From positions 1-64,000 of the forward strand of contig CAJINV010000012.1 in the NCBI GenBank assembly GCA_905178155.1: a DNA stretch of 64,000 bases, given 5' to 3'. The position numbers were made by a program, and so were the translations under genes. This document shows positions 1 to 64,000 of the stretch, piece after piece. How positions within the stretch are numbered: the first letter of the stretch is position 1; each line of letters starts with the position of its first letter. The notes below the pieces were generated by a model. The model had not been told where the DNA came from. It saw nothing but the letters and a program-made list of their open reading frames with translations, and ran no database searches. This DNA is from Amoebophrya sp. A120. Its lineage: Eukaryota > Protista > Dinoflagellata.

Positions 1-1354
1 CGCAAAGCAAGAACGACGGCGGCATCTGTAATTGCCCGTGAGGCTCCTCCTCCTGCTTCTGGCGGCATCCACTTGTTCCACACTCTCGTGAAGATAGAGA
101 TAGTAACCAATCTCGTGGTGTTGACTGATGCCATGCATTGCTGTTCTCGGAGTCGTAATTCGTAAGAACTCTCGATGATCTACCTCTACGTCGTACGTCC
201 TCGTAGGTTCAGTTTGCGTCTTCGTTTGGGCCACCTCGTCATAGTGGTAATCGATCTTTCTCGTCAAACTCGCTAGTCTACCGCGATGGTCGTTTTTCGC
301 TGGTAAAGTCGGACGACGCGGATTTCATCCAGCATTATGGAGTGTTGATTATCTTTTTTTCGCAGTCACTACTTTAGAAAAGGTCGGATTTTTTTCATCA
401 AGCTCGCGAATAAACGATGCTTTTTGTAGTGGATTACCGCGCCGTCGCGAAGACGTTCGGGGCTTGGCGCACAGCGGCACGGCCGGCGCGCAAATCGTTT
501 ACGGGGTTGAGCAAACAGCAGCTCTCGAAAGAGTTCCTCCTGGCGCAATTCGAAGCTGTGAGTCCTTCTATCGCGAAGGCTTTCGGGGCTTGGTGCACAG
601 TGGCGCGGCCGGCGGCGCGGAAACCGCTAGCGTTCGAGGGATGCAGCAAACATGAAGAGTGGCTGCTGGAGCAGTTCAGCCGCAACGAGGAAGATTCGCC
701 GCTGGATTATTGGGATCTCTCGGAAGAGGTTGCGTGATGAGGATAAATGATGATGATGATGATCTTCATCTTGAATTTCGTTTTGTGTCTGAGTCTGATT
801 GATACTATAATTTACTCCTCTTGTTTCAGATATACAAAAATTGAATTGCGCTCTCTTGTACGAACTATGCACGACCACACTTGGCGTCGTCTACCAGCAA
901 ACTCGACCCTACATTGGAGAAAATTGCCTGTCTTCTCAGCAAAGCGAAAGAAGTGAAAAACTGCGTGGAAATTATTCCCAAATAAAAATAAATCGTAAAA
1001 AACTGAACTACAAGCACACCTTCGATCTTGTCTCTCAAAGAAAAAAAGAGATCTACGGCACGGCGCGTGCTCCACACACAGCTGCAAAAAGGACACTCGA
1101 CTCACGTCGATCTGGATTGTCTGCTTCTGCTTCTGGATCCATCTTCCTCGAGAGGATTCGCACTACTGTAGTCGCCCTCGTAATCGTAGTTGCGTTTGCA
1201 GATGACAAGAACATTATACAAGCTCCAGTTGAGCCCTGGTCTCGTCGATTAAATGAACCAACTCTCTATTTTAAGTTCAAATTGGTAAGCCCTGCCTGCT
1301 TCTGTTGATGGATCGCGAACGTAAATAGAGAGACTGGAAACTACGAATTATACC

Positions 1355-1608
1355 GGAGCGGGGTAACAAATGTGCCGTTAACCCGCGCCCGCGAGTTAAG
1401 CCTCCGGCCGGCCGGCCGGATGGTTAACTCGCGGCTTGAACCGGTCTCAACTTCTCAACCGACGGCGTCGATGTGCGCAGGGTTTTGGATAGGTTTTGGG
1501 TCGGTTGAGAAGTTGAGACCGGTTCAAACCGCGAGTTAACCGCCCAGCCGGCCGGCCGGAGGCTTAACTCGCGGGCGCGAGTTAACGGCACATTTGTTAC
1601 CCCGCTCC
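1355..1608. repeat. Long near-perfect inverted repeat (foldback/MITE-like), ~108-bp arms, ~36-bp loop
   Basis: GGAGCGGGGTAACAAATGTGCCGTTAAC...CTCAACCGAC (1355-1463) pairs with GTCGGTTGAG...GTTAACGGCACATTTGTTACCCCGCTCC (1500-1608). Confidence 0.9.
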
Positions 1609-2299
1609 CGCAATTGTGTTACAACTAAAGATAAACGTGAGCTCTGGTTTGCCAAAGATTTAGCAGCAGTCATCGTTTTTCTTTTGAACGTTTTTGCTCT
1701 TCGAAGTGGCTTTTGAACGTTTTTGCTCTTAAGATAAGTGGTGGCGACGTGTCCAACGTAAAAAAATTGAATTCGAAATCTACACGAAAAAGAAAACGTT
1801 GGGGGGAATGAATATAAATCAATCGTCGAAGAAAGATTCATAGATCTGGCAACTGCGCAAATTTTCAATCGTAATCGAAGGGTTGGGCTCGAATGATCGA
1901 TACTAGATGGGTATTTGAAGCTCTCTGCCTGACGACATTAAACGTATCCGGGCACTTTCTCTGGGTGTTTTAGAGTACTTATTGGCATCATGTAAAAGGA
2001 CCATCACCATGTTGATGTTGACGCCCGGTTCTTACATGGCATCTCACAAACGTTGTTGCTCCCGTGAGAACGGTTCGGAGCGACGTCGATGGACAAAAGA
2101 CATGTTTCTCACTCGAAAAACTGTAGCAGCTGGAAGTAGTTAAAGTTGGATCTTCCTGTTAGTTTTGGCCTACGTTGCAGGTGGTTTCGTTTATCATCTT
2201 TCTTGTAAAACTACTTTCTGTTTCTTCATCTATCACGCTCGCCCGATCTGCCCTGCCCTGGATTGCATTGTCCTCCTCGCGAGCGTAACATATAACACG

Positions 2300-2557
2300 A
2301 TGCCAAGGACTGGGCGGCCACCGGCGCAAGATCACGAAACTGCTTCGACGGAGGTGCTCAGGGGTCGGGCTCGCTCTGCGAAGAAGTATGGAAACACGAA
2401 GGAGGTCGATAGGATCGAGAAGATACTTGCGGACAGGGAACTAAAACTCCAAGCGACTGGGACCACCTGGGCAGCCGGGCTCTCCCTGTTCTGTCTCATC
2501 CTGTGCATCTGCGGTTTCGCTTTCGGTCTGGGAAGTCTCGGGCTCGGTATTGAATGA
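2300..2557 (+). CDS. Possible small orphan protein with C-terminal hydrophobic segment
   Basis: ATG-started MPRTGRPP... ending in WAAGLSLFCLILCICGFAFGLG; no recognisable family. Confidence 0.3.
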   Translation: MPRTGRPPAQDHETASTEVLRGRARSAKKYGNTKEVDRIEKILADRELKLQATGTTWAAGLSLFCLILCICGFAFGLGSLGLGIE

Positions 2558-4637
2558 CATAAAATCTTTGTCTCTGTTCTGGATGAACCTTGCAGTGTCT
2601 CTTCGGTGCAGTTGCAGAGCGTTTCGGTTGAGTTTTGTAAGAAGCAGTCTGGTGGCGCTGTGTAATTGAAGCTGCTGAAGTTCATCTCTAACTCTACTTA
2701 CGGAAAATTATGCATGAATTCGTTGCAGCATCAACAGCAAGCGTTCATGGATAATTTGTAGCTACTTGTTAAGCAGACACGGGCATCGGGATCGGCATGT
2801 GCTCGACTAAGTATTGTTTTTCTGTCTGGTACTACTGCTAGGGCCAATGCTTCTTCCAAAACTACTTGCTTCATCCATGTTGCACTTCTTGAATACACTT
2901 CTGCAACGCAAAAGCATTGCGGGACGTCCAGGCCCGGGACAAGTGTTGTTTTTCGATTGATACACGACGTGCCGACAGTGCAGACGTACATCAAGGACTC
3001 CCTCTTCTCCTTGGCTCCGATTCCGCCCACGAACGGTACAACCGGAGCAGCAGATGACCCGTTCGTCAACGCAACCACTGGCAGTCGTGATTCCGGCGGC
3101 GGGGAAACCACGCATCGTGCAGGCGAAGACCGTGTCCAAGAGCCGACGTTGGAGGTGAACTTCCTCTACCCTGGGAAGGGTCTGACGCGGTCGCCGTCGC
3201 GGAGGAGGAGGTCCAAGAAAACCGGCAAACTGTCCGGCGAGAAGCGGGTCGAGAAAACGGAACAAGAATTGTAGGAAAAAACGAAAAACTACCTTCATTC
3301 ACAACACACACGCTCGACGAGAACAAACAGTTGATGAAGCAGAAAAAACTACGGAGTGAACAATAAACACAGGAACAAGTACCAAGAGCTTCCTTCTAGC
3401 CTCTCTTCTACACTGCTGCATTCTAGTACAGCAGACGATCGCACATCAGATGCGGATCAGAACCATGGCAACGGGTGCTTAGTGGATGCGGAGAGTGTTG
3501 TGAGGTTCATTTTCCCTCCCCTGGGTAAGTAGACGCAAGCCCTAACCGAAACTGTTAGATTTAGATAGTACTAAGCTACTTTTGATCGTTATTCTACGTC
3601 AGATTCGACGAACATTTTGATGTTCTTTGTTGTCCTTCAAATATTAAACTTTGGAGCATTACACCGCAAAAGCAAATAGTACGAAGCCCGTGTCACCTCA
3701 ACATCACAAGCAATCGCTTCAGTTTCTTATATTTCAACAGCAAGTCGCAACATCATTCAAACGCTTTTGTTTATCTGCATAGCATTGTTTCTCGTTGCAA
3801 ATGAAGCAAGAGAAGTTCGTGTCTTCAAAAATCATTCGGCTCGCATGAGCTAAAGTCCCAGCTTGTTTACAACTTATCAATCTCTGTTATTTCGTTATCG
3901 TTAACGTTTTCGTTTACATTTGAATATATAATTTCACTCACCGCCACCATGTAGTACCATACAGCAAAGTTGGACGCAACAGCAGACGCCGCCTTCGAAG
4001 CAAAAATAGTATTAGCAGTAAGCGAGCACGCATCTATGCAACCGAATCGACGCCCTGTACAGTTCTAGTTGTTGCCACCTTCATACGAAAGCACAAACTT
4101 CCTCTACAACAAGCTGAGCCGGTATGTGCGCGCTCCGTACCGATGCGTCTGTTCTATCTGCGCTCAACTTCAACTTGCTTGACGAGCTCGTGCTCTGTGC
4201 GTTGATGTGTTTGTGATGTCCGCAATATTTTAAATGGAGAGATGGAGTTGGAGAATGGCAAGGAGGCGCAGATGGAGATGGAGAAAGCCACCTCGTATGA
4301 AGCATCAAGTCATCATGATCTAAGACTGAGTCGCTGTATAAAATGCGCATACAGCCTGCATTTTTAAAGAGTGAAAGCGATGAGGAGGAGTTGTTGGTGA
4401 CTGCGTCTCCGAGGGGACAGTAGTGCAGCACCAGGTGGAGAGGCACTGGTGCTGCGTTTCTCTCATTTTTTTTTGGTTTTTTTTAGGGCGACCTCGTCCC
4501 ACCGCATTAAGTATTAACTATAGTTGCATACAAAGGGCGCACCGCTGCAGGGCCGCGACTCGTCAGTCGAGGTCGTCGAAAAATTGCTGCCTTCTTGCGC
4601 AAGTGCACGATGGAAGTCGAGGTACAGACAGATCGTA

Positions 4638-7600
4638 GATTTCTTTTCCAGGGCGGCAGGGACTTTCTACGCCCTCGACCTGGCTTCCGCAGGGCGCGGC
4701 GTAGAAAGTCCCTACCGCCCGGGGAAAGAAATTTCTGCTTTGTGTTGCGCAAAAACAACTTTGGGCGTGGATTTCTTTTCCAGGGCGGCAGGGACTTTCT
4801 ACGCCCTCGACTTGGCTTCCGCAGGGCGCGGCGTAGAAAGTCCCTGCCGGCCGGGGAAAGAAATCTCCGATTTGTGTTGCGCAAAAACAACTTTGGGGCC
4901 GGACTTCTTTTCCATTCTTTTCCACGGTGGCAGGGACTTTCTACGCCCTCGACTTGGCTCCCGCAGGGCGCGGCGTAGAAAGTCCCTACCGCCCGGGGAA
5001 AGAAATCTCCGATCTGTGTTGCGCAAAAACAACTTTGGGGGCGAATTTCTTTTCCAGGGCGGCAGGGACTTTCTACGCCCTCGACTTGGCTCCCGCAGGG
5101 CGCGGCGTAGAAAGTCCCTACCGCCCGGGGAAAGAAATCTCCGATCTGTGTTGCGCAAAAACAACTTTGGGGGCGAATTTCTTTTCCAGGGCGGCAGGGA
5201 CTTTCTACGCCCTCGACTTGGCTCCCGCAGGGCGCGGCGTAGAAAGTCCCTACCGCCCGGGGAAAGAAATCTCCGATCTGTGTTGCGCAAAAACAACTTT
5301 GGGGGCGAATTTCTTTTCCAGGGCGGCAGGGACTTTCTACGCCCTCGACTTGGCTCCCGCAGGGCGCGGCGTAGAAAGTCCCTACCGCCCGGGGAAAGAA
5401 ATCTCCGATCTGTGTTGCGCAAAAACAACTTTGGGGGCGAATTTCTTTTCCAGGGCGGCAGGGACTTTCTACGCCCTCGACTTGGCTCCCGCAGGGCGCG
5501 GCGTAGAAAGTCCCTACCGCCCGGGGAAAGAAATCTCCGATCTGTGTTGCGCAAAAACAACTTTGGGGGCGAATTTCTTTTCCAGGGCGGCAGGGACTTT
5601 CTACGCCCTCGACTTGGCTCCCGCAGGGCGCGGCGTAGAAAGTCCCTACCGCCCGGGGAAAGAAATCTCCGATCTGTGTTGCGCAAAAACAACTTTGGGG
5701 GCGAATTTCTTTTCCAGGGCGGCAGGGACTTTCTACGCCCTCGACTTGGCTCCCGCAGGGCGCGGCGTAGAAAGTCCCTACCGCCCGGGGAAAGAAATCT
5801 CCGATCTGTGTTGCGCAAAAACAACTTTGGGGGCGAATTTCTTTTCCAGGGCGGCAGGGACTTTCTACGCCCTCGACTTGGCTCCCGCAGGGCGCGGCGT
5901 AGAAAGTCCCTACCGCCCGGGGAAAGAAATCTCCGATCTGTGTTGCGCAAAAACAACTTTGGGGGCGAATTTCTTTTCCAGGGCGGCAGGGACTTTCTAC
6001 GCCCTCGACTTGGCTCCCGCAGGGCGCGGCGTAGAAAGTCCCTACCGCCCGGGGAAAGAAATCTCCGATCTGTGTTGCGCAAAAACAACTTTGGGGGCGA
6101 ATTTCTTTTCCAGGGCGGCAGGGACTTTCTACGCCCTCGACTTGGCTCCCGCAGGGCGCGGCGTAGAAAGTCCCTACCGCCCGGGGAAAGAAATCTCCGA
6201 TCTGTGTTGCGCAAAAACAACTTTGGGGGCGAATTTCTTTTCCAGGGCGGCAGGGACTTTCTACGCCCTCGACTTGGCTCCCGCAGGGCGCGGCGTAGAA
6301 AGTCCCTACCGCCCGGGGAAAGAAATCTCCGATCTGTGTTGCGCAAAAACAACTTTGGGGGCGAATTTCTTTTCCAGGGCGGCAGGGACTTTCTACGCCC
6401 TCGACTTGGCTCCCGCAGGGCGCGGCGTAGAAAGTCCCTACCGCCCGGGGAAAGAAATCTCCGATCTGTGTTGCGCAAAAACAACTTTGGGGGCGAATTT
6501 CTTTTCCAGGGCGGCAGGGACTTTCTACGCCCTCGACTTGGCTCCCGCAGGGCGCGGCGTAGAAAGTCCCTACCGCCCGGGGAAAGAAATCTCCGATCTG
6601 TGTTGCGCAAAAACAACTTTGGGGGCGAATTTCTTTTCCAGGGCGGCAGGGACTTTCTACGCCCTCGACTTGGCTCCCGCAGGGCGCGGCGTAGAAAGTC
6701 CCTACCGCCCGGGGAAAGAAATCTCCGATCTGTGTTGCGCAAAAACAACTTTGGGGGCGAATTTCTTTTCCAGGGCGGCAGGGACTTTCTACGCCCTCGA
6801 CTTGGCTCCCGCAGGGCGCGGCGTAGAAAGTCCCTACCGCCCGGGGAAAGAAATCTCCGATCTGTGTTGCGCAAAAACAACTTTGGGGGCGAATTTCTTT
6901 TCCAGGGCGGCAGGGACTTTCTACGCCCTCGACTTGGCTCCCGCAGGGCGCGGCGTAGAAAGTCCCTACCGCCCGGGGAAAGAAATCTCCGATCTGTGTT
7001 GCGCAAAAACAACTTTGGGGGCGAATTTCTTTTCCAGGGCGGCAGGGACTTTCTACGCCCTCGACTTGGCTCCCGCAGGGCGCGGCGTAGAAAGTCCCTA
7101 CCGCCCGGGGAAAGAAATCTCCGATCTGTGTTGCGCAAAAACAACTTTGGGGGCGAATTTCTTTTCCAGGGCGGCAGGGACTTTCTACGCCCTCGACTTG
7201 GCTCCCGCAGGGCGCGGCGTAGAAAGTCCCTACCGCCCGGGGAAAGAAATCTCCGATCTGTGTTGCGCAAAAACAACTTTGGGGGCGAATTTCTTTTCCA
7301 GGGCGGCAGGGACTTTCTACGCCCTCGACTTGGCTCCCGCAGGGCGCGGCGTAGAAAGTCCCTACCGCCCGGGGAAAGAAATCTCCGATCTGTGTTGCGC
7401 AAAAACAACTTTGGGGGCGAATTTCTTTTCCAGGGCGGCAGGGACTTTCTACGCCCTCGACTTGGCTCCCGCAGGGCGCGGCGTAGAAAGTCCCTACCGC
7501 CCGGGGAAAGAAATCTCCGATCTGTGTTGCGCAAAAACAACTTTGGGGGCGAATTTCTTTTCCAGGGCGGCAGGGACTTTCTACGCCCTCGACTTGGCTC

Positions 7601-8663
7601 CCGCAGGGCGCGGCGTAGAAAGTCCCTACCGCCCGGGGAAAGAAATCTCCGATCTGTGTTGCGCAAAAACAACTTTGGGGGCGAATTTCTTTTCCAGGGC
7701 GGCAGGGACTTTCTACGCCCTCGACTTGGCTCCCGCAGGGCGCGGCGTAGAAAGTCCCTACCGCCCGGGGAAAGAAATCTCCGATCTGTGTTGCGCAAAA
7801 ACAACTTTGGGGGCGAATTTCTTTTCCAGGGCGGCAGGGACTTTCTACGCCCTCGACTTGGCTCCCGCAGGGCGCGGCGTAGAAAGTCCCTACCGCCCGG
7901 GGAAAGAAATCTCCGATCTGTGTTGCGCAAAAACAACTTTGGGGGCGAATTTCTTTTCCAGGGCGGCAGGGACTTTCTACGCCCTCGACTTGGGCCCCGC
8001 AGGGCGTGGCGTAGAAAGTCCCTGCCGTCCGGGGAAAGAAATCTCCGATCTGTGTTGCGCAAAAACAACTTGGGGGACGAATTTCTTTTCCAGGGCGGCA
8101 GAAACTTTCTACGCCCTCGACTTGGCTCCCGCAGGGCGCGGCGTAGAAAGTCCCTGCCGCCCGGGGAAAGAAGTCTCCGATCTGTGTTGCACAAAAACAA
8201 ATTTGGGGCCGGACTTCTTTTCCAGGGCGGCAGGGACTTTCTACGCCCTCGACTTGGCTTCCGCAGGGCGCGGCGTAGAAAGCCCCTGCCGCCCGGGGAA
8301 AGAAATCTCCGGTCTGTGTTGCGCAAAAACAAATTTGGGGCCGCACTTCTTTTCCAGGGCGGCAGGGACTTTCTACGCCCTCGACTTGGCTTCCGCAGGG
8401 CGCGGCGTAGAAAGTCCCTACCGCCCGGGGAAAGAAACCGCCGATCTGTGTTGCGCAAAAACAACTTTGGGGCCGGACTTCTTTTCCAGGGTGGTAGGGA
8501 CTTTCTACGCCCTCGACTTGGCTTCCGCAGGGCGCGGCATAGAAAGCCCCTGCCGCCCGGGGAAAGAAATCTTTCTCCGATCTGTGTTAGGCAAAAACAA
8601 CTTTGGGAACGAATTTCTTTCCCAGGGCGGCAGGGACTTTCTACGCCCTCGACCTGGCTCCCC
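4638..8663. repeat. Tandem satellite, 132-bp unit, ~30 copies, each with an internal hairpin
   Basis: Lines recur exactly every 660 bp (5 x 132); unit contains GGCGGCAGGGACTTTCTACGCC ... GGCGTAGAAAGTCCCTACCGCC inverted repeat; central copies identical, flanking copies diverged. Confidence 0.97.
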
Positions 8664-9432
8664 CTGCAAGAGGACAAGCGCCGCTTCGTGGTTTGTTAAT
8701 TTCATCGGCCCTGGCGCTTCCATAAGACGACACGACATTGATGCAGCAGCACCGTGCCCGCGATTCTATCTTTGCCTTGGTTCATTACTGGTGTTAGCCC
8801 CCTTTTCGGAAAAAAGCTCCAGAGTGAGTTGAGGCGCAACAACGACAACGAACTGCACGCGGCACGAAGGCGCGTACTCAATAGCGAAAAAATGACAATA
8901 AGCGGCTCGCCCCCTCCACACGGAGCCTCTGAGCCATCGTCTTCTAACGACGGCGACGGATCACCCACCGCAGATCCGGTTCAAAACCTTCTCAAGGCAG
9001 TCCAGAAAAACGAGGAAAGGGAGCAAAAATATCCATACCACACGCAGTCGAAGAAGCTGCAGGACGACAATGAGGCGCTGAAGAAGAGTAATGAAGAACT
9101 GGAAAAAAATATCAAATGAAAATTGTAAAAAACTAAAGACATAGTCGTCTCGGGTCAACGCAATAAATGCATGATCTCCGTTTGCCATCAATCTCCTTCC
9201 GGCTTATTTATGTACACCACAGGGTGTGATCGCTACATCGCATCGAAGAAGATGCTCTTTCACTCATGATCTTCTCTCTTCACACTCTTAATTTATCGCG
9301 GTATGCATAAAATTATACTTCCCTCTGGCGGAGATAGATGCGCATCGACTGAAAATCTCGCAGTTATTCCGTCTTGGTAAGGAGTACACTATTTCCTCGT
9401 GAACGATGGCGACACTTGTCTTTCTTTCTTTA

Positions 9433-9767
9433 GGTGCACAACAAAAATCGAAAAAGTGAAGGACCAGAAAATCAAACTGGAAGAGCTTCAGGTGCTGTTG
9501 CAGGCGAATGACAAAAAGATGCAGGAACTCGAGCAGGGCAAGAACTGTTGCAGTTCCTTCTTCTGGGCAGCCTTCGCCCTTTTTCTAATCGTCTTCGAGT
9601 TCTCGACCTGCACGATTGTCCTGAGCTACATGCTGTACAATCAACCACCATCATCAACAACTATCGCAGCACCGTCGACGTGCGAGCTGTGCTCCACTTT
9701 GAAGGAAGATTTTGTGGAGCTCAAAGACCACTTTTACAAGTACGAATCGAAGACATTTCAGCAATAG
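9433..9767 (+). CDS. Possible exon of orphan coiled-coil plus transmembrane protein
   Basis: Pyrimidine tract + TAG acceptor before KIEKVKDQKIKLEELQ..., hydrophobic FFWAAFALFLIVFEFSTCTIVLSYML. Confidence 0.3.
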
Positions 9768-11970
9768 CACCGGATTGTAACAATGATATACGACAAAAAT
9801 TTTTTGTTTTGTCGATGATCATTATCAACTTTTTTATGTACTTCTACCTAGAAAAACAAACGAACAACACCTAAAAATGGGGTCAGAGCTAGGGATTGTA
9901 TGGAAGAATCCGTTTGCAACTTTCTTGTATGTTCATCGCATGAAAGGACATCATTCAGAGCGGGCATATCCGGGTGAGTATTTGCTTGACCTCCATACCC
10001 AACACCGCCACAAATGGGAAGCAGGGGACATGAATACGACTACCCGCGCAGTAGTGGCGGAGCTGGCAATGAGTGCGACTGTCGGGGCGGTAGTGGCAGA
10101 GCCGCTAAAAGGAAAAGGCGAGGAGAGCAGCAGCTCCGACGCGGCCGCCAGTGACAGCGAGACGTGACACAACACCGCAAACGAAATCCACATTGAGAAT
10201 CACATCTGCAGCTTCTTCCTCAAGTCCTCCTCCTCCTCGAAAAGAACAACTTCTAAAGCATCAACATAACAATAACTAAAAGGACCACAGAAAACAAGTC
10301 GGGGCTCCGTGGGATAAAAGAAACGGCTGCTGCTTGCGATACAATAAAAGACAGTGCTTCATACTCTTCTACAGCCCTGCCGTCAGGGAAAGTCGGCGCC
10401 GCGTCTTTCCAGTCTGAGAAACAGCAACGAAACACGACCAACAGAAAGTAATATCTTGACGAGTTTCCGCATGGCATCCGCATGTGGAGTTTTAACATTT
10501 TGCGTATCATTGCTGACACCAACAAGGGAAGATCAGATTCATTCACAGGACGTTTTAGACGAGCAACATCACCAACAAAAGCTCGCGATAAAAAAGACCC
10601 GGGTCATCTGGAACAGTACCAGGTGCAAACGTTGAGGTTTGAAAAGCAATTCGAATCCGCGTTCCTGTCTGTCGCGTTCCTGTGTCGGGTGCTCATGGAT
10701 GATTGATATGGCTGATTGTGGGTGTTTTTTTACAAGACTGACAAAATATAGACCGCTTGATTTACCAGCTGTCCTCTCATCTGCTGAATAGTACATAGAC
10801 AATTTTTCAACAGTAGAACATTCTCTCTTAACTCGAGTCCACAGTAAATCAAGTCATAGCAACTGCAAAGAAGGTCTGTCAACGAAAATTTTGGGAAAAA
10901 GCAACTGGTTTTCATCTATGAAGTAGTGGCGTCAACCTGCACCTGGCAAACATAAAAAAAGATAAAATAAAGACAACCTAAATAAGAAATACCTTGAAAC
11001 TCCGTCTGCAATAGAATATCCCTGCTTTTCCTTGCCACGTGAACGCGCAAACAGTTGCGACCGTGGCAAATCGTTTTGTGTTCATCTCGGACTCGTTCTG
11101 AGTAGATCTAAACTCGTTTCGGACTTCTTCGAAAAATGAACCTCGTCGACCAAGAGAGCTTTTCCTTATGTTCGGACGTGATGTGATCGACGATCCCTGT
11201 CTTCGTATTTTCATTTTTTCGACAACATTTCTCGACAAGATCTAGATGATGAATATTGAGCTTTTTATTTCGTTTCGACACTCGACAATCGTCGAGGCCG
11301 TCGTGGTTGTACTAGATGTAGATTGCAATTTTGTGTATCTTTCCCAACGATCGACTGGTTTGCAGTTGATCGTGTTGCTGAGTGTTTTTTGATGTGATCT
11401 GCGGAACGAGATCCGATGTTTTTTTCAGGCAATCTGCCGTCTTTTGCGACTAATAATTGGAATTTTTCTCTGTCTATGTCTTCCCATTCATGATAGGGCG
11501 AAGAGATCAAGGATATCATGATATGGTCTTTTTTTCTTCTGTGGTGATTTCTGAAGCGACCCACACACGCTCGAAAGAAGTAGGTGGATATTGTTAATTC
11601 ACAAATAAAGACTAGGTCGTGTATCGATCTTTATCGTTTCTGAGTCTGTTTTTGTATCCCACTAACAGAGACAGAACGAACGACATCACAGGCAGAGGTA
11701 GAACAAGGCCTGCTGAAAAGGGAGAAACATCTGCCTGAAGGAGACAACGCGATCTGATTCTGAAGTACACGATAAGCATAAGATTAACAGCAATAATTAC
11801 GAGGCGAACTTGTATTCACGACTATTGCAACGATCACCCACTCCAACTTCTCACCTGTCTGTCATTGCTGATACCTCATCTGCTGCAGGCACGGCAACCA
11901 ACGCCAACCGAAAGCAATCTGCAGTGCCAATCCACCTGCTCATCCTCCTCCTCATCTAGAAGTTGGCACA

Positions 11971-13910
11971 ATGTCTGCGCGCATCCCCCCGGCCGCGGTT
12001 GGCCAACCAGTGAGCAGTGGGTCATCCGCGACCGCAACACAAAATCCTGCCCAGCAGGACCGCCAGGTGTCTTCGACGACCAGCATCAACGACGAGATGC
12101 ACAACGCGACCAATGTTTCCAGCAGCAATAGCCACACTCCTACAACGGTCGTTAGCCAACTCAGCACCGTACAACAGGAATACGACCGGCAAAAAACCCG
12201 GCTCGATAAGTTCGTGGACAAACTTAAGAAAGAAGGGTATTGGGACGACGCGGAAGGCGAATGGTTGAAAAAGGCCCTCGAGTATACGGACAAGGCGGAT
12301 CAAGCGCTGCAGGGACTATTGTCAGATCCGGAGGCCCGGGCCAAGCTTTTGCAAACACGGACGGCAACGATCCGAGACACGTACAAAAAGACCAGTGACA
12401 TATACAAGCGGAAAGTGATGCTGCAGCAGGCCGCACAACACCGGGCAGCACAAAAGCAGTCGCAGATCCCTTCCAACAATAGTGCCAACGCAGCTAGTGG
12501 TACCACTTCTACGTCGTCTAACGCCTCCGTGGCGCCGCTGAATGAAGTCCACAGCCGGATCGACAACCTGGAACAAAAAGTCGATAACCTGGAACAGAAA
12601 GTTGATCGCAACAAGGCGGATCAGGATGTAGTCAACAAAAAGCAGCAGGAATTTAACGAAGTACAGGAAGTGACTAACACCAGAATGTTTGCCGAGGTTG
12701 CGCAGTGCAATCGTGAGATTGCGCAGTTCAAGAAAGACGTATGACATTGCACAACTGGCCCTCCTTACCCCCCCCCATTTCGACGATATCCATACCAGCG
12801 CAGAGCCTCCTGGCAAAGATGCAGCTTTTGCATGAAGAATTTTTTTTAATGTTTAATGCCCGATTTTAATGCTGTTTTGCTTTTGGCTTCCGGAACAGGC
12901 ACCGCAAGCCCTGCCAGGAGGAAATGTGTGTGGGTGGGCTTGGTACTTAAGTGCATGAAAAGGGAGGCGCAAGGGGAGCTGTTGTTGTGAACTCTCATAA
13001 GCTCTCACGGCAGTTGAGAACAGTCTCGGCAAGATGACGCACCAGGTCCAGGACCTGATGCTGTTTATGGAGATCGGGACTGGTGCCCCCGCGCAGGCAC
13101 CCGAGCAAACAGGACAGGAACTACAGGACGCCGAGTACGTGAAGAAACTGGAGGAGCGGCTGCACAAGTTGGAGAACACGTCGACCATGTTCCTGAAGTG
13201 CCAGCTGCTATCCCAGAGAAAAATGGTGCCACGGTGTAATGTGTGTAGAAATTATGCTAGTTGTGATGCAAAAATCAGCAGGCGAACAAAACGTGATTCG
13301 TCGGGCATACCAGTGTGGGTGTTAGGACATCCCGTCCGCTAATTTCGGTCGTGTTTAATTTTGCAGTACAAATGTATCCTAAACTAAAAAGCTAGTGTGA
13401 TGTTGCCAAGGAACAATTTTTGCTCTGGCATAGCAGGCGAAGGAAACGTTGAGAAACGTCCACTGTGCACTCACCCACTTCATCGCAGACGAGAGGGAAA
13501 AACCCGTGCTGCACGAGGAGGAACAGATGCACGTCGACGTGGCCGAAGCCGTTAAGAAGGAGCTAGACGAAGAAGTGTATCCCTGGTTGTATCGGTCAGA
13601 AGCGGACGAGTTCACGGTCGAGGCGCTCCAAGATTGTACCAAGCTCTACCTCCGCGAAATCAAGAACCTGTATCGGCATAATGTGCCAACGGGGTGGCAC
13701 GAGCGAGTCGCAATTCAAATCTACTTGTCCATGACGCTGCTAGCGAAGGTCCAGGCGGAGGTGAAGGCCCACGACACCGACACCAAAGCCGATGCCGATC
13801 GTAAGATGCCCCTGCGCAGGTTCGAGGAGCAACTCCGTAGGTCGAAACGGGCCATCGAGATCTCGAATTCCGTTGGACAGAAGAGGACGGGGAAGCAAAA
13901 GGTACTATAA
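11971..13910 (+). CDS. Orphan coiled-coil protein(s); ORFs 11971-12744, 13034-13342 and 13449-13910 may be exons of one gene
   Basis: Protein-like composition (IDNLEQKVDNLEQKVD heptads) separated by AT-richer stretches; splice junctions not resolved. Confidence 0.4.
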
Positions 13911-14747
13911 ACTCTTTGCTAAAAAAGTGGCTTGCAAATAGCCGGGCGCGTCTTTGCATGTAGTTGCGGCACCAGCGCATGTTCATGACCATGGATGTTG
14001 GCGTGTTTATTTCCACTTGTCGTGGCAACTTCACCAGCTACACCCACTTTGATGTTGTAGTGAGCCGCTTCCGTTCGAACATACTACACGCATGACAGAT
14101 GTAGACGTAGGTATCGCATGAACCAAGAGCCGCTGGCTCTGGGAGTTGATACCACTATTTCTTTCTAAAATCAGGTTCTGAAGAACCCGTTCCTTGCGGG
14201 CATCACGGAAACACGACGGCTGAAAGGTGAAACCGAGTCGCAACAGGCTGCTCCGGTCAATCACGAGTTAGACCCAGACGACGCAATGGAGTACTTAGTC
14301 TCGATCCATAGCCAGCCACAACAACGAGACGTCGAGGAGCAGGAAAATTATACCCCAGAAGCTACAGGAGCAACAGCGCAATCGGAGAAGGAGTTTTTCT
14401 CGTACTCTTGATTACTAGTTATTTTGCTTTATTCAAAAGCGTTTGCTCGAAGTAGTACAAACAGAGCTTCTGCTTTTGTTGAGAATGAAATTCAATTTCT
14501 ATCGTGTCACTGCCTCTTTCTCTCCTTCTACTTGATGAGCAGCGGCGAAGTCGCTCAGGCGAAAGAATGACAAAAAAGCGAGGACACGACATCATAGTAC
14601 AAATGATAATAAAGTACGGCAAAGATGACAAACAGAGAGAACAAAGGCAATGACAAACGACATCTATTTAGATGATAAGACCGATCATTTCATCCTCCCT
14701 ACAGAAACCAACTCCCCGTCGAACACGAAGACGCGTCTCCAGACAAG

Positions 14748-15083
14748 ATGGAGAACACCCAGGGGACGAGCGCGGGATTCTTGGACGGCAGCCGGTCGAG
14801 CAACAGTGCGAGTTCCCAGCAATCAGGGGCGACTCCGATCATGACAAACCCGCCCGACGAGCACTACGATTCAGCGACCAAGAAGGCTACTACCAAAATC
14901 CAGCTAGTGGAGGAAAACACTGCGGGAGCTGCGAGCGAAGGGGCCGGCTTGTCCACTCCAAAGCGAAGCAGTTTCGTGCGTGGGATGCGCGCATTCTTCG
15001 AACGAACCCCCTCATCTGCTTCAAGTTCGTCGTGCTCATTGTCGCCCGCGAAAGAGCGGGGGTGCGAGCGACGGTCGGACTAA
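14748..15083 (+). CDS. Possible small Ser/Thr-rich orphan protein
   Basis: ATG-started 111-aa ORF MENTQGTSAG... Confidence 0.3.
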   Translation: MENTQGTSAGFLDGSRSSNSASSQQSGATPIMTNPPDEHYDSATKKATTKIQLVEENTAGAASEGAGLSTPKRSSFVRGMRAFFERTPSSASSSSCSLSPAKERGCERRSD

Positions 15084-16799
15084 CTTGACAGCCTACAGGA
15101 TAGCTGAATACTTTTGGAAGCAAGCAGGTGCACAAATTGTATCTACTCATGCTTCTCAGTAGTTGTTTATGTGTGTCTACAGAATGTAGTATGTTAGTTT
15201 CCTCAATTTTGTTTAATGCCTCCATGATGCCGATTCATCGCGATTATGTGTGATGTCATCATTTATTCCGAGAAACAAAATCCAGGTGTAACACTCTGTG
15301 GTCGAAAGCATCTCACTCTCACGCGGATACTCTAGGAGAAAAAGTTGATGGGACAGGTACTTGTACTACCAGAAGTACTGCTGCTTCTTTTATTTTCATC
15401 TTGCGAAAAGTTAAAGTGCCACGACATAGAATGCGTCGTCTGACTTCGGAACTTCTTTCTTTAGTTCATGGAATAACTATCAGGTGCTTCTTCCGAGGCT
15501 TTTCACTGTCACTGATATGATCTTCTGCACGAATAGATGACGCCGAGCTGCTCACTTTCAGTAGGATAACTACTTACGGATGTGCTTGCGGGCCAGTCAT
15601 TGTCATGCACGAGGACCAGACGAGAAGAGATGCAAGATGTCCCAGACATCTTGAAGTTTTTAATTTGAAATTACATTACAACTAAATCAATCTGACAAGC
15701 AAATGCTGACTTGTGCTACCTCCTATGGATGTAATCGGATTTTTACAAGGGCAAGAATAATAGCTCGCTGAACAGATACAGATCTCGAAGTTTGGTTTTC
15801 CGTTTGAACAGAATTTTATTGATTCTTGAGGAGACTCAATACAAATCTTGAGCCCTTGTATGTAAGAACTAGAACTAAAATTGACCTTGTGACGGATATT
15901 TAGGATTCGGGTTTCGATTTCAAAATAAAAGTAGAGGCTGGAGCTAACCTGGCGAGTTATACCAGATCTTAATCAGCACAGAGCCACCCCCCTTGTTTTC
16001 ATTTTCAAAGAACACGACGTGGATTAAAATGGACAGAATTATTGCGAGCTTTGTAAGAAGAAGAGCAGTGCCCCCCGGCAGTCGCAGTTCTACGCGAAAA
16101 CCAATGCGCACGCGCTCCATCATGAGCTCGTCACGGCCGTCAGGGTAAATGGACAATCAATTTTTTCTGTGAACTAACTATCGTATTTGTGTCGTGTTCT
16201 GTTGAGGCTTCACCCGAAGAAGACCCTTGGTGCGGCTAAGTTCTTGTGATTTTTCAGAAGGAAGATTTGGTTAGGTTCTACAAGAGAAATTCGGTGATGC
16301 GCGGTCTACTTCTTTGTATGATGATGTGTACGTTGACTGGCGTTTGCGTTTAGAGAGTAATACAGAATGAGTCTAGAACTGATGCTCGGGGGTTTTGCAG
16401 TTGCGCGCCGTTTTGCGTGCCTCTTCCTTTATTTTCGCATCCTGCGGCAGGGGTTGAGACGAAATTTTCATTGCGAGTAGCGAGAGTGTACGAGATTCCA
16501 AGCACGATTGCAGCCTCAGTTAGTAGAGGACGCAGTTGAAGTTGTAGAAACCGAGGAGCGACCCGCTCACAAAGGAATGACCGGAGCGCGAGCGATAGTG
16601 AAAATGATTGCGCCTTGTGTCATTAGCAATAGCATAAGCATTTCGATGATACTGGTGGAAATATGGGGCCAGCGCTTTATTTGTTCAACATCAGCGTATA
16701 GAACAGTGAAGAAGCAAAAGGAGGAGCAGGGCAAGCGCATCCCTACACTGCAGACCGCCGCGCATGTACTGAAAGACGATGCCGCCTCCTATTCTTGAA

Positions 16800-17590
16800 T
16801 TTATTTCAAACAAGCGCGGCAACAACGACAAGGCCCGTCGCTTATGGCGAACTCCATCAGCGACCTGGAGGCGCGGCCTGTCTCGCCCCAATTCAGAAGA
16901 GGCGCGAGCCGGCCCGGGAGCTTTTCGGGCCGGCCTCCCTTCTCTGCCCTGGCTGCCGCGCGGCAACGCGGCGGCCGGGCGCTGGGCGTCTCTACACTGA
17001 TGCGGCCCCTTTCGCGGCACCCCCATACGCCCACGGTTACGCGTTCTCCCTGCGTGGAGGGCCGGCCCGCGGCGCGCCCGCGGCTTTCTAGCCGCGCACC
17101 TGTTTGCGCCAGGCTGGTTGCCTGTCAAGGAAGGTGTGGCTGCGCACTACCTCGCCCCGCCAATCCGCGTGCCCCAGGCTCGCGCAGGTCTTGCGTCGGA
17201 TCGAAAAAACGCAGAAGAACTTGCTGCAGTACAAGAAAGACAGGAATTGGAAGCGCGCGCCGGATATTCGCGCAAACTTCTAGCACGCGGTGGACTTGAT
17301 CGGCCACATGATGTCGTTGCTTGGGCGCGCCGACCCGGTTGTAGCCCTGGCTTCTGGCGCCGAACCTTCTTGCGCCGGGCTGCTTGCCGGGGTTTGGTTG
17401 CGCAAGCCCCAGCCCCGCTAGTTTGTGGCGCAGCAAGCTGGGCCGCGCGCGTATTTTCCCCCATTCGCACTCCAGCGAGCGCGCCCGCCGGGTTGTGGTG
17501 CGCAGGCGGGCGCTGTCACGCAAGCAGCAATTGCATGGTTTGGCTGTGCCCAGACCGCCCGCCCGCGATGCCTGGGCAGGAGTGGTCTTC
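16800..17590. mobile_element. GC-rich intergenic block, probable non-autonomous transposon relic
   Basis: Abrupt GC rise, no credible ORF, composition like the interior of the 33452-34491 TIR element; ends not defined. Confidence 0.4.
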
Positions 17591-18163
17591 ATTGTCTGCT
17601 TCTTTTTATCGTGGTATATTCAAATACAAACCACACGTGATCCCTATGTATGAGTCCGAGCGCTCGTCGCAATACCCTCGCCCGGCTTCGTGTCAACGTG
17701 TTCGCTCTCACCGGAAGCGGAAGATAGGCTCTTAAGTGGGTATTTGTATGTGTGTTTGGATGCCGAGGCCTGCTATGATTCATACGACAGATGGTTACGA
17801 AAACGGCTTGATCAAATGAAATTGGATGACGTTCTGGATCGTCTCTCAAGAAAAAGTAGCTTGTCGTTGTCCTTGTCGTCTCATCGGGAAATAAAGAGTG
17901 TGCAGCTGTTTTCTCCTTCGCTCAAGGTTATCGTACTGCCAAATAAAATTTGAGCTTGCTCTCAACGCCCTGAAGTAAAGAACTCACTGACTACCCCAAA
18001 GAGGTTGTCGATTTCCTCACGGCGATCAAATTGCTACGGCGACACATCAAGAATTGGACACTGCTTGCTGCCCGTGCAGCCTGCCTGTATCCTGTTGTTC
18101 CCGTACATATAATTCGTTTGCACAACATAACTCCAATTGTAACTCAGCAAAACCCATACCAAA

Positions 18164-20828
18164 ATGGCGCTTCTTTCGTCAGCCTCCACCGCTCTCGCCC
18201 CCTTCTTGTCTTCCTCTGGAAATAAAATGGCCACCACATCATCTTCAACTGCGCCTCTCGACCACACCCTCTACCTGTATTCCACGGAAAAGCCTTGCAT
18301 CGTGTTGGATTTCGGCCGCCGCTTCACAAAGATCGGACTTTCTGGCGAGTCCCGTCCGCGTTTCGTGCTCGACACACCGGAACTGTACTATCGGCCTTGG
18401 TATGCTTTGCAAATATGTGTGGGTCTGAAAAGGTGGAACTTGTGATGCTGCTTTTGAACAATCCCAACAAAATCTGTATTGCCTGGGCAGCGAGAGAAGT
18501 CTAGTTTTCGGTGCGTGGAGCATTTCTCATTCGGCATAGACATCAAGAAGCATTCAGAAAATCTGTGATGCTAGGAAATACATCACAGACGAGACGTCAC
18601 GGGCCATGTAAAATGCGCATGACATACAAGTTGCAACCTTCCAGACCCGGCACGTTTGCATCTGATACTTGGGTCAGTGAACGGGTGATCGCGACTTCCG
18701 CCTTGGACGACGGCGGGGGTGGGGGTGGAGGGGACGATAAAGTAGAGGGAGACAAACAACGTCGATCGACTTCCTCTTCATCAAAAGCAAGAGCTAGTAG
18801 CTCGTCTAGCGCTTCGAACAAGTCCATGACGCCAGCCAAGCCTCTCCGTGCCTGGATCAAACTGCTCGAACCGCTTCTGGACAAGATTTTTTTTCAGCAA
18901 TTGAAGCTGAATCCCGTGAACAAGAGAATCATTCTCTGCGAGTCCCCCTTCCTTCCCCTTCCCTTCAAATTATGAAGTGCAAAAGCATCGTGCTAGTACT
19001 AATTGCATTACAAATTACCTTAGCGCGACAAATGGAATTTGTGATGCTGTCTTACCTTGGGATGGAGATTTGTAATGCATAATTGCAATTACTACAAGCG
19101 CGATACTTTTGCACAGGATACAGATCCGCGGTTTACTACTTGTTGTTCGAAAAGTTCAAAGCGGGCAGTGTGGTCAGCGTCTGCGACTTGCTGATGCCAC
19201 TGTATTTGACGGGGACGTCGCGGAAGGAGATAGAGTTTGATGGTGGGAAAATGCCAACATCTGCTGACAATTTCCTGTCAACGACGACGCCGAATACTTT
19301 TCTTACAGGCAGTGCCCCTGCTGCCTCAGGAACAATCACAACTTCCTCTTCGTCTTCGCCATTTTCAAGTAAACCAAAGCCCGATCCGCCAGAGCAGATT
19401 GCCACCGGGATTGTGATCGACGTGGGGCATGCGAGTACCCGGATTCTCCCCGTATTTGCCGGCGTGCCACTGTTGACCGCTCTGCAGGAGATCCGATACG
19501 GAGGAGAATCGGTGACGCAGCAGTGGGAAACGATGTTGGCGAAAGCAGCAACAGAACTTCCGTCTTTGATGACAAATAGCATGACAGGCAAAACTGAGCA
19601 GGCGGAGGACTACAAGGTGAAGCTCGGGTTTTTATGAATTGCAAAAGTATCGTGCTCATAGTAATTGCAGATATGCATGACAAATTGCCTCCCAGCGTAA
19701 GCGAGCATGACAATCTGTATTTTTCATCCTGCTGGTGCTGAGCAAACTTTTTCTTTTTGTAAATGCAATTTATACTGAGTGCGAAGATTCTTTTGCGCTG
19801 CATACTCTGTCCGCTACAACAATTTCCCTCCGCCCGACACTTCGAAGCCCGTGAAAGAGAATTCGATGGAGGAAGAGAAACTTTTCAGAGAACTGCTCGG
19901 GGAGGATGGCCGTAGGTTTCTGAACAGGACTGCAGGAACAGGAATGTCTTCGCTCACAGCTGCAGCTGCAGGAGCTGATGCTGATGGCACAACTACTAGT
20001 GCCCCAACAGGAACCACGAGGACGCCACCCTTCGTCATCCCTAGCAGGGCCTCCTCCTCTTCTTCCTCCACAAGGCGCCCCTATTGCCTAAAATGTTGCC
20101 GGCCGCAAGAGAAATGCTTCAGGAACTACGAGATCTTGACCACCTCCAGTGCCGGTAGAGCAAGAACTATGTCCTCTGACGGTGATAATGATGTCAAAGT
20201 TGAGAACTTCGTCGATTCTTCCGAGGACCAGGCCGAGGACTTCGAATCTGAGCTCCTCGTCACGGCCTTTTGGAAAGCGGTTGACCTTTGCCCACTAGAC
20301 GTGAAGACGAAGGTGGTGCAGAACGTCGTCCTGTGCGGCGGACAGAGCGGCGCGATTGGGTTTTTCCCGAGACTGGCGGAGGAGCTCCAGAAATCCGTCA
20401 CAGAAGCAGTTTTGGAGCGGCAGTTTGCGAAAAAAATGGCGAAAAAAGCGTCGTCGAAAACAGGGAGGAAAGACTCGGTGGACAATAGTGCGAAAATGGG
20501 TACTGGTGAACAAATCGCTTTATCCCCAACATCGAAACAACCGAGCAAGAAACTCCTCAACCGCGGGCTCTACGACATCAAATTTGCCCGGATCGACACC
20601 GTTCCGCCACTGACCCGGATTTGGACCGGCGCGAGCTTATTTGGCTCCGTGGTCGCGGTGACATCTCAGCCGAATTTGCCGTCGTCGGGGATAGGAGCGA
20701 GTGCTGCTGGTGGCGGGAGCAGGGGGAGTGGTGTTGATGGTGGGACAAATATTCCTGGGGAGTACACGATGGAACAGTACAAAAATGGAGAACCCATACC
20801 AGATTGGTGCGTGCAAAGTTGCGCATGA
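18164..20828 (+). CDS. ACTR10: Actin-related protein, Arp10/Arp11 (dynactin) type; 4 exons split by 3 introner elements
   Basis: EKPCIVLDFGRRFTKIGLSGESRPR, KLNPVNKRIILCES, GIVIDVGHASTRILPV, NVVLCGG, IWTGASLFG; frame restored by removing each element plus 5 nt; alternative start at 18227. Confidence 0.8.
18401..18667. mobile_element. Introner family B
   Basis: TATGCTTTGCAAATATGTGTGGGTCTG...CAGACCCGGCACGTTTGCATCTGATA; direct repeat CTTGG/CTTGG. Confidence 0.9.
18971..19120. mobile_element. Introner family A
   Basis: TATGAAGTGCAAAAGCATCG...CGATACTTTTGCACAGGATA; DR CAAAT/CAGAT. Confidence 0.9.
19633..19804. mobile_element. Introner family A (diverged)
   Basis: TATGAATTGCAAAAGTATCG...CTTTTGCGCTGCATA; DR decayed (GTTTT/CTCTG) but element+5 nt restores frame. 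Confidence 0.8.
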
Positions 20829-21192
20829 TGATGATGTAGTTGATGATTCATGCTGGTCGCGAAAGGAAGGTTGTGATGGAATACAAAAGTGAGAAAAACA
20901 AGAAACACGCCTGTTCCTGTGTCTGCGGGCATCCGCTGCAGCTTCGGCCGCAAAATTCAGTGACTTGAAAGTTCGAATGTCGAATGGTCATGATGCAATC
21001 TCGCCTGCGGAAGGATCCTCATCCGAACCTGATCTTTCCTTTTTTGAGCTACTTACAGCAGCATTTATGTAAGCACGCGCACAAGTGCTGTCTACTTCAT
21101 TTTCAGTACCACGCGCTCCCGTGACGAAAAAGATCCTTCAAAAGAGAAGCTCAGGATCTAGGGTTGTAGTAGTCAGAGTCACGAAGAACAAG

Positions 21193-24100
21193 ATGAGATC
21201 TTCGCCTCCCACGAGGATGTCGCCGCTCAACAAACTCTCTTGGTTGTTTGCTTTTGCCGGCCCACCTCCGGGGATCGTGACATCTTCTTCGGCAATGTCG
21301 ATTGAGAAGCAAGTGGATTTTTTACTGAAGAAAGCGCGGACGAAAAGCACGACGCCGACGGGGGGAGCAGCTTCTTCTTCTGGCGGTGAATGCGGGGACA
21401 AAACTACTAGCGGGTCATCTCTAGTGTACGCTGATGACGCTGAAGAGTTTGAGATGGAGGTGGAAGCATCTGCTTCATCCTCATCTTCGCTTCTGTCCGG
21501 CACGACAAAACACCAGACCGCAAGAACCCACGAGTACCTGCTCCGCGAATCCGTTCCGATCGGTGGCGATTTGGAATTCGTATCGAGTGCAAATATGTCT
21601 GGGTCTGGAAGGTGGCGGCAACTTGTCATGGTAAATCTGAAGCATGCATAAATCTGTGTTGCATGAGCGTCAAAAGCTGTACACTTTTGACCAACATGGA
21701 AGGGAGTTTCTCACGCAGGATAGGCATGGCAGAGACCTCGCAGATTCTGTCATGCTAAATCACACATTCCAGATCCAGACCTCATTCGCTATGGAAAATC
21801 TGCATGACAAGTTTACACTTTTCCAGACCCAGACAATTTAATTTTTGCACTTGATAACTCGGAGTGAAAAACATCTTCGCCCTCATGCAGAGCATCCAGA
21901 AAATCTACACGGAAACAACGGCCGGATGTGAGGACATGCGGTTGGAGAGGTTGCTGAAATTACGGCTGAAAGTGAAGGACCGAGGGTTTAATTTGCACTC
22001 GAAGGTATACGACGGGACTTAGGACTACAGAGTTAAGTTGTTGTGATGATGCATCATGATTGTGTTTGTGTTGCTAAATTTGGATGAAGAACAGTGCCCT
22101 GGTGTGTGTGAAGATCTCTGTCGATGCGAAACCTGCAATACAAAGTCCGGATTCAAAATGATTTATCTATCAGGTCCTCAACCTCCGCCAGCTAGTAAGG
22201 GAGCACTACACGTTCAACAGCAAAAGCAACCCCCTCACGACATCACTTTCCGAGGAGGCGGAGAGTGACAATACAGTCTTGGACTCCTTAATCTCAACCT
22301 TCACGCTGAAAGACTGGTCGGATTTGCTCTTCGTCTACCAGAGCCGGTTTTTCTTCAGCTACTTTCGGGTTTTGTTCTTCTCGGCATTGACTTCGAAATT
22401 CTACAAAGATTTCTTCCCCGTTTCCGACAGTAAGGGACTGCAGAAGTTGGGCTTTCTCTTCCAAAAAGCAGCGGTGGAGCTGCCGAAGTACTTGACAGGA
22501 CGACAGAGAGATACTAGTGCGGAACAACAAACACATGCAGAACAACAGCATGACAGAGAGGAGTCTTCTGCTCTTGATGAAATCCAGTATCCGAAACAGA
22601 TCTCCTACTTGATCCGCGGGTGTCGGAGTTATCAGGGGTCGAAAAACGCGTTCAAGATCCTCGCGTTGGCGCCGAACCAGGGCCGAGAAGTGCTAACGGA
22701 CGCGAAATTTCAGAATCAGCGGTGCTTGAAGTACAGAAATGACGTGCTGCGGCAATTGCTGGCCGCGAAAGTGGATTTCGTCGACTACACGGCGGAAAGT
22801 AGAACGACGGGAATCTACATCGTCGAGGGGGAACAAGACCATCAGCTGAGTAATATGCGAGACGCAGAGCAAAAGCAAACTCCTCCTCCTGCTCCTTCTG
22901 TACAACACAAACAGAACTTTAACCACCTGGCTTATGAAGAAATGGACCCAACCTCATTACAAACTGGCAACGTCATCACGCATCTGGACGGGATCAAACT
23001 CGAATCCGTTGCGCACTTTCACCAGATTTTACGGCAGAGTTTGGGTGAAGAAGTTGAAGTAGTAGCTTCTTCTACATCTTCAGCCTCGCAGGAACAAGAA
23101 CTACCGTCGAACCCCAACAGTGCTTCCAACGACATCCTCATTTCTGTCGACCGGGACGAGCGTGACAAAATCCATCCTCTTCCGAAAAAAATCAGCGAGG
23201 TAGCGGGGAGTAGATGTTACGAAATGGTGTTCAAAGGTGGTAATAACGTGAAGCTGATTCAAGTAGCAATGCTGAAACTGCTCGGAGATGAGAATTTGGA
23301 AAAGTTGATGCCAGCTTCTACTTCTCGACGACAAAATTTAGATGACGTTGGAGAGGACAACCATCCCGGCTCCTCCGTGGCCGCCACTACAACAACTTTC
23401 CAAAGCAGCGTTAAAAAAAAGCCAACCATCTACAGCCTTGTCGATCCGAAACCATCCAACCTGAAGGAGTCCGTGAACCAGTTGAAACAGAAATATCTCC
23501 CGACTGACTGGTCCGACTTGGATTTTTCCGTGAACATTGACAGGGTGAGACCGGAATGCGCTGTTTTCCGCTCTGATACAATCCACCGGATTGTGATGGA
23601 AAAAATTTCCGAGAAATTATTCCACGGGTTGATTGAGCTGTTGACAATGGACGAGGAGATGCTGGCTTTTGGGCAGGAGGTGAAGCACTGGATTCTTGAA
23701 CGGGAGAAAGATCTGGGGACTTTTTTGAATGAGATGGTTCTTGAGGAGAAGGAAAAAGTGGAGAAAATTCTGGATTTTGTGGTCAAAAAGGAAAAAATGC
23801 GGGAAAATTTCTTTTTCGAAAAAGACCCAGTGGTAGCGCGGGCGGTCGCACGACGAGCGGGAACAAGGTGGGAGGAAGATGCGAGTTCGAGTGAGGACAC
23901 AGCAGAGGAAGACGAGGACGACGAGGACTTGAGTCGCGTTGTGCTGCAGCCAAGCCCAACTGAGCAAGATGTGGACAACAACCTCAGCTCTGCTTCTTCC
24001 ACCTCATCCGCGGGGATTGGCAACGCAACTCTCTGGTCGCCGAACTCGAAGATCGAAGCAGCGGGTGACGATGTTGACGAACTTTCCTTGAACAGCACAT

Positions 24101-27100
24101 CAGCACGACAAAATCGAAAAGCTGATGTTGGGTCAAAGACCCGAGGGCGGTCCAGATCTGCGTCCCGGAAGAAGAAGAAAAAGGGCCTTGTCATCAAACC
24201 CTCCTCCAGTGCGAAACAAATAGCGAGCAGCAGAAGTAGAAGCAAAACTTCTTCTAAAACAAGAACTTATTCCTCCGGCGCATTACACACGCATCACCAA
24301 GGCGGTTCGGATTGGTTTGAGAATCATGCAAATCTACTTCGGGAGCTGTATCCTGAGTAAAAACGTACCCACACCAGAGTCAGGATAGGGATTTTGCAAC
24401 ACAAACCTAGGAGTTTTGTGAGTCACGCATGACAAGTTGCACTCTGCAGTGTAGTGCAGGTTAGCACGTCCAGCCGCATCACAGATTCATCTGCTCATCC
24501 TGTTCACAGCATCACAAATTCCAAAACACGATTGGAAATGGCTCTCATGGGAGTGCGCGTTACAAGTCTTCCTGTCTTGCAAATCTGCATTACAACTCTG
24601 GTGTGGGTACGCTTTTCCTCAGGATAGGCTGCTCCGAAAGTTCAAGATCACCGGTGTTGTGCCCTCAGAAAGCCGGCCTATGAACTGCAAAAGTATCGTA
24701 CTAGTAGTAATTGCAATACAAATTAGCTCAGCATGACAAATGGAGTTTGTCATGCTGTTTTGCCTTGGGATGAAGATTTGTAATGCATGATTGTGATTTT
24801 TACTACGAGTGCGATACTTTTGCACGGGATACGGCCCTTCATCGTGCAACTTCCGGAGGCGGTTTCGGTAGAGGGAAAGTTTTTTGATGAAAAAACGAGC
24901 GGTGTAGTAGGAGTTGCTGATATTGCACCAACGCCAACGTCCTCTACATCTGCGTCCTCTTGTGCTACGGGAGGACGTGCTGCTACCCCTGCTCCGCCAG
25001 TCCTCGGTAAAGGAAAAGGGGGCGGCGCAACACTGATCGAAAATAAAACTACGCTTGATCATCCTGCGACTTCATTTTGCAGTGGCGGAAAGGGATCCGG
25101 GAAGGGATCCTCCTCAGCTGTGTTGCGAAAAGGGAAGGGACCGAGTACTTGTGCTGCTGCGAGCAGCTACCAAAATTTCGTGATGGCGGCGCAACAGAAA
25201 GAGTGGCAAGAAATTCAGGAAGTAGTGCAATCGGTCACCCCGCCGGCCCCCGCGGCGTCTTCTTCATCGTCTTGTCAAAGTCGAATCCGAAGCAGCAGCT
25301 TGGGGAAGAAGGGAAAAGGTGGCTCTTTCCAGTACGACAACTCGAAAACAAACACCGGAAAAGGCAAACTCCTCGCAACACTTCTTGCTGCGTCAAACAC
25401 TTCTGGCGCTGGTCGGAATAAAGGGAAAAACTGCAACATGGTGGATGGCGCAGCTGGCTCATCGGCCGATCCAATTTTGAATGCGCACGGGCGAAGTTAC
25501 AGTGGGGGTGTTTGCAGCGGCGGTCCACCAGGAGCCCCGCAGCGTTTTCTAGACCACAATCATACAACGGGAAATGACGAGGACTCAGAGTTGTGCAGTG
25601 ACGAGGAGCAGGAGGAAATTCCAAACCTTCTCCAACCCACCACTCGTCTTCTTTCCTCAACACCGGATCATCTTCAGGATTCCCACAGCGACCCCGATAA
25701 TTTGGTTTTGGATCTGTCATGCGAGGACAAAGCTGCGCACCAAGTAGACCACGAACCGGAACAGCCGAAGATGAAGGTGATCACCTCAACGCGGTTTCAG
25801 CCTTCCTTCCTTCGTGCCCGGATGATCCTATGGGAGCGTCAGGATCGAAATCGGTAAAGTTGAAAAACAAAAATTTGTGATGCATAAAACCGATACCAGT
25901 TGGAAGCCCAATTTCCAAGCGGCGCATGACAAATTTTGGCACCATCTGAATCCAGTTTGTCACGCTGTTTGGGGAAAGAAGGCGTCTTTTGTCATGCTAC
26001 TGTAGCAGCTCTATCGCAGACCCCAAACAGGCTAACAGTCGGCCTCACTTGCCATCCGTGCAAGAGAGGCGCCCCATGCCCTGCAATTTATGCATGAGAA
26101 GTCGTTTCAACTTTGTCGATTTCGATCGAGCCACCTCCATAGATCCGGGGGATTGGGTACGCGGACTCGCGGGTGTTGGACGAGAAGGGGTTGCTTATCA
26201 AATGCAAATATGTCTGGGTCTGGACTAAACTTGTGATGCTAAAATGTGGATGATGGAAACAGTTCCGAATGCAATCCAGCATGACAACTTTTCAGAACGC
26301 TTTCTCATAGGCAATCCGCATGTTGAGAAGCCGGGTTTTTGCATGTACAAAAGAGGCTGCGACTTTTGTTGGTTATGCAATAGTACAGATTTTCTAGGTA
26401 TGGAAAGCTAGCATTACAAGTTCCAACCATCCAGACCCCGACACATTTGCAATCCATATTGCTGTGGTTCGACTTACTCCGTGGCATGATCGACGTGAGG
26501 ATCAAAGCACCCCTTTTGGAAAAAATCGATCCGTTTTACGAGCGGTTTTTGGCCAAGGGGATTGAGATCTACGACTTTAGCCACCACACCAGCGTGGATT
26601 TCGACGCGCAGACCTTTGAGCCAGCGTACCGATTGGCGGAAATGACCCTGAGGTTGCCGAAGTTTGACGTCGTTGACACAGACACTTCTTCATGTGGAAA
26701 AGTAAAAGCGCCTTTGTCTCAGTCTCGACGACCAGAAGATGACGACGACTCCTCTGCGGAGGACGACCAACGAGGACAGTGTGACGATGCGCTGCAGACG
26801 AGTAGATCACCTTCGTCATCTCGGTCAGTGTCTTTAACCAACTCGTCCCGCTCCTATTCACCGTCCCAGTCCGCCTCACCGGCCCTGTTGATGCGACGCG
26901 CAGAACAACACTCGCGAGTTGGGGAAAGAAGCAGCATCAAAGGCTCGACGACTCTATCGAGGACTAGAAGAACTTCTAGGCGCAAGCTTAGGCGGCGTGG
27001 CACCAGCAGAGGATCTTCATCTTCTAAGCGTGGACATCATCATCAAGCGGACTTGTTCGAAGGCGACACGCGAGTGGATGTTGAGCAGCTGCCCCTTGTC

Positions 27101-28774
27101 ATAGCGACGTCACCAGGACAAGGGTCGAGGTCTTTTGCGGTGGTCCAGCAGTGTGATGAACATGATTGTGATTCTCCTTCGCATCATCAAACCGAAACCG
27201 TCACCGGCCTCGTCAACTCCCTGGAAGCGCAGATCGAAGATTCCATCCTCTGTGCCTTCGGCTTATGACAGTGCACAACTCTCCCTCTCCCTTATTTGCA
27301 TGGCATGAGCAGCAATACAAACGCCAGCACTCCAACTCCTAGAGCCTGCGCATGACAAGTTCACTGGGCGATAGAAGTAGTGCTGTTTGGCCTCTCGAAA
27401 TTTGTCATGCAAACAGTGCCACAGGGCAGCATTTGAATTTGCGGCTTTGCATGACAAATGAGGAGGACGGAATAGTTTACGAGGGGACGCCCAGCCCTTA
27501 GCCTTCCAACATGACAAATGAGGGGGAGGGGGAGTTGTGCACTCTCATACGGCTCCCCGCACCTCCAGGTCCGGGAAGACGAGAGGGTCTGGAAGACGCC
27601 GAAAATCGAGAAACGGTTTCAACGGTGGGCTTTGCTAGTTGGTGCGGCGGTGTTTACCACGTCTGCTGTTGGTAATGGTAAGACTGGTGGAACTGGAACG
27701 AGTGGGGCTGGAGGTGGAGCTACAACTACAGCAATAACGCACTACGCGGGCTCACCATCAAGTACTACATCAACTCCACTTGAAATTACTTGGGAGAAAG
27801 CGAAGCAGCTGTTTGGCTATTTGCAGTTCGGTTTGCTCTTCTTCTTCGATGACCTCCCCGCGTTTCTGACCAGAGTGGACCAAAACCACAGAGGCCGTCG
27901 CGGCGGAACTGGAACTGGAGATCGTGCGACAGGAGCATCAAATAAGCAATCCATTGTTTTCCAGGCGAAGGACTACATTGAGAACGTGGTAAAAGTGAAG
28001 GCGGCAAGAAGGGTGAATGGGAATAAAAAGGAATTGGACGAGATTCTGCGGAAGTTGGACCCGCACGCCCTCACTTCCCACGCGAACGTCTTCACGTTCT
28101 TGCAACCAGTGGCGGCGTATAGGGAGTTTCATAACTTTTTTGGAATCTTCGCAGAAGTCGTATCTTTTGCATCAACCACTCTTCAGTACAACTTTTCTAT
28201 GTAGTTTACAATTGAAGATCATGTTCACGACACGATCTATCGCGCGTAGACGCAGTCAACATCCCACATTTAGAACTAGAACTACCAAAATTGGCAAACA
28301 CAATCAACATCAACAGGTCCACCCTGAAGGCGCACAGATCGGGGCGGCTCTACCGTCAGGCCTTGAACCGCTACCACCACGTCATTGACCCGGCGGTGGG
28401 GGTCTTGAAAAACTTATGGCGTTCTCAAACGTTACATTTTCAACTGTTACATGGATTTGTCATGCAAAAGTGCCTTCAGCCGGCAGATGATCGAGCTGCT
28501 TCGCATGACAAATGTCGGAAGGGATAAACAGCATCTAAATCTGCGCCAATCTTGTAATGCAAAAGGCGCAATCTTCCTCCTTTCACTTTTGCCAGTCTTG
28601 CATGACAAATTCATGTAACAGTTGAGAATGTAACAGTTGAGAACGCCATAAAACTGGGCGGAAGTTTGCGACTACATGGCCGAAAAGGGGATTGCGAAGT
28701 CGGCTTTTCAAAGAAAACAGCTGTACGATGTGGAGTTTGATTTGGTGAAAGTGATCGGAGGACGAGCAGGCTGA
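21193..28774 (+). CDS. Large hypothetical protein (~1800 aa) joining ORFs 21085, 22279, 24787, 26447, 27518, 28291
   Basis: Continuous frame after removing 7 introners and GT-AG intron 22005-22173; one further intron near 28160-28316 not resolved; apparent stops at 24360, 25857 and 27268 lie inside elements. Confidence 0.65.
21581..21856. mobile_element. Introner family B
   Basis: TATCGAGTGCAAATATGTCTGGGTCTGG...TTTGCACTTGATA; DR ATTCG/ACTCG. Confidence 0.9.
24349..24626. mobile_element. Introner family H
   Basis: TATCCTGAGTAAAAACGTACCCACACCAGAG...CTCTGGTGTGGGTACGCTTTTCCTCAGGATA; DR AGCTG/GGCTG. Confidence 0.9.
24679..24831. mobile_element. Introner family A
   Basis: TATGAACTGCAAAAGTATCG...CGATACTTTTGCACGGGATA; DR CGGCC/CGGCC. 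Confidence 0.92.
25829..26141. mobile_element. Introner family C
   Basis: TATGGGAGCGTCAGGATCGAAATCG...CGATTTCGATCGAGCCACCTCCATA; DR GATCC/GATCC. Confidence 0.9.
26196..26458. mobile_element. Introner family B
   Basis: TATCAAATGCAAATATGTCTGGGTCTGGA...ACATTTGCAATCCATA; DR TTGCT/TTGCT. Confidence 0.92.
27264..27549. mobile_element. Introner family G
   Basis: TATGACAGTGCACAACTC...GAGTTGTGCACTCTCATA; DR CGGCT/CGGCT. Confidence 0.92.
28415..28650. mobile_element. Introner family D
   Basis: TATGGCGTTCTCAAAC...GTTGAGAACGCCATA; DR AAACT/AAACT. Confidence 0.92.
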
Positions 28775-29046
28775 AGTGCACTGGAAGCGGCTTTGAGAAT
28801 ACAGTAGCTTCATGGGCTCGATGAACGTACAAAAAGAATCTTCAGTACGAAGAGAATATAAATGTCTAATTTGAGACGCTCTTTCAGGCTGAAGAAACTT
28901 ATTAAAAGCTCTAGCTCATCAGAGAATACAAAAAGTAGACAGGTGGAGCCCAGCGAAAATACACATCGTATGTAGTTGGAACTCGCGGTCGCGTACCGTA
29001 GCTCCGTTTGTGCTAATACAAGACACGTCGAGCGCTTTGCAAGTTT

Positions 29047-31090
29047 TTAGACTGGTGTGGAATGCAAAATCATCATCAAGTAAGTGCATGTAGAAAAGAA
29101 TGCGCGACGGAGATCAAACCGAAGTCTGTTGCTTCTGTGTTGGCGTAGAGGGATGCCGCGCTGGCCCTGACCCGGTACATCGGAAGACTGCTGGACGATT
29201 CGAAGACCCGAAGCGGTGCCATTCGGGAGGCCTCCGCCGCTGCCCGTGCTTGGGTGCTCTTGAACCTGCCGCGCGTCGCGCAGCCGGGTGCTGGTCCTGA
29301 CGCCCGGGGCCTTGCCGCGCGGGCCCCGCTTGATCAGTGGCCCCAGTGTGTCGAAGCGGGTTCTATTGGTGGAGGCGGGATAGAGCTCCGCGCCCTGGCG
29401 GAGGGCCGTCGTTTTTCTCCGTTGTTTTCTTGGGGGGTTGGGCAAAATTATCGGCGGTCCTGCCGGCCCCGCTTCGTGCCTAGCCTTCCGCACCCCCGAA
29501 GTAGGGACGCGAGCGCCCAAAAGTGGCAGCGCCTTCGTGCCGCGCCACCAGTTAGCCGGCACTAATGGCGCCCCCGTCCGCGGCCGTGCGCGACCCACTG
29601 GGCCCCTACGCGTACAAAAAGAAACGCCGGGGCGCGGCGGATGGCCGGCTGGCACATGGCAAGGCAGGCGGGAGGGGAGGAGAGCGGGCGGGGGGAGAGG
29701 GCCCAGCAAATGCCGTCGCTGCATTCTGCGCGCCGCTTTGGCTGTGGGCCGGCGATGCCCACTATTGGGGCTCCGCCGCTTGCGCCGAGCCAGCGAGCAC
29801 CCCAGGCGCGCGCCATTTGCGCCGTGTTTCTATTCCGGCCGGCGGGCCGCCCCTTTGCAGCAAGGCGGAAAAGTACGCGCAAAGATGCCGGCGGTTGGCA
29901 AAATTTTTGCCAGGGCCCGGCGTTGTGTGCGTTTCGGCGCGTATTCTATCTTTGCGCCCGGGGCCCGCGCGTCGGCAGCCTTCAGGGAGTTGGAAGAGCG
30001 CAAGGACTTGGGGGGCCGAATTGGGCCCGATTCGGCCGGGCGGGCGCGTGCCGCCCGGCCGGGCGCATATTGCTGTGGCGCATAGATAGGAGGGGGGCAA
30101 GCCTCTCGCGGGTGGCCGTGCGTTGCTTCGTTCTTTTGCTGGTACGCAGACGCCGCCGCCATTACCCGACGCCGGCCGGCCCCATGCATTGAGCAACCTT
30201 GTGACGCCCGCCCTGCTTGGTGGTTTCCCCAATATGGCGGCGCGGCCGCAGAAAATCGCGGAGGCCGCCCGCGAATTCCGCAGCCCCGACAGCGTATCGC
30301 CCTAGGTGCCCCAATTGGGGCAAGAAGAGAAGAAAGGGGGCAAAAGGTTGAAGGAGAAGGGGCCCAGCGTGCGCCGGGTCAGCATGCACGCCTGCCAGCA
30401 ACCGCCCCCCCGGCCCGGCTGGGCAGGGCTCGGGCTACGCATTCCAGCGGGGGCCCACCGCGGCGCGCGGGCGGCCGTGCGCCGAGAAGCACCAGACGGG
30501 TCTACGAATCAACCCAACCGAAGCGGGGCCGCACAACTCGGAGCGCCCGCGTCCGACCCGCGCCGATGGATGGCGCTACTTACTGCCTGGGCGAAAATAC
30601 GGCCCCGGGGGAATGTTCCAAGATTCCCGGCCCGCGGCCCGGGGCAGTGTGGGCCGCTCGCCGTTGCATTTTCCTGAGAGAGGCCGCAGGCCGAGCCCCC
30701 GCCCGCGCGCCCGCCAGGGTGCCGGCGCCGGTTTGTCTGGGCGGCGCCTCCCAGGGTTTGGCGCAAGATGTTGCTTTCCGAAAACAACAACCCGCCCAGG
30801 GTTGCATCAAAGCGAAAACTTCGCTGTGATGCAACACGGCCGCGGCACCCGACAGGCGCCCTCGTGCCAGTCTGGCGCGAACGGATCGACTTCTTTGCCC
30901 CGACCTGGCGCGGAAGTGGCCGCCATTACCTCCGTGTGCGAACGCTGGGCCGCATGTGCGCCCGCGGCTTTCATTTTCTTACAGAAATTGAGATGCCTCC
31001 GCGCCCGAGCGAAGTTGGCTTGTGGCAACATTATTGGACGACGATGGGATAATTGGTTGCGGAGCCGTGTGCTCGTGTTCAGGTGAAGGC
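29047..31090. mobile_element. GC-rich intergenic block, probable transposon relic
   Basis: Very GC-rich, no credible ORF; left edge TTAGACTGG resembles TTAGACCAG terminus of the 33452 element; right terminus not found. Confidence 0.4.
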
Positions 31091-31392
31091 GTAGTCTTTC
31101 TAAGAATTATTCTCACGACCATATCGCTATCTCGGCAGGACAAATGGCCCTGGCTTTCCGTATGATCAACGTTACTCAATAGCTGTAGGGCTGCTGACCG
31201 CTAGTGGGGACAAGTAAAGGAGCTGCAGCAGAGAACTCAGAAATAAATTCGAGCGCTGATCTTCTATACTTTACCTACTTTTTTTTGTCTTATGTGAAAA
31301 TACTCATCACGCGCACAATCAGGCCCAAGCTCCGTTTCTACTAGAACAACGACTACAAAAACACTCAAGCTAAGAAACGCGACAAGCTAAAG

Positions 31393-32277
31393 ATGTCGTC
31401 CGACAACATGAAAACGATCTTCGAGTCACGTTTCACTATCGCAAACACCTCTTTGCATTCCGTCGTAGCCTTCCACCAAAATGACGTCGTCGCGGCGTTT
31501 CCGCAACTCGCCCCACCCCTCACGCCGGTGGAATTCGAACCTCCCCTCGTGCACAAAATGGAAGAAAACGCTCTGTTGAAGTTCACGCTCTGGATCGGTT
31601 ACTGTCTCCTCCCCGTGCGCTGGGTGGCGAGGCATTTCGAAGTTTCGGAGAACGGGTTCACGGACGAGGTGGTGAGAGGGCCCGTGAAATACTGGAGACA
31701 CCGGCACGCGTTTCGGGTGGTGGATAAAGTTGGTAGCGGACAGCGGGGAGATCCGTCAGTTCCAATTGCTCCTTCATCCGCACGCGCATCACAAATCGTG
31801 GAAGTGCACGACAAGATTGAGTACGAGCATTTTCTATGAAATGTAAAGATGTCTGGGTCTGGTGGAAGAATGCAACTTGTGATGCTGAATTTGCATTCCA
31901 GAAAAATCTGTATTGCATGAGCAGCAAAGGGAATGCAATTTTTGCTACGCGGAGAGGGCATTTGTCATGCGGAATAGGCATCGCGAAGCCCTCAAAAAAC
32001 CTGCGTTGCTAGGGCATGCATCACAGACATCATGGCCAATGCAAAACATGCATGACAGGTCTCAGAATCTTCCAGACCCAGACACTTTTACACTTGATAT
32101 TTTCCGTTGCTCTCCTACGAGGGAATTGTGGGAAGGTTGCTGATCAACAGAGTGAGCCTGTTCATGCTGTTCAAGTGGCGCGGGTATGCGACGAGACGGG
32201 CGATTTTAGACGTTGAAGGAGATATTCACCACGGAAATGAATCAGCACTGGAGAAGCCGTTGCTTGCGAAGAAGTGA
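31393..32277 (+). CDS. SRPBCC (START-like/polyketide cyclase) family protein, 2 exons
   Basis: FTDEVVRGPVKYWRHRHAF, HDKIEYEHF|PLLSYEGIVGRLL...MLFKWRGYATR after removing 31835-32099. Confidence 0.7.
31835..32099. mobile_element. Introner family B
   Basis: TATGAAATGTAAAGATGTCTGGGTCTGG...CCAGACCCAGACACTTTTACACTTGATA; DR TTTTC/TTTTC. Confidence 0.92.
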
Positions 32278-33044
32278 TTTGGAATTGGATCTGTGCCGCG
32301 AAGGCTGTGATGTCGGATAAAAAGCTTAAGTGTGCGTACTCCGCTGCTGCAGGATGATGATCAATTTGATTCTTCATTATTTCTTCGACCTCCGCAGGAT
32401 CATATGGACAGGTTCATTCACAGGTGAGAAAGAACGGAAGTGATGAGCTTGAGCGTTCATCTCGAATTTGAACTTATCTTGGGATCCGAGGTGGTGAAGA
32501 TCTTGATATTAGACCACAAGCACAACAACTGAAGACCAAGATGACTCCAATGAACATTTGGTTTTGGATGAGTGCCAAGTTTCAACAACAACTTCTCCTA
32601 AGGACCTCGACTAAGACCCGACGACCGCCACTGACGCAAAGACTTTGTCAGGAAAAACGGGAAGAAGTGTTCGCTTTTTCGCTGATCTAGAGTAGATCTT
32701 TCTCTTCATTTGCGCACTAGTCATGTAGTTTCGTGCTCTCCTTCCAGTATTTACGGCTTCTACTTCCCTCTATATTTTTCTGTCGTAAAAATATTTTTAC
32801 CGTTCCTGGCTTTGGCAACTCGTCAGACAATCGGTTTTTTGTAGTAAGTAATAACATATCGCTCGCTACTTCCGCTGCGCGAGGACACGGGCCGCCGCGA
32901 GCAGCACTTGAAGAGGGAACAAAGCCAGCTCATAGTAAAACCCAGCTCCTCGTCGACCACATGCCACCTGGCCACATAACTAAGCAGAAGGAGCTCCGCC
33001 ACCTGCAGCTGCAACCCACGCTCACAACTTCCCCAGTAAATAAA

Positions 33045-36000
33045 ATGTCGTCCTCCTCGAGCACGAGTCGTTTTGATAGCGGCGACAAAGCCTGCTCACC
33101 GTGCGCAGCGACCATGGACACAAGAACGACAGGCAGAGTAAACACTACACCCGCCAAACAAACTAGATCAACAACACCAAGAAAAATAAGAAAAGCGCCC
33201 TCAGCTGGTGCAGCTACATCTTCTCCCACTAGTACCCGAAAGAAACTCCTGACGACAGCGGCCGGACTTTTTTTCTCCACCACGGCAGGCACAACCGCCG
33301 CCCCGGCGAAAGCACCTGGTGCGGGTCCAACGGAGGGAATCAACAGCCGCATTCTGATGATTCCAGACATTCACGGCGACTACGAATTGATGCAGCAAGC
33401 GCTGAGCTTCGTCTACCCAATAGACAAAGACCACGATCAGTTGATATTTACTTAGACCAGAAAATCGGAAGAAGTACATACTTTTTCGCGCACCCGCTTG
33501 CATGACGGGCCGCTATCGTTTCGCTTCGGGGGCGGCGGGGTGCCCCGACAGTACACCCGGCCCGAGGGCCTCGCTGCGCCATGCAGCGGCTCGGGCGTTG
33601 TGGCTTGCCAAAGAGAACCGGGGCGGCCTCCCGACCTCGAAGCCCGCCAGGAGCGAGAAACGCCGCCCCACCAAGCGGCCTCCCCGCGAGCCCGTCCCGG
33701 TCGGGCCGGTGCGGCGCCGCCATGTTTTTTGCCGGATGCGCATGGGCCTGCTCGCCGTACCGGAGGGGCCGGCCCTCGAAGCAGTAGGGCGCGCGCCCCT
33801 GAGGTGGGGCCTGCTTCGGCCCCAACAGCAGCCGCCCCACAATTGGGGGGCCGGGAAGGGGGGCCCGGAAGGCGCGCGGGCCCCCCCTTCTGGAGGGGGG
33901 GTAAAAAGGGGGCCGAATTGGCCCAATTCTGCCGCCTTTTTTAGGGGGGGGCAAAAAATGGCCTTCCCCCGCTACTACAGGGGGGGGGCAAAATGGCCCA
34001 GAAGCGGGCACATTTTACCCCCCCTCAAAAAGGGGGGCGAATTGGGCCAATTCGGCCCCCCTTTTCCCCCCCCCTCCGGAAGGGGGAGGCGCGCGTGCCT
34101 CTTGGGGGGCCTGCAGTTCACCCGCCGGCCGGGGCCCCGGAAGGGAAAAGGCGCGCCAGGCCGCGGCCAAAGCAAGAGCTTTTCCGTGCCCGGAAGGGCT
34201 TCGCGTTGGGGCCCCGGGATGCGCGCCGCGTCGGTTGTGTGTCCCCGACGTGGGCCCAGCTCGGGGGCGGGTGGCGGGGTGTTGGCTGCGTGCCGTCGCC
34301 TTCCTATCTACGCCAAGCCGACCCGCCCCGGCCCCGGCCGCGCAGCCGCAATGCCGGGGGCTAATTTTTCCGGGATAAAACAACCCGGAACGCGGTCGCG
34401 CCTTCGCACCCCCCAACCTCATTCAGGCCGCGACCCCCATTGCAACGGGATACGCAAAAAAACATGTACTTCTTCCGATTTTCTGGTCTAATTTACCGGG
34501 GATTTCGTCGACCGCGGACCGCAACCGCGGGAGTGCTACGAATTATCGCAAGTTTTAGCGGATAACTACAACGTAACCAGGCTAACGGGTAACCACGAGT
34601 GGGTCACGATACAGGGGGTCGGGCAGTACTGCACGAGATTTTTTTGTTGTTTTGCTTTATTTAATGGAGGCAACGTAAAACACTGTGATTTGCGTAAATT
34701 GATAAATTTGAATTTCATTCTTGCTACTTCTCGTTCGGGTTTGGCACGACAAATTCATATTGAACTCAGATGTTGATTACAAGCAAACCAATACCAGACA
34801 CGACCCATTTGCCATGTACGTTCCTGAAGAAGATTTGAAGAGCTTTGGAACCTGGCCAGAGAGATATGACAGCCTCAGGTTGGAAATCCTCAAAGTGCAA
34901 ATAATTTGTAATGCAAAAAAACGACTCCAGTTGAAGCGCCATTTGTAGTCGGCGCATGACAAATTTCCTGGGCCCTTAAAGCATGTCTGTCATGCAGGTT
35001 AAGGCAAAGGGCTGCGCTTCTGTCGTGCTAAGCAGCACTCCAATTCTTGACCCCTAGCAGGACAATAGTCGGCCTTTATTGTGTCCTCTGCAAAACAGTC
35101 TTTTTGAGTCGTATTTCATGCATCACAAATCATTTCCAATTTGAGGATTTCCATTCTGAGGCTTTCATAAGAGACAGCACGCTTTTTCAAAGGACGGGCA
35201 TTTCGGCAAAATGATTCGCCGCAAGTTCGATGTGATAGCGGTATAGAATAAAGTTCTGCTTCTAGAACCCTTGTGGTAACTTTTGCTACGCACTTCTCTT
35301 GCTTGGTTAGACTCATGATTACGTTTCTCGCACTACGTTCATCATCTCTGCATCACAAAAATCACGCTGAAAATAAAACACCAGCTTCTCGGCATCGACT
35401 CCGACCCGATGAGCAAAACTCTATTTGTGCACGCCGGGATAAGCATCCGAACGATGCAGCAATGGGGCACCGTCGAGGCAATCAAAAAAGCGGGCCGGGA
35501 GATGCTCCAGAGTGACTACCTGGACACTGTTTTGCTCAACGAAATTTTGCAAACGCGGCATCTCGCGCAAGGCCCGGACAGCCGCGTGTGCATGGAGGTG
35601 AGACAAATTTTGAAGGTTGCGAAGGCGGAAAGGCTTGTCGTTGGGCACACGTATGCATGGCAAATATGTCTGGGTCCTCTGGAAAGAACTTGGGGTTGTG
35701 ATGCTGGTTTGAGAGGAAAGACAGGATCGGCACCTCATGTGGTTGCCAAGTATGACAAATTTTGGCGATGTTGCCACGGTGTTGTCGAATCTGCATGACA
35801 AACTTGGCTTTTGCATGACAAAAAAGTGGGGCTACTTTTGGGGACCCCGCATGACAACCTACGTGAGAGTCAAATGTTAGCGGTGCATGCCAAACCATGA
35901 AAATTTTTCCAGACTACCCAGACATATTTGCAATGCATACCACGCCAACGCCGCTGATCGGTGGGCAGCCGGGGGAACCGATCGTGAAGTACTTCTACAG

Positions 36001-36643
36001 AGCTACTCTTGTCATCATGTTTTTCAAAATTTCTGTCTCAAGTGAGTGACGCACTGCATGACAGAACTGCATTGTATTGCTAATGTTCGCATGACAAAAT
36101 CAAAAATCACTATCAGGTGCAAAGGCCGCTTTATCCTGATGGATGTTGCGATGTCCAGGTGGATGGGCGGCGGCATGCCTATGGAAGCGTCAGGTTTGAA
36201 ATCGACAAAGCTGAAACGATTTGGCATGCATAAAATGCAAGGCATGAAATGCCTGTCTTGCCGGGATGGCAAGTGAGGCCGACTGTCAGCCTGTTTAGGG
36301 TTTGGAATAGAGCTGCTAAAGTAGCATGACAAAAGCAATCGCCTGTGCCCAAACAGAATGACAAATTGGATTCCGGCGCTCGGAAAATTTGTCATGCACC
36401 GCTTATAAATTGGGTTTCCAACTGGTATCGATTTTATGCATTACAAGTTATTTCAACTTTGACGATTTCAATCCTGACGCTTCCATAATGCCCGCAGCTT
36501 TGATCATCGAGACAGATGCGAATACCGGGAAGTTAAGCCGGGTCTTCTACAAAATCAAGGCGGGGGAAGAGCACGATGTGCCGCTGCCAGAAACGTCGCT
36601 GCAAGACACCAAGGATGGCGACGACTTGCGGCAGGAGTTGTAG
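33045..36643 (+). CDS. Shewanella-like protein phosphatase (calcineurin-like metallophosphoesterase)
   Basis: DIHGD, FT|GDFVDRGP, GNHE, FVHAGI, VVGHT|P, DVAMSR motifs in order; 4 TIR elements, GT-AG introns 35241-35384 and 35989-36116, one degenerate intron ~34630-34814; start uncertain (32961 possible). Confidence 0.85.
33452..34491. mobile_element. 1040-bp GC-rich TIR element inside the phosphatase gene
   Basis: 28-bp perfect TIR TTAGACCAGAAAATCGGAAGAAGTACAT / ATGTACTTCTTCCGATTTTCTGGTCTAA; DR TTTAC/TTTAC. Confidence 0.93.
34865..35169. mobile_element. Introner family C
   Basis: TATGACAGCCTCAGGTTGGAAATCCTCAAA...TTTGAGGATTTCCATTCTGAGGCTTTCATA; DR AGAGA/AGAGA. Confidence 0.92.
35652..35939. 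mobile_element. Introner family B-like
   Basis: TATGCATGGCAAATATGTCTGGG...CCCAGACATATTTGCAATGCATA; DR ACACG/CCACG. Confidence 0.9.
36180..36487. mobile_element. Introner family C (reverse orientation)
   Basis: TATGGAAGCGTCAGGTTTGAAATCG...CGATTTCAATCCTGACGCTTCCATA; DR ATGCC/ATGCC. Confidence 0.93.
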
Positions 36644-37504
36644 TCGATGTAGTCTGCAAGGCAGTTTGTTTTCCTGTCTGACTTCCTTCAACAGGCACAT
36701 CTTCATACCCAAAGTAAATGCTTAATACACTAGTTTAGCAACGAACCTGCATGACATGGAAAGTGAATACCCACTTTGCAACATGATGCTCATTTTCGAT
36801 GTTGAGTAGAGATCCCCACAGCATACCTCGACATAGCAAAGCTGCCCGTGCAATGTCAGGGCAAATTTTCTAAAACGTCGTGGTCACGATAACTACTTAC
36901 ATTTTTTTAAGGCAACCTACAGACATCTGAAACTTGTCTTGACGTTTCCTAGAATTTTTCCAGACGCATCTCGGTCATGCACCGCCAACAGGCTACCAGG
37001 TTGACAGCTAATAGATACTACTTTGATTTTTGAACTGGGACAAGTCAGACTTGTTTATCAAAATCGCATGTGAGGCTTGAAGTTGAAGACAACCAATACG
37101 AACGCAACTGAATGAGAAAGCGTAGAAAACGAAAAGCGGCAATTGCCTAGCAGAGCGCTTGACATTTGCTCTATTCCGGCGAACAAATTGCTTTCTCATC
37201 TGCGAGGGCACTAATTGCATCAGCATAGCGACCCCATTTTTTTCCCTCAGTGCTGCTGCTGGTGTTGAGTTTTTTCCGCGTAATATGAAACGGCACTTGT
37301 GCCCACAGCTCGTACATGTTTTAGCTTGTATCCTACGAGCGCAGGGTGCCAGTAGCTCGGCTAAAAGCACCACGCGAACTATCAGTAAGTGTAAAGCTAA
37401 GGACGTAGCCGCAGAACAATAAACGCTAGTAACACGACAGAGGCAGAGCCACTAGCTTCATCTATTCCAATAGATACGCATTAAAAGGAGTTCCTATCCA
37501 CTTC

Positions 37505-40189
37505 ATGCTACACAAGCTGTTTCAACATTCCTCTTCCTGCGTCTCAATGGCAAAATGGCGACTCCCTCGAAAGCTCTCGTATGCGATGGTGCCCCCTGCA
37601 TCCCTATTTCTGACCCGGAAAGCCGCACAGTGGAGACTGCGGTACGAGCAGGATCAAGCGACAGCAGCAGCTCCAGAACAACATCACCCACGACACCACA
37701 CGCCGGATCACGACCAAGGGGAAGGATACGGACTTCCCGGGGGGAGCTCCAACATCCAAAAAGGAGGGAGCAGCAGCAGCACTCGACCTCCGGGGACCTG
37801 GTCGTGCTCATCGAATGTAACAAGCCGACCAAACTCTCCCGGAGGTGTGTATCAGCAAGACCAAGAAAACTTCGTGCAAAAGTTCGATTTGATCAACATC
37901 GCGGAGCGCTGCAACATCATGGGCACCTCGAAGTTGGACTATTCGGAAATCCGGAAGTGGCACCAGGCGCGGGGGTACCTTGGGGGGATTGTTATCCTTT
38001 GTAAAAATTTTCCCACCCCATAGCTCTTCTTCTTGGTTCTTCTTGTCATGCAATGCTGCATGTCTCTCATGTGGAGTCCCATGAAACGCATTTGCTATTG
38101 CTAGCGCTGTTTCGAAGTTATTTGTGATGCTCGAATCAGGCGCATGAAACGCTATTTTTGTGATGCTGCTGCACTAGCTAAACCCGACTACACTGCGATC
38201 CCAAACTTATCATGCGCAACAACAGCTAGAGCCTGTTGATTTGTGTTGCAGATTTCCAAACTCTACTACGGTGCCGCGGGGACGTTTTTGTACGGGATAA
38301 TCGTGGTCCGGCAGCTGGATAACATGAAGCACAGCAACGACACGGTAGAAACGGGAGACCGGACTGCGTTTGGAAAACTTATGGACGATGCTTTTCAGGT
38401 ATATGATGCAGGTCTTGCATTACAAATTTCTTTGTCAAGGCAAATCAGCATTACAAATTTTATTTCTCATGCTGAGAAAATTTGTAAATGCATTTACACG
38501 AGTACGATACTTTTGCAGTTCATAAGGTATAGCCATTACTTATTCTCAGTACTTGCCATGCAAATGATCAACTCCATAGTTGTAAAAAACGCGACAGATC
38601 AACACAGATACCGTTCTCGTCATTTCCACTTGTCCCACAGCACTCCAAAAACAACGGAATCTTTTCAGGCAATCTCCGCTTACCTTCCCGCGAACTTCTT
38701 CGAAAAAAGTCCCTTCAATTTCGCCCATTTGATCCCCGAGGAGCTGCAGGAGCCGAAGAAAATCAAGATGGAATCCTTCCTCTTTGACAAGCTTGCAAAC
38801 GAAACCGAATCGATGCGGCGGGAGTGCTACTACCTCTACTACGAGATGTGCGGAAAAACCGGCGATCGGACCTACGAGGTCTTCATCCGCGGGACGTTAA
38901 TTTGGTCTGATTGGTGGCGTATGCATTGCAAAACAAGTATCGTACTCGTATAAATGCGAGTCTAGCATGACAGATCTGCTTTCTGACCTGAATCTGCATG
39001 ACAAATTTCATTTTTCTTCTACGAAAAATTTGTCATGCAATTCATACTAGTACGATAGGATACTTTTGCATTGCATATGGTGCAACTTGAACTTCCGGAA
39101 GGTTTGGGACACGGAACTAGAAAAGTACATCCACGCTGGATTTCTCCGGAAATCCGACATTCTGCTGAACGATTTGGAACCCTTGCTGCAGGACCGGCAC
39201 GGCAAGATCAGACTGCATGGACACTCACTGGGCGGCGCCATGGCGGAAATAATTGGGCTGAAATTGGAGAAACGAGGTTTCTATGTGGAGCAAGTGACCT
39301 CCTTCGGCGCACCGAAGTTTTTGACCTGCTGTCTGGGCGATAATAGTACATTGGGAGCAACAGCAGAGCCAGAAGTTGTCGTGTTGGAGGAACAGCATGA
39401 CAAGAAAGAGAAACCCAGCAGCGACTTTATCACTATCACGGCGGCGAACGACCCAGTTTATGAACTGCAAAAGTATCGTACTACTTGTACTTGTAGTAAT
39501 CGCAGTCATGCATTGCAAATCTTTATCCCTCCAAGGCAAAACAGCATGACAAATTCCATTTGTCATGCTGAGCTAATTTGTATTGCAATTACTACTAGTA
39601 CGACACTTTTGCAGTTCATACAGTTCCTTACATGCCGATTGAAGGCCCGGCATCTTGCTGGTTCAAGGGCTGGTATGTGAGCTACGGAAAAAGGTTTCAT
39701 CTTGAAGACTCCGGTTCTCATGATGTTTCAGCAGAATCACATCAGCAACCTGACAAGCAGAACTACACACTTTTCCCTTTCGGCTCCTTCCTCCACTGGC
39801 TCCAGAATTCGTTCCTCGTCGTCCCGTTTAGCAACCCGGACTCGCACCGATTGAAACATTACATCAAACTGTTGGAGGACGAGGAAAGCCGTTTCTCCTC
39901 TGTTGCAGACACTGACGGCGCAGATGAACAACGGAAAAAAGTAGGAGCAGAGACAGCAACTAGTTCGGCACAGGAAGTCGCAGTGGCACCAGAAGATCGG
40001 GGACTGCAACTGCCTGAGCTACAAATCAACTCGAGCGAAGAGGGTGATGTGGTGGGAATAAAGCAGCTGTTGCAGCAGACAACAGGCGACGTGCCTCCAA
40101 GTCCACCCGAGCCTCTTCCTCGTCCTGCCGCGCATGAGGTGCTTAGAGAGCCTGTCGAAGTCACTTCGAAGTCCGGCGCACTTCAGTAG
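37505..40189 (+). CDS. Class 3 lipase (alpha/beta hydrolase)
   Basis: IRGT...DW, IHAGF, GHSLGG, TSFGAPK, NDPV|P, H near C-terminus; reconstructed by removing 3 exonic introners and intron 38399-38668. Confidence 0.85.
37993..38299. mobile_element. Introner family H
   Basis: TATCCTTTGTAAAAATTTTCCC...GGGACGTTTTTGTACGGGATA; DR ATTGT/ATCGT. Confidence 0.85.
38402..38524. mobile_element. Introner family A lacking left TIR body, inserted in a GT donor site
   Basis: TATGATGCAGG...CGATACTTTTGCAGTTCATA; DR AGGTA/AGGTA. Confidence 0.8.
38920..39077. mobile_element. Introner family A
   Basis: TATGCATTGCAAAA...TTTTGCATTGCATA; DR TGGCG/TGGTG. Confidence 0.9.
39459..39620. mobile_element. Introner family A (reverse orientation relative to 24679)
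   Basis: TATGAACTGCAAAAGT...ACTTTTGCAGTTCATA; DR CAGTT/CAGTT. Confidence 0.93.
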
Positions 40190-40559
40190 AGGCTTCTCCG
40201 TGGAGAAAAGGAGCTCAGCCGACAAGGACAACCTCGAGGGAGCTTTTGCTCTTTCGTCCTCGTCTTAAAAATGCCGATCCTGTTATTATTCTATTGCAAC
40301 AAACATGATCATAGCACATAATTATTGCGCACGAACTGCAATTGAAATTGCATGCACTGTCTACTACATTTGACTCTTCGCGGCGCATATTTATTTTACT
40401 AGCGCCGTTGCTCTGCTCGACAGAAGCGTTACCAACGTGCCGGTCGTGCGAGCGTGGTTTTGTACGTCCGTGTTCTTCCAGAGCCAAAATCGTCAGAGCT
40501 TGCGAGACGAGATGTGAACCGCAATAGACATGGCGCGACTTTCTTCACACGGATAAGAG

Positions 40560-43500
40560 TGGAACAGGCTTGGGGCGGCCTTTGCTACTTTTCTAGGCCC
40601 AAGCCCTGGCGTCTCGCTTTCTCTAGCCAGGTGGCGGAGTCGGAAAGGAAACGCTGGCACTGGGCCCGGTTCCGTGCGAAATGCGCCCCATATTATTGGA
40701 AGCCGCACGGAAAGGGCGCCCATTGGATTGGACCGGGCTGCGTGTGTGTGGATGGTGCCGGATTGGGCCGGCACGCTGCCCGCTGCCTGGGTGCGTCGCT
40801 CTCCAGCTTCGGGGCCGCGGCCAAAACATTTGCGCCCCGGCTTGGCTGCTCGGCGACCTTAGCAAACCAATCCGGCCGGGCTGAAGTTTGTCGGAAGGCT
40901 GGAGCCTGCGGCCCAGATTTTTCATCGGCAGGCATGGCATTTGGGGCGGACTGGGCCGCGTGAACGGTCAGCGAGCAGGCAACCCGGCGCAGGCCGGGCC
41001 AGTGTGGGCTCTATCTTCGGAGGCGTGGCACTTGGCCGCCTCAAGCGACGCCGCCCGGGCGGCCCAGTGCGTGGCTGCCTGTGGTCGGAAGCCACGCGCC
41101 AAGGCGTTTGCTTTGCTGGCTTGGTGGCCAGCTCCGAAGAAACGCCGCCCCCGCCCGCCTGTATCACAAGGAGCCAGGGCGGAGAGAGGACGGCGACCCC
41201 GCCCGGTCTTGTGTGCTTTCTTTTGGCCCGCCGCCCGGGCCCAGTGGCTTGGGTGAGGCCCGGCCCGGCGCCGGGCCGCGCCTGTGTTCCTTCGGCCCGC
41301 CCATCCCCGCCCGCGAACGGAGGGGCGCCCGAAAAGGCGCGCGCCGTTCGTTCTCGGGCGCGCGTGCGCCCCACATCATAATGTAAGCGCAGGACGCGTC
41401 GCTGTCGGTTTCTCCTTTCAGGTTGCGGCTATTTTCACCGGGCGCCGGCCCTATCGCGCTTTATTTTGCATTTGATAGCGGTCGCGCGAGGCCAGTTTGC
41501 AGCGCTTACAGGTGGGGCATCGTAAAGATGTATGAGCTTGGCGGCTGTGGGCCATCGAGCATACCGCTAAGCGTCTGCCCGAGCGACGACAGCAAGCGGA
41601 GGGGCGGGGGACCGAGGGCGCGCCGGGCCCCCAATGGCCGCGCGCGCCGGCAGTATCTGCCTGGGATCAGGCAGCCGGCCCGAGGCATTTTCCGCTAGTA
41701 AAATTTTTTTAAAATGTCACTAATTCCGGGAATCGCGGGCCGGCTGGCTGGGTGCGGCACCCTTTGGGCACGCGCCGCATTCGGGGAGGGGGGCGCGGCA
41801 TAGTGTGGCGCCCCCGCTTTTTGTTTTCCCGGGTCGGTGCCGTAAGCTTCCGGGCCGTCTCCCCTGGTTGTGTGCTCTCCCCCGTCCTCTTGGGGATGGG
41901 GGCCGCTTATCGTTGGGCCTTTTCGCGCGCGCGGCGCCTTTGCTTTTGGTGGTGGCCTGCCCTCGGGCGCTCTTTTCCCTTACCTCAGGGAATGCCTCGG
42001 GTCGGGCCCTTGCCCGGGCCTTCGGTTTTTCTTTGTCCGGTATCTTTGCAAGGGAGGGGGGTCCTGTGGTGTGGTTTGGCACACAGGGGCTGCTCCTCGT
42101 GGCCATGGCTCAAATCCACCGGGGCCCGGCGCCTTTGCATTTATGGGGGGCAGCGCGCAGCGGGCCCGGCTCTGGAAATCAGGCAGGCGCGAGGCCGGGG
42201 CTTTTTGGTCTTTCAAACACCACCCCGATCCCGGGCGGCTAATGAAGAGGGTAATCCCGGCGGTAATTTCCGGGGTTAATCTGACCACAACGAAATCGGG
42301 AAGGTTTCGTTGGTTTTGAAATTAGACCAAAAATTAGACTACAGATTAGACTATAAATTAGACCACAAATTACCCCAAAAACCCAAGGAATTAACCTGCC
42401 CCCGGGGGGCAGTCACTCCGCCAGAGCATTGGGTTTTCAGTTGGCGCCATTTGCCACCACTTGTCCTGCTTTTTCTCGGCAGGCCGCCCGCCCGCAGTTC
42501 CCGCCCGCCCGTGGCCTTTGCGTCTTTGAATGGATTCCCCCCGACCGGTGCCTTTCCCAATTTGCCCCGAAGATTGAAGGGGTGGCGCTCTGGAAACCCA
42601 CGAACAACAGGCCCGCCGGGGTCGCGTTCCGGCCTCCGTTGTGATTTGGTGGAGGCCCCCCGCGCGCAGGCTTCGCAGGCTCCTGGGCCTTTCTTCGGTG
42701 CCGGGGCACCCTGTGGCGCCTTTCCCGGCGCGCGCCCGCCTCCCCTTTAGGGGGGCGCGGGGGGGGTGCCTGGAGGGCGGCGCCCGCGATGGCTATGCGC
42801 CCCCGGAAGTATGGTGGCACCCCCGGCGCGTTTTCTAGTCGGGCCCCTCTTGCGCCTGCCCTCCTTCGCTTTGGGGATTAGCCAAACTTCAGCCAGGAAT
42901 TAACGAAATAGCTTGCCACGGGCCGGCTGCCTGACTGGGATGCTTTTTGCCCGCGGGCCGTTTTGTGGGCCCGCCGGGGGCGCGCCAGGCAGCGAGGCAG
43001 CCCCCCCCTGTCTTGTCCGCGCCGGGCGGGCGGGCCCCTGGCTGCCCCCGGTGAGCCGCATACGCCTGTCCCCTTGTGCAAACCATTGGGCGCCCGAGGG
43101 TCGGTGAGCGCCTGGCGCGGCCTGTTGGTGCAATGTGTGCGCAGCTGCCATGCGCAGAGGCGGCGCGCGGGCCCGGGCAAACGGTCCGCGGCCCGGTGGA
43201 TGATCTGGGGCGGGCGTTTCCGCAATATTGACGCATGCACCGTCGGCGCCCGCCAGGCAGCGTTGTTGTCGACCTACCTTCATCCCGCTCCTGCGTGTAG
43301 GAGAGGTTTTCCGAATGGAGAGTGTTCCGGGGTTTGCGAGCAGGGGAACAAACTTCGGGTGATTGAGTGAAGGTTTTTTTTGAAGTGAGAGATAGTGGAA
43401 GGGAGCAGCGTTTTCTTTGTTCTATTATTCTAGCAAAAGCGCTAATCGCGCACTCTCAAATGCGAATCGAGTCGGAGTCGCTCTTGCCGCCGATTCCTGG

Positions 43501-44230
43501 TATGTAGTGAGGTCACCGAACGGTTCTAACCAGGGAATTTTTTTGCCACCCAGACAGCAAAACGGCCGCCAGTTTTCAAGCGGGCGAAAGTGTTTTTTGA
43601 CGAAAAAGATTTTCAATTATCAAGCGGACGGGGCTTTGCCGTCAAACAAGCCCGGTCGAAAACTATCGATTCGCACTTGATAAAACGACGCAGGGGAGCT
43701 GGCAAAAGGGGCGCCCTTCTGAGGCGCCCACCGCCTTAGTTTCTGGCGATTTGGGGCGCCCAAAAAGGGGAGCGCAAAAAACGCGCCCAAAATCAGAACA
43801 GCGAAACAGCATGGCGCGGCCGCGATTTCGGAGCATTTTGGGCGGCCGCGAAAGCGGCCGCCTTTTCGCCGGTTTCAGAGCCGGGGAAGCTTTGCAAAAA
43901 GCGCCGGCGCGAAAAATAAAAACGCGAAAAAGAAAAAGCGGCCCGTACGCGCAAAGCCAATCCGCATGCTATGGGCCCGATTTTTCTTCGCTTTTTGGGT
44001 GCCCCCCGTGGCACCCGGATCGGCCCCATAGCATGGGGGCTGGCCTTCGGAAAGGAGCTTTGCAAATGTGCTGAAATTTGTGACGTTTCTCAAGTGACCG
44101 CCATACCGTGCGGCATAACGTTACTCAGGGCGGTATGGCGAGCCCAGAAAAAGCAAAGCCGCGGCCAAGGCAGCGGTCGGCAAAAAAACGTCCACGACCT
44201 CACTACCCCCGCCCCGGCGGCTATATTTGG
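40560..44230. mobile_element. Large GC-rich intergenic block, probably nested transposon relics
   Basis: GC-rich segments separated by short AT islands; tandem ATTAGACYA x4 at 42321-42366; no credible ORF. Confidence 0.4.
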
Positions 44231-44337
44231 TAGACTACATGTAGCCACTACGAGCGGTGCGAGTACTAGAACCGCCCGAGGGAAAATCCTTCTCTGTGTT
44301 TCCGGCGACATTGAATCCACTTACAACCAAGCAAACC

Positions 44338-46381
44338 ATGTCCTTCCCATCCCCCTCTCCCGGCGGTCTCGTCATCTCCCCCGCCCGCTTGAAACTCTTC
44401 GCCACCGTCTACGGGCCGGGTGGAAAAGTTATCCGGCCGCTGCACTTTTCCTACGCACAGAAGAACAGCAAAACTTTGCTCCTCCGTCTGGAGTTCGAGC
44501 AAAACGTGTTGCAGCTGCTCCGGGCGAAATTTGTCAGCGTGGAAACGGCGAACAATGTGATAATCGATATGTGGGTGTCAGGATTGAAATCGACAAAGCT
44601 GAACAAATAACCTGTAATGTATAAAACCGATACCAATTTGACCCACAGTTTCTAGTCGGCGCATGACAAATTTTGTCCGTATTGAAAGGCAGTTTGTCAT
44701 GTTGTTTAGGGCAAAGGGGCTCCCCTCTGTCATGCGAATCAGCATCCCAATGCTCGACCCTTACCAGCACTAAGTACAATCTGCCTTCCTTGCGTCCTCT
44801 GCAATAGAGGCAATCTCTGCGTTGCATTTTATGCATGACCTGACGATTTCCATTCTGACGCGTCCATAATCGAAACTCGGGAAGTCCGGGACGACGGAGA
44901 CGAAAACTCAACTGCCAGCTCGACGGCGTCGGCCGATGGCGAGGACAAAGCAGATGCTGAAACGAAAACCACCGCATCTCCATCTTCGGTCAAGAAGAGG
45001 AAAAGGTCCAAGTCCCGCTGGTTTGAAAATGGGTTAGCGAAGATTTTTGCCGGCACAGGTAGCAATTCAAACAAATTCGAGTACGAGGTCACCTTGCGGA
45101 TTCCGAACAACGACGAAGAGGCTCCGCTGTTTGGCCAGACACCAATCCAGGCTGCGCGGATGTTTCTGTTGCAGAGAAGAGGAAGGAGTAAGTCGCCATC
45201 TACTTCAACAGCGGCTGGTCCAGAAGATTCACCGTCTCGATCTGGTGCGCAGGAGTCCTCCTCGTCGCGGAGGGGAGAACAAGCCGGCTCCTCATCTGCA
45301 GCAAAAACTGCAGCTTCAGCATCACAACCACCAGCAACCGCAGGAACAGGGGCTCTCGCCCGCGGCCGCGCCCATCTCAACCGGCTGGAGCAACTGTCGG
45401 CCGCGGCGCAGACGAACCAACTCGCCAACGCCGCTTCCGCTTCGTCCCGCTCCGTGATCCATCTAGCGAATTTGATCGAATACGGCACCGGCACGCGGCA
45501 GATTATGCCCTGCAAAAGTATCGCGCTAGTAGTATTGCATTTGCAATACAAATCAGCTGAGCATGACAAATGGAATTTCTCATGCTGGTTTAGCTTGAAA
45601 AAGAAATTTGTCTTGCATTACTGTGATTACTACATGAGTGCGATACTTTTGCACAGGATACAGATTTGGCGTGAGCAGATTGTGAGACAGGAGTTAGTCC
45701 CGGAAGAGCAAGTCCGATACCGCATAACGGAGAATTTCTCCGTCGGCGACGCGACCGTTTCCGGAGCAGGAACTGGAGGGTGTATCCACAGAAAAAAACC
45801 CATCCACATCCAATTTGTCATGCAAAACACGCATCAAGTGATGTGTTTGCCATGCAAAAAAAGTGATGTGGATGGTTTTTTTTTTTCTGTGGATAGGGTG
45901 TTTTGGCTTTCTAGTTGGGTACGGACTGGCGTTTTTGTCAACACCACCTTCTCCAGGGGCGACAACACCACTTCCTGGGGCTTTTTCGGGTGGTGCAGGA
46001 GGTGCAGGAACAACTGCAACAGCTGCTTCGGCATCAACAAAAACAGCAGCAGCGGGATCTGCAGCATCTGCATCTTCAGCAACTTCAGCTTCCGGAGCAG
46101 GAGCAGGTCCAGCTTCTTCCAGTACAGTTCTGAAAACCCTGAAGGCGGTGGCGCTCGCAGCTCCACACGCGTTGGTCCCAGCGAGCGTATTCGCGTTGCT
46201 CGGCGTTTTTTACGGCGGGGTTTTCGGGTATTTGAAGGATGTGACGAGAAATGACCCAGTGCAAGAGTTTGAGGAATACGGGTGTAACTCTTTCTTGGTT
46301 GATTTCTTGGATGTCCTCAGAAACCCGAGCGGCAGACGGATGACCGCGCAAGACCGAATGTACCTGGGCCTGACTGCGTAG
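44338..46381 (+). CDS. Hypothetical membrane protein, 4 exons
   Basis: MSFPSPSPGG...; frame restored across 3 introners; hydrophobic segments GCFGFLVGYGLAFL and VFALLGVFYGGVFGYL. Confidence 0.7.
44568..44868. mobile_element. Introner family C
   Basis: TATGTGGGTGTCAGGATTGAAATCG...CGATTTCCATTCTGACGCGTCCATA; DR ATCGA/ATCGA. Confidence 0.9.
45504..45660. mobile_element. Introner family A
   Basis: TATGCCCTGCAAAAGTATCGC...GCGATACTTTTGCACAGGATA; DR CAGAT/CAGAT. Confidence 0.92.
45783..45895. mobile_element. Introner family F (short)
   Basis: TATCCACAGAAAAAAACCCATCCACATC...GATGTGGATGG(T)nCTGTGGATA; DR GGGTG/GGGTG. Confidence 0.92.
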
Positions 46382-46998
46382 AAGAGTTGATGTTTGCGAC
46401 TCGTCCTCACAGTCTTCCTGGCTCAGACGGTGCATTCATACTTCAAATTCTTCTTCATCAACATGAAAATAATAACATCGCAAACCACAACGCTACCACT
46501 TTGTAAGTTCATCCATTGGAAGAATTTTTCAATATTGATAGCGTCGGCCGGCGGGGGGCACTGGCTTCACTTTCAACGGCGTGCTGGTCAACAGCGTGTA
46601 GGCAACTTGAGTTCATCATCATCTCACAGATTGAGATCATTAGGACTATGGCTATGCTTCTTCTCGAAAATCTGGAGTCCGCATCTCCTTTCTCGATTGT
46701 TCTGTCGTAGAAACACAAGCATCACAGTGAGAGAGATGAACTGCAGAGACGAGAAATTGTGATTTTTGATGTGAGTGTGATACGATAAAACCTGAGTTCG
46801 AGAAACAATTTTCGGGTGAAGTTCTTTCACGCGTCGAAGAAGTCGTCCACGAGCGTCGACATTGTTCAGAGCCGTTGCCGTTTTCACCTCTTCAGCTCGA
46901 ACATAGATTATCGTCTAGTAACCCGTAGCTCAAGTTCTGCTTCGGCAGAAGGAGAAGTTTGTTCTACTTCGGCAAATATTAAAACATCAACTCTCAAG

Positions 46999-49656
46999 AT
47001 GAACACCTCCATCCGCTCCCCCGCTTCTTCCTCCCGAGCTTATGAATTGCAAAAGCATCGTACCAGTATAAATTGCATCAAAAATTTTGGCAAGAATGGC
47101 AATGGAGGAGGAATTTGTAATGCTGTTTTCCCTTAGGAAAAACATTTGTCATGCATATTTGCAATTAGTACGAGTACGATACTTTTGCACAGGATAGAGC
47201 TGCCCCCGCGGCACCTCCCCCCTCCGACAGCCCAACCGTGGGGCATAAAAACCCAGGTGCCTCGTCGAAAAACGACGACCGCGCGATCGGGAAGCAGTTG
47301 GAATCTATCAAATGTAGAAATGTCTGGGTCTGGAAGCTTGCCAGGTTTGTCATGCATATTTTGGAAGACTCATGATGTCTGTGATGCATGCTCTACTAGC
47401 ATGACAGATTTTTAAAGGTCTTTGCGATGCCTCTACCGCATGAGAAATGCCCTCTCCGGGTAGCACAAACTGGAGTTCTGTTGCCGGTCATGCAATGCAA
47501 ATTTTTTTAGAATCCAGAGACAGCATCACAAGTTTAGAATCTTCCAGACCCAGACATTTTTACAATTGATAGAATCGGACCGGCCGACGTCCGCGTGTTA
47601 CTCCTTCGGGAAATCCGCGACCCGGGAGAAGAGGAAGCTATCAAATGTAAAAATGTCTGGGTCTGGAAGAGTGCAACTTGTCATGCTAAAATGGAAGCAT
47701 GCAAAAATCTGTGTTGCATGATTACCAAAAGCTGTCCACTTTTGACCTAATCGAGAGACAGTTTCTCATGCAGGAGAGGCATGATAGAACTCTCACAGAA
47801 TCTGTCATGCTCTGTCCTACTTGCCAGACCTCATGAGTCATGTAAAATCTGCATGACAAGTCTGGCATTCTTCCAGACCCAGACATTTTTGCAATCCATA
47901 GAAGCTGTGCGGGGACATTTTGATCGGATCGGGCTCGGATTTTCTAGGAAGGACATCTCCTGGTGTGACGTACGATTTGAATTTGTCATTAGTCTTATGC
48001 ACTGCAAAATTATCTTCGTACTAGCATGGATAGATTGCATCACAATTTTTTCCATAAGGACGAAAGATGGAACTTGTAATGCTGATCTGCCCATAGAAGC
48101 GAGATTTGTCACGCATATAATACTCGATTGCACTTAGTGCGATATTACTTTTGCAGAGGATAAGTCTCCCGGTGGAAGGGGACGACTTTTGGGAAAGCGG
48201 CGAGACCGACCTCCGGAACGGTGGCCTACCCTCCGAGCACGAACGATCTGAAGTGCGTGATACCGAAATTTGACAATATCAAAAAGAAAAATCCCCCCTC
48301 CCCATATCGAAAACGAAATTTGTGATGCTGTATTTGAGTACACAAATCGACCTGTATTGCTAGAAGGCCAAGAGACGCAGCCGTGGCCTGAATTGCAGGC
48401 AATTTGTCATGCTGTTTCCCACTTCCAGTTGCCTCGTGTCATGCTGGAGATGCGATACTTTCCCACACTAGGTAGCACTACAGTCCGCATCTTTTGCCTT
48501 CTAGCATCACAAAGCTGATTTGTGACCACAAATCTGCATCACAGATTTCCGTTTTGATATGGGGAGGGGGGATTTTTCCTTTTGATAGACAAGTACCGGA
48601 ACAAGCAGGATGGGAGGGTGGTGTTCGGCAGGGAGACGAGGGAGGTAGGATTCTTGGAGAAGTGTGCTTCGATCTATTTTGATCATGTGGCTACCACGAC
48701 GGTCTATCTTCTTACGGTCATGCGGAAATCAAAGCTGCACAGTTCTGCTGTATTGCTCATTCTCTTAAATTATGCAAACCTGCATATACAAACTTGTTCA
48801 GGCCGGCGCGAAGAACGGCGCCAACGCGGTGAAGGGCACCGGGAACTCCGAGTTCTATGCCAGAGAATCCCCCGGTTGCATCTACGACCCGAAGGATAAG
48901 TTGGTGAAGGAAATTGTGACCCGGAGCTGGACCATGGGCATGCGAACGAAGATTATCGGAATGAAGGATCCGAAGAACGTGGTCGATCCGGAATCGAATC
49001 TAAAACCGGAAACCGCAATGGGGAAGCAGTTGAACTCGCGAAAGCCGTCGGCCATGGGCAGGTCGTTTTCCAAAGCGTCCAGGTTCGGGAAGAACGCCAG
49101 TGAAAAGGACAGGGAAAGGGAGAAACTGTTTGCTGTCCAGAAAGCAGCAGCGGCGAGACCAGCGACGGCGCCTTCCGGCGGTGGAGGTGGGACAACAGAA
49201 GTTAATACTGCTGAGGGTGATGCTGGTACTGCTGGTGCTGCAACGAAGGGGGCAACAATAGTACCACCAGCAGCTGCACAACCACAACATACCAAACACG
49301 CCGCCACGACCGGTCAGCAGGTGGTCTTAACCAAGATTCAACGCGGTTTGGGGAAGCAGATAGACTTGAAATCCGCGCCGGTGTTCGGAATATCCAGGAA
49401 AAAACACCAATCCCCATCCACTTTGTCATGCAAAACATGCATAAAATCCGGCGTTTGTCATGCGAAAAATGAATGGGGATGGGTGTTTCTTCCTGGATAC
49501 GGAATTAGCAAGTGCTCCCGGGACAAGAGATCCGTTTCCGGCAACATGATAATCAAAGAAGACAGACCGGCGGCTCTAAGCAACATGCAGCACCAGAGGT
49601 TACCGCACAATTTCAACTACCCGGCGCCGAGTGCGGTGAGGAAGTGGGGGTCATGA
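46999..49656 (+). CDS. Repeat protein with GKQ-x-x-S-x-R/K-P and SPG motifs, probably ODF3/STPG(SHIPPO)-like axonemal protein; 8 exons
   Basis: IGKQLESDRPTSACYSFGK, RTSPGVTY, ESPGCIY, MGKQLNSRKPSA, LGKQID..SAPVFG; 6 introners plus GT-AG intron 48645-48801. Confidence 0.6.
47041..47196. mobile_element. Introner family A
   Basis: TATGAATTGCAAAAG...CTTTTGCACAGGATA; DR GAGCT/GAGCT. Confidence 0.92.
47306..47571. mobile_element. Introner family B (reverse orientation relative to 31835)
   Basis: TATCAAATGTAGAAATGTCTGGGTCTGGAAG...CTTCCAGACCCAGACATTTTTACAATTGATA; DR GAATC/GAATC. Confidence 0.93.
47639..47900. mobile_element. Introner family B
   Basis: TATCAAATGTAAAAATGTCTGGGTCTGGAAGA...TCTTCCAGACCCAGACATTTTTGCAATCCATA; DR GAAGC/GAAGC. 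Confidence 0.93.
47996..48162. mobile_element. Introner family A
   Basis: TATGCACTGCAAAA...TTTTGCAGAGGATA; DR AGTCT/AGTCT. Confidence 0.9.
48277..48587. mobile_element. Introner family E
   Basis: TATCAAAAAGAAAAATCCCCCCTCCCCATATC...GATATGGGGAGGGGGGATTTTTCCTTTTGATA; DR GACAA/GACAA. Confidence 0.93.
49391..49499. mobile_element. Introner family F (short, in-frame and stop-free)
   Basis: TATCCAGGAAAAAACACC...GGTGTTTCTTCCTGGATA; DR CGGAA/CGGAA. Confidence 0.92.
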
Positions 49657-50288
49657 GTAGGAGTACTAGAGGCGTTTGTGTTTGATGTGAATGTGATTGA
49701 TCATGTCGTACGTTCCCACCCCTGCTGCGCTTTGACCTTTACCACGACTTTGAGCACAGTTTTTTTGGGTTCTTGAACTTCTTGTGTCGCGTCTTCACGC
49801 CGTGAACTTCGTTGAAATGAATTTTGTTTTGATGACAGCTTCGGAGTTGGTTTGAAGGACTTGGAGCTGACAACCTCTTGGACAACAAGTGTTCCATCGT
49901 GCGGTAACTGAGAATACCTCGCCAAAGTCATTTGTCGTTTTAGATAGTAGTCGCCTGATTCATCGTCGCGCAAGTACTAGGTACCCATGGTTATTATGGC
50001 TCGTCTCAACATCGTCCTCATCGCTTTCTCCGCCTTGCATCGCTCGGGATTTCATCGTGTCATCGACGTCGTCTTCTTCGTCGACGGTTTATCTCGGCGT
50101 GATTGTTAAGTGGATTCATTCTCTATTATTTTTCATCGCCTGTACTGTTTCGTTTTGCAACCGCTTCAAGAACTACATCGACGCGCAATACTTATAGCAC
50201 ACCGTATGCGATAGATTTTTGATTTTGTTGTGGTAATGGTATTTTGTTTTGGTGATTCAAAAGAAAAGTTAAATATTACAACCACCAA

Positions 50289-52586
50289 ATGGCCAAGCTC
50301 AGCCTGCAGAGTTACATCTCGCAAGGGCACGCGGATGGAGGAGGAGATGACTTTCCGCTGCAAATTGTGCAGCAATTCTTCTTCGCCACGCATCAACGCA
50401 AAAGCAAGACGTTGCCGGCTCTGCGCAGTAGTAGAGAAACGCAGTCTAGTATTAGTACAACATCTTTCGCGGCACTGACACAGCCGCCCGAACGACCAGC
50501 AATCGCGAGGACCACGACTGGACACGAGATGCAGAAGCAAGCAAAAAACGAAACTTCATCCAAGCTCGACCTACTCTCCCGCCCCTCCTCCTTCGCCGCA
50601 GCCACGGACAAACCGCTGAACTGCGACCTGTCCCACCACGGACTGGGGAACCTCCCTTCCCCCGAGGATTTCTGTATCCAGTGCAGATATGTCTGGGTCT
50701 GGAAGAGTGGTCCGAGTTTGTCATGCTAGTCCTGGTTGGCACCAATAAAATCTGTGTTGCGTGAGCAGCAGAAGCACGCGAGGATGGCATTTCTAATGCA
50801 GGAGGTTTAGGCATTTTTGCAGAGCCTTGTCCAAAAGTCAAAGTGTGATGCTATAACTCGCATTCCAGGCCTTCTGGGCCATGCGAAACCAGCATGACAG
50901 ACAAAACATTCTTCGAGACGCAGACACATTTGCATTTGATATCCTGCACTGTGAAACGAAACGGCGCGGACGCGGACGATGCCGATTTGAAGACGAAGGA
51001 GGAGCTATGCAATGCAAAGGCATCGTCCTAGTATAAATTGCATTACAAATCAGCCCAGCATTACAAATTAGCCTGCCCAGCATTACAAATTAGCCTGCCC
51101 AGCATTACAAATTAGCCTGCCCAGCATTACAAATTAGCCCAGCATTACAAAGTAAATCTGTAATGCTGATTTGCCTTGAGAAAGAGATTTGTATATGCAT
51201 GAATGCAATTACTACGAGCGCGATACTTTTGCACAGGATAGGAGCTCCTGGATGTCGAGTTGAAAAAAGACACCAGCATTGCGCACTATTTTGAGAAATT
51301 TATCCTCGCAAACTTCGACCCTTACACGAAGATTCCGGAAAAATCGTATGCATTGCAAAAGTATCGTACTCGTAGTATTGCAATACAAATTAGCTCAGCA
51401 TGACAAATGGAATTTCTCATGCTGATTTAGCTTGAAAAAGAAATCTGTCTTGCATGACTGCGACTAGTACGAGTGCGATACTTTTGCACAGGATAAATCG
51501 AAGAAAGTGAAAATCCTCGAGCACTGTCTTTCTGACACGATATCCCACGAAAAAACTGTTTCATTGTGATGATTTTGCAAGATCTGCATCACAAGTTTGT
51601 TACGCATGACACCCAAAATTTGTCATGCGCACTTCCCAAGGGAAAACACGCTGGAAAACCCAATGCCTTGCAGGTGTAGCAAGACAAATAGTTCTGTGTT
51701 CCATTTTCTGCATCACAGGTTCACAGTGAAACAGTTTCTTCTTGCGATACACGAAGAAGCTACTCCAATGGCTGACCAACAGCATCGAGGACTGCAAGAA
51801 GAAAGCCCACGACCGGGAGCCAACCAGCAGCCAGGAGCCGGCGGAGTTGGTGCCACTGGCGGCTATGAACTGCAAAAGTATCGTACTCGTATAAATGCAT
51901 TGCAAATTTCCTCAGCATGAGAAATAAATTTGTAATGCAGATTTGCCTTGGAAACAAGATTTGTAATGCAAGACTTGCATTAGCATGATTTGTACGAGTA
52001 CGATGCTTTTTGCACAGGATAGCGGCGTATCAAATACAAATGCATTATGTATGCCTGGGTCTGAAGAGAACGAAACTTTAACTTGTGATGCTCGGTTGTA
52101 GATGAATGCAGAACTTCTCAATGCATGCACGCATGTCACGATCAAGAAGTTCTTCCAGCGGCGCTCTCTGCTCTCAAGAACATCCGTTACTTTTGGCGGA
52201 CATGCAACACAGATTTTCTAGAGTTGGAAAACATGCTGTATTTTCCGGACCCAGACATATTTGCATTTGATACAGCGAACGCGTTAAAAGTGGAGGAAAA
52301 GGGGGTCACGGCGCGGCAGGCTCTGGAGAGAGATTTGAAGCAATTGAAGGCGGAATTGAGAAAAGCACCGGATGAAAACAATCCGCAATACGCGCCCTGT
52401 GACGCGAAGAAGGGACCACCACCAAGGCCATGGTGCATTTTCTTGGACGGACCGAAGGAGCGAGAAGGTGAAGATATCCATACTGAAGATGAAGTTTGTA
52501 CTGCTGCGAACCCAGAGACCAGATTTAGAGGACAGGTGGAAACAAATGGACCCTTCATGGGATCTTTTGGGGCGAATATTTTTTGA
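50289..52586 (+). CDS. Hypothetical protein interrupted by 6 introners
   Basis: MAKLSLQSY...EDFC|TVKRN...EEL|LDVEL...EKS|KKVK...DT|KKLL...LAA|NALKVEEK...GANIF; stop-free after removal. Confidence 0.75.
50675..50941. mobile_element. Introner family B
   Basis: TATCCAGTGCAGATATGTCTG...CAGACACATTTGCATTTGATA; DR TTCTG/TCCTG. Confidence 0.9.
51006..51240. mobile_element. Introner family A with internal 22-bp tandem expansion
   Basis: TATGCAATGCAAAGG...CTTTTGCACAGGATA; DR GGAGC/GGAGC; CCCAGCATTACAAATTAGCCTG repeats. Confidence 0.92.
51347..51495. mobile_element. Introner family A
   Basis: TATGCATTGCAAAAGTATCG...CGATACTTTTGCACAGGATA; DR AATCG/AATCG. Confidence 0.92.
51541..51749. mobile_element. 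Introner family I
   Basis: TATCCCACGAAAAAACTGTTTCATTGTGA...TCACAGTGAAACAGTTTCTTCTTGCGATA; DR CACGA/CACGA. Confidence 0.9.
51864..52021. mobile_element. Introner family A
   Basis: TATGAACTGCAAAAG...TTTTTGCACAGGATA; DR GCGGC/GCGGC. Confidence 0.92.
52028..52272. mobile_element. Introner family B
   Basis: TATCAAATACAAATG...CATATTTGCATTTGATA; DR CGGCG/CAGCG. Confidence 0.88.
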
Positions 52587-52589
52587 AAT

Positions 52590-55140
52590 GCGGAATAAGA
52601 ACAATGATGTAAATCTAAATGCGATAAAAAAATCGAACACAGAAGTTAATGGGCATCAGAACCTCCGGTCGTTGATGATGAAAACGATACAAAAACAAAA
52701 AGCAATGGATGGAATCTGGAGAAGAAATATTCATGAGTCTGCTTCTCAAAGAAAATCTTATGATTTTCGTGATGATAGACCCTCTTCACTCAAGAACTCG
52801 ATGATGAATATAAAGGAGAAAAAAATTTTCTCATGAATGCTGTCATTGAATCCATTGAATTCGATAGATGGTTCGTGATGTGTCTGAGTATTTGACTTCA
52901 AACAAAAAAAAAATCTTCCAGAGAGATTTTAATCAATATCGATCTTTTTTTATTTCCTCAAAACCGAAAAAATATGGATGGATTATCATGATATTCGATC
53001 GAGAATCAATCCTCTTGTCGATGGAAAATGAAAAATATGAAGATACATGGGATTCGGATATCATTATTTCTTTCTCATATCGGGATATAATATTCGAGAT
53101 TCAAATAAGGATCGCAATATCATGTGTATCTTTTGATAAATTTCCATATATTCGGAGCCTATCATATTTTCGAATTTTTCAAATTTTTTTTCCCAGATTT
53201 TGACAATTTTAAAATCTATCCTTTTCTAAATTCTTAAAACATTTAATATCGGAAATATAAATATGAAATCCGATCGGAAAATATATTTGCAAGAATCATA
53301 TACCAATCATTAGAATTTCTCTAAAATTTTTGAATCTCATCAAAATATTGATAAATGATTTTGGATATTATTGATCGAAGGATTATGAATATGAATATTA
53401 GGTTTATTAGTGTCTGGCGCCAGCCAAGGGAGTACAGCGCAACTTTCCAAGGGAGTCAAGGGAGTAAGTTAAAAAAGCAGTCGCGCGTGCCAATGCGATC
53501 GGCATAAATATAGCAAAAATTCTTCGCGGCGCGCGCTGCGCGCGCGCGGCTCGACATCTGTGCGCACATCACAAAAATTTTTCGGGCCGCGCGCTGCGCG
53601 CGCGCGGCGAGGCACGTGCAGCATGTAGGACATGCACCCACGTGTGGGAATGTTGCGACGCATCAATGCGAAGCATCAATGCGAAGCATCAATGCGAAGC
53701 ATCAGTGCGAAGCATCAATGCGAAGCAGGCTAGAAAGATATGCCACGCGTGTGAGCTTCAAACTTACGGCGCGTTCTGACGGCCACTGCAACTCTTTCCC
53801 GATTGGAGAAAGCCGAAGTGGCCGCTTCAACATTTCCACTGCGTTCGTATTCTCTGTTCGGCATGGCGTTGAATCTGGTCACGCAGAACCTCGCGCGAAA
53901 GATCTCGACAAGCAAACTGCTGAAGTGGCTGCCTCAACTTCCCCTGGACAGCGGAAACTTGACATGGCCACGGCAACAGTTTACGCGTTCCTTCGCCTCC
54001 ACGCTCTATGTTGCCAGGCAGAGGCCCGGCTGCCCCGGCGACTTCTGTTGACGGGGGCGACTCTAGAAGCCCTCACCTTCTTCAAGAGGCCAGGGCCTTC
54101 GTCAACGAGCTAATGCCTAAACGCGGCCAAACCGCGGGCCGCAGCGGGGGGGGGGGGGGCAACAGGGCCCAAACCGGTGCCCGGTAAGTGCGCCCATAGC
54201 ATGCATTTTTGCGATGATTTTAGGGGAGGCAATTTGTGCAAGTTTTATCTTCCTCCCTTGGCTCCCTTGACTCCCTTCGAAGTTTCACTCCCTTGCCTAT
54301 AAAATACTCTAAATATGATATGGAGTCAAATCATTCAATCGAATTCTTGATTGAGATTATCATTTGTTAGATATTTGTCCGAAATTTGTTCGAAATCAAC
54401 ATGAGAGATTCATCTTTCTTTCTTCATTCATTGAACGCAAAAAATTCTTTTTGAATGTGCGAGATTCATCTTTTCTTTCTTCATTCATTGAACGCAAAAA
54501 ACTCCAAATAAAGAAAAACGGAAGAGAATAAAAGAAAAAAAAAAATTTAAAAAAAAAACGCTCGGATTCCATCCTCTATGTATCAATCAATCCAAGGAGA
54601 TCTTGGATTTGTCTTCTTTTTTTCTCAATTCAGGATCATTCTTCCAGATCCTGGATTTCAGGATCTATCGAATCAATCCGAAGATGAAGAATATTAAGGA
54701 TCTTTCCATTCCCTAGAATCTTAGATGACCTGATATCGATATGGAATGAAGATTCCAGATGGTGCAACTCATCAAGAAAATAACTTGGATCGAAATTCAA
54801 AGAAAAATATTAATATCCAATTAAAAAAGATTTGATACATATCCAATCGACATCTCTCTCTGTTGATACATAGCAGAATCATCAGATGATGACTTGAAAC
54901 AAATTTGCCACACAATCCATTTGCCTCAACCATCGAATCACCATCTTCATCCTGATCATTCGAAAGGTATTCCTTGAATCATGATCGATGCGATATGAGG
55001 GATCATTTAGATGGTTTTTCTGAGTTTGGCGAAATTTTCTGAGATTCTCGGTGTTGAAGTGATACGCAATGTTGTCAAGGTGATCTGATGGTCGGTGTTT
55101 CTTTTATTAAGTCTTTGTTCTCCAACATCATGAGACAAAT
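52590..55140. other. AT-rich intergenic region at the convergent strand switch
   Basis: Visibly AT-rich (52590-53415 and 54298-55140) between the last + gene and the 3' end of the first - gene. Confidence 0.75.
53422..54297. mobile_element. GC-rich element bounded by inverted arrays of CAAGGGAG motifs
   Basis: Left CAAGGGAGT x3 then AAGTTAAAA; right TTTTATCTT then CTCCCTT x4; internal (GAAGCATCAATGC)n at ~53660-53727. Confidence 0.7.
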
Positions 55141-55346
55141 ATCGTGGGTGAAAAAATTCAGACGAGTTCCATTTTCATCCTTTCTGTGATGTCGAATGTC
55201 GTTCGGGTTTTATCTTATGTGTTCTGTGTGTCCGTCGATAGAACAGCTTGGGTCGTGGCGAAAAGTCACATGATGGAGCCATTAGAGGAGCACCTCCATC
55301 ACCACCATCTAAGAAATCATCAGAAATAGAAGACCCTTGTATCAAT

Positions 55347-57316
55347 CTATCGTCGTCTGTTGTGTCGCCGGGAATCGTCCTCTTGCCGTTTGTTCTTGTC
55401 CCGTCGTCCGCCTCGATCGTCTCTCGAGTTGTGTCCCCTGTTATTTCCCCGGCTCCGGCTTCTGCTTCGACCACGCCCGCCACCGCGATGTTCTCTCTCC
55501 ACATCTCGGCGAGATTTTTTATCATTCCCCCGGCTGTCGTTCCTGCCGCCATGATCCCGTCCAGACCGATGCTTCGTTCCACGGCCCGCACCACTACTTC
55601 GCCGACTATCTACACTGCTGTCGCTTCGGTTATTCACCACATCAGAAGATTCACTGCGTTCCCTGCGGCGGTCGTTCGTAGTTTTTTTCTCATTTGTGTT
55701 CTTGTTCAGCTGGTGCTGGCCGCGCTTCTTTGCAGTTCTACCACGTTGATTATCTACGGATGAGTCCGAGTCGTCGTAGTTCTCCGCCGAGCTGTCTTCA
55801 TCCGAGGAATTCTCCGAATCACTATTACAGCGTTTAATTTTAATACTTTTTCCAGTATTATCTTTTTTCATCTTCCCCCGCTGTTCCTCCTCCCAAATTT
55901 CCCCGTGTAAACTGTACAACTTGAACTGTTCGGATTGTAAAAAAGACGCCTGTTTCGCCGAGAAATACTTCACGTTGCGCAGAAGTTTCAGCAAGATCGC
56001 CTTCTCCTGCGGCTCGTTGCAGTTTTGCAGGAAAGAGCGGTGGACGACGATGTGGTAGAAGGCATCCTGCAGGTTCAACCGGTCTAAACTCGCGAGTTTC
56101 AAACACTTGTCAATCCACTTGATCTATGCAGTGCACAAGTATCGCACTAGTACGTAGAAATCGCATGACAAATCCCCCCAGCATGAGAAATGGAATTTGT
56201 AATGCGGATTTTGTTAGGTTAAGAAGGAGATTTGTAATGCATGACTGCGATAATTACTACGACTGCGATACTTTTGCACAGGATATGATCCGCGCGCCCG
56301 GCGTCTTCGCGTACACTTCCTCCGCGTCCATGGTCACCTGCGGAAGGTTGTTCTATCCTTTGCAAAAGCGTCCCCACCCCAGAGTTCTCATGCAAATACG
56401 CATGCCAAAAAAGTTTCTCATGCGGAGCGCCATGAGAGGCACTTTCTAGCTGTGTTGTGGGATTTGTGATGCTATAATCAGCATGATGTGCTAGATCTGT
56501 GATGCTTCTGAACTACCTAAACAGAATCACACTACGAGGAAAAATCTGTCATGCGAAACAACCAAAGCTGGCTGATTTGTCTAGCAAATTTCCCATCTTG
56601 ACTCTGGTGTGGGGACGTTTTTACTCGGGATATGTTCAGCTCTTTATTCATCTTCTTGTCCTGATCCGGATTTTTGTTACTCCGGGTAACGGCCTCGGTG
56701 CCGATCGGGATATCTTTCCTATCGAATGCAATAATATGTCTGGAGGTGGTTCTCTGGAACAAGTAGGGTGCAAAGCTAGCATGCAAGGTGGTTTCTTGTT
56801 GTCGTATAATAATGGCCCATACAGATTATTTTTGGCATACAGGGTCTAACATGACAGATTCTGCATTGTGCAGATCTGTATCATGCTTCTCGTCCGGCAT
56901 GAGAAACTGCCAGCACTGGACAACTTTTGCTAATCATGCAACACAGATTTATTTTGCATCAGATCCAGACGTCGACCCAGACGACCTTTTTGCATTTGAT
57001 ACTTCCGGTTCCGAAACCATTGGGTCCGGGCCGCCTGCGCCAGGGCGGCGTTGTAGTGGATGGAAGATATGGCGTTCTCAACTGTTACATTCTCAAGCGT
57101 TGCATGATCTGTCATGCAGAATTGCCTTGACTATCGACGCCATCAAGCCGCTTCGCATGACAAATTCTCAGACGGCCAAACAGGCTGAGAATCTGCGCCA
57201 AATCTGTCATGCAAGACGCGCAAGGTCCTTCCTTTCACTTTTGCCACTGTTGCATCGCAAATGCATGCAACAGCTGAGAATGTAATAATTGAGAACACCA
57301 TAGAAGAGGAAGACAT
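55347..57316 (-). CDS. Hypothetical protein with Arg/Ser/Asp-rich (RS-like) C-terminus, 5 exons
   Basis: MSSSS|IHYNAALAQ...RNRK|DIPIG...KELN|NLPQ...ARI|KWIDKCLKLASLD...RGRSRSRSRG; 4 introners removed. Confidence 0.75.
56125..56285. mobile_element. Introner family A
   Basis: TATGCAGTGCACAAGTATCGC...GCGATACTTTTGCACAGGATA; DR TGATC/TGATC. Confidence 0.92.
56354..56632. mobile_element. Introner family H
   Basis: TATCCTTTGCAAAAGCGTCCCCACCCCAGAG...CTCTGGTGTGGGGACGTTTTTACTCGGGATA; DR TGTTC/TGTTC. Confidence 0.92.
56720..57001. mobile_element. Introner family B
   Basis: TATCGAATGCAA...TTGCATTTGATA; DR TTTCC/CTTCC. Confidence 0.88.
57068..57302. mobile_element. Introner family D
   Basis: TATGGCGTTCTCAACTGTTACAT...ATGTAATAATTGAGAACACCATA; DR GAAGA/GAAGA. 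Confidence 0.92.
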
Positions 57317-59097
57317 TTTGTTTTTGTTGTTTATGAAGCTTTTAAACATCAAGCGGGGATTCTTGTTGGAGCTTGTGTCAAGGTGACAGTGACAGACTGA
57401 AAATAGAGCAAACAAATAGGAAATGACGTGACCTTGTAGATGAAGCCCCTATCACCACAAATGAAAAAAGCTCACTCTCATCGCCACTTCTTTTTCGTAA
57501 TACTAATATTTCTACTACTCGGTCGCTGCTTGAAGTAAGGAGTCAGATCAGATCAGATAGTTTTATAGCATAGCATGGGGTTTGGCGTGTCGGAACTTTA
57601 AGAGTGCAGCCGACTTTTTCATGAACTAGAGCTCGACCACGCGTACTATTCTAGTAGAGGCGGCTAACAGTGATGCTTGTACCCCGCCCGCGATACAAAT
57701 TCCCCGGGCCGTATATCATGCCTATTGGGTGGGACTGGGAATTTCGGCCACTGAACAAAACCCGACAAGCACACCGAAAGTCTTATACCGGTCGATGCTA
57801 AAGCTTCACGCGCCGCAACCAGAGCACCGGCTGATTACCCTAAACCCTGTTTAAGTTATCAAGCACTTACTTTTTACTATTCGTCTAATACAAGTTCCCA
57901 TTTGCATGCATCTACACCTCGGCCTGGATCATTTTGATCTTTTTCTTTTCGTTTTTTTTTTATGTACCCTGAACCCCTCCATCAAACTTCCCATGTACGT
58001 GCAAATTGCCCGGCCCACACGGACGCTTCTTTTCCCTAGTGGGAATATACTCGTGTACTGGTGGGGACAGCCCGCTGCGCACTGGACTCGCCGATGGGAA
58101 TTTACGATCTAGTTGTTTTTTGTTTTTCGTACGAAAACTTTTTGATCTACTTGAACTGCAGTACTGTAACGCTATGTATAAAAAAGAATTTTTACCACCT
58201 TCTTGGTTTTTTTGGCCGAGGTGTCTAAGGCGCTACTAGTGCCACTGATCCGCACAGTGGGCTTCCGCGCTACGAATATTTGTAGGTCGTCGAAGGTGGG
58301 CGCTACGCGGAATGTACTACACGAAGGTTTTGGCTTGGCTTGGCTGCGGGCGAGTGGCGAGTTGCGGGGCGGAGTTCCAGAACTTTTTTGTAAATACTCA
58401 TAAAGAGTAAGTTTACAAATGCTCGCTCGAAAGCGGCGGTAGGGACGTTGTGTAACTAGAAAAAAGCGATAAGGGAAAAAAATAAAAAGGCTTTTGCGCT
58501 TGCTTTTTGACTTTGGCCTGGGTCGCTCGCACGCATGCGATGATCTGGTAGAATGTGTTGAAGAAAGTAGAGAAAAAAAAAGTAAAGAGCAACCGCTTTA
58601 TTTCCATCATACGGACGGGACTACACTTGTTTAGAAAAATGTGGATCTTGTCAACGGCATCAACATATTTTTTTTTATTTGCAATGAAAACTAAAACTCA
58701 GCTGGTATGCAGTTGGACTTAGACACGTCGGGGGCATTTTTCGGTCTTCGGTTTGCGAAGAGGAAGAGGTGGTCGTTTGCATCAACGATTATATTTCTCA
58801 GCATTGGAAGATAATTTTTTTTCTTGAGTGAGAGATGGAACTACAGTCGGTTTCTTGTCAAGACGAAAGTCGGGCGATGGCGTCCTCCACCATCTCAGAG
58901 TAGCAGTCAGAGGACAGCCAACACCCAGACAATGATCATCCTGATCATGATTCCTGAGTCTCGGATTGGAAATCGCAGTAGCAGATTCTTCAGATTTTTG
59001 CTTGCTCACTTTCTCATATTTCAAAATCTGTCGCGTGGATTTGAAGTCAAGCAATGAATGAGATCAGCAAGAACTACTTCAACAGCTTCGTCTATCT

Positions 59098-61854
59098 TTA
59101 GGTTGATGATGTGAAGGTTTTCATCATGAGTTCCTCTCGAAATTGAAAATATTCCTGCTCAACAAAACTTTGCGCTCGAACTAGAACATCCTCCATAAGG
59201 TCGGGGGTGAGAAACAAATCACTGCTCTTCATTTTCTGCCGCCCGCTCGCGCTTGCAGCTTGTTCAACATCGAGCGTCTTTAATAGCCAATGCACCGCCC
59301 GCATCGGATTGTCGACAAAATCTTCATTTAATATCACGTCACCTGCGTGTTGTTGCGTGGGATCATGAAGATGTTGCTGATCCCCACCAGCATCTCCGAA
59401 GTCCACAATGTCACCGTTCAAAATCAGCTGGAAATACGGGCCACAGGCGGGTGGGTAGGTGGCGAAAAAGTTGTACGACTCATCCTCTTCTTGCACCAGC
59501 TGTTCCGGCGACGCGACACCTCCTCCAGGCGTGTAGTTTATTCGAGTAGATGTCTTTCGCGGAGAAGTCGTTCTTTCCTGTTCGTCTGTCAAATCATATC
59601 CGTGCAGTGCTGCGGGTTTTTTAACCGCCGTCGAGAGTTGGTTTGTATGGTCAGCAGGCTGCTCGTCAACAACGTCTCTACTTGAACTTTGTGCTGCGTT
59701 TAGCTGTAGAAAATTTGCACCCCCCGGGGTTATGTCGAGGGAGATGAACTTGAGAAAATTTTTTGGTCGCGGAGGTTCTTTTGCTCCTGGTCCTGCTTCT
59801 GTCGTTTTGTTATTGTTGTCGTAGTGATTGTTCTGTGTCGTGGTCGTGGAGCGGTTGTTAAAAGTGTTCTGGTGCGACGAGGCTTCTAGTGCTATCACTT
59901 CGCTGACAATTCGGGCCAGGTTCTCCATAAGAAACCCCGCCAGCGAAGAGCGGAAGTTTGTCTTCGCATCGGAGGTCTTCAATAAGACCAAGCTGGCTTG
60001 ACGCCCGTGGACGGAGTTTTCGTATGCGCTGCAAATGAGTAGTCTGGTGGTGTTTTGCAACAAACATGGGGCGCTAGATTGTGAAGGGTGCGCCTGTGTG
60101 CGCTGCAGTGCTACGCAGCCAAGCATGACAAGCTTTTCAACACCTATGCTTTTCGTTGTCCGCATGGCAAGAAACATCAGAAGGCTCCTCCTTTCCTCCC
60201 TTATGCATCTTCACAGTGTTAAGCTCAAGGGCGGCCATGATGCGAGACAAGCATGACAAACTTGCTGCAATAAATTTCCACACCCGGTGGACTACAAAGT
60301 TGCATTTGATATTTCGATCACGTCGACCATCTCAGGCACCGTGATCTCGCGGACGTAGCCAGTGTCGACCTTCGCGTTAGCAGTTGGAATATGCCTTGCA
60401 GAAGTATCGCACATCGAGAACTCATTCATTTTCTTAGGGTGACCAATCCGCATTACAACACAAATTTCGTATCTCACGCGCAGGAAATTTGTAATTCTAT
60501 TTCTATTTCTAGAGCGATACTTTTGCACAGGATATGCCACTGTTCCAGGTGCCGTCGACGCGGATGAGAAAGCTTTCTTCTCCGTGCCGGTACTTGAAAG
60601 TGCATCTGTAGTTGTTGTACTAGTACCCATTTGATTCATCATCTCCGTGGTCGCGCCGGCGTTGCTTCTCTCCCCTTGCGCCAGAAGTTTTTGTTTCTTC
60701 TTTTCCTCCACAAAGGCAAAGACCGCAAAAGGCGTGGCTGCCAACGTGAAAAACCCGAGCCAGGGCAGAACTGCGAATAGCTTCTGCCACTTCCTTTGTT
60801 CCATCAAATGCAAACATGTCTGGGTCTGGACAAGTGGAAGTGCAAGGCCTGTTATGCATATTTATTCCCATCAAGTAGACCCATGATGTCTGTGATGCTT
60901 GCCGTAGCATCACAGCTTGTGCTGGCGCGACGGCCTTCTGAGTCTGATGCTCATACCGCATGAGAAATACCCTCTCCGCGCAACGAAGACTGGAGCTCTT
61001 TATTTGCTGCTCAACATGCAATACAGATTTTATGTAGAGTCCAAAGATACTAGCATCACAAGTTGCAGCACCTTTCCAGACCGAGACATACTTGCAGCTG
61101 ATATCTTCCGGCAGCAGCCGACTTTCGTCGATGAGGAAAGTTGTTTTATCGGGGTTCGTATGAAGTGCAAATATGTCTGGGTCTGGAAGATTGTCATGCA
61201 CGTTTTGCATGAGCCATGATGTCTGTGACGCATGCCCTAGCATCACAGTTTTTTCTAGGGCTTCTTGATGCCTATTCCGCATGACAAATGCCCTCGCCTT
61301 GTAGCAACAGTTACATTTCCTTTGCTGCTCATGCAATACAGAATCTTCTTGGAATCCAAATGCAGCATCGCAAATCCCATTCTTTCCAGACCCAGACACA
61401 TTTGCAAGGCATAGTTCGCACTGTACCGGGTTTTCAGAAAGGCCTCGATAGAGCAGGTGCCTTTATCGCCGAAGGGGGTCACGGCGGTAGAGGAGTGGTG
61501 ATGCAGAAGCTCTTCTTGCCGTTTTTCAAGGTCATTCGCGGCCAATACAATTTTTCTCCCCACATCAACTTGGTCCAGGGGAAGCACCCGCTTCTCGCTG
61601 TTCTGGAAGGTGTTGTTGTTGGTAGAAGTTCTGCTGATGTCAAAATCGTCGAGATCTTCTCGTGTAGCGGAGGTGCGGATAGTAGTTTCACCTGGTGGCG
61701 GAGCCGACTCTGCTACAGGTGCGGCGATGGTGGAACGCTGGCGGAGTTGCAGCCGCTTGCTGTAGTGCCACTCGGTGAGCAACACTCTCGGTATCAAAGC
61801 CGTCCTGCAACCACAGCAGCTCGTCCTCCCGCGGAGGAGAGACACTGAGAGCAT
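59098..61854 (-). CDS. Hypothetical single-pass membrane protein, possibly mitochondrion-targeted; 5 exons
   Basis: Arg-rich N-terminus MLSVSLLRGRTS...; TM LFAVLPWLGFFTLAATPFAVFAFV; frame restored across 4 introners. Confidence 0.7.
60023..60311. mobile_element. Introner family B-like (diverged)
   Basis: TATGCGCTGCAAATG...GTTGCATTTGATA; DR TTTCG/TTTCG. Confidence 0.85.
60390..60534. mobile_element. Introner family A (diverged DR)
   Basis: TATGCCTTGCAGAAGTATCGC...GCGATACTTTTGCACAGGATA; DR TGGAA/TGCCA. Confidence 0.85.
60802..61103. mobile_element. Introner family B (CAT left end)
   Basis: CATCAAATGCAAACATGTCTGGGTCTGGA...AGACATACTTGCAGCTGATA; DR TGTTC/TCTTC. Confidence 0.88.
61159..61413. 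mobile_element. Introner family B
   Basis: TATGAAGTGCAAATATGTCTGGGTCTGGAA...TTCCAGACCCAGACACATTTGCAAGGCATA; DR GTTCG/GTTCG. Confidence 0.93.
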
Positions 61855-62443
61855 TCTTCTTTTCTTTTGCAGCTCGAAAAAAAAAAAGTTTTTGCGAAGT
61901 TTTCATTACTACTTGTAGTAGTACTGAAAAGACATAGAATTCTGCTGTGAAAATAAAGACAAAATGCTTTGTACGACATCAGAAGAGAAACACACTGTGC
62001 TTTTGCTTTTGGCACAACTGCGAAACCGAATGCAAAAGAAGTAGAAACAAGCAACAAGAAACAAGATCTACTATGCTTGAATGTTCACTACACACACAAA
62101 GATACTTAAAAAGTACGACCAGACCTCCTTCGTGACATCACGTTCAACACACCGGAGAATTTTCTAGATCAAAATCTTTAAAAGTGAAAAAAAAGAGGAA
62201 CATCACCCTCCCGGGTGCTCAAGTACTGAGCACGTTCAGCAGCGTGTGGTCCTCGACACTTCAACTTCTCCTTGCGTGAGGCGTCAAAGCTGAACACTTG
62301 CGAGTGGTTATGGTTTAGTACTGTATAATGAGGTGCTCTGGACGAGGCATGAACTGAGCCCAACAAGAACAAGTGTTTCAGCTTTCGGCCTCGCATAGTA
62401 CTTTCTCCTGCATATCAATTTTACATTTACACACAGCCACAGT

Positions 62444-64000
62444 TCACATCTTCGACTTGTGAAACAAAATTTTCCGTTCTTTCTCCCCAAGCGATGAAGT
62501 GTAGTTTACACTATCCTTACTGTCCCTCAGTTTCTGCATGTCCCGTGCCTCCTTCTCCATCACCTTCAGAGCCTGCACTACCGTATTGAGAGGAAAAATC
62601 CCCCCTCCCCATATTGAAAGCGCTTTCGTCTGAAAATTTGTGATGCAGATTTGAGGTCACAAATCCTGTCTGTCTTGCAAGAAGGCAAAGCCAGAGAGTC
62701 CGCCGCATTATGCCGGCGGTTTGTGATGCTGTTGGGCTTACAGAGCCGACATCTGTCAATGTCATGCTAATCCCCTCATCAAAACCTCTCGACCCAGGCT
62801 TGGCATATGCCTGCAGTCCTCTCCAGCAAGACAGACCTGATTTGTGTACGCAAATCCAGCATCAGAAACTTCGTTTCGATATGGGGAGGGGGGATTTTTC
62901 CCTTTGATATACCGCCGGTCGCTGTTTAATTTTCTCGTACCACGCGTCTGCGTAAATCAGGCCGCAATCTTTCAAAGACCTATTCTGCTTTTCAAACCGC
63001 TTCCAGGGCTTGACCCAGGGCCACGCCGCCCTATTATCTATAGGAAAAATATTAAACTCCTGTCGATCTTCACTTGTGTAAGTAGCTGCTGTTTTTATTT
63101 GGTGGAGTGATAGCATATGCTGTTGAGTTCTTGTACATCATCTCTGCATTACAGAGCACATGCACAAAGCCTCTAGTGTACAAGTTAGTAGCACGGAACG
63201 ACGATGAAAACGTACACACATGAAGCCGAGAGGTGGACTTCGTGGTGGTCGTCTGGCATGACAAGTTGTGATAAACTTGTTTTAGTACATACTGGTCCTG
63301 CAACATCTTCACAGACTTACACTAATACAGAGTTCTTTTTTTCTTGCATACATATCCGCGATGGTATACTTGTCGCCGGCGAGAAAACCGGACGTCCTTA
63401 TGCACTGCAAAAGTATAATCGTACTCGTAGTGGTGGCGATAAATATGCGAAGACAAATCTCCTTCTCTAGGTAAATCCGCATGACAGGTTCCATTTGCTA
63501 TACTGAGGAAATTTGTCATGCGATGTATACGTAGGTGTAGCGCGATGCTTTTGCAGGGCATATTCCTCTCGACCCGCTTATCCAGAACGTGAAGCAATAT
63601 CGCAAGAAAAAAGTGTTACAGTTACGCATTGCGTTGCAACACCGGCAACACAGATAACCTTTCTCATGCAGGAAGTGCTTGCGAGCCTCGTTTCCTACGT
63701 ATTTTACCTTATGATCTTCGCATCACAAGTTATGCCTGCCACACAGGGAAAATTTGTGTTGCAGAAACTCCAACAAATGTGTAACTGTAGCACTTTTTTC
63801 TCGTGATAAGCAAGCGGGAATACTCAGTTGTACGCGCACGCGCAAGGCCGTATTCTGTAATATTACTGCAAGCCGCAGCAGCAGCAGCAGCACGAAGGCG
63901 GGATGGATCTGTTTCTTTTGCCTCGCATGTTGGCTGTTCATCCCCGCCATCAGTTGTCCTGGGCGGTGGAGCCGCGGTCAGCTATGAAGTGCAAAAGTAT
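62444..64000 (-). CDS. Glutathione S-transferase C-terminal part, YfcG/YghU/Ure2-like; 5' part beyond the window
   Basis: EYSRLL|HVLDKRVER|TSGFLAGDKYTIADM|AAWPWV...WYEKIKQRPAV|VQAL...LGEKERKILF; 3 complete introners plus GT-AG intron 63351-63031. Confidence 0.85.
62584..62909. mobile_element. Introner family E
   Basis: TATTGAGAGGAAAAATCCCCCCTCCCCATAT...ATATGGGGAGGGGGGATTTTTCCCTTTGATA; DR TACCG/TACCG. Confidence 0.93.
63399..63562. mobile_element. Introner family A
   Basis: TATGCACTGCAAAAG...CTTTTGCAGGGCATA; DR GTCCT/TTCCT. Confidence 0.9.
63598..63808. mobile_element. Introner family I
   Basis: TATCGCAAGAAAAAAGTGTTACAGTTAC...GTAACTGTAGCACTTTTTTCTCGTGATA; DR AGCAA/AGCAA. Confidence 0.92.
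63983..64000. mobile_element. Introner family A, truncated by window end
   Basis: TATGAAGTGCAAAAGTAT, the family A terminus. Confidence 0.75.

Follow-up and report, generated by a model that had tools for sequence, protein, structure and literature searches.

Non-canonical introns supported by RNA-seq have been reported from the Amoebophrya sp. A120 genome by Farhat et al. 2021 (PMC7789003). Their inverted repeats begin with TAT, the direct repeats measure 3-5 nt and, according to a figure legend, the splice sites are variable relative to the hairpin. In a word search of the main text of that study, nothing turned up on how the elements are oriented, nor on branch points or lariats. Gozashti et al. 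2025 (PMC12130899) list 58 introner families for A120, among them an integrase-like family without Ginger termini.

The host is a marine parasite, Amoebophrya strain A120; dozens of short hairpin inserts resembling transposons break up its genes. The window analysed here is the whole stretch of 64,000 nt, and its exon pieces match NCBI proteins labelled Amoebophrya sp. A120 at 100% identity. The inserts are almost certainly the introner elements of Farhat et al. 2021 (PMC7789003), where the insert system of this genome is already described. An earlier, sequence-only reading had pointed to Amoebophrya; this link is closer than that reading knew, since the DNA belongs to the published A120 genome. 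Our analysis adds the fixed 5-nt repeat, the fit of element plus 5 nt to orthologues, the use of both orientations, a single cut register that fits four database proteins and the constrained terminal triplets.

Elements and host genes

Between positions 18401 and 63808 we counted 45 complete elements, spread over 11 genes (Table 1). Forty-four of them, 109-326 nt long, are bounded by TAT...ATA (CAT...ATA in one case, as read on the plus strand), and one of 1040 nt has the ends TTA...TAA. The sole changed terminal base is that of element 60802 (TAT...ATG). The flanking 5-nt repeat is perfect in 32, matches at 4/5 in 11, and at 3/5 and 2/5 in one each. From 55 scan candidates 41 were retained (40 in this range and one at 13209), and 14 were removed as alternative or inner end pairs overlapping retained elements or as motif-free AT-rich matches (52.8-54.8 kb; 58187). 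The 1040-nt element was taken from an unbiased scan and four further elements were added by eye from a motif map. Beyond position 8700 the unbiased scan delivered 31 TAT-starting matches versus 1, 0 and 0 in three shuffles. In the candidate scan 38 matches combined perfect ends with a repeat matching at 4/5 or better; five shuffles gave 0 each. The recount bears out the 45 elements, 32 perfect repeats and 11 genes claimed earlier. Element 38402 sits within the GT-AG intron 38399-38668, so that 44 of the 45 are exonic.

Table 1. Host genes and elements in the window. Repeat, flanking 5-nt direct repeat; "position n" names the repeat position taken from the given copy.
Feature	Position	Strand	Remarks
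Element	13209..13432	+	TAT...ATA; repeat 3/5; unnamed gene, outside range of sequence-only reading
Host gene 1, actin-family	18164..20828	+	3 elements; = A120 protein P0005 (686 aa)
Element, family B	18401..18667	+	repeat CTTGG perfect
Element, family A	18971..19120	+	repeat CAAAT/CAGAT; position 3 from 5' copy
Element, family A	19633..19804	+	repeat 2/5 GTTTT/CTCTG; position 3 from 5' copy, position 5 from 3' copy
Host gene 2	21193..28774	+	7 elements; = A120 protein P0004 (1790 aa)
Host gene 2, GT-AG introns	22005-22173, 28117-28316	+	
Element, family B	21581..21856	+	repeat 4/5; position 2 from 5' copy
Element, family D	24349..24626	+	repeat 4/5; position 1 from 5' copy; one register would permit GC-AG
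Element, family A	24679..24831	+	perfect repeat
Element, family C	25829..26141	+	perfect repeat
Element	26196..26458	+	perfect repeat
Element	27264..27549	+	perfect repeat
Element, family E	28415..28650	+	repeat AAACT; no canonical register
Host gene 3	31393..32277	+	205 codons with stop; 1 element
Element, family B	31835..32099	+	repeat TTTTC; no canonical register
Host gene 4, metallophosphoesterase	32961..36643	+	4 elements
Host gene 4, inferred GT-AG introns	34626-34797, 35241-35384, 35989-36116	+	
1040-nt element	33452..34491	+	TTA...TAA; repeat TTTAC; GC-rich interior and inner palindrome; interrupts GDFVDRG
Element, family C	34865..35169	+	perfect repeat
Element	35652..35939	+	repeat ACACG/CCACG
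Element, family C	36180..36487	+	orientation opposite to 25829
Host gene 5, lipase class 3	37505..40189	+	3 exonic elements; GT-AG intron 38399-38668; = A120 protein P0001 (590 aa)
Element, family D	37993..38299	+	exonic; repeat 4/5; +5 fits two orthologues
Element, family A	38402..38524	+	in GT-AG intron, adjoins donor; 5' arm mostly lost; terminal pairing probability 0.01
Element, family A	38920..39077	+	repeat TGGCG/TGGTG; position 4 from 5' copy = Arg, likewise Arg in A25 orthologue
Element, family A	39459..39620	+	interrupts NDPVP; orientation opposite to 24679
Host gene 6	44338..46381	+	3 elements
Element, family C	44568..44868	+	perfect repeat
Element, family A	45504..45660	+	+5 fits orthologue P0003
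Element	45783..45895	+	repeat GGGTG; orthologue P0003 favours +5 over GT-AG +2 alternative
Host gene 7	46999..49656	+	6 elements; inferred GT-AG intron 48645-48801
Element, family A	47041..47196	+	perfect repeat
Element, family B	47306..47571	+	orientation opposite to 31835
Element, family B	47639..47900	+	+5 fits orthologue P0003
Element, family A	47996..48162	+	+5 fits orthologue P0003
Element, related to 62584	48277..48587	+	perfect repeat
Element, 109 nt	49391..49499	+	+5 fits orthologue P0003
Host gene 8	50289..52586	+	6 elements
Element, family B	50675..50941	+	repeat 4/5
Element, family A	51006..51240	+	inner 22-nt tandem expansion
Element, family A	51347..51495	+	perfect repeat
Element	51541..51749	+	perfect repeat
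Element, family A	51864..52021	+	next element (52028) 6 nt away
Element	52028..52272	+	repeat CGGCG/CAGCG, overlaps repeat of element 51864
Host gene 9	55347..57320	-	start uncertain; 4 elements
Element, family A	56125..56285	-	on transcript, orientation opposite to 24679
Element, family D	56354..56632	-	perfect repeat
Element	56720..57001	-	repeat 4/5
Element, family E	57068..57302	-	on transcript, orientation opposite to 28415
Host gene 10	59098..61854	-	4 elements; = protein P0006 (581 aa)
Element	60023..60311	-	perfect repeat
Element, family A	60390..60534	-	repeat 3/5; transcript-5' copy kept at both mismatched positions (residue Ala)
Element, family B	60802..61103	-	transcript ends TAT...ATG; position 4 from transcript-5' copy
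Element, family B	61159..61413	-	perfect repeat
Host gene 11, 3' part	62444..64000	-	3 complete elements; inferred GT-AG intron 63031-63351
Element, 326 nt	62584..62909	-	perfect repeat
Element, family A	63399..63562	-	repeat 4/5
Element	63598..63808	-	perfect repeat
Start of further family A-like element	63983..64000	-	cut by window end

In a second assembly with 379 elements the repeat is perfect at 5 nt in 245 and at 6 nt in 1. A fixed 5-nt repeat fits a transposition footprint, and its length is best read as the target-site duplication of a transposase. No Pfam match was obtained for the 1040-nt element, and no partner transposase or coding element for the inserts was found in the window.

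Exactness of removal

All 11 genes are open after removal of element plus 5 nt and, where present, of GT-AG introns, and the motifs GDFVDRG, VVGHTP, NDPVP and GST-type are rebuilt as claimed. The motifs of host gene 11 we take to be GST-type; the piece tested gave no Pfam match. In the GHT motif at element 35652, the His presumably depends on position 1 being taken from the 5' copy. The claim of a restored frame stands for every gene, but frame alone sets the extra length only modulo 3. As a weak test, read-through of 46 elements was obtained for 44 at +5 and +8, for 43 at +2 and for 38 at 0, +3, +4 and +6. Because of this modulo-3 limit the exact value is set by orthologues: +5 gave the best score, gap-free, at 8/8 junctions with a non-A120 orthologue. 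At these junctions the sequence comparison demonstrates removal of exactly element plus 5 nt.

The same alignments bear on the possibility that the usual spliceosome cuts at cryptic GT-AG sites close to the elements, with small in-frame scars left behind. A frame-preserving GT...AG pair does lie near the ends of 24/45 elements, four have a canonical pair in exact register (24349 GC-AG, 38402 GT-AG, 56354 AT-AC, 60802 AT-AC), and family A carries its CAG close to one end. However, 21/45 lack a frame-preserving pair, families are used in both orientations and the orthologue junctions accept a scar-free join. Cryptic site use, which the sequence-only reading had named as evidence against itself, is largely refuted by these data, and we rate it as very improbable. 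The accompanying claim that no canonical register exists is correct for the examples it named, AAACT (28415), TTTTC (31835) and TTTAC (33452); the four elements above do have one.

Hairpins with short flanking repeats are a setting for template-switch artefacts, so that dead genes, or elements retained in mRNA with junctions produced by reverse-transcriptase template switches, have to be considered. The open genes with intact conserved motifs speak against this, as do the removed lengths, which span all three phases (14, 20 and 12 of 46). In the second assembly 44/78 of the mismatches between repeat copies are at third codon positions (p 3e-5), an enrichment from which we conclude that the host genes are under purifying selection. 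By our own reasoning the 3' copy of the repeat would be retained in template switching, yet mostly the 5' copy is kept. We consider this explanation, too, hardly credible.

Register of the cut

Database proteins derive from transcript-to-genome alignment, and the register was read from these proteins. Of six registers tested, only the one keeping 4 nt from the 5' copy gives all four database proteins at full length (17 junctions), its 3' bound being set by a single junction, element 19633. For a minus-strand gene two residues were predicted before the protein was looked at, and both were correct. The kept copy tracks transcript direction on both strands. At intron +1, -2 and -1 the window elements favour no particular base. 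Judged from these proteins, the inserts are likely cut from RNA in a single register, N/TAT...ATA-NNNN/ (slashes marking the cuts), set by transcript direction; removal at the RNA level in a fixed or dominant 4/1 register is, in our opinion, probable. Of the fixed 5-nt stagger proposed earlier, the removal of element plus 5 nt stands, but the RNA cut would be asymmetric, 1 nt before and 4 nt after the element, with the 5 nt better assigned to transposition. Elements 51864 and 52028 are 6 nt apart and would therefore enclose a 1-nt exon.

Skipping at the level of DNA or transcription, by programmed DNA excision or by a polymerase jump over the extruded hairpin via the 5-nt repeat, agrees with the DNA-transposon structure of terminal inverted repeats plus target duplication and with the lack of an RNA-specific G-U signal, and a jump would likewise keep the 5' copy. 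Simple DNA excision, however, does not predict a kept copy that tracks transcript direction, and removal is exact even where the repeat copies agree at just 2/5 or 3/5, contrary to homology-guided jumping. The junctions of Farhat et al. (PMC7789003) are moreover RNA reads against intact genomic DNA. We regard such skipping as improbable.

Terminal triplets are constrained (1 mismatch in 132 pairs versus 18/220 repeat positions, p 0.002); the inner stem is not detectably so, and its positions 8-14 (32/308 mismatches) drift like the repeat. The proposal that a machinery reads a terminal hairpin with TAT/ATA ends holds for the triplets, but selection on an RNA-level hairpin was tested and none was detected: G-U shows no excess over A-C on the transcript strand (44 vs 37; second count 62 vs 75). 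Terminal pairing is predicted at a probability of at least 0.5 in 42/45 elements; for the exonic element 37993 the terminal stem is not predicted to form. Members of a family are found in either orientation, and removal therefore cannot depend on a strand-specific branch site or pyrimidine tract. Asymmetric elements are more often TATG-first (75 vs 44, p 0.006), almost wholly by family A (67 vs 37); the excess favours the spliceosomal mechanism proposed below but could also be an insertion bias. Family A carries CAG four bases inside one end.

Proposed mechanism

The best mechanism in our view, held with about even confidence, is removal by a spliceosome variant working without U1. A transposase encoded elsewhere would insert the elements with a 5-bp stagger. 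Removal from RNA would follow transcript direction, as the kept copy does, with the intron N-TAT...ATA-NNNN. The stem, taking over from U1 and U2AF, would bring the two ends close to each other. The N/UAU end might be read as a host G/UAY donor with looser demands on +1, and measurement from the invariant AUA, not from an AG, would set the 3' junction. Since the inferred cut lies one base before TAT, U would stand at +2 and the end would resemble host GTAY donors; the TTA-ended element likewise has U at +2. Nine window introns (three pinned by database proteins, six inferred) have GTA donors in 9/9 and GTAY in 8/9 cases. Their acceptors have A at -5 in 7/9, which would match ATA of the inserts, but this was not replicated in a noisy ab initio set (9/31 vs 129/456 background). 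The freedom at +1, -2 and -1 and the lack of a strand-specific branch site or pyrimidine tract count against a spliceosome, and we know of no spliceosomal intron class as relaxed at these positions. U1 is reported in a canonical-intron Amoebophrya and was not found in A25 or A120 in the published search (Farhat 2021, PMC7789003). Fritillaria offers a precedent for a spliceosomal route to transposon-derived non-canonical introns (PMC13326754; PMC11282704).

A spliceosome-independent route appears possible, though we incline against it: a nuclease would bind the TAT/ATA helix base, cut 1 nt before and 4 nt after, and an RtcB-type ligase would join the exons. Such a route would amount to SOS splicing made precise and would have arisen convergently with the nonconventional introns of Euglena. 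It agrees with the orientation independence, the unbiased bases at +1, -1 and -2 and the predicted terminal pairing. The geometry is like the rule tested in Euglena, N3-CDG...CHG-N5-6, with a 3' overhang longer by 2-3 nt there and by 3 nt in A120; euglenid nonconventional introns leave as circles without lariats, as reviewed in PMC11282704, and SOS splicing shows that pairing of inverted terminal repeats can trigger excision with RTCB (PMC12779559). SOS splicing is nevertheless imprecise and tolerates scrambled repeats (PMC12779559), against exact removal and constrained triplets in A120, and the nuclease leaves the register match to GTAY donors and the reported U1 loss unexplained. An excision system alongside the spliceosome, as first proposed, is therefore upheld in its coexistence with GT-AG introns but not in its separateness, since an altered spliceosome would account for the register equally well or better. 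The data do support non-GT-AG introns that stem from transposons and are taken out with single-base precision next to ordinary GT-AG introns.

Comparison with known systems

MITEs, non-autonomous TIR transposons, have, when moved by integrase-type transposases (Ginger-, Tn7-, Mu-like ends), duplications of about 5 bp and TGT...ACA ends. The inserts share with MITE-type transposons the fixed 5-nt duplication, terminal inverted repeats, absence of coding capacity and internal motifs repeated in both orientations, whereas their ends are TAT...ATA.

The introners of Farhat 2021 (PMC7789003) come from the same organism and agree in inverted repeats from TAT, As further in, short direct repeats, many families, no internal transposase and GT-AG introns alongside. 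Repeats in that study measure 3-5 nt and its splice sites vary, against a fixed 5 nt, one fitting register and both orientations in our data; the legend of Fig S23 ('1-5' nucleotides) possibly depicts this register already. In 21 of the 58 A120 rows of Gozashti 2025 (PMC12130899) the elements are mostly TIR DNA elements of unknown superfamily with similar lengths and, as in the window, largely non-canonical annotated ends. The automated duplication lengths of 2-5 nt differ from the fixed 5 nt, and one A120 family has integrase-like ORFs, whereas the window has no such coding element.

Euglena nonconventional introns are also MITE-like, TIR-paired, non-GT-AG and coexistent with GT-AG introns (PMC12501133; PMC11282704), with fixed offsets from a paired triplet and a longer 3' overhang (PMC12501133). 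They differ by CDG/CHG, by offsets of 3 and 5-6 and by the purine that follows the 3' junction (PMC12501133), against TAT/ATA, 1 and 4 and no base preference in A120. Excised circles are shown there (PMC12501133; PMC11282704). In SOS splicing (AKAP17A, CAAP1, RTCB; PMC12779559) TIR transposons likewise leave mRNA without GU-AG, linked to their inverted repeats, but indels remain, while in A120 removal is exact and terminal triplets are conserved. The non-canonical introns of Fritillaria borealis share the transposon origin and are handled by an evolved major spliceosome (PMC13326754; PMC11282704). There U1 is kept, U2AF is duplicated and intron ends are still biased (PMC13326754), whereas A120 reportedly lacks U1 and the terminal dinucleotides of its inserts are, apart from U at +2, unconstrained.

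Elements and their host genes

The exon pieces match NCBI proteins of Amoebophrya sp. A120 with 100% identity, so that the link to Amoebophrya introner elements drawn in the sequence-only reading holds for A120 itself. According to the available text of Farhat et al. 2021 (PMC7789003), more than 60% of the RNA-supported introns of this strain are non-canonical and a subset of introns carries inverted repeats starting with TAT and direct repeats of 3-5 nt. The available part of Gozashti et al. 2025 (PMC12130899) gives 58 introner families for A120, one of them integrase-like. On the strength of the strain identity and of these two reports, what we found is a published system, rediscovered independently in its type genome. 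The discovery of the elements is not new; the added value lies in sharp rules that make the question of mechanism testable.

An unbiased search for terminal inverted repeats flanked by a 5-nt repeat yielded 31 matches that start with TAT, against 0-1 in three shuffles, and a looser scan gave 38 perfect-end matches against 0 in five shuffles. From 55 candidates, 14 were dropped and five were added; the scans favoured elements with intact ends. The recount confirmed 45 complete elements in 18401..64000, 32 of them with a perfect 5-nt repeat, as had been claimed (the others agree at 4/5 positions in 11 cases, 3/5 in one and 2/5 in one). A further element at 13209, outside the range covered before, raises the total to 46. 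That the reported splice junctions are artefacts fits the data poorly and is very improbable.

All 46 elements lie inside the drawn gene spans, which make up 39% of the non-element DNA and leave out any genes that the first 17 kb may contain. When the 11 host genes were opened, each interruption that had to be removed was such an element or a GT-AG intron, which upholds the claim that these genes are split by inverted-repeat elements. Since the removed lengths span all three phases (14, 20 and 12 of the 46), the elements are incompatible with a working mRNA if they are kept. The elements at 51864 and 52028 are spaced by 6 nt, which leaves a 1-nt exon between them; elements are therefore probably removed singly, without exon definition.

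Target-site duplication and transposon origin

Scanning metagenome contigs for the pattern gave 132 loci, all from one assembly and none orthologous to any window gene. A search ignoring the repeat detected 379 TAT...ATA elements in this second assembly, where full-length relatives reach 94% identity; as a control, the first 30 loci held 137 elements against 10 in shuffles. The repeat was perfect at 5 nt in 245 of the 379, had at most one mismatch in 325, and was perfect at 6 nt in a single case. Judged from these sequences, it behaves as a fixed target-site duplication, in line with the DNA-transposon signature that had been recognized in the terminal repeats and duplications. The host strand was called for 230 of 339 elements tried, by a caller that was correct for 42 of 45 elements in the window, where it overlaps with its training. 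Among the strand-called elements, 44 of 78 repeat mismatches fall at third codon positions, which marks the hosts as live genes and speaks against the pseudogene decay that had been named as a refuting finding. No stop-codon-informative mismatch was found among 67 imperfect repeats, and no consistent GC-to-AT direction separates the two repeat copies.

Terminal inverted repeats, a fixed-length duplication and no coding capacity found are features of MITEs or non-autonomous TIR transposons. A transposase supplied in trans and cutting with a 5-bp stagger would carry out the insertion. Candidate binding sites of such an enzyme may be the GCAT(G/C/T)AC-type motifs, of which 135 lie inside the 42 elements then listed and 41 elsewhere, several of the latter falling in elements added later. 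Pfam gave no match in 7 frames of the 1040-nt element, and a search for a transposase-like frame in 12 frames of the long element and the GC-rich patches was likewise negative. The available text of Farhat et al. 2021 (PMC7789003) reports no cognate transposase in A120. The family B end pattern was absent from the viral contigs searched.

The window holds seven multi-member families. Relative to the transcript, 22 of 32 family-assigned elements lie in the same and 8 in the opposite direction (2 unclear); in the second assembly the numbers are 98 and 68 of 166 assigned, 'same' being defined against an arbitrary reference member. As families sit in both directions and the two ends mirror each other on the transcript strand, a strand-specific internal signal cannot be required for removal. 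Family A accounts for nearly all of a 5'-end bias in favour of TATG (75 vs 44). Orientation by chromosome strand was also considered and rejected.

Exactness of removal and cut register

Frame alone determines the extra length removed only modulo 3, and read-through of ORFs was barely discriminating as a test for deletion of the element plus 5 nt (+5). An orthologue from strain A25 (P0002) and a fused orthologous gene model (P0003) cover eight junctions in genes 5-7. At all eight, +5 outscores -1, +2, +8 and +11 and the alignment is gap-free, as expected from the proposed fixed removal of 5 nt with each element. GT-AG removal of the element plus 2 nt, using G at repeat positions 1 and 5, was rejected: there is no enrichment, and +5 is better at 45783.

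Where the repeat copies differ, the product reveals which copy was retained. Read along the transcript, the 5' copy supplies position 1 at element 24349, position 2 at 21581, position 3 at two elements (18971 and 19633) and position 4 at two others (38920 and 60802), and it is retained across positions 2-3 at 60390. At 19633 it is the 3' copy that contributes position 5, and this junction is the sole one bounding the register on the 3' side. The full lengths of the database proteins of genes 5, 2, 1 and 10 (P0001, P0004, P0005 and P0006; 17 junctions) are reproduced by only one of six registers, in which four bases of the 5' copy are kept. For gene 10, on the minus strand, two residues were predicted before its protein was read, and both matched. 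Database proteins of A120 derive from transcript alignments, and P0006 is presumed to be of A120 origin. The predicted intron is N-TAT...ATA-NNNN, cut 1 nt before and 4 nt after the element, with the 3' side set by 19633 alone; Fig. S23 of Farhat et al. (PMC7789003) may already show this register. Since the retained copy follows the direction of the transcript, the data point to removal at the RNA level; excision from DNA or skipping by the polymerase fits poorly and is unlikely.

In the second-assembly loci, mismatches at position 5 are synonymous in 9 of 10 cases, whereas at positions 1-4 the figure is 30 of 68 (p 0.014); one reading would be wobble between two registers. In Table S4 of Farhat et al., all nine top A120 pairs start with NT and eight of nine end with AN. 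We do not count this as independent support, because an NT...AN pattern is expected from aligner sliding.

Conserved ends and folding

Conservation was analyzed in the 44 exonic TAT elements of the window. TAT stands at 44 of 44 transcript 5' ends, and A occupies positions 11-13 in 35-40 of 44. In the exonic elements, the terminal triplets show one mismatch in 132 pairs, a U-G wobble at the 3' end, as against 18/220 in the repeat, 32/308 at stem positions 8-14 and 80/176 at positions 4-7. The constraint on the triplets agrees with the suggestion that the TAT/ATA ends are read. Pairing of the termini is predicted for 42 of 45 elements. A strong structural requirement is argued against by the lack of a G-U over A-C strand asymmetry, both in the window and in the 230 strand-called elements, and by exonic element 37993, whose ends are not predicted to pair. 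Folding energy did not differ between sense and antisense (p 0.28), and 19633 folds no better than its shuffles (z -0.84). Element 38402, located within a GT-AG intron, lacks most of one arm and serves as a single natural control.

Removal machinery

A canonical pair is available in some exact register in 4 of 45 elements, and a frame-preserving GT...AG nearby is absent in 21 of 45; use of cryptic sites fits poorly and has very little probability. Taking any exact register, GT/GC-AG ends occur in 2 of 45 elements, one being the intronic copy, and AT-AC ends in 2 of 45, about chance level. For the three elements that the sequence-only reading named as examples (28415, 31835 and 33452), the absence of a canonical pair from every register holds. 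In the predicted register, GT/GC-AG is found in none of the elements. Self-splicing group I or II introns or another Rfam RNA were rejected: the window has no Rfam match, and the elements measure 109-326 nt and occur in both orientations.

The reading we favour, at about even probability, is a U1-independent spliceosome. The predicted register, which was derived independently, places U at +2, and its N-TAT matches the GTAY donors of the host. Donors begin with GTA in 9/9 and with GTAY in 8/9 window introns, only three of which are pinned by proteins. The weakly paired positions 4-7 would keep such a donor-like end accessible. U1 is missing, according to the available text of Farhat et al. 2021 (PMC7789003), from two strains with these introns and is reported present in a canonical strain. 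Against a spliceosome count the freedom of +1, -2 and -1 from base preference, the lack of an evident branch site, and an A at -5 of host acceptors, matching ATA, that failed to replicate in the ab initio set. Learning the host splice sites ab initio proved too noisy: a first set of 246 calls lacked a consensus, and a second set of 79 calls, contaminated by missed elements, had A at +3 32 times and C/T at +4 51 times. Window GT-AG introns (128-321 nt) have mostly A-rich acceptors without a clear pyrimidine tract.

A nuclease-ligase route is a possible, less probable alternative. Here the base of the TAT/ATA hairpin would serve as a ruler on either strand, with cuts 1 nt upstream and 4 nt downstream of it, and the original exon would be restored exactly. 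The offset geometry resembles that of the nonconventional introns of Euglena, which yield circular products, and SOS splicing provides a precedent, weakened by being imprecise and independent of sequence. The earlier proposal of an excision machinery is partly supported: the ends are constrained and the element plus 5 nt is removed exactly, while the donor-like register with U at +2 fits an altered spliceosome at least as well as a machinery separate from it.

Other features of the window and loci

Coordinates of further features in the window and the second-assembly loci (L numbers)
Position	Feature	Observation
1355-1608	Long hairpin	Near-perfect; 109-nt arms, 95% complementary; part found again in L016
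4639-8662	Tandem array	About 30 copies of a 132-nt unit, 97% alike; inner inverted repeat in every unit; array open throughout in some frames
~16800-17600, 29200-30800, 33600-34400, 40800-43200	GC-rich patches	63-72% GC; mutually dissimilar
33452-34491	Long element	Starts with TTA and two purines, though in A120; same 5-nt repeat
35241-35384, 35989-36116	Predicted GT-AG introns	Internal motifs of the elements, without TAT/ATA ends
38390-38399, 38660-38669	Flanks of gene 5 GT-AG intron	9-nt direct repeat
43500-44250	Intergenic repeat, ~740 nt	TAT start; degenerate inverted copy of start near far end
52600-53400, 54300-55200	AT-rich stretches	Down to 29% GC; either side of one segment
~53420, 54270	Segment between AT-rich stretches	Short inverted subterminal repeats
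53654	Same segment	13-nt tandem
L013 1352-2499	GC-rich patch	Similar to those of the window; inside family D element
L038 3503-4223	Copy of ~740-nt repeat	81% identical
L068 58-586	Element, 529 nt	Perfect 5-nt repeat; extra internal sequence
L072 1297-1921	Element, 625 nt	Perfect 5-nt repeat; extra internal sequence

TTA followed by two purines is the end motif of strain A25 in the available text of Farhat et al. 2021 (PMC7789003); the TTA-ended element has no relative among the 132 loci. As the L068 and L072 elements carry extra internal sequence, element length seems free. None of the frames tested in the GC-rich patches matched Pfam; as a similar patch sits within a family D element, the patches may be inserts of a kind of their own. 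The segment between the AT-rich stretches is possibly another decayed mobile element, and the two introns with internal motifs are possibly decayed elements. P0003 joins the orthologues of genes 5, 6 and 7 in unchanged order, an indication that gene order is conserved and that this gene model is a merged one.

Implications and comparison with known systems

The rules comprise a fixed duplication of 5 nt, either orientation, cuts 1 nt ahead of the element and 4 nt behind it, terminal triplets that are invariant, and terminal dinucleotides that are free. They make the open question of removal testable and give a simple aid to gene annotation in this lineage. Farhat et al. 2021 (PMC7789003) likewise leave the splicing mechanism open, as had been presumed, and report in the available text that neither U1 nor the minor spliceosome was detected in A120; searches of the openly accessible literature listed no paper that resolves the mechanism. 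If the spliceosome is responsible, its active site is indifferent to the base at +1, -2 and -1 when the ends are brought together by structure. If it is not, precise hairpin-guided excision could be used to insert removable cassettes at any coding position. A nuclease-ligase would represent a third precise nuclear splicing chemistry, in A120, independent of the similar geometry in Euglena, and would render every insertion of these transposons harmless.

With U2-type introns the elements share U at +2 and, in a small host sample, donor-like +3/+4, but not GT/GC-AG ends. They differ from U12-type introns in having no AT-AC beyond chance, and minor snRNAs are reported absent in the available text of PMC7789003. 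Paired ITRs in an exon are common to SOS splicing, which depends on AKAP17A, CAAP1 and RTCB, and the elements (pairing predicted in 42/45), whereas SOS excision is imprecise and the joins are exact and the terminal triplets constrained here. Euglenid introns follow N3-CDG...CHG-N5-6 and then a purine, in contrast to N-TAT...ATA-N4, where no base is preferred beyond the junction. Published A120 introners have repeats of 3-5 nt, compared with 5 nt in our elements (perfect in 32/45, and in 245/379 of the second assembly); their inverted repeat of TAT, about seven looser bases and a run of A is shared by the TAT elements of the window.

What the first reader, a model, noticed from the sequence alone, without database searches (positions are those of the whole stretch)
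18401..63808. Shared internal motif GCAT(G/T/C)ACAAA across families with different TIRs
Seen: families A-I differ in TIR sequence but carry several copies of GCATGACAAA/GCATTACAAA/GCATCACAAA and the complement TTTGTCATGC, often as inward-facing pairs. The motif appears scarce in exons and in the first 18 kb. Inference: a binding site for one trans-acting protein (transposase or excision factor), or a pairing unit extending the hairpin.
Basis: partly seen in the sequence, partly recalled or inferred. Interest (0 to 1): 0.7.

Follow-up and report, generated by a model that had tools for sequence, protein, structure and literature searches.

The report
Shared binding-site lattice in jumping introns
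Nine otherwise unrelated families of small jumping introns in this genome window, likely from the marine parasite Amoebophrya, carry the same short DNA site repeated about three helical turns apart, which likely marks where one still-unknown protein grips them to make them jump, and so offers bait to catch that protein.

Summary
46 elements (109-326 bp, TAT...ATA ends, 5-bp target duplication) fall into nine TIR families; 64 of 67 copies of GCAT[G/C/T]ACAAA lie inside them, in all nine families (shuffles: 0.3). They match the published Amoebophrya A120-type introners; contigs of probable RNA runs skip element + 5 nt at 13 of them. New here: the motif is the strong half of a lopsided palindrome, TTTGTNATGC-N6/7-GC(A). 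Measured from palindrome centres, sites lie 30-34 bp apart in 9 of 9 families, and the outermost lies 43-45 or 54-56 bp from the end in most. Families share almost nothing else. Hairpin extension is rejected (no pairing constraint). A splicing signal is unlikely: no strand bias, removal with all-sense or all-antisense sites, a motif-free element removed just as precisely, and decay in older copies. Best reading: a binding lattice on double-stranded DNA for one protein of the transposition machinery, probably a shared transposase, possibly a host helper. No such protein was found; binding is inferred. Against a clean picture: the 8-mer is also about 6-fold above chance in exons. The lattice was not found in the papers read.

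The parts
12740..12999 (.). Old family E element; TSD 3 mismatches; no site above threshold
   Evidence: removing it + 5 nt keeps a 514-codon frame, not shown in RNA
13209..13432 (.). Old family D-like element; TSD 2 mismatches; 2 weak sites
18401..18667 (.). Family B element in the actin-related gene; 5 site centres, outermost 52 and 55 bp from ends
18971..19120 (.). Family A element; gaps 50, 31
19633..19804 (.). Older family A element, reversed; TSD 3 mismatches; 2 of 4 sites left
   Evidence: RNA? contig pieces resume at 19,808
21581..21856 (.). Family B element
24349..24626 (.). Family D element; 6 sites, all sense to the transcript; gaps 31, 49, 33, 48, 30; 44 bp from each end
   Evidence: removal by arithmetic on X5 record 11
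24679..24831 (.). Family A element; gaps 18, 32, 31
   Evidence: removal by arithmetic
25829..26141 (.). Family C element; gaps 33, 49, 32, 87
   Evidence: joint skips 318 = 313 + 5
26196..26458 (.). Family B element
   Evidence: joint skips 268 = 263 + 5
27264..27549 (.). Family E element; 45 bp from each end; gaps 38, 68, 31, 60
   Evidence: joint skips 291
28415..28650 (.). Family F element; 55 bp from each end; gaps 30, 65, 32
   Evidence: joint skips 241
31835..32099 (.). Family B element; gaps 31, 54, 40, 32
   Evidence: joint skips 270
33453..34490 (.). Control: GC-rich TIR element with TAG ends, 7-bp TSD (one mismatch), no motif site; removed without GT-AG
   Evidence: joint skips 1045 = 1038 + 7; no site, best score 4.4 bits
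34865..35169 (.). Family C element; 54 bp from each end
   Evidence: joint skips 310
35652..35939 (.). Family B element; TSD 1 mismatch, left copy's first base kept in RNA
   Evidence: joint skips 293
35989..36116 (+). GT-AG intron holding two sites 33 bp apart (36,056 and 36,089); likely relic of an element
   Evidence: joint GT..AG; sites
36180..36487 (.). Family C element, reversed; gaps 32, 55, 32, 49, 33
   Evidence: joint skips 313
37993..38299 (.). Family D element; 5 sites, all antisense to the transcript
   Evidence: joint skips 312 = 307 + 5
38402..38524 (.). Family A element that has lost most of one TIR; lies inside the GT-AG intron 38,399-38,668
38920..39077 (.). Family A element, reversed, in the lipase-class-3 gene
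39459..39620 (.). Family A element, reversed; gaps 34, 32, 18
44568..44868 (.). Family C element
45504..45660 (.). Family A element; gaps 18, 32, 31
   Evidence: removal by arithmetic on X3 record 9
45783..45895 (.). Family G element; 2 sites, both antisense, 32 bp apart
   Evidence: removal by arithmetic
47041..47196 (.). Family A element
47306..47571 (.). Family B element; two sites with both halves of the palindrome scoring
47639..47900 (.). Family B element; gaps 31, 54, 39, 33
47996..48162 (.). Family A element
48277..48587 (.). Family H element; 56 bp from each end; gaps 32, 52, 84, 32
49391..49499 (.). Family G element; 2 sites 32 bp apart
50675..50941 (.). Family B element
51006..51240 (.). 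Family A element with a tandem expansion of one site (18- and 22-bp units)
51347..51495 (.). Family A element; gaps 18, 32, 31
51541..51749 (.). Family I element; 42 and 44 bp from ends; gaps 50, 43, 31
51864..52021 (.). Family A element; gaps 18, 31, 31
52028..52272 (.). Diverged family B element, 2 sites left
56125..56285 (.). Family A element in a minus-strand gene
56354..56632 (.). Family D element; gaps 30.5, 49, 33, 49
56720..57001 (.). Diverged family B element, no strong site left
57068..57302 (.). Family F element; gaps 30, 65, 32
60023..60311 (.). Diverged family B element
60390..60534 (.). Older family A element; TSD 2 mismatches; no strong site left
60802..61103 (.). Family B element; one end CAT instead of TAT
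61159..61413 (.). Family B element; gaps 33, 39, 54, 32
62584..62909 (.). Family H element; gaps 32, 51, 89, 33
63399..63562 (.). Family A element
63598..63808 (.). Family I element; 44 and 43 bp from ends; gaps 32, 43, 50
63983..64000 (.). Start of a further family A element, cut by the window end (not counted among the 46)

Best explanation
The motif is the strong half of a lopsided palindromic site repeated 30-34 bp apart in all nine families of these non-autonomous DNA-transposon introns, and it likely serves as the docking lattice on double-stranded DNA for one shared protein of the jumping machinery, most likely a single transposase that moves them all. Shown: the site, its spacing, the shared TAT ends and 5-bp target duplication, and removal of element + 5 nt in contigs of probable RNA runs. 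Inferred: a dimer binds each TTTGTNATGC-N7-GCA site; two dimers three helical turns apart sit on one face of the helix; the lattice holds the two TAT ends in phase for cutting; a DDE-type enzyme joins them to a target with a 5-bp stagger. Once inserted the sites are no longer needed and decay, while the terminal hairpin lets the host cut the element out of the RNA by a motif-independent, non-GT-AG route.
For: Sites: 64 of 67 10-mers inside elements, all nine families. Families unalike once sites are masked: z at most 2.1 in 33 of 36 family pairs (highest 4.3), against 12.9-118 in 8 within-family pairs (one representative per family). Dyad: GC[A/C] follows the strong half after 6-7 bases in 54 of 162 sites, in all nine families, against 12 at control offsets. 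Lattice: with the centre set 4 bp beyond the G, as that dyad predicts, 54 of 124 adjacent gaps are 30-34 bp and 25 are 48-54 bp (42 elements; 4 dropped); 9 of 9 families share a 31-34 gap, reached in 1 of 5000 random layouts at the best window; a strict regular expression gives the same peak at offsets 3-5 (32 pairs in nine families at offset 4, 14 in five at offsets up to 1). Outermost centre 54-56 bp from the end at most intact ends of B, C, F, H and 42-45 in D, E, I and one end of G, one helical turn apart. All 8 elements in locus L042, not used to build the matrix, show a 30-33 gap. No strand bias: 86 sense, 94 antisense. Strong sites fall as the TSD decays (rho -0.44, p 0.002; family-normalised -0.47). 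Precedent for spaced internal transposase sites whose spacing follows the DNA helix: PMC10201428, PMC9308760 (passages).
Against: No transposase or binding protein was found: none of 24 window frames scanned matches a transposase family, and PMC7789003 reports no transposase in A120. Each family keeps its own TIR interior (positions 9-30), which a single transposase does not need and which fits family-specific enzymes plus a shared helper. Family A (30-31 and about 36-42 bp) and the second end of G (33-37) do not fit the 44/55 phasing, and gaps of 18, 39 and 43 bp also recur. The dyad's second half is weak and absent in two thirds of sites. The decay trend is not significant within B alone (p 0.078; A p 0.018). 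The 8-mer is above chance in exons, 6 of 7 on the sense strand. One window and one further contig only; L042 holds the same families A, B, E, so it is not an independent set of layouts.
Confidence: 0.55

Rival explanations
1. The lattice binds a shared host DNA-bending or chromatin protein that helps several family-specific transposases, each reading its own TIR, as IHF does for many CAST transposons.
For: TIR positions 9-30 are family-specific and conserved (0.82-0.84 in A and B). The 8-mer is above chance in exons and outside elements, as host sites might be. An IHF site is conserved across 20 CAST systems with different transposases (PMC10201428, passages).
Against: Needs many transposases where none was found in A120, against 1954 element families (PMC7789003). 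All nine families share the same TAT[C/G] end and 5-bp stagger, and the one element with other ends and a 7-bp TSD has no site.
Confidence: 0.23
2. The motif is an RNA signal for the unknown machinery that removes these non-GT-AG introns.
For: All 46 elements lie in gene spans and frames are restored by their removal; exonic copies are 6 of 7 sense; three copies lie in GT-AG introns; U1 snRNA was not found in Amoebophrya (PMC7789003).
Against: 86 sense vs 94 antisense sites. D 24,349 (6 sense, 0 antisense) and D 37,993 (0 sense, 5 antisense) are both removed as element + 5 nt, and a motif-free TIR element is removed just as precisely. Sites decay in older copies that still keep the frame. The RNA status of runs X3-X6 is a guess and they are one sample.
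Confidence: 0.12
3. The sites are selectively neutral leftovers of one ancestral element built from a 31-32 bp repeat, spread by slippage and recombination.
For: Slippage has multiplied a site in the element at 51,006. Weak residual likeness in three family pairs (z 3.0-4.3).
Against: Site columns are conserved while spacers diverge within families; spacers between 31-32 bp pairs are 34% identical between families (10 spacers); spacing holds even where the strong half has switched sides.
Confidence: 0.07
4. Opposite copies of the motif pair with each other and extend the terminal hairpin.
For: Outer sites are mirror-placed in B, C, F, H, and predicted folds pair opposite copies in many elements.
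Against: Only 44 of 182 sites are mirror-placed; the variable base matches in 8 of 22 such pairs (38% by chance); D, E and G sites run mostly or wholly one way; predicted motif-motif pairing is near zero in removed elements such as 24,349 (0.05) and 35,652 (0.07).
Confidence: 0.03

Closest known systems
Amoebophrya A120 introner elements (PMC7789003; families tabulated in PMC12130899 dataset file 8)
   Same: TAT start, seven freer bases, then a run of A in several families; short direct repeats; non-GT-AG removal; lengths of 149, 209, 252-261, 278, 305 bp listed as 'TIR DNA, unknown' match families here.
   Different: The text read describes only terminal and direct repeats and says transposase mobilisation is ruled out; it does not mention an internal shared site or its spacing. 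Identity of the organism is inferred from these features, not from a sequence match.
Tn7 / CAST transposon ends (PMC9308760, PMC10201428)
   Same: Several weakly conserved internal sites at fixed spacing; spacing follows the DNA helix; only terminal bases 1-3 are critical while 4-8 are free, as positions 4-8 vary here. A 5-bp target duplication is recalled for Tn7, not taken from a call.
   Different: TAT instead of TG ends; dyad-type site with either half strong; first site 31-56 bp inside, behind a family-specific TIR, rather than 8 bp from the end; eukaryotic, non-autonomous, spliced out of RNA; no TnsB-like gene found.
Maize Ac/Ds subterminal AAACGG repeats (PMC3260210)
   Same: Non-autonomous elements with unrelated interiors share short subterminal sites bound by one transposase.
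   Different: Ds elements share the 11-bp TIR and 8-bp TSD with Ac; here TIRs differ beyond four bases, TSD is 5 bp, and sites keep a strict 31-33 bp spacing.
IS3EU / GingerRoot DNA transposons (PMC10045372)
   Same: TA..TA termini.
   Different: These usually make 6-bp TSDs; here 5 bp (31 of 46 perfect at 5). Ginger2 is given as 4-5 bp there; its TG-type ends are recalled. No transposase to compare.

Membership tests
Amoebophrya A120-type introner | Inverted repeat starting TAT, with an A run at about positions 11-13 | tested here: met
   TAT at 91 of 92 ends (one CAT); A run at 11-13 in consensus of A, B, D, G, H, I, not in C, E, F
Amoebophrya A120-type introner | Direct repeat of 3-5 nt at the exon-intron boundaries | tested here: met
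   5-bp duplication, perfect in 31 of 46, one mismatch in 11
Amoebophrya A120-type introner | Removed from transcripts without GT-AG ends | tested here: met
   9 joints as table rows and 4 by arithmetic skip element + 5 nt (runs are RNA by guess, one sample; families H and I not seen; 6 joint rows not shown); only 2 of 44 elements offer GT/GC-AG in any register
Amoebophrya A120-type introner | Repeated genome-wide | tested here: met
   Summed contig depth in run X1 up to 303,838 over element-rich bins against 42-56 over element-free bins (not a copy number); same families in L042
Amoebophrya A120-type introner | Host is Amoebophrya | not testable with these tools
   No genome held; organism names are coded; inferred from features
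Tn7/Mu-type end with internal transposase sites | Array of internal sites at fixed, helix-phased spacing | tested here: met
Tn7/Mu-type end with internal transposase sites | Terminal TG dinucleotide, first site about 8 bp from the end | tested here: not met
   Ends are TA; first centre 30-59 bp inside; only A and B show a weak half-site at position 4
Tn7/Mu-type end with internal transposase sites | Cognate TnsB/MuA-like transposase binds the sites | not testable with these tools
   No autonomous element or transposase found
IS3EU/GingerRoot | TA..TA termini | tested here: met
IS3EU/GingerRoot | 6-bp TSD | tested here: not met
   5 bp; a sixth matching base on one side or the other in a minority only
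IS3EU/GingerRoot | IS3-like DDE transposase in an autonomous partner | not testable with these tools
   none in window
hAT (Ac/Ds) subterminal repeats | Shared TIR and 8-bp TSD among elements moved by one transposase | tested here: not met
   TIRs differ beyond base 4; TSD 5 bp

The most novel reading that the evidence does not exclude
One unrecognised transposase, missed by homology searches, moves hundreds of TIR-unrelated introner families by reading only TAT ends and a helix-phased lattice of dyad sites. TIR interiors are then free to be any self-complementary sequence, serving only as the RNA hairpin that lets the host splice the element out, so new families arise de novo whenever sites fall at the right spacing between two TAT ends: a transposon defined by geometry rather than by descent, with mobility and splicing signals fully separated.
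Probability: 0.3. Interest if true: 0.85.

Novelty: new variant of a known kind. Interest (0 to 1): 0.62.

Why it matters
How the tens of thousands of Amoebophrya introners move is an open question: the genome paper found no transposase in A120 and no link among its 1954 families. A site and spacing common to all nine families here points to one shared machine and gives a defined bait (two sites 32 bp apart, with re-spaced controls) to find it. It also separates two functions that were lumped together: internal DNA sites likely for mobility, and the terminal hairpin likely for a splicing route that works for unrelated TIR elements too.

Tried and rejected
No whole genome held; the record behind L042 is not searchable, so no genome-wide count and no hunt for an autonomous element. 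Raw-read RNA runs X9 and X10 did not cover the locus (2 and 6 of 30 bins). The DNA joint table was swamped by repeat contigs, so excision at DNA level was not properly tested. Viral contigs: family B TIR 0 hits; site-pair pattern 41 hits, read by eye as chance or coding repeats, mostly 2-4 sites per 3 kb. Prokaryote genomes: triple-site pattern 55 hits, tandem repeats, coding sequence and REP-like repeats; no TIR/TSD search was run on them. Some REP-like repeats there begin with the same 8 bases; taken as coincidence (REP identity is recalled). Metagenome contigs: 1 hit, L042, non-autonomous elements only. Pfam on 24 frames: actin and lipase only above or near cut-off, no transposase. Rfam on 44,300-64,000: 0 matches. 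A terminal half-site at position 4 scores near the 99th background percentile only in A and B, not general. Left/right concordance at TIR positions 4-8 is no higher within than between elements in A and B. Earlier findings: nothing returned. Literature searches returned no papers; the 10-mer itself is in 75 papers, and the 20 listed are on unrelated subjects (listing only).

Full report
What is there. The window is gene-dense eukaryotic DNA of about 50% GC. A search for TAT...ATA stretches flanked by a 5-base duplication, completed by eye, gave 46 elements of 109-326 bp in nine families by TIR. The duplication is perfect in 31 of 46. Removing each element with one copy of the duplication restores long frames, 660-4851 nt, across 42 of the 45 tested and 360-408 nt across the last three (the element at 38,402 was treated as part of a GT-AG intron). 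Contigs of four probable RNA runs of one sample skip exactly element + 5 nt at nine elements shown as joints and four more by arithmetic on contig pieces (24,349 and 24,679; 45,504 and 45,783); six joint rows were not displayed. Only 2 of 44 elements offer GT/GC-AG in any register. In the DNA run, contigs of single-copy depth run unchanged from exon into element, and summed depth over elements is thousands of times higher. These features match the introners of Amoebophrya A120 in PMC7789003 (abstract, four sections, passages and part 2 of 5 of the supplement read) and the family lengths in PMC12130899 (passages; dataset file 8, parts 15-16 of 33). The organism is inferred, not shown.

The observation. 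64 of 67 exact 10-mers lie in the 10.5 kb of elements, in all nine families; shuffles give 0.32. The core is GCAT[G/C/T]A[C/G]A, followed by weaker AAT. Within families A and B the site columns are about as conserved as the TIR and well above the rest. With sites masked, one representative per family aligns no better than shuffles in 33 of 36 pairs, whereas within-family pairs score z 13-118. The families therefore share four terminal bases, the 5-bp duplication and this site, and almost nothing else.

Geometry. Same-direction copies recur 31-34 bp apart in 7 of 9 families (19 of 3000 random layouts reach 7 at their best window). Beyond the ATGC end of the site, GC[A/C] follows after 6 or 7 bases in 54 of 162 sites, in all nine families, against 12 at control offsets: the site is a lopsided palindrome. 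Taking its centre 4 bp beyond the G brings head-to-head (23-24) and tail-to-tail (38-41) distances onto the same value: 54 of 124 adjacent gaps are 30-34 bp, 25 are 48-54 bp, and all nine families share the short gap (1 of 5000 random layouts; four elements dropped as truncated, tandem-expanded or old). The offset was suggested by the data, but the dyad estimate and the offset scan agree, and a strict pattern repeats the result. The outermost centre is 54-56 bp from the end at most intact ends of B, C, F and H, and 42-45 bp in D, E, I and one end of G, symmetric even where the strong halves all run one way; A (30-31 and about 36-42) and the other end of G (33-37) do not fit. 31.5 and 52.5 bp are three and five turns of B-DNA (established knowledge). 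Eight elements of families A, B, E in locus L042 all show a 30-33 gap, and hold 22 of its 29 8-mers in 1,814 of 10,987 bp.

DNA or RNA. Sites are 86 sense and 94 antisense to the transcript. The two D elements in plus-strand genes carry 6 sense/0 antisense and 0/5 sites, and both are removed precisely. A GC-rich element at 33,453-34,490 with TAG ends, a 7-bp duplication and no site is removed as element + 7 nt without GT-AG; this is a single case. Strong sites per 100 bp fall from 1.46 to 1.01 to 0.26 as duplication mismatches rise from 0 to 1 to 2 or more (30, 11, 4 elements), also after family normalisation, though not significantly in B alone. The old element at 12,740 has no site left yet its removal still keeps the frame (not shown in RNA). 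Pairing is not the constraint. Together these place the site's function before or during insertion, on double-stranded DNA.

Results against. No binding protein was found. TIR interiors are family-specific and conserved, which suits a helper-plus-many-transposases model, or selection for a spliceable hairpin. The 8-mer is 5-6 times above chance outside elements, including 7 copies in coding sequence, 6 of them sense; relics, host sites or an RNA role could each explain this, and two copies 33 bp apart in the GT-AG intron 35,989-36,116 look like a relic.

Mechanism. Most likely (0.55) one transposase, probably of the DDE type given TA ends and a fixed 5-bp stagger (inference), binds the dyad sites as dimers on one face of the helix and positions both ends. 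A shared host helper with family-specific enzymes is the main rival (0.23), an RNA splicing signal 0.12, neutral ancestry 0.07, hairpin extension 0.03.

Comparison and novelty. It works like Tn7/CAST ends (PMC9308760, PMC10201428; passages) and Ac/Ds subterminal repeats (PMC3260210; passages) but is a member of neither; it shares TA..TA ends but not the 6-bp duplication with IS3EU/GingerRoot (PMC10045372; passages). The elements are known. The shared lattice was not found in the texts read or in searches, nor as a string in the supplement of PMC7789003 or in 12 of 14 supplementary files of PMC12130899; the review PMC11282704 (passages) mentions only TIRs and TSDs. Figures, two supplementary files and subscription papers were not seen and could show it. 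Verdict: real feature, new variant of a known kind, interest 0.62.

Noticed in passing
window 18,001-64,000: All 46 elements lie within gene spans; none in about 14 kb of intergenic DNA between 18 and 64 kb. Strong preference for coding sequence, in both orientations, unexplained.
   Followed up: partly
window 19,628-19,809; 24,344-24,631; 35,647-35,944; 37,988-38,304: Where the two TSD copies differ, RNA? contigs keep the left copy's bases 1 and 3 and (at 19,633, assuming a 177-nt skip) the right copy's base 5: compatible with a fixed cut after TSD base 3 or 4.
   Followed up: partly
window 33,453-34,490: 1,038-bp GC-rich TIR element (TAG ends, 7-bp TSD) spliced out precisely without GT-AG; other copies appear as loose ends in RNA? 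contigs. Suggests the non-canonical route accepts unrelated TIR elements.
   Followed up: partly
window 38,399-38,668: An element that lost most of one TIR sits at the 5' splice site of a GT-AG intron; its TSD supplies the GT.
   Followed up: yes
window 4,628-8,680: Tandem array of a 132-bp unit with internal inverted repeats; each unit has one weak variant of the site (13.9 bits), probably chance.
   Followed up: no
window 1,355-1,608: Near-perfect 109-bp inverted repeat with a 36-nt loop, no motif.
   Followed up: no
window 53,445-54,281: Second motif-free element with a 20-bp TIR and GC-rich interior inside an AT-rich stretch (about 52,600-55,200); almost no RNA? cover at 53,500-54,800.
   Followed up: no
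window 16,700-17,600; 29,100-31,100; 40,400-44,250: GC-rich intergenic stretches, probably decayed repeats; 29,472-30,805 has no RNA? cover.
   Followed up: no
window 18,143-20,825 and 37,433-40,186: Host genes: an actin-related protein split by three elements; a class 3 lipase domain gene split by several.
   Followed up: partly
L042:7168-7712: Six 8-mers outside any intact element, two opposite pairs with centres 43-44 bp apart; probably a decayed element.
   Followed up: no

Follow-up and report, generated by a model that had tools for sequence, protein, structure and literature searches.

The locus and its host gene

The window is the whole 64,000-bp stretch of DNA analysed here, taken from a contig of the Amoebophrya sp. 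A120 assembly. Amoebophrya is a marine parasite. The window carries, on its forward strand, a metallophosphatase gene that is interrupted by canonical GT-AG introns, by short TAT..ATA introners, and by one GC-rich element of 1,040 bp. The parts of the gene other than this element are as follows.

32961 to 33451, + strand: metallophosphatase gene, coding portion of exon 1, with the start as in protein P0001; carries the DIHGD motif and ends in LIFT
34497 to 34625, + strand: exon 2, following the repeat; carries the GDFVDRG and GNHE motifs
34626 to 34797, + strand: canonical GT-AG intron, 172 nt, from transcript contigs
34865 to 35169, no strand assigned: TAT..ATA introner with the repeat AGAGA; left out of the contigs that skip the 1,040-bp element
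35240 to 35384, + strand: canonical GT-AG intron of 144 nt, with a slide of 1 nt, from transcript contigs
35652 to 35939, no strand assigned: TAT..ATA introner in the GHT motif with the mismatched repeat ACACG / CCACG; left out of the contigs that skip the 1,040-bp element
35989 to 36116, + strand: canonical GT-AG intron, 128 nt, with a retained form at low depth in run X3
36180 to 36487, no strand assigned: TAT..ATA introner with the repeat ATGCC; left out of the contigs that skip the 1,040-bp element
36488 to 37199, + strand: last exon, with the stop at 36641-36643; non-templated poly(A) follows 37199 in X3

Transcript contigs of the gene start at 32651-32835. A search with exon 5 returned seven proteins among 142 candidates. 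Protein P0001 (source name Amoebophrya sp. A120, GSA120T00006747001.1) is identical to the spliced frame in all of its 425 aa, and the public gene model therefore already counts the element as an intron. This model is the product of a transcript-based pipeline, according to the available text of the genome paper (PMC7789003), so P0001 is likely not independent of the X3 and X4 contigs described below.

P0001 is a calcineurin-like metallophosphoesterase (Pfam PF00149, E 3e-14). The motifs of PPP-type metallophosphatases are given as GDXHG and GDXXDRG together with GNH(E/D) in the portion consulted of PMC535813. P0001 has PDIHG (P for G), GDFVDRG, and GNHE. Judged from its sequence, the host gene is a PPP-type metallophosphatase. 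Over residues 130-400, the orthologues from A25 (P0005) and from a transcriptome (P0004) are 65% and 63% identical, respectively, and all motifs are present in them.

The initial annotation placed an insertion between LIFT and GDFVDRGP in an otherwise intact gene. Both statements hold, since the element lies at this position and the remaining 425 codons are open. The location just before GDXXDRG is not special, because another motif of the gene, GHT, is interrupted by a TAT introner. In this introner (35652-35939), the transcript retains the first base of the left repeat copy, ACACG, rather than that of the right copy, CCACG, which puts the 5' cut after repeat position 1. Mismatched repeats like these could map cut sites genome-wide. 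The GT-AG intron at 35989-36116 carries two GCATGAC motifs, which are typical of TAT introners.

Anatomy of the element

The element and its parts are arranged as follows.

33447 to 33451, + strand: left direct repeat TTTAC, likely a target-site duplication; the mRNA keeps one copy
33452 to 34491, no strand assigned: GC-rich, non-autonomous element bearing terminal inverted repeats (TIRs), 1,040 bp, absent from transcript contigs
33452 to 33479, + strand: left perfect TIR, 28 bp, with an imperfect extension to 33513
33453 to 33455, + strand: TAG, in frame when the element is retained, within the left TIR
33454 to 34488, + strand: stop-free frame of 345 codons across the element, without a family match, likely not a gene
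33873 to 34095, no strand assigned: imperfect internal palindrome with 83-nt arms that are 81% complementary
34464 to 34491, - strand: right perfect TIR, 28 bp, with an imperfect extension to 34430
34492 to 34496, + strand: right direct repeat TTTAC

The GC content of the element is 0.68, compared with about 0.45-0.5 in the flanks. Its TIRs are perfect over exactly 28 bp and 81% complementary out to 62 nt. For the TTTAC pair, the probability that two 5-mers of the window are equal is 0.0012. Because an A precedes both copies of TTTAC, the junction slides over 6 nt. A duplication of 6 bp was considered and dropped, as it would require asymmetric ends. The ends of the element are symmetric, and the duplication is therefore of 5 bp.

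The element is predicted to be highly structured. The palindrome arms lie at 33873-33955 and 34013-34095, and the fold of 33865-34105 has an energy of -197 kcal/mol (z -13.4), with none of 200 shuffles as good. The terminal arms are paired in both the MFE and the centroid structures. The predicted energy of the arm duplex (30 nt) is -46 kcal/mol, compared with -40 to -43 kcal/mol in the three TAT introners of the gene.

A scan of the window for TIRs flanked by an exact 5-bp repeat gave 21 rows, of which 16 are TAT..ATA elements of 109-311 bp and one is the TTA..TAA element of 1,040 bp. The other four were left out as internal or low-complexity. GCATGAC occurs once in the element, compared with zero to three times in each short TAT element. 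The description in the initial annotation is borne out by these results. It had reported a GC-rich transposon of about 1 kb at 33447-34496 (a span that includes both direct repeats), a perfect 28-bp TIR, a perfect TTTAC duplication, and a large palindrome at about 33880-34090. It had also noted TTA...TAA ends unlike the usual TAT...ATA, which are found in this element only among the rows kept, a length more than three times that of the others (1,040/311 = 3.3), the near-absence of the motif array, and a 5-bp direct-repeat rule in common with the other elements, here followed exactly on both sides.

The 345-codon frame was tried as a gene and dropped. Frames of at least 340 codons occurred in 30 of 2000 shuffles, Pfam gave no match, and the best Atlas score was 0.82 with low recognition. 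The open frame, Pfam, and Atlas revealed no transposase coding in the element. Rfam covariance models gave three weak hairpin matches to the element, all far under the gathering score. With its TIR, its target-site duplication, and no transposase, the element has the features of a non-autonomous TIR DNA transposon.

Absence of the element from transcripts

Four runs were placed on 32600-37400. The informative runs are X3 and X4 (2/2), and the raw-read RNA runs X9 and X10 contributed no reads. X3 and X4 represent one sample in the form of contigs, and their RNA nature is a guess. Word shares were 0.88 for X1, 0.87 for X2, and 0.37-0.44 for X3-X6, compared with an exon share of 0.41. These were not counted as independent support.

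X3 and X4 each have one long contig in which 33445 is joined to 34491. The skipped 1,045 nt (33446-34490) correspond to the element plus one repeat copy, at a depth of 49 in X3 and 17 in X4. Over the listed exon pieces, the contigs show no differences from the window. The same contigs also drop all three GT-AG introns and all three TAT introners. The X3 contig ends with ten A's that are foreign to the window. Since introns are dropped and the poly(A) end is non-templated, the X3 contig is mRNA-derived. Depth inside the element is 0 in all five wholly internal bins, in X3 and X4 alike. No contig across an exon-element boundary, as expected of an unspliced precursor, is found among the pieces listed for the two runs.

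The initial annotation had suggested that the element behaves as an intron and had predicted the junction. The same junction is found in the X3 and X4 contigs and in P0001. None of the seven possible cut placements gives the GT-AG, GC-AG, or AT-AC ends expected of a U2 or U12 intron. Stepwise removal via nested GT-AG introns was also considered and dropped, because GT is missing from all of the possible 5' boundaries. Upon retention of the element, the TAG comes directly after LIFT and before GDFVDRG. Taken as a whole, the element is very likely a true intron, and it is likely spliced out of the phosphatase transcript.

The same contigs would be obtained if the cells from which the RNA was made carried an empty allele, the inserted allele being a knock-out that is never spliced. 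This explanation fits the zero interior depth seen in X3 as well as X4 and the absence of boundary-spanning contigs among the listed pieces, and a perfect TIR and repeat are compatible with a recent insertion. However, the exons are no different from those of the window, and the contig omits three further repeat-flanked elements in like manner. Furthermore, the insertion is present in the assembly, which means that a null-allele sweep between cultures is needed, and the sub-terminal arms are already 19% different. An empty allele is improbable on these grounds.

Reverse transcriptase can also produce an artefactual junction by slipping at a hairpin between direct repeats. Introns mimicked in this manner are called falsitrons (Schulz et al. 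2021). The substrate described in the accessible text is a hairpin with short direct repeats, which appears "spliced" in cDNA; skipped reads make up as much as 70% in cDNA but are absent from direct RNA (PMC8240250). The element resembles falsitrons in this respect, and its predicted folds are very strongly structured. However, the functional exon of falsitrons is the retained form, whereas retention of the element kills the frame. Artefacts leave reads of the retained form, but the interior depth is 0. Retention would truncate the protein before GDFVDRG, while the joined frame is open and conserved. Slippage would also make artefacts of all four non-canonical introns in the gene. Given that the interior has no depth and that the open frame is conserved, such an artefact is unlikely here. 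All of the junction evidence is cDNA-derived. The RT-PCR across the junction that was proposed in the initial annotation is not decisive, because slippage yields the same junction.

Ciliate internal eliminated sequences are removed by excision at the DNA level. By analogy, the element might be excised from the DNA in a transcriptionally active stage, with one repeat copy left behind. A one-copy product is that of precise transposon excision, and there is no precursor RNA among the listed pieces. On the other hand, the genome paper, in the part available, mentions no second genome form, and its authors found no transposase in A120 (PMC7789003). Excision from the DNA is scarcely credible, and we favor removal of the element from the RNA.

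Other copies and mobility

Metagenome contigs were scanned with 20 nt of the TIR, and one locus, L001, was found. The same scan of viral contigs gave no matches. In L001, a sister copy is represented by its left 246 nt, which run to the contig end. The two copies are identical at 219 of 246 positions (89%), including the first 29 nt. Upstream of the sister copy, L001 carries three TAT elements resembling those of the window, and the contig is therefore Amoebophrya-like. A duplicate with 78% identity between its units (2892-3215 and 3655-4000) harbours the copy, directly after GTAAG, in the second unit only. The other unit runs on without an insert and represents an empty paralogous site. Since the second copy sits at a site with an empty paralogue, sequence comparison supports the view that the element belongs to a mobile family. 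The insertion site in L001 looks non-coding. Four of the ten gaps between the duplicate units are not multiples of three, and open frames on the + strand of that unit that end ahead of the insertion have at most 63 codons. The TTA-ended family occurs both in an exon, that of the phosphatase gene, and at this apparently non-coding site.

Loose ends of X3 and X4 at window positions 34457-34492 belong to a contig that shares the right-hand 35 nt of the element but differs from it in interior and flank. This contig represents a further sister copy, possibly an internal-deletion derivative, that is not or not fully removed there. Its interior is C-rich and resembles 34049-34075 by eye. L001 and the loose-end contig are the other copies seen, and intron status is seen in neither.

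The insertion had been called young and had been regarded as a link between the intergenic GC-rich transposons and the introners. Neither view is sustained. Nothing dates the element as young, and the sole other alignable copy is 11% diverged. Within the window, the best match to the intergenic GC-rich elements is 28 nt long (E 0.005). Kinship with the GC-rich segments at 16.8-17.6, 29.1-31.0, and 40.6-43.4 kb was dropped, as the matches are of 14-30 nt only. One shared stretch is a 28-nt palindromic motif at 30010-30038.

Several other repeats lie in the window. GC-rich DNA (0.66-0.70) in which no terminal inverted repeat was found occupies 29100-30950 and 16800-17600. A GC-rich element with a 21-bp TIR (TCA ends) and the 6-bp repeat CTGGGA is located at 41667-42934, nested in GC-rich DNA at 40600-43350. 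Its AT-rich core (42322-42370) has repeated TTAGAC, which is like the start of the TIR studied here, perhaps by chance. The stretch 4634-8662 is a tandem array in which a unit of 132 bp recurs about 30 times, with about 97% similarity and a GC content of 0.58. A nested palindromic element with 29-bp arms is found at 1388-1575.

Comparison with known introns and transposons

Non-canonical introns account for more than 60% of the introns of Amoebophrya A25 and A120. They have inverted repeats of 8-20 nt and direct repeats of 3-5 nt, for which a hairpin model was proposed (Farhat et al. 2021, PMC7789003; this and the following statements follow the accessible text). The end motif is TTA plus two purines in A25 and TAT in A120. 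The introns analysed were 40-1,000 nt long, with a mean of 240 nt in A120 (PMC7789003).

The element resembles these introner elements in many respects. It comes from an organism of the same source name, lacks GT-AG ends, has TIRs and a short boundary repeat within the 3-5-nt range, is predicted to form a hairpin joining the exons, encodes no transposase, and belongs to a repeated family. Its contig junction (in both informative runs, from one sample), non-GT-AG sites, inverted repeat, and TTTAC repeat are those of an introner element. However, the intron of 1,045 nt lies just beyond the published 40-1,000-nt range, the perfect TIR is 28 nt long compared with 8-20 nt, and the GC content is 68%. 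The end motif is also different, in that the A25 type, TTA plus two purines, is found in a gene of A120, the strain with the reported TAT motif (PMC7789003). The ends read TTA-G-A, which fits the A25 motif, and two purines are expected by chance in one case out of four. Membership in the TAT-type introner families of A120 was dropped, since the element starts with TTA and a BLAST search against the 16 TAT elements of the window gave no similarity.

Long introners have been reported in A120. In the consulted parts of Gozashti et al. (2025), at least three of 58 introner families in A120 have TIR structure and listed lengths above 1 kb (PMC12130899, supplementary file 8). One of these, fam103, is about 1.19 kb long and has 27 copies, 24 of them with non-canonical 5' ends; fam135 and fam86 also exceed 1 kb. 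Another family, fam38, is 0.81 kb long with a 5-bp duplication and TA ends. The element is similar to the kilobase families in its TIR structure, its length above 1 kb, and its occurrence as an A120 introner. By table description, it is possibly fam74 (5-bp duplication, alignment span of about 1.06 kb, 49 copies) or fam169 (about 1.03 kb). The start of the TIR was not found in 13 of the 14 supplementary files, a result of little weight because the tables carry no element sequences. The gene locus number was not found in any of the 14 (PMC12130899).

The element very likely belongs to the introner kind known from Amoebophrya, as a long and GC-rich member with TTA ends that stands outside the TAT families. 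Its uniqueness was overstated in the initial annotation, because the accessible parts of two papers already describe the class, ends of the TTA type (A25), and lengths in the kilobase range (A120) (PMC7789003, PMC12130899). It does not represent a new class, as the deposited gene model already implies an intron.

Similar introns are seen in euglenids. Nonconventional introns of this lineage, as far as the available text describes them, have non-canonical ends, TIRs whose pairing draws the two ends together, and repeats like target-site duplications, reach thousands of nucleotides, and are of likely MITE origin (PMC11282704). However, this is another lineage, and the CAG/CTG sub-terminal consensus of its introns is not seen in the element. 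MITEs and other non-autonomous class II TIR transposons share with the element a TIR, a target duplication, no coding capacity, dispersed copies, and an empty paralogous site. Unlike them, the element is long for a MITE and is removed from transcripts.

A proposed route of removal

In our main reading, to which we give a probability of about 0.65, a cut-and-paste-type insert is spliced at the base of a stem formed by its own ends. A transposon would have inserted with a 5-bp target duplication, moved by a transposase acting in trans. The anatomy of the locus is that of such an insertion, and the second copy supports mobility. In the pre-mRNA, the terminal arms of 28-62 nt are predicted to pair. 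Such pairing would hide the 1-kb interior, making the length and content of the insert irrelevant. Cutting and joining would then occur within the repeats, leaving one copy. This product is present in the contigs, and the exact bonds are ambiguous within the 6-nt slide. If the cut is inside the repeats, small shifts of the cut would be harmless. Removal would yield the intact enzyme of 425 aa.

The removing machine is likely a spliceosome without U1, in which the stem would replace recognition of GT and AG. U1 snRNA was undetected in Amoebophrya, according to the accessible text of the genome paper (PMC7789003). Euglenid nonconventional introns leave as full-length circles, which suggests an endonuclease-ligase route (PMC11282704, available part). 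By analogy, a protein endonuclease-ligase might act in Amoebophrya, and we lean only slightly toward the spliceosome.

Removal may instead be real but guided by short ends, a T-rich start and an A-rich end, via a modified spliceosome, with the stem as a relic of transposition. TTA..TAA and TAT..ATA both begin with T and finish with A. In the text available, the published inverted-repeat motifs are triplets that differ between strains, with TTA for A25 and TAT for A120 (PMC7789003), and the TCA-ended TIR element with the 6-bp repeat (41667-42934) is outside any gene seen. However, the ends of the element match those of the TAT families only in the first and last base, yet all four non-canonical introns follow the same rule. 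The A120 introners listed in the parts of PMC12130899 consulted also include the Mutator-like fam65, which has GG/CC ends and repeats of 8-9 bp. Guidance by short ends is unlikely, and recognition of the stem is our preferred reading. The four non-canonical introns of the phosphatase gene have two end types, lengths of 293-1,045 nt, and GC contents of 44-68%, and they obey one rule in one transcript. Because introns so dissimilar behave alike, structure is favored over sequence. The loose-end sister copy left in place in the RNA-type contigs, junction evidence of cDNA origin throughout, and the lack of a precursor among the listed pieces count against this reading.

Implications for Amoebophrya introns

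The removal of the tens of thousands of non-canonical introns of Amoebophrya is an open question, and the published hairpin model came without an experiment, as far as the text consulted goes. In a literature search, with subscription journals mostly outside its scope, neither this locus nor a TTA-ended family of A120 was treated in any paper, and no experiments on the removal mechanism came up. The phosphatase locus brings together in one conserved gene an outlier, with other ends, three times the length, and 68% GC, and three ordinary TAT introners, all under the same removal rule. Failed removal of the outlier is penalised by an immediate stop. The locus thus offers a ready substrate for testing whether removal requires nothing more than paired ends and a 5-bp repeat.

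We tentatively suggest, at somewhat less than even odds, that A120 may remove any insert with pairing ends and a short target duplication, whatever its family, ends, length, or GC content. The TTA-ended family would then be a transposon turning into introns. If this structure-only rule is true, transposon insertions would be harmless even in an active-site codon.

Follow-up and report, generated by a model that had tools for sequence, protein, structure and literature searches.

A TIR-truncated introner at the donor of a 270 nt intron in a class 3 lipase gene of Amoebophrya sp. A120

The window analyzed here, a 64,000 nt stretch of contig CAJINV010000012.1 of Amoebophrya sp. A120, contains a class 3 lipase gene whose coding exons and associated elements are listed in Table 1. 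The five exons in the window, when joined, translate exactly to P0001, a 590 aa class 3 lipase of A120 (Pfam Lipase_3, E=6e-11), and the open frame 38303-38917 matches both P0001 (A120) and P0002 (A25). In the public annotation, the 270 nt segment 38399-38668 is thus already spliced out, and it is absent from the annotated protein. This segment begins with GT, ends with AG, and is in frame and free of stops as originally predicted, and 0.24% of 5000 base shuffles are likewise free of stops; its retention as coding sequence is contradicted by both P0001 and the transcript contigs.

Table 1. Features of the lipase locus and of the introner within its 270 nt intron
Feature	Coordinates	Strand	Evidence
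Class 3 lipase gene, five coding exons	37505-37990, 38303-38398, 38669-38918, 39082-39453, 39621-40189	+	Exact P0001 translation, contig joints
Exonic introner of another family, weak TIRs (16/25)	37993-38299	+	X1 spliced 12.1, retained 6.4; main X2/X4 contigs read through
Exon 5′ of host intron	38303-38398	+	X1/X2/X4 contigs; coding score +8.0
9 nt direct repeat CTTTTCAGG, left copy, across donor	38391-38399	+	Sequence
Left TSD AGGTA	38397-38401	+	Sequence; 5 bp TSD plus TAT..ATA layout common to other elements
Host intron, 270 nt, removed whole	38399-38668	+	Skip of 270 in X1/X2/X4 contigs; absent from P0001; GT-AG register inferred
Family A introner, 123 nt, left TIR reduced to TATG	38402-38524	+	Alignment to L094 copy
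Right TIR, intact	38501-38524	-	Exact match to family TIR pattern
Right TSD AGGTA, GT at 38527	38525-38529	+	Sequence
Unique distal part of host intron	38530-38668	+	No blast match in loci; coding score -9.4; GC 41%
9 nt direct repeat, right copy, with acceptor TTTTCAG|G	38661-38669	+	Sequence, contig joints
Exon 3′ of host intron	38669-38918	+	X1/X2/X4 contigs; coding score +8.5 (first 138 nt)
Exonic family A introner, both TIRs intact	38920-39077	+	Exact removal, 163 nt, non-canonical ends; 24 end-to-end pairs
Exonic family A introner, both TIRs intact	39459-39620	+	Exact removal, 167 nt, non-canonical ends; 24 end-to-end pairs

Contigs assembled from X1 (depth 38.8), X2 (18.9) and X4 (11.3), which are runs of one sample, join position 38390 to 38661 and thereby skip 270 nt. 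The RNA label of these runs is a guess, but as their contigs show intron-sized skips and have zero depth at 40768-43435, where X5 has coverage, we argue that they represent RNA. X5 is DNA, and 20,972 of its contigs map over 20 kb, mostly onto elements. Assembled contigs lose rare intermediates and forms; among the raw-read runs, X7 and X8 gave 0 reads and X9 gave 410 reads, on one repeat only. Nine letters at the joint 38390/38661 fit either side; of the ten equivalent registers, one gives GT..AG. Because this 9 nt repeat hides the cut site from the reads, the GT-AG register of the host intron is one that we infer. Thus, the prediction of a GT-AG intron at 38399-38668 with a junction 38398^38669 held for the removal of 270 nt, which is seen in the contigs and in P0001, whereas the position of the cut is masked. 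The repeat itself, CTTTTCAGG, had been expected at both ends of the host intron and was found there and nowhere else on either strand of the window; a chance match of its five letters beyond CAGG has a probability of about 8e-4.

Other introners in the window are removed as well. Direct joints in the contigs demonstrate exact removal of the introners at 38920 and 39459, piece lengths do so for those at 45504, 45783, 56125, 56354, 56720 and 57068, and removal of those at 44568, 49391 and 52028 is supported by one boundary each. Just 6 nt (52022-52027) lie between the introners 51864-52021 and 52028-52272, whose TSDs overlap, and the frame is continuous once both are removed. The region 40400-44100 is GC-rich, harbors no TAT..ATA introners, and has no transcript contigs over 40768-43435; a repeat at 43498-44232 is shared with the survey locus L045m (87%). 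No introners were found either at 4500-8830, where about 4.2 kb of repetitive sequence, with Pfam noise in multiple stretches, has several open frames on each strand and is likely a tandem repeat.

Within the 270 nt, a family A introner is flanked by copies of AGGTA at 38397 and 38525, confirming that the donor AG|GTA is duplicated as the direct repeat. By inference, the donor now used is the AG|GTA within the left TSD, and the right TSD likely holds the original donor. The GT at 38527 does not serve as a donor in any of the five listed X1 joints, and splicing from it would retain 128 nt and break the frame. The nearest relative among the matches listed is the intact copy L094:877-1025, which is 95.8% identical outside the gap; the two differ by a 27 nt gap, one inserted base and four substitutions. 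The left TIR body is gone through one 27 nt deletion at 38405^38406, after base 4, a loss unique to this copy when aligned with 12 family A copies. The terminal TATG and CATA and both TSDs are retained. Thus, the left TIR body is absent as predicted, but through a single deletion sparing TATG and the TSD rather than by gradual decay. By the description of A120 introners, the element has the direct repeat of 3-5 nt at its ends and is repeated in the genome (14 two-ended family A copies in the window and at least 217 when the survey loci are added), but it lacks a TAT-starting inverted repeat of 8-20 nt pairing both ends. It is a derived, defective copy of an A120 introner, a young one carried by a probably canonical intron.

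The host intron would have been 142 nt long, donor included, before the insertion, which is close to the length of the 157 nt canonical intron of the window (48645-48801). The 3′ end of this latter GT-AG intron coincides with an X3 piece boundary. The distal part of the host intron has a lower GC content than the exons (52%), its coding score is below those of all 216 held-out coding windows, and it has no blast match across 483 kb of survey loci among the matches listed. A match of the distal translation to P0027 was inflated by eight repeats and treated as chance.

The window was scanned for TAT..ATA ends with a 5 bp duplication, which returned 48 candidates as against 1-5 in each of ten shuffles, and profile searches yielded 44 two-ended elements, 14 of them of family A. 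All 44 score as coding across the empty site; no nested element other than the focal copy was therefore found in the window, in agreement with the original prediction. One family A copy (51006-51240) reaches 235 nt through an internal 22 nt tandem repeat and has both TIRs intact. A TIR-pattern scan of one related assembly gave at least 154 stretches, which after merging correspond to at least 151 loci and 483 kb; long unique matches to the window are absent from them. The partner end was sought for every one of the 228 exact TIR matches in the window and in the loci among the matches listed. Clearly one-ended family A copies among these matches are the focal one, L045m:14905, L047:4886, L084:199 and L038:479. 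Three ambiguous copies (L095, L116 and L056) were held apart, and copies at locus edges, copies with the partner end past an insertion, and L001:1571, likely chimeric with flanks on opposite strands, were left out of the count.

None of the five one-ended copies has coding sequence on both sides, in contrast to 193 of the 217 two-ended family A copies among the matches listed, including the near-duplicate loci L109/L110 and L002/L019 (p=2.8e-5; p=1.1e-3 when the three ambiguous copies are counted as exonic). In the other families, which were not picked by the TIR pattern, 0/4 one-ended copies (by eye) and 285/304 two-ended copies among the matches listed are coding-continuous (p=2.4e-5). Contexts were judged by eye; an automatic nested-intron finder misjudged the strand of the focal site and also reported copies known to be exonic, and a first coding classifier was discarded for its 30% false positives (89/300). 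As delimited from reading frames, the introns around the L045m, L047, L084 and L038 copies are putative GT-AG introns of 271, 282, 279 and 93 nt, and the one at L038 is probably untranslated. The L047 copy, whose truncated end carries the donor, likely has a history like that of the focal copy. The protein flanking the L084 copy presumably resembles a proteasome beta subunit and that flanking the L047 copy, we assume, a CFAP97-like protein; a Pfam search gave no support for these two labels. The host introns of the four one-ended copies in coding regions measure about 140-155 nt without the element, which is near the 150 nt length of family A.

Several rearranged copies were encountered in the survey. 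Large internal insertions are present in the introners L007m 505-1608, L059 3355-4502, L019 2255, L098 301-613 and L090 301; three of these share the same second repeat, and both TIRs are kept where both ends are visible. L031 1804-1957 is a family A copy with the TSD GCAGG whose right TSD lacks three bases, and its GT-AG ends still keep the frame. L001 1571-1800 consists of halves of two element types between flanks coding on opposite strands, representing an inversion or an assembly chimera at the repeat. In two-ended family A copies among the matches listed, all 30 deletions of at least 6 nt fall at model positions 37-127 of 150, which partly follows from the definition of two-ended copies.

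Point-level comparisons did not distinguish the TIRs by context. TIR identity was 19.3/25 in 35 low-scoring and 19.2/25 in 433 coding two-ended copies among the matches listed (p=0.89). In the sense hairpin, G-U (332) was not favored over A-C (302; p=0.25), and the mismatch at TIR positions 11-13 (4.5-8.9%) was not clearly below that of the TSDs (6.8%). Mismatches between TSDs were even over the five positions and did not fix a splice register. We rejected the idea that a GT-AG-compatible TSD frees the TIRs; among the matches listed, such TSDs were not enriched in exonic copies (13/463), and the TIRs of these 13 were no weaker (p=0.87). With equal TIR identity and no preference for G-U, gradual decay is not seen, and the contrast between contexts consists of the loss of a whole TIR. 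The comparison of TIR integrity between exonic and other copies that had been proposed, made here among the matches listed, thus separates them by whole-TIR loss and not by identity. The claim that TIR decay is tolerated inside introns is partly supported by the absence of coding-continuous one-ended copies but not by any extra point decay; likewise, selection on exonic TIRs finds support in the five family A and four other one-ended copies, and none in point-level constraint.

With its flanks, the focal element has a predicted fold of -40.1 kcal/mol (z -2.4) with no end-to-end stem and 0 end-to-end pairs, and the intact L094 copy is predicted to form a long rod (-65.5 kcal/mol, z -7.0). The 174 coding-context family A copies among the matches listed have a median of 22/30 TIR positions paired in the predictions, and ten of them have at most eight predicted end-to-end pairs, which argues against a need for the TIR hairpin. 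In the window, 43 of the 44 two-ended elements have 14-29 predicted end-to-end pairs, and 37993-38299 has 0; this sole element without end pairing is also the one seen retained, a single case in contigs among the pieces listed. Its retention introduces an in-frame stop at about 38021. As for the intron nested within an intron that had been predicted, the element does lie inside the removed 270 nt, but two splicing steps are not apparent: the X1 contigs contain no joint at its own ends and have no depth over 38548-38651, and no pairing of its ends is predicted.

More than 60% of Amoebophrya introns lack GT-AG ends and no U1 snRNA was detectable, and the removal mechanism was left open (PMC7789003), while a hairpin was proposed for introner splicing (Farhat et al. 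2021, PMC7789003). The window elements resemble the A120 introners described there in having many copies, non-canonical ends and a predicted hairpin, in the short direct repeats that span the exon boundaries, and in inverted repeats that start with TAT and precede an A-run; the focal copy differs in that one TIR is lost and it sits within a probable GT-AG intron. The DR/IR layout is reported in 15% of A120 canonical introns (PMC7789003). Sections 10, 11 and 16 of that paper present no test of TIR need, and the main texts of PMC7789003, PMC12130899, PMC9860276 and PMC11282704 do not use the word "nested". Literature searches by title and abstract opening found no description of one-ended introners inside canonical introns; the supplementary repeat layouts of PMC7789003 may bear on novelty. 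The [D] stwintrons of Xylariales fungi, as described in PMC12403724, are similar in that the insert lies at the donor of the outer intron, carries near-terminal inverted repeats, and sometimes leaves with the whole unit as one canonical intron. There, however, an inner U2 intron splits the donor and must go first, whereas at the focal locus the donor is duplicated as part of the TSD around a non-canonical inner element, and the X1 contigs show no two-step route. A complete AG|GTA remains upstream of the element and leaves the outer splice signal uninterrupted. MITE-derived introners of Micromonas and Aureococcus and the nonconventional introns of euglenids likewise combine a TSD with TIRs and co-opt splice sites from the TSD, and TIR pairing has been proposed to join intron ends in euglenids (PMC11282704). 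In contrast to the canonical splice motifs of the Micromonas and Aureococcus introners (PMC11282704), those of Amoebophrya accept any 5-mer as TSD.

Our data are most readily explained by a family A introner that entered the donor of an older 142 nt GT-AG intron, lost one TIR, and now probably leaves as a passenger in one canonical step. The TSD would have duplicated the donor AGGTA and kept a complete AG|GTA upstream, so that no earlier excision step is needed. Without 27 nt of its upstream TIR the element would no longer pair end to end, and the whole 270 nt would be spliced out from the duplicated upstream donor. The stop-free 270 nt (p=0.002) and the improbable 9 nt repeat count against the passenger explanation, which accounts for neither. 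The open frame would be expected if an exonic insertion had lost its TIR and been rescued by splicing between the GT of the TSD and an AG further downstream, so that about 46 codons became intron. The downstream frame is also open through the distal 138 nt (p=0.08), the distal part at L047 is likewise open, and two anchors enclose 130 residues in the A25 ortholog and 84 here, a difference of exactly 46. Yet the distal translation resembles A25 no better than shuffles do (p=0.78), among the seven other homologs in which both anchors occur, five show 71-86 residues in this interval and one shows 32 (P0022 lacks an anchor), the distal coding score is out of the coding range, an additional one-base frameshift is required, and the distal parts of L045m and L084 contain stops. 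Such an intronization is improbable. We consider equally unlikely a two-step removal as in stwintrons, in which the element would be excised first through its TATG/CATA ends and TSD and the 142 nt intron would follow; the intact ends and TSDs fit this order, and exact excision would restore the original donor, but X1 lacks an intermediate joint and depth within the intron, no end-to-end pairs are predicted, and the complete upstream donor makes a first step unnecessary.

The 9 nt repeat would fit a host intron that arose long ago from an insertion or duplication and has since decayed, or from an old introner whose TSD was TCAGG and which turned GT-AG, as TAT follows TCAGG just as in introners. 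However, its distal part matches no element family or locus among the matches listed and resembles neither flanking exon (p=0.10 and 0.50), a 3′ TIR is absent, and the lack of enrichment of GT-AG-compatible TSDs in exonic copies speaks against such conversions. This doubtful history concerns the origin of the host alone and is compatible with the passenger explanation. A further proposal refines that explanation without replacing it: an intact hairpin would hide or compete with the canonical donor, and insertions would persist mainly after deletion of the upstream TIR. In all five family A one-ended copies, each in an inferred GT-AG intron, the upstream TIR is missing (p=0.06 among the matches listed) although the lost end of the element varies (3 vs 2), and adding L034m and L031 (another family) gives 7/7 (p=0.016 among the matches listed). 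Four one-ended copies are no more than about 30 nt from the donor, the place that leaves the least space for deletions. Of 24 low-scoring two-ended family A copies among the matches listed, none was clearly within a coding-region GT-AG intron (19 inspected by eye, the others judged from ORF lengths), and the one-ended copies are no older than others, with 85-96% identity to the nearest copy (median 87%, among the matches listed). This pattern suggests that a hairpin may do harm when it lies intact at a donor. On the other hand, numbers are small, contexts were judged by eye, and automatic detection of intact copies in nested positions gave noisy results; the elements are nearly missing from non-coding DNA in general, consistent with fast neutral deletion, and the surviving ends of L038 and L031 lie close to the acceptor, so that the direction of loss in these two copies requires no selection. 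We therefore regard selected loss as a tentative possibility.

Returning to the passenger explanation, exonic introners would need the TIR hairpin for their own excision, and one-ended copies would survive only in canonical introns or outside coding sequence. It is conceivable, though we hold this view only tentatively, that two routes compete, one hairpin-guided for introners and one at GT-AG ends, that insertions at a canonical donor do harm while their hairpin is intact and survive mainly through deletion of the upstream TIR, and that one-ended copies are a genome-wide set of natural mutants showing TIR pairing to define the non-canonical ends. The element type is already known (Farhat 2021); what is new are natural mutants that bear on how it is spliced, a mechanism not yet solved. 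Taken alone, the locus is a defective copy of a known element, and its value lies in making that mechanism testable. One-ended copies separate the sequence of the element from its pairing, and their survival can be counted from public genome and RNA reads. These results suggest that paired ends are likely needed only when the element must be spliced alone.

Follow-up and report, generated by a model that had tools for sequence, protein, structure and literature searches.

Adjacent introners with overlapping target duplications in a gene of Amoebophrya sp. A120 may enclose a one-nucleotide exon

The introners of Amoebophrya sp. A120 were described by Farhat et al. 2021 (PMC7789003) as elements whose inverted repeats start with TAT, seven nucleotides and AAA, with direct repeats of 3–5 nt over the junctions and non-canonical ends, and a hairpin together with an altered spliceosome without U1 was proposed for their removal. 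The border position is left unplaced in that account because the direct repeats hide the cut, and its main text makes no mention of short exons or of nested or adjacent elements. Similarly, the passages on introners in PMC12130899 and PMC11282704 give no A120 register (the number of repeat bases before the cut), and the literature covered, which includes few subscription journals, holds neither a fixed A120 register nor an exon of 0–1 nt between introners. Exons of one nucleotide are known from other systems, such as the constitutive exon of Arabidopsis APC11 (PMC4674806) and that of Fusarium CYP621A (PMC12940212), and one-base spliceosomal exons are thought to be handled by sequential intron removal (PMC4674806). 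A one-base exon in placozoan cox1 arose from an intron landing beside another, its introns being mitochondrial, group I and self-splicing, with splicing intermediates shown (PMC5436844). Fungal stwintrons and recursive splicing leave no exon between the cuts, and in stwintrons a canonical GT-AG inner intron breaks the signal of a canonical outer one (PMC5587772, PMC8469720, PMC8605326). In addition, the non-conventional introns of euglenids and Fritillaria borealis are MITE-like, with inverted repeats, target duplications and non-canonical ends, and those of Fritillaria are removed by a modified U2 spliceosome (PMC11282704).

The pair of introners analysed here, elements A and B (Table 1), shares its ends, repeats and non-canonical splicing with the published A120 introners, whose hairpin model it matches in folding prediction, and departs from that description in its register, here restricted to 4, and in a duplication common to both elements (PMC7789003). 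With APC11 and CYP621A it would have in common a frame-critical one-base exon, intron definition and a proposed sequential removal; those exons are conserved and lie between ordinary introns (PMC4674806, PMC12940212), whereas the exon considered here is predicted, lies between non-canonical introns and would have come into being at once from two transposon insertions. The placozoan case matches in the landing of one intron beside another, but the present elements are nuclear and MITE-like and their one-base exon is deduced from the register. Unlike stwintrons, which correspond to a rival reading of the pair discussed below, neither removal is needed under register 4 to rebuild the ends of the other, although stwintron-type signal creation would be possible in a route that starts with a GT-AG cut. 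The euglenid and Fritillaria introns resemble the pair in the traits named above and differ from A120 introners in end motifs and lineage (PMC11282704).

The insertion sites of elements A and B are 1 nt apart and their 5-nt target duplications overlap; the coordinates, the GCGGCG spacer, the overlap and the offset given in a first-pass annotation are all exact in the sequence. Element A starts with TATGAACTGCAAAA, in which TAT, seven variable bases and at least three A reproduce the end pattern of A120 introners, and the right end of element B, read on the reverse strand, is TATCAAATGCAAA, which fits the same pattern; both elements are members of the known A120 introner class, and proteins of the window carry the database name Amoebophrya sp. 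A120. In BLAST comparisons within the window (the whole stretch of 64,000 nt that was analysed), element A has full-length matches to several other copies at 70–79%, and element B has only its ends of about 30 nt in common with other elements. At least 43 TAT…ATA elements flanked by 5-nt repeats lie in the window; the two repeat copies are equal in 30 of them and unequal in 13. The direct repeats are equal at 5/5 bases for A and at 4/5 for B, where A52274 in the right duplication creates a CAG ending at 52275. The DNA-like run X5 spans 51712–51888, 51957–52271 and 52244–53424 with 0 differences, and both junctions and the G/A mismatch are therefore not assembly errors; X5 behaves like DNA and is possibly the source sample, hence not independent. 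A partial family A copy, 90% identical to element A over 119 nt, was also observed at 38406–38524, inside a stretch omitted by the lipase-like protein P0001 though the frame is open through it (class 3 lipase, PF01764, about 37500–40189 on the plus strand, with an A25 ortholog).

Table 1. Features of the introner pair and its host gene, and registers of the eight informative introners
Feature	Position	Strand	Description	Basis
Host gene	50289..52586	+	334-aa protein, six introners	model; translation equals P0005, CAD7964341.1
Host gene exons at register 4	50289..52586	+	385, 59, 101, 40, 109, 1 and 310 nt	model
Left target duplication of A	51859..51863	+	GCGGC	sequence
Predicted intron A	51863..52025	+	CT…GG, 163 nt	predicted from register 4
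Candidate composite intron (rival reading)	51863..52275	+	CT…AG, 413 nt; one of 3 one-step cuts giving the observed mRNA	
Element A	51864..52021	+	158 nt, TAT…ATA, MITE-like introner with terminal inverted repeats	sequence
Spacer	52022..52027	+	GCGGCG; right repeat of A (GCGGC, 52022–52026) overlaps left repeat of B (CGGCG, 52023–52027)	
Predicted one-nucleotide exon	52026..52026	+	C, middle base of Ala codon	predicted
Predicted intron B	52027..52276	+	GT…GC, 250 nt	predicted from register 4
Element B	52028..52272	+	245-nt introner, TAT…ATA	sequence
Right duplication of B	52273..52277	+	CAGCG, base 2 differs from CGGCG	sequence
Element 50675			register 2–5	RNA
Element B (this pair)			register 2–5	RNA (mRNA keeps G)
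Element 56720, B type			register 0–4	RNA
Element 60390			register 3–5	RNA
Element 18971			register 3–5	annotated protein
Element 19633			register 3–4	annotated protein P0004
Element 38920			register 4–5	annotated protein
Element 60802			register 4–5	annotated protein P0003

With 28 within-gene gaps at the mean spacing of the window, an offset of 1 would arise by chance with a probability of about 0.11, and of 0.03–0.25 over the rates tried; the adjacency is not improbable, and the pair thus needs tolerance, not targeting or a special mechanism. Between 18401 and 63808, none of the 28 within-gene gaps measures 2–29 nt against 3.2–4.8 expected (P 0.04–0.009, noticed post hoc). A scan of metagenome contigs for an end of A followed by an element start within 5–12 nt recovered two loci, L001 and L002, and the same pattern had 0 matches in viral contigs. 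L001 has an 8-nt spacer and an offset of 3, which would leave an exon of 3 nt in an open, protein-like frame, and its element families are those of the window, with up to 92% identity to window copies. L002, a locus known from its sequence alone, has a 6-nt spacer, an offset of 1 and the same element families; its frame is open after removal on either strand, and no AG stands at the equivalent place on either strand.

The model of the host gene with all six elements removed translates exactly to the public 334-aa protein P0005 (CAD7964341.1, Amoebophrya sp. A120), and RNA joints are present at the four upstream introners. The first and last exons have no Pfam match, and a search of the protein against representatives gave two matches, namely itself and a weak repeat match. 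At the pair, RNA contig record 9 of run X3 joins 51749–51861 to 52275–52704 without a gap, and the downstream pieces in runs X4 and X1 likewise begin at 52275; the join was read from the contig-piece table and is direct in one of the three RNA runs (X3). The three runs represent one sample, classed as RNA by guess, and all have depth 0 in the intergenic bins 52904–53204, 54409–54709 and 54710–55010. The resulting mRNA reads CTG GCG GCG AAC (LAAN), with A52274 left out, so that both elements are removed in frame as the first-pass annotation had expected; its proposal that the CGGCG/CAGCG mismatch would report the cut register also held, since the mRNA keeps G. The other splicing outcomes tried all truncate the host protein (234–264 aa). 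Joining the donor of A to the register-4 acceptor of B ends the protein at 234 of 334 aa, and the middle base C52026 is thus needed for the reading frame, while cutting B as a GT-AG intron together with the normal cut of A gives a frameshift and a stop after 264 aa. The pair is a real, expressed feature, the element class itself being already known.

Among the 15 joints listed of 38 in X1, 13 are exact introner removals, and the list also includes one GT-AG intron, on the same contig as introners, and one skip inside a repeat; in a second joint table, with 15 of 50 rows listed, many rows come from repeats in X5. The raw RNA runs X9–X11 have 0 depth in most bins of the genes. In X1 the spliced contig has a depth of 25.6 against 7.67 for a contig that retains 51931–52304, that is, the 3' part of A, the spacer and B; X3 and X4 lack the retained contig, and in X1 no such branch occurs at the four introners further upstream in the host gene. 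The retained contig could be a sign that the pair leaves the RNA more slowly, but 3' bias and pruning account for it as well, and as contigs prune short low-depth paths, missing singly spliced contigs were not used as evidence. Elsewhere in the window, a multi-copy transcribed stretch lies between two genes at 57570–58534, with X5 depth of 200–440 and RNA contigs carrying differences; X10 reads match part of it near 58384–58534, and Rfam gave 0 matches in the window, this stretch included.

The register can be read wherever the two repeats of an element are unequal, as the mRNA reveals which copy is kept. Since splicing discards one of the two copies of every repeat, the middle exon measures 1 + j − i nt if A is cut at position i of its repeat and B at position j. 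Element strands were taken from the reading frames, the genes at 55000–61500 being on the minus strand. Eight of the 13 unequal elements are informative (Table 1), one is synonymous (37993), and 21581, 24349, 35652 and 63399 were left out. The RNA data alone give register 3 or 4, and with the annotated proteins only 4 remains across the eight elements, which is also the intersection for the A family and for the B type separately; a register shared by all eight has P=0.028 if cuts are independent and random. The lower bound of 4 comes from two annotated proteins, not from reads, and the register may differ between elements. The annotation agrees with RNA at both of the two non-synonymous sites that have both (50675 and 60390), and at element 38920 the A25 ortholog P0002 has the Arg predicted by register 4–5. 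The A120 annotation was built from transcript alignments, and all nine predominant non-canonical A120 motifs in Table S4 of PMC7789003 start with NT, which fits register 4, subject to the placement of ambiguous junctions by its authors. Among the 36 oriented elements, register 4 yields donors of 9 GT, 9 TT, 9 CT and 9 AT and 15 different acceptor dinucleotides, with GT-AG ends in 0/36, and no splicing route makes both introns of the pair GT-AG. From the even donor split and the varied acceptors, the cut is apparently set by position from the element ends; such a constant spacing between the cut and TAT/ATA agrees with the element-defined removal suggested in the first-pass annotation.

Some individual introners depart from the common form. 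Element 19633–19804 of family A, one of three introners in the gene of the actin-family protein P0004 (PF00022, about 18160–20828 on the plus strand), has repeats that differ at 3/5 bases (GTTTT/CTCTG) and is still removed in frame, at register 3–4, according to P0004; identity of the repeats is thus not needed for the cut. The B-type element 60802–61103 has CAT in place of TAT on the plus strand, which makes ATG its 3' end in the RNA, and its removal in P0003 means that a terminal ATA is not strictly required. Element 18971–19120 also has CAG at bases 1–3 of its 3' repeat (CAAAT/CAGAT), and registers 3 and 4 both fit.

Register 4 at both elements leaves a single two-step route, with C52026 as the middle exon, and we favour, with moderate confidence, two ordinary excisions in succession, in either order, around this one-base exon. 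At either end of an introner, the cut would follow base 4 of the 5-nt repeat (intron form N-TAT…ATA-NNNN), at a position measured from the element ends and not read from GT/AG, so that bases 1–4 of the left duplication of A would be exonic and base 5 (C51863) would be the first intron base. A modified host spliceosome would remove the introners by intron definition with the terminal hairpin as guide, and the two cuts could not be simultaneous, either order being workable. The five bases upstream of B and the two downstream of A are identical whether the neighbour is present or gone; the overlapping duplications thus keep the junction flanks unchanged, and no fixed removal order is required. 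Such flanks may matter for U5 contacts. As to origin, the second insertion may have landed by chance in the duplication left by the first, and both insertion orders of A and B yield an identical sequence. In folding predictions each element folds on itself (region z = −5.9), with about 25 expected end pairs for A in 6/6 contexts holding A whole, and with the end pairing of B present in 6/9 contexts, partial in one and lost in two. Pairing between the outer ends or between the inner ends of the pair is predicted absent, the outer ends having a pairing probability of 0 and a forcing cost of 16–18 kcal/mol. The six-nucleotide micro-exon of the first-pass annotation describes the DNA spacer only, as the register data give 1 nt, or 0. 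Its view that exon definition is implausible stands, but its use of the tiny exon as an argument against a spliceosome does not: by analogy with the published 1-nt spliceosomal exons, so small an exon would not exclude one.

Against the two-step route stands the G/A difference, which creates the very AG that would serve a one-step cut. The GT at 52027 with the AG at 52275 would bound a perfect canonical intron; with a usable AG one base away, the two-step model needs machinery that ignores it. It is possible, if doubtful, that there is no middle exon at all, either through a composite intron (51863–52275) or through removal of B as a GT-AG intron (52027–52275) followed by removal of A with a 3' cut one base off its usual place, which amounts to a zero-base exon of stwintron-like or recursive kind in which the G/A difference keeps the frame. 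Such routes yield the same mRNA and use the normal donor of A with a canonical AG, which exists only in the right repeat of B, through the G/A difference, and CT-AG, at 3%, ranks with the predominant A120 motifs (PMC7789003, Table S4). In X1, moreover, the fully spliced and retained contigs sum to a depth of 14.49 against 14.5 observed in the bin, so that nothing is left over for a third form, but contigs drop rare forms. An AG is present in two of the five elements able to gain one at repeat bases 2–3 by a single change (P 0.06–0.20), but this enrichment was noticed post hoc and is not significant, and the G/A change is a synonymous CpG transition whose direction is not readable. The routes lacking a middle exon also place the 3' cut three bases after ATA, against the four indicated by the other elements; no pairing is predicted between the outer ends of the pair, and the second offset-1 pair (L002) is without the equivalent AG. 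A real middle exon of 2–6 nt appears very unlikely: the mRNA of the pair by itself permits middle exons of 0–6 nt (21 two-step routes), but six nucleotides would take a cut at register 0 in A and at register 5 in B. Registers 0–2 are excluded by all four informative A-family elements and register 5, in RNA, by the B-type element 56720, and the upper limit from the RNA data alone is 2 nt.

A different question is which machinery makes the cuts. That the terminal hairpin is recognised by a protein nuclease and ligase, which cut a set distance from it, in parallel to what is suspected for euglenid non-conventional introns, is unlikely but would be compatible with the 1-nt exon. The lack of base preference at donor +1 and the variety of acceptors among the 36 elements suit such a route, as do the in-frame removal of the P0004 introner with 3/5 repeat mismatches and the failure to find U1 snRNA in A120 (PMC7789003). 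On the other hand, A120 retains 83/89 spliceosomal proteins plus U2, U4, U5 and U6 (PMC7789003), and one contig with spliced introners also has a GT-AG intron spliced out. Register 4 gives T at intron +2 and A at +3. The spliceosomal donor consensus has the same T at +2 and A at +3. DNA-level programmed elimination or an assembly artefact, for which the guessed RNA status of X1, X3 and X4 leaves room, is extremely improbable and is largely ruled out by the zero depth of these runs in the three intergenic bins, the GT-AG intron skipped in X1 and the unspliced junctions without differences in the DNA-like X5.

Amoebophrya has tens of thousands of non-canonical introns and no detectable U1 snRNA, and the pair offers a natural experiment on how these introns are removed: if the cut is set by position, a one-base exon and two kinds of intermediate should occur, and if it is set by sequence, the AG at 52275 should be used. 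The cut rule of Amoebophrya introners thus becomes testable with existing RNA-seq. It also shows how closely intron-making transposons can insert without breaking a gene. More tentatively, A120 may apply a ruler, cutting always after duplication base 4 as counted from the hairpin ends, irrespective of sequence and even of a nearby canonical AG, and would then produce one-base exons wholesale. If the ruler is true, given random insertion and tolerance, one-base exons on the order of 30–300 would be expected among 29,850 elements, which annotation would overlook and which would contrast with the few one-base exons described in all eukaryotes.
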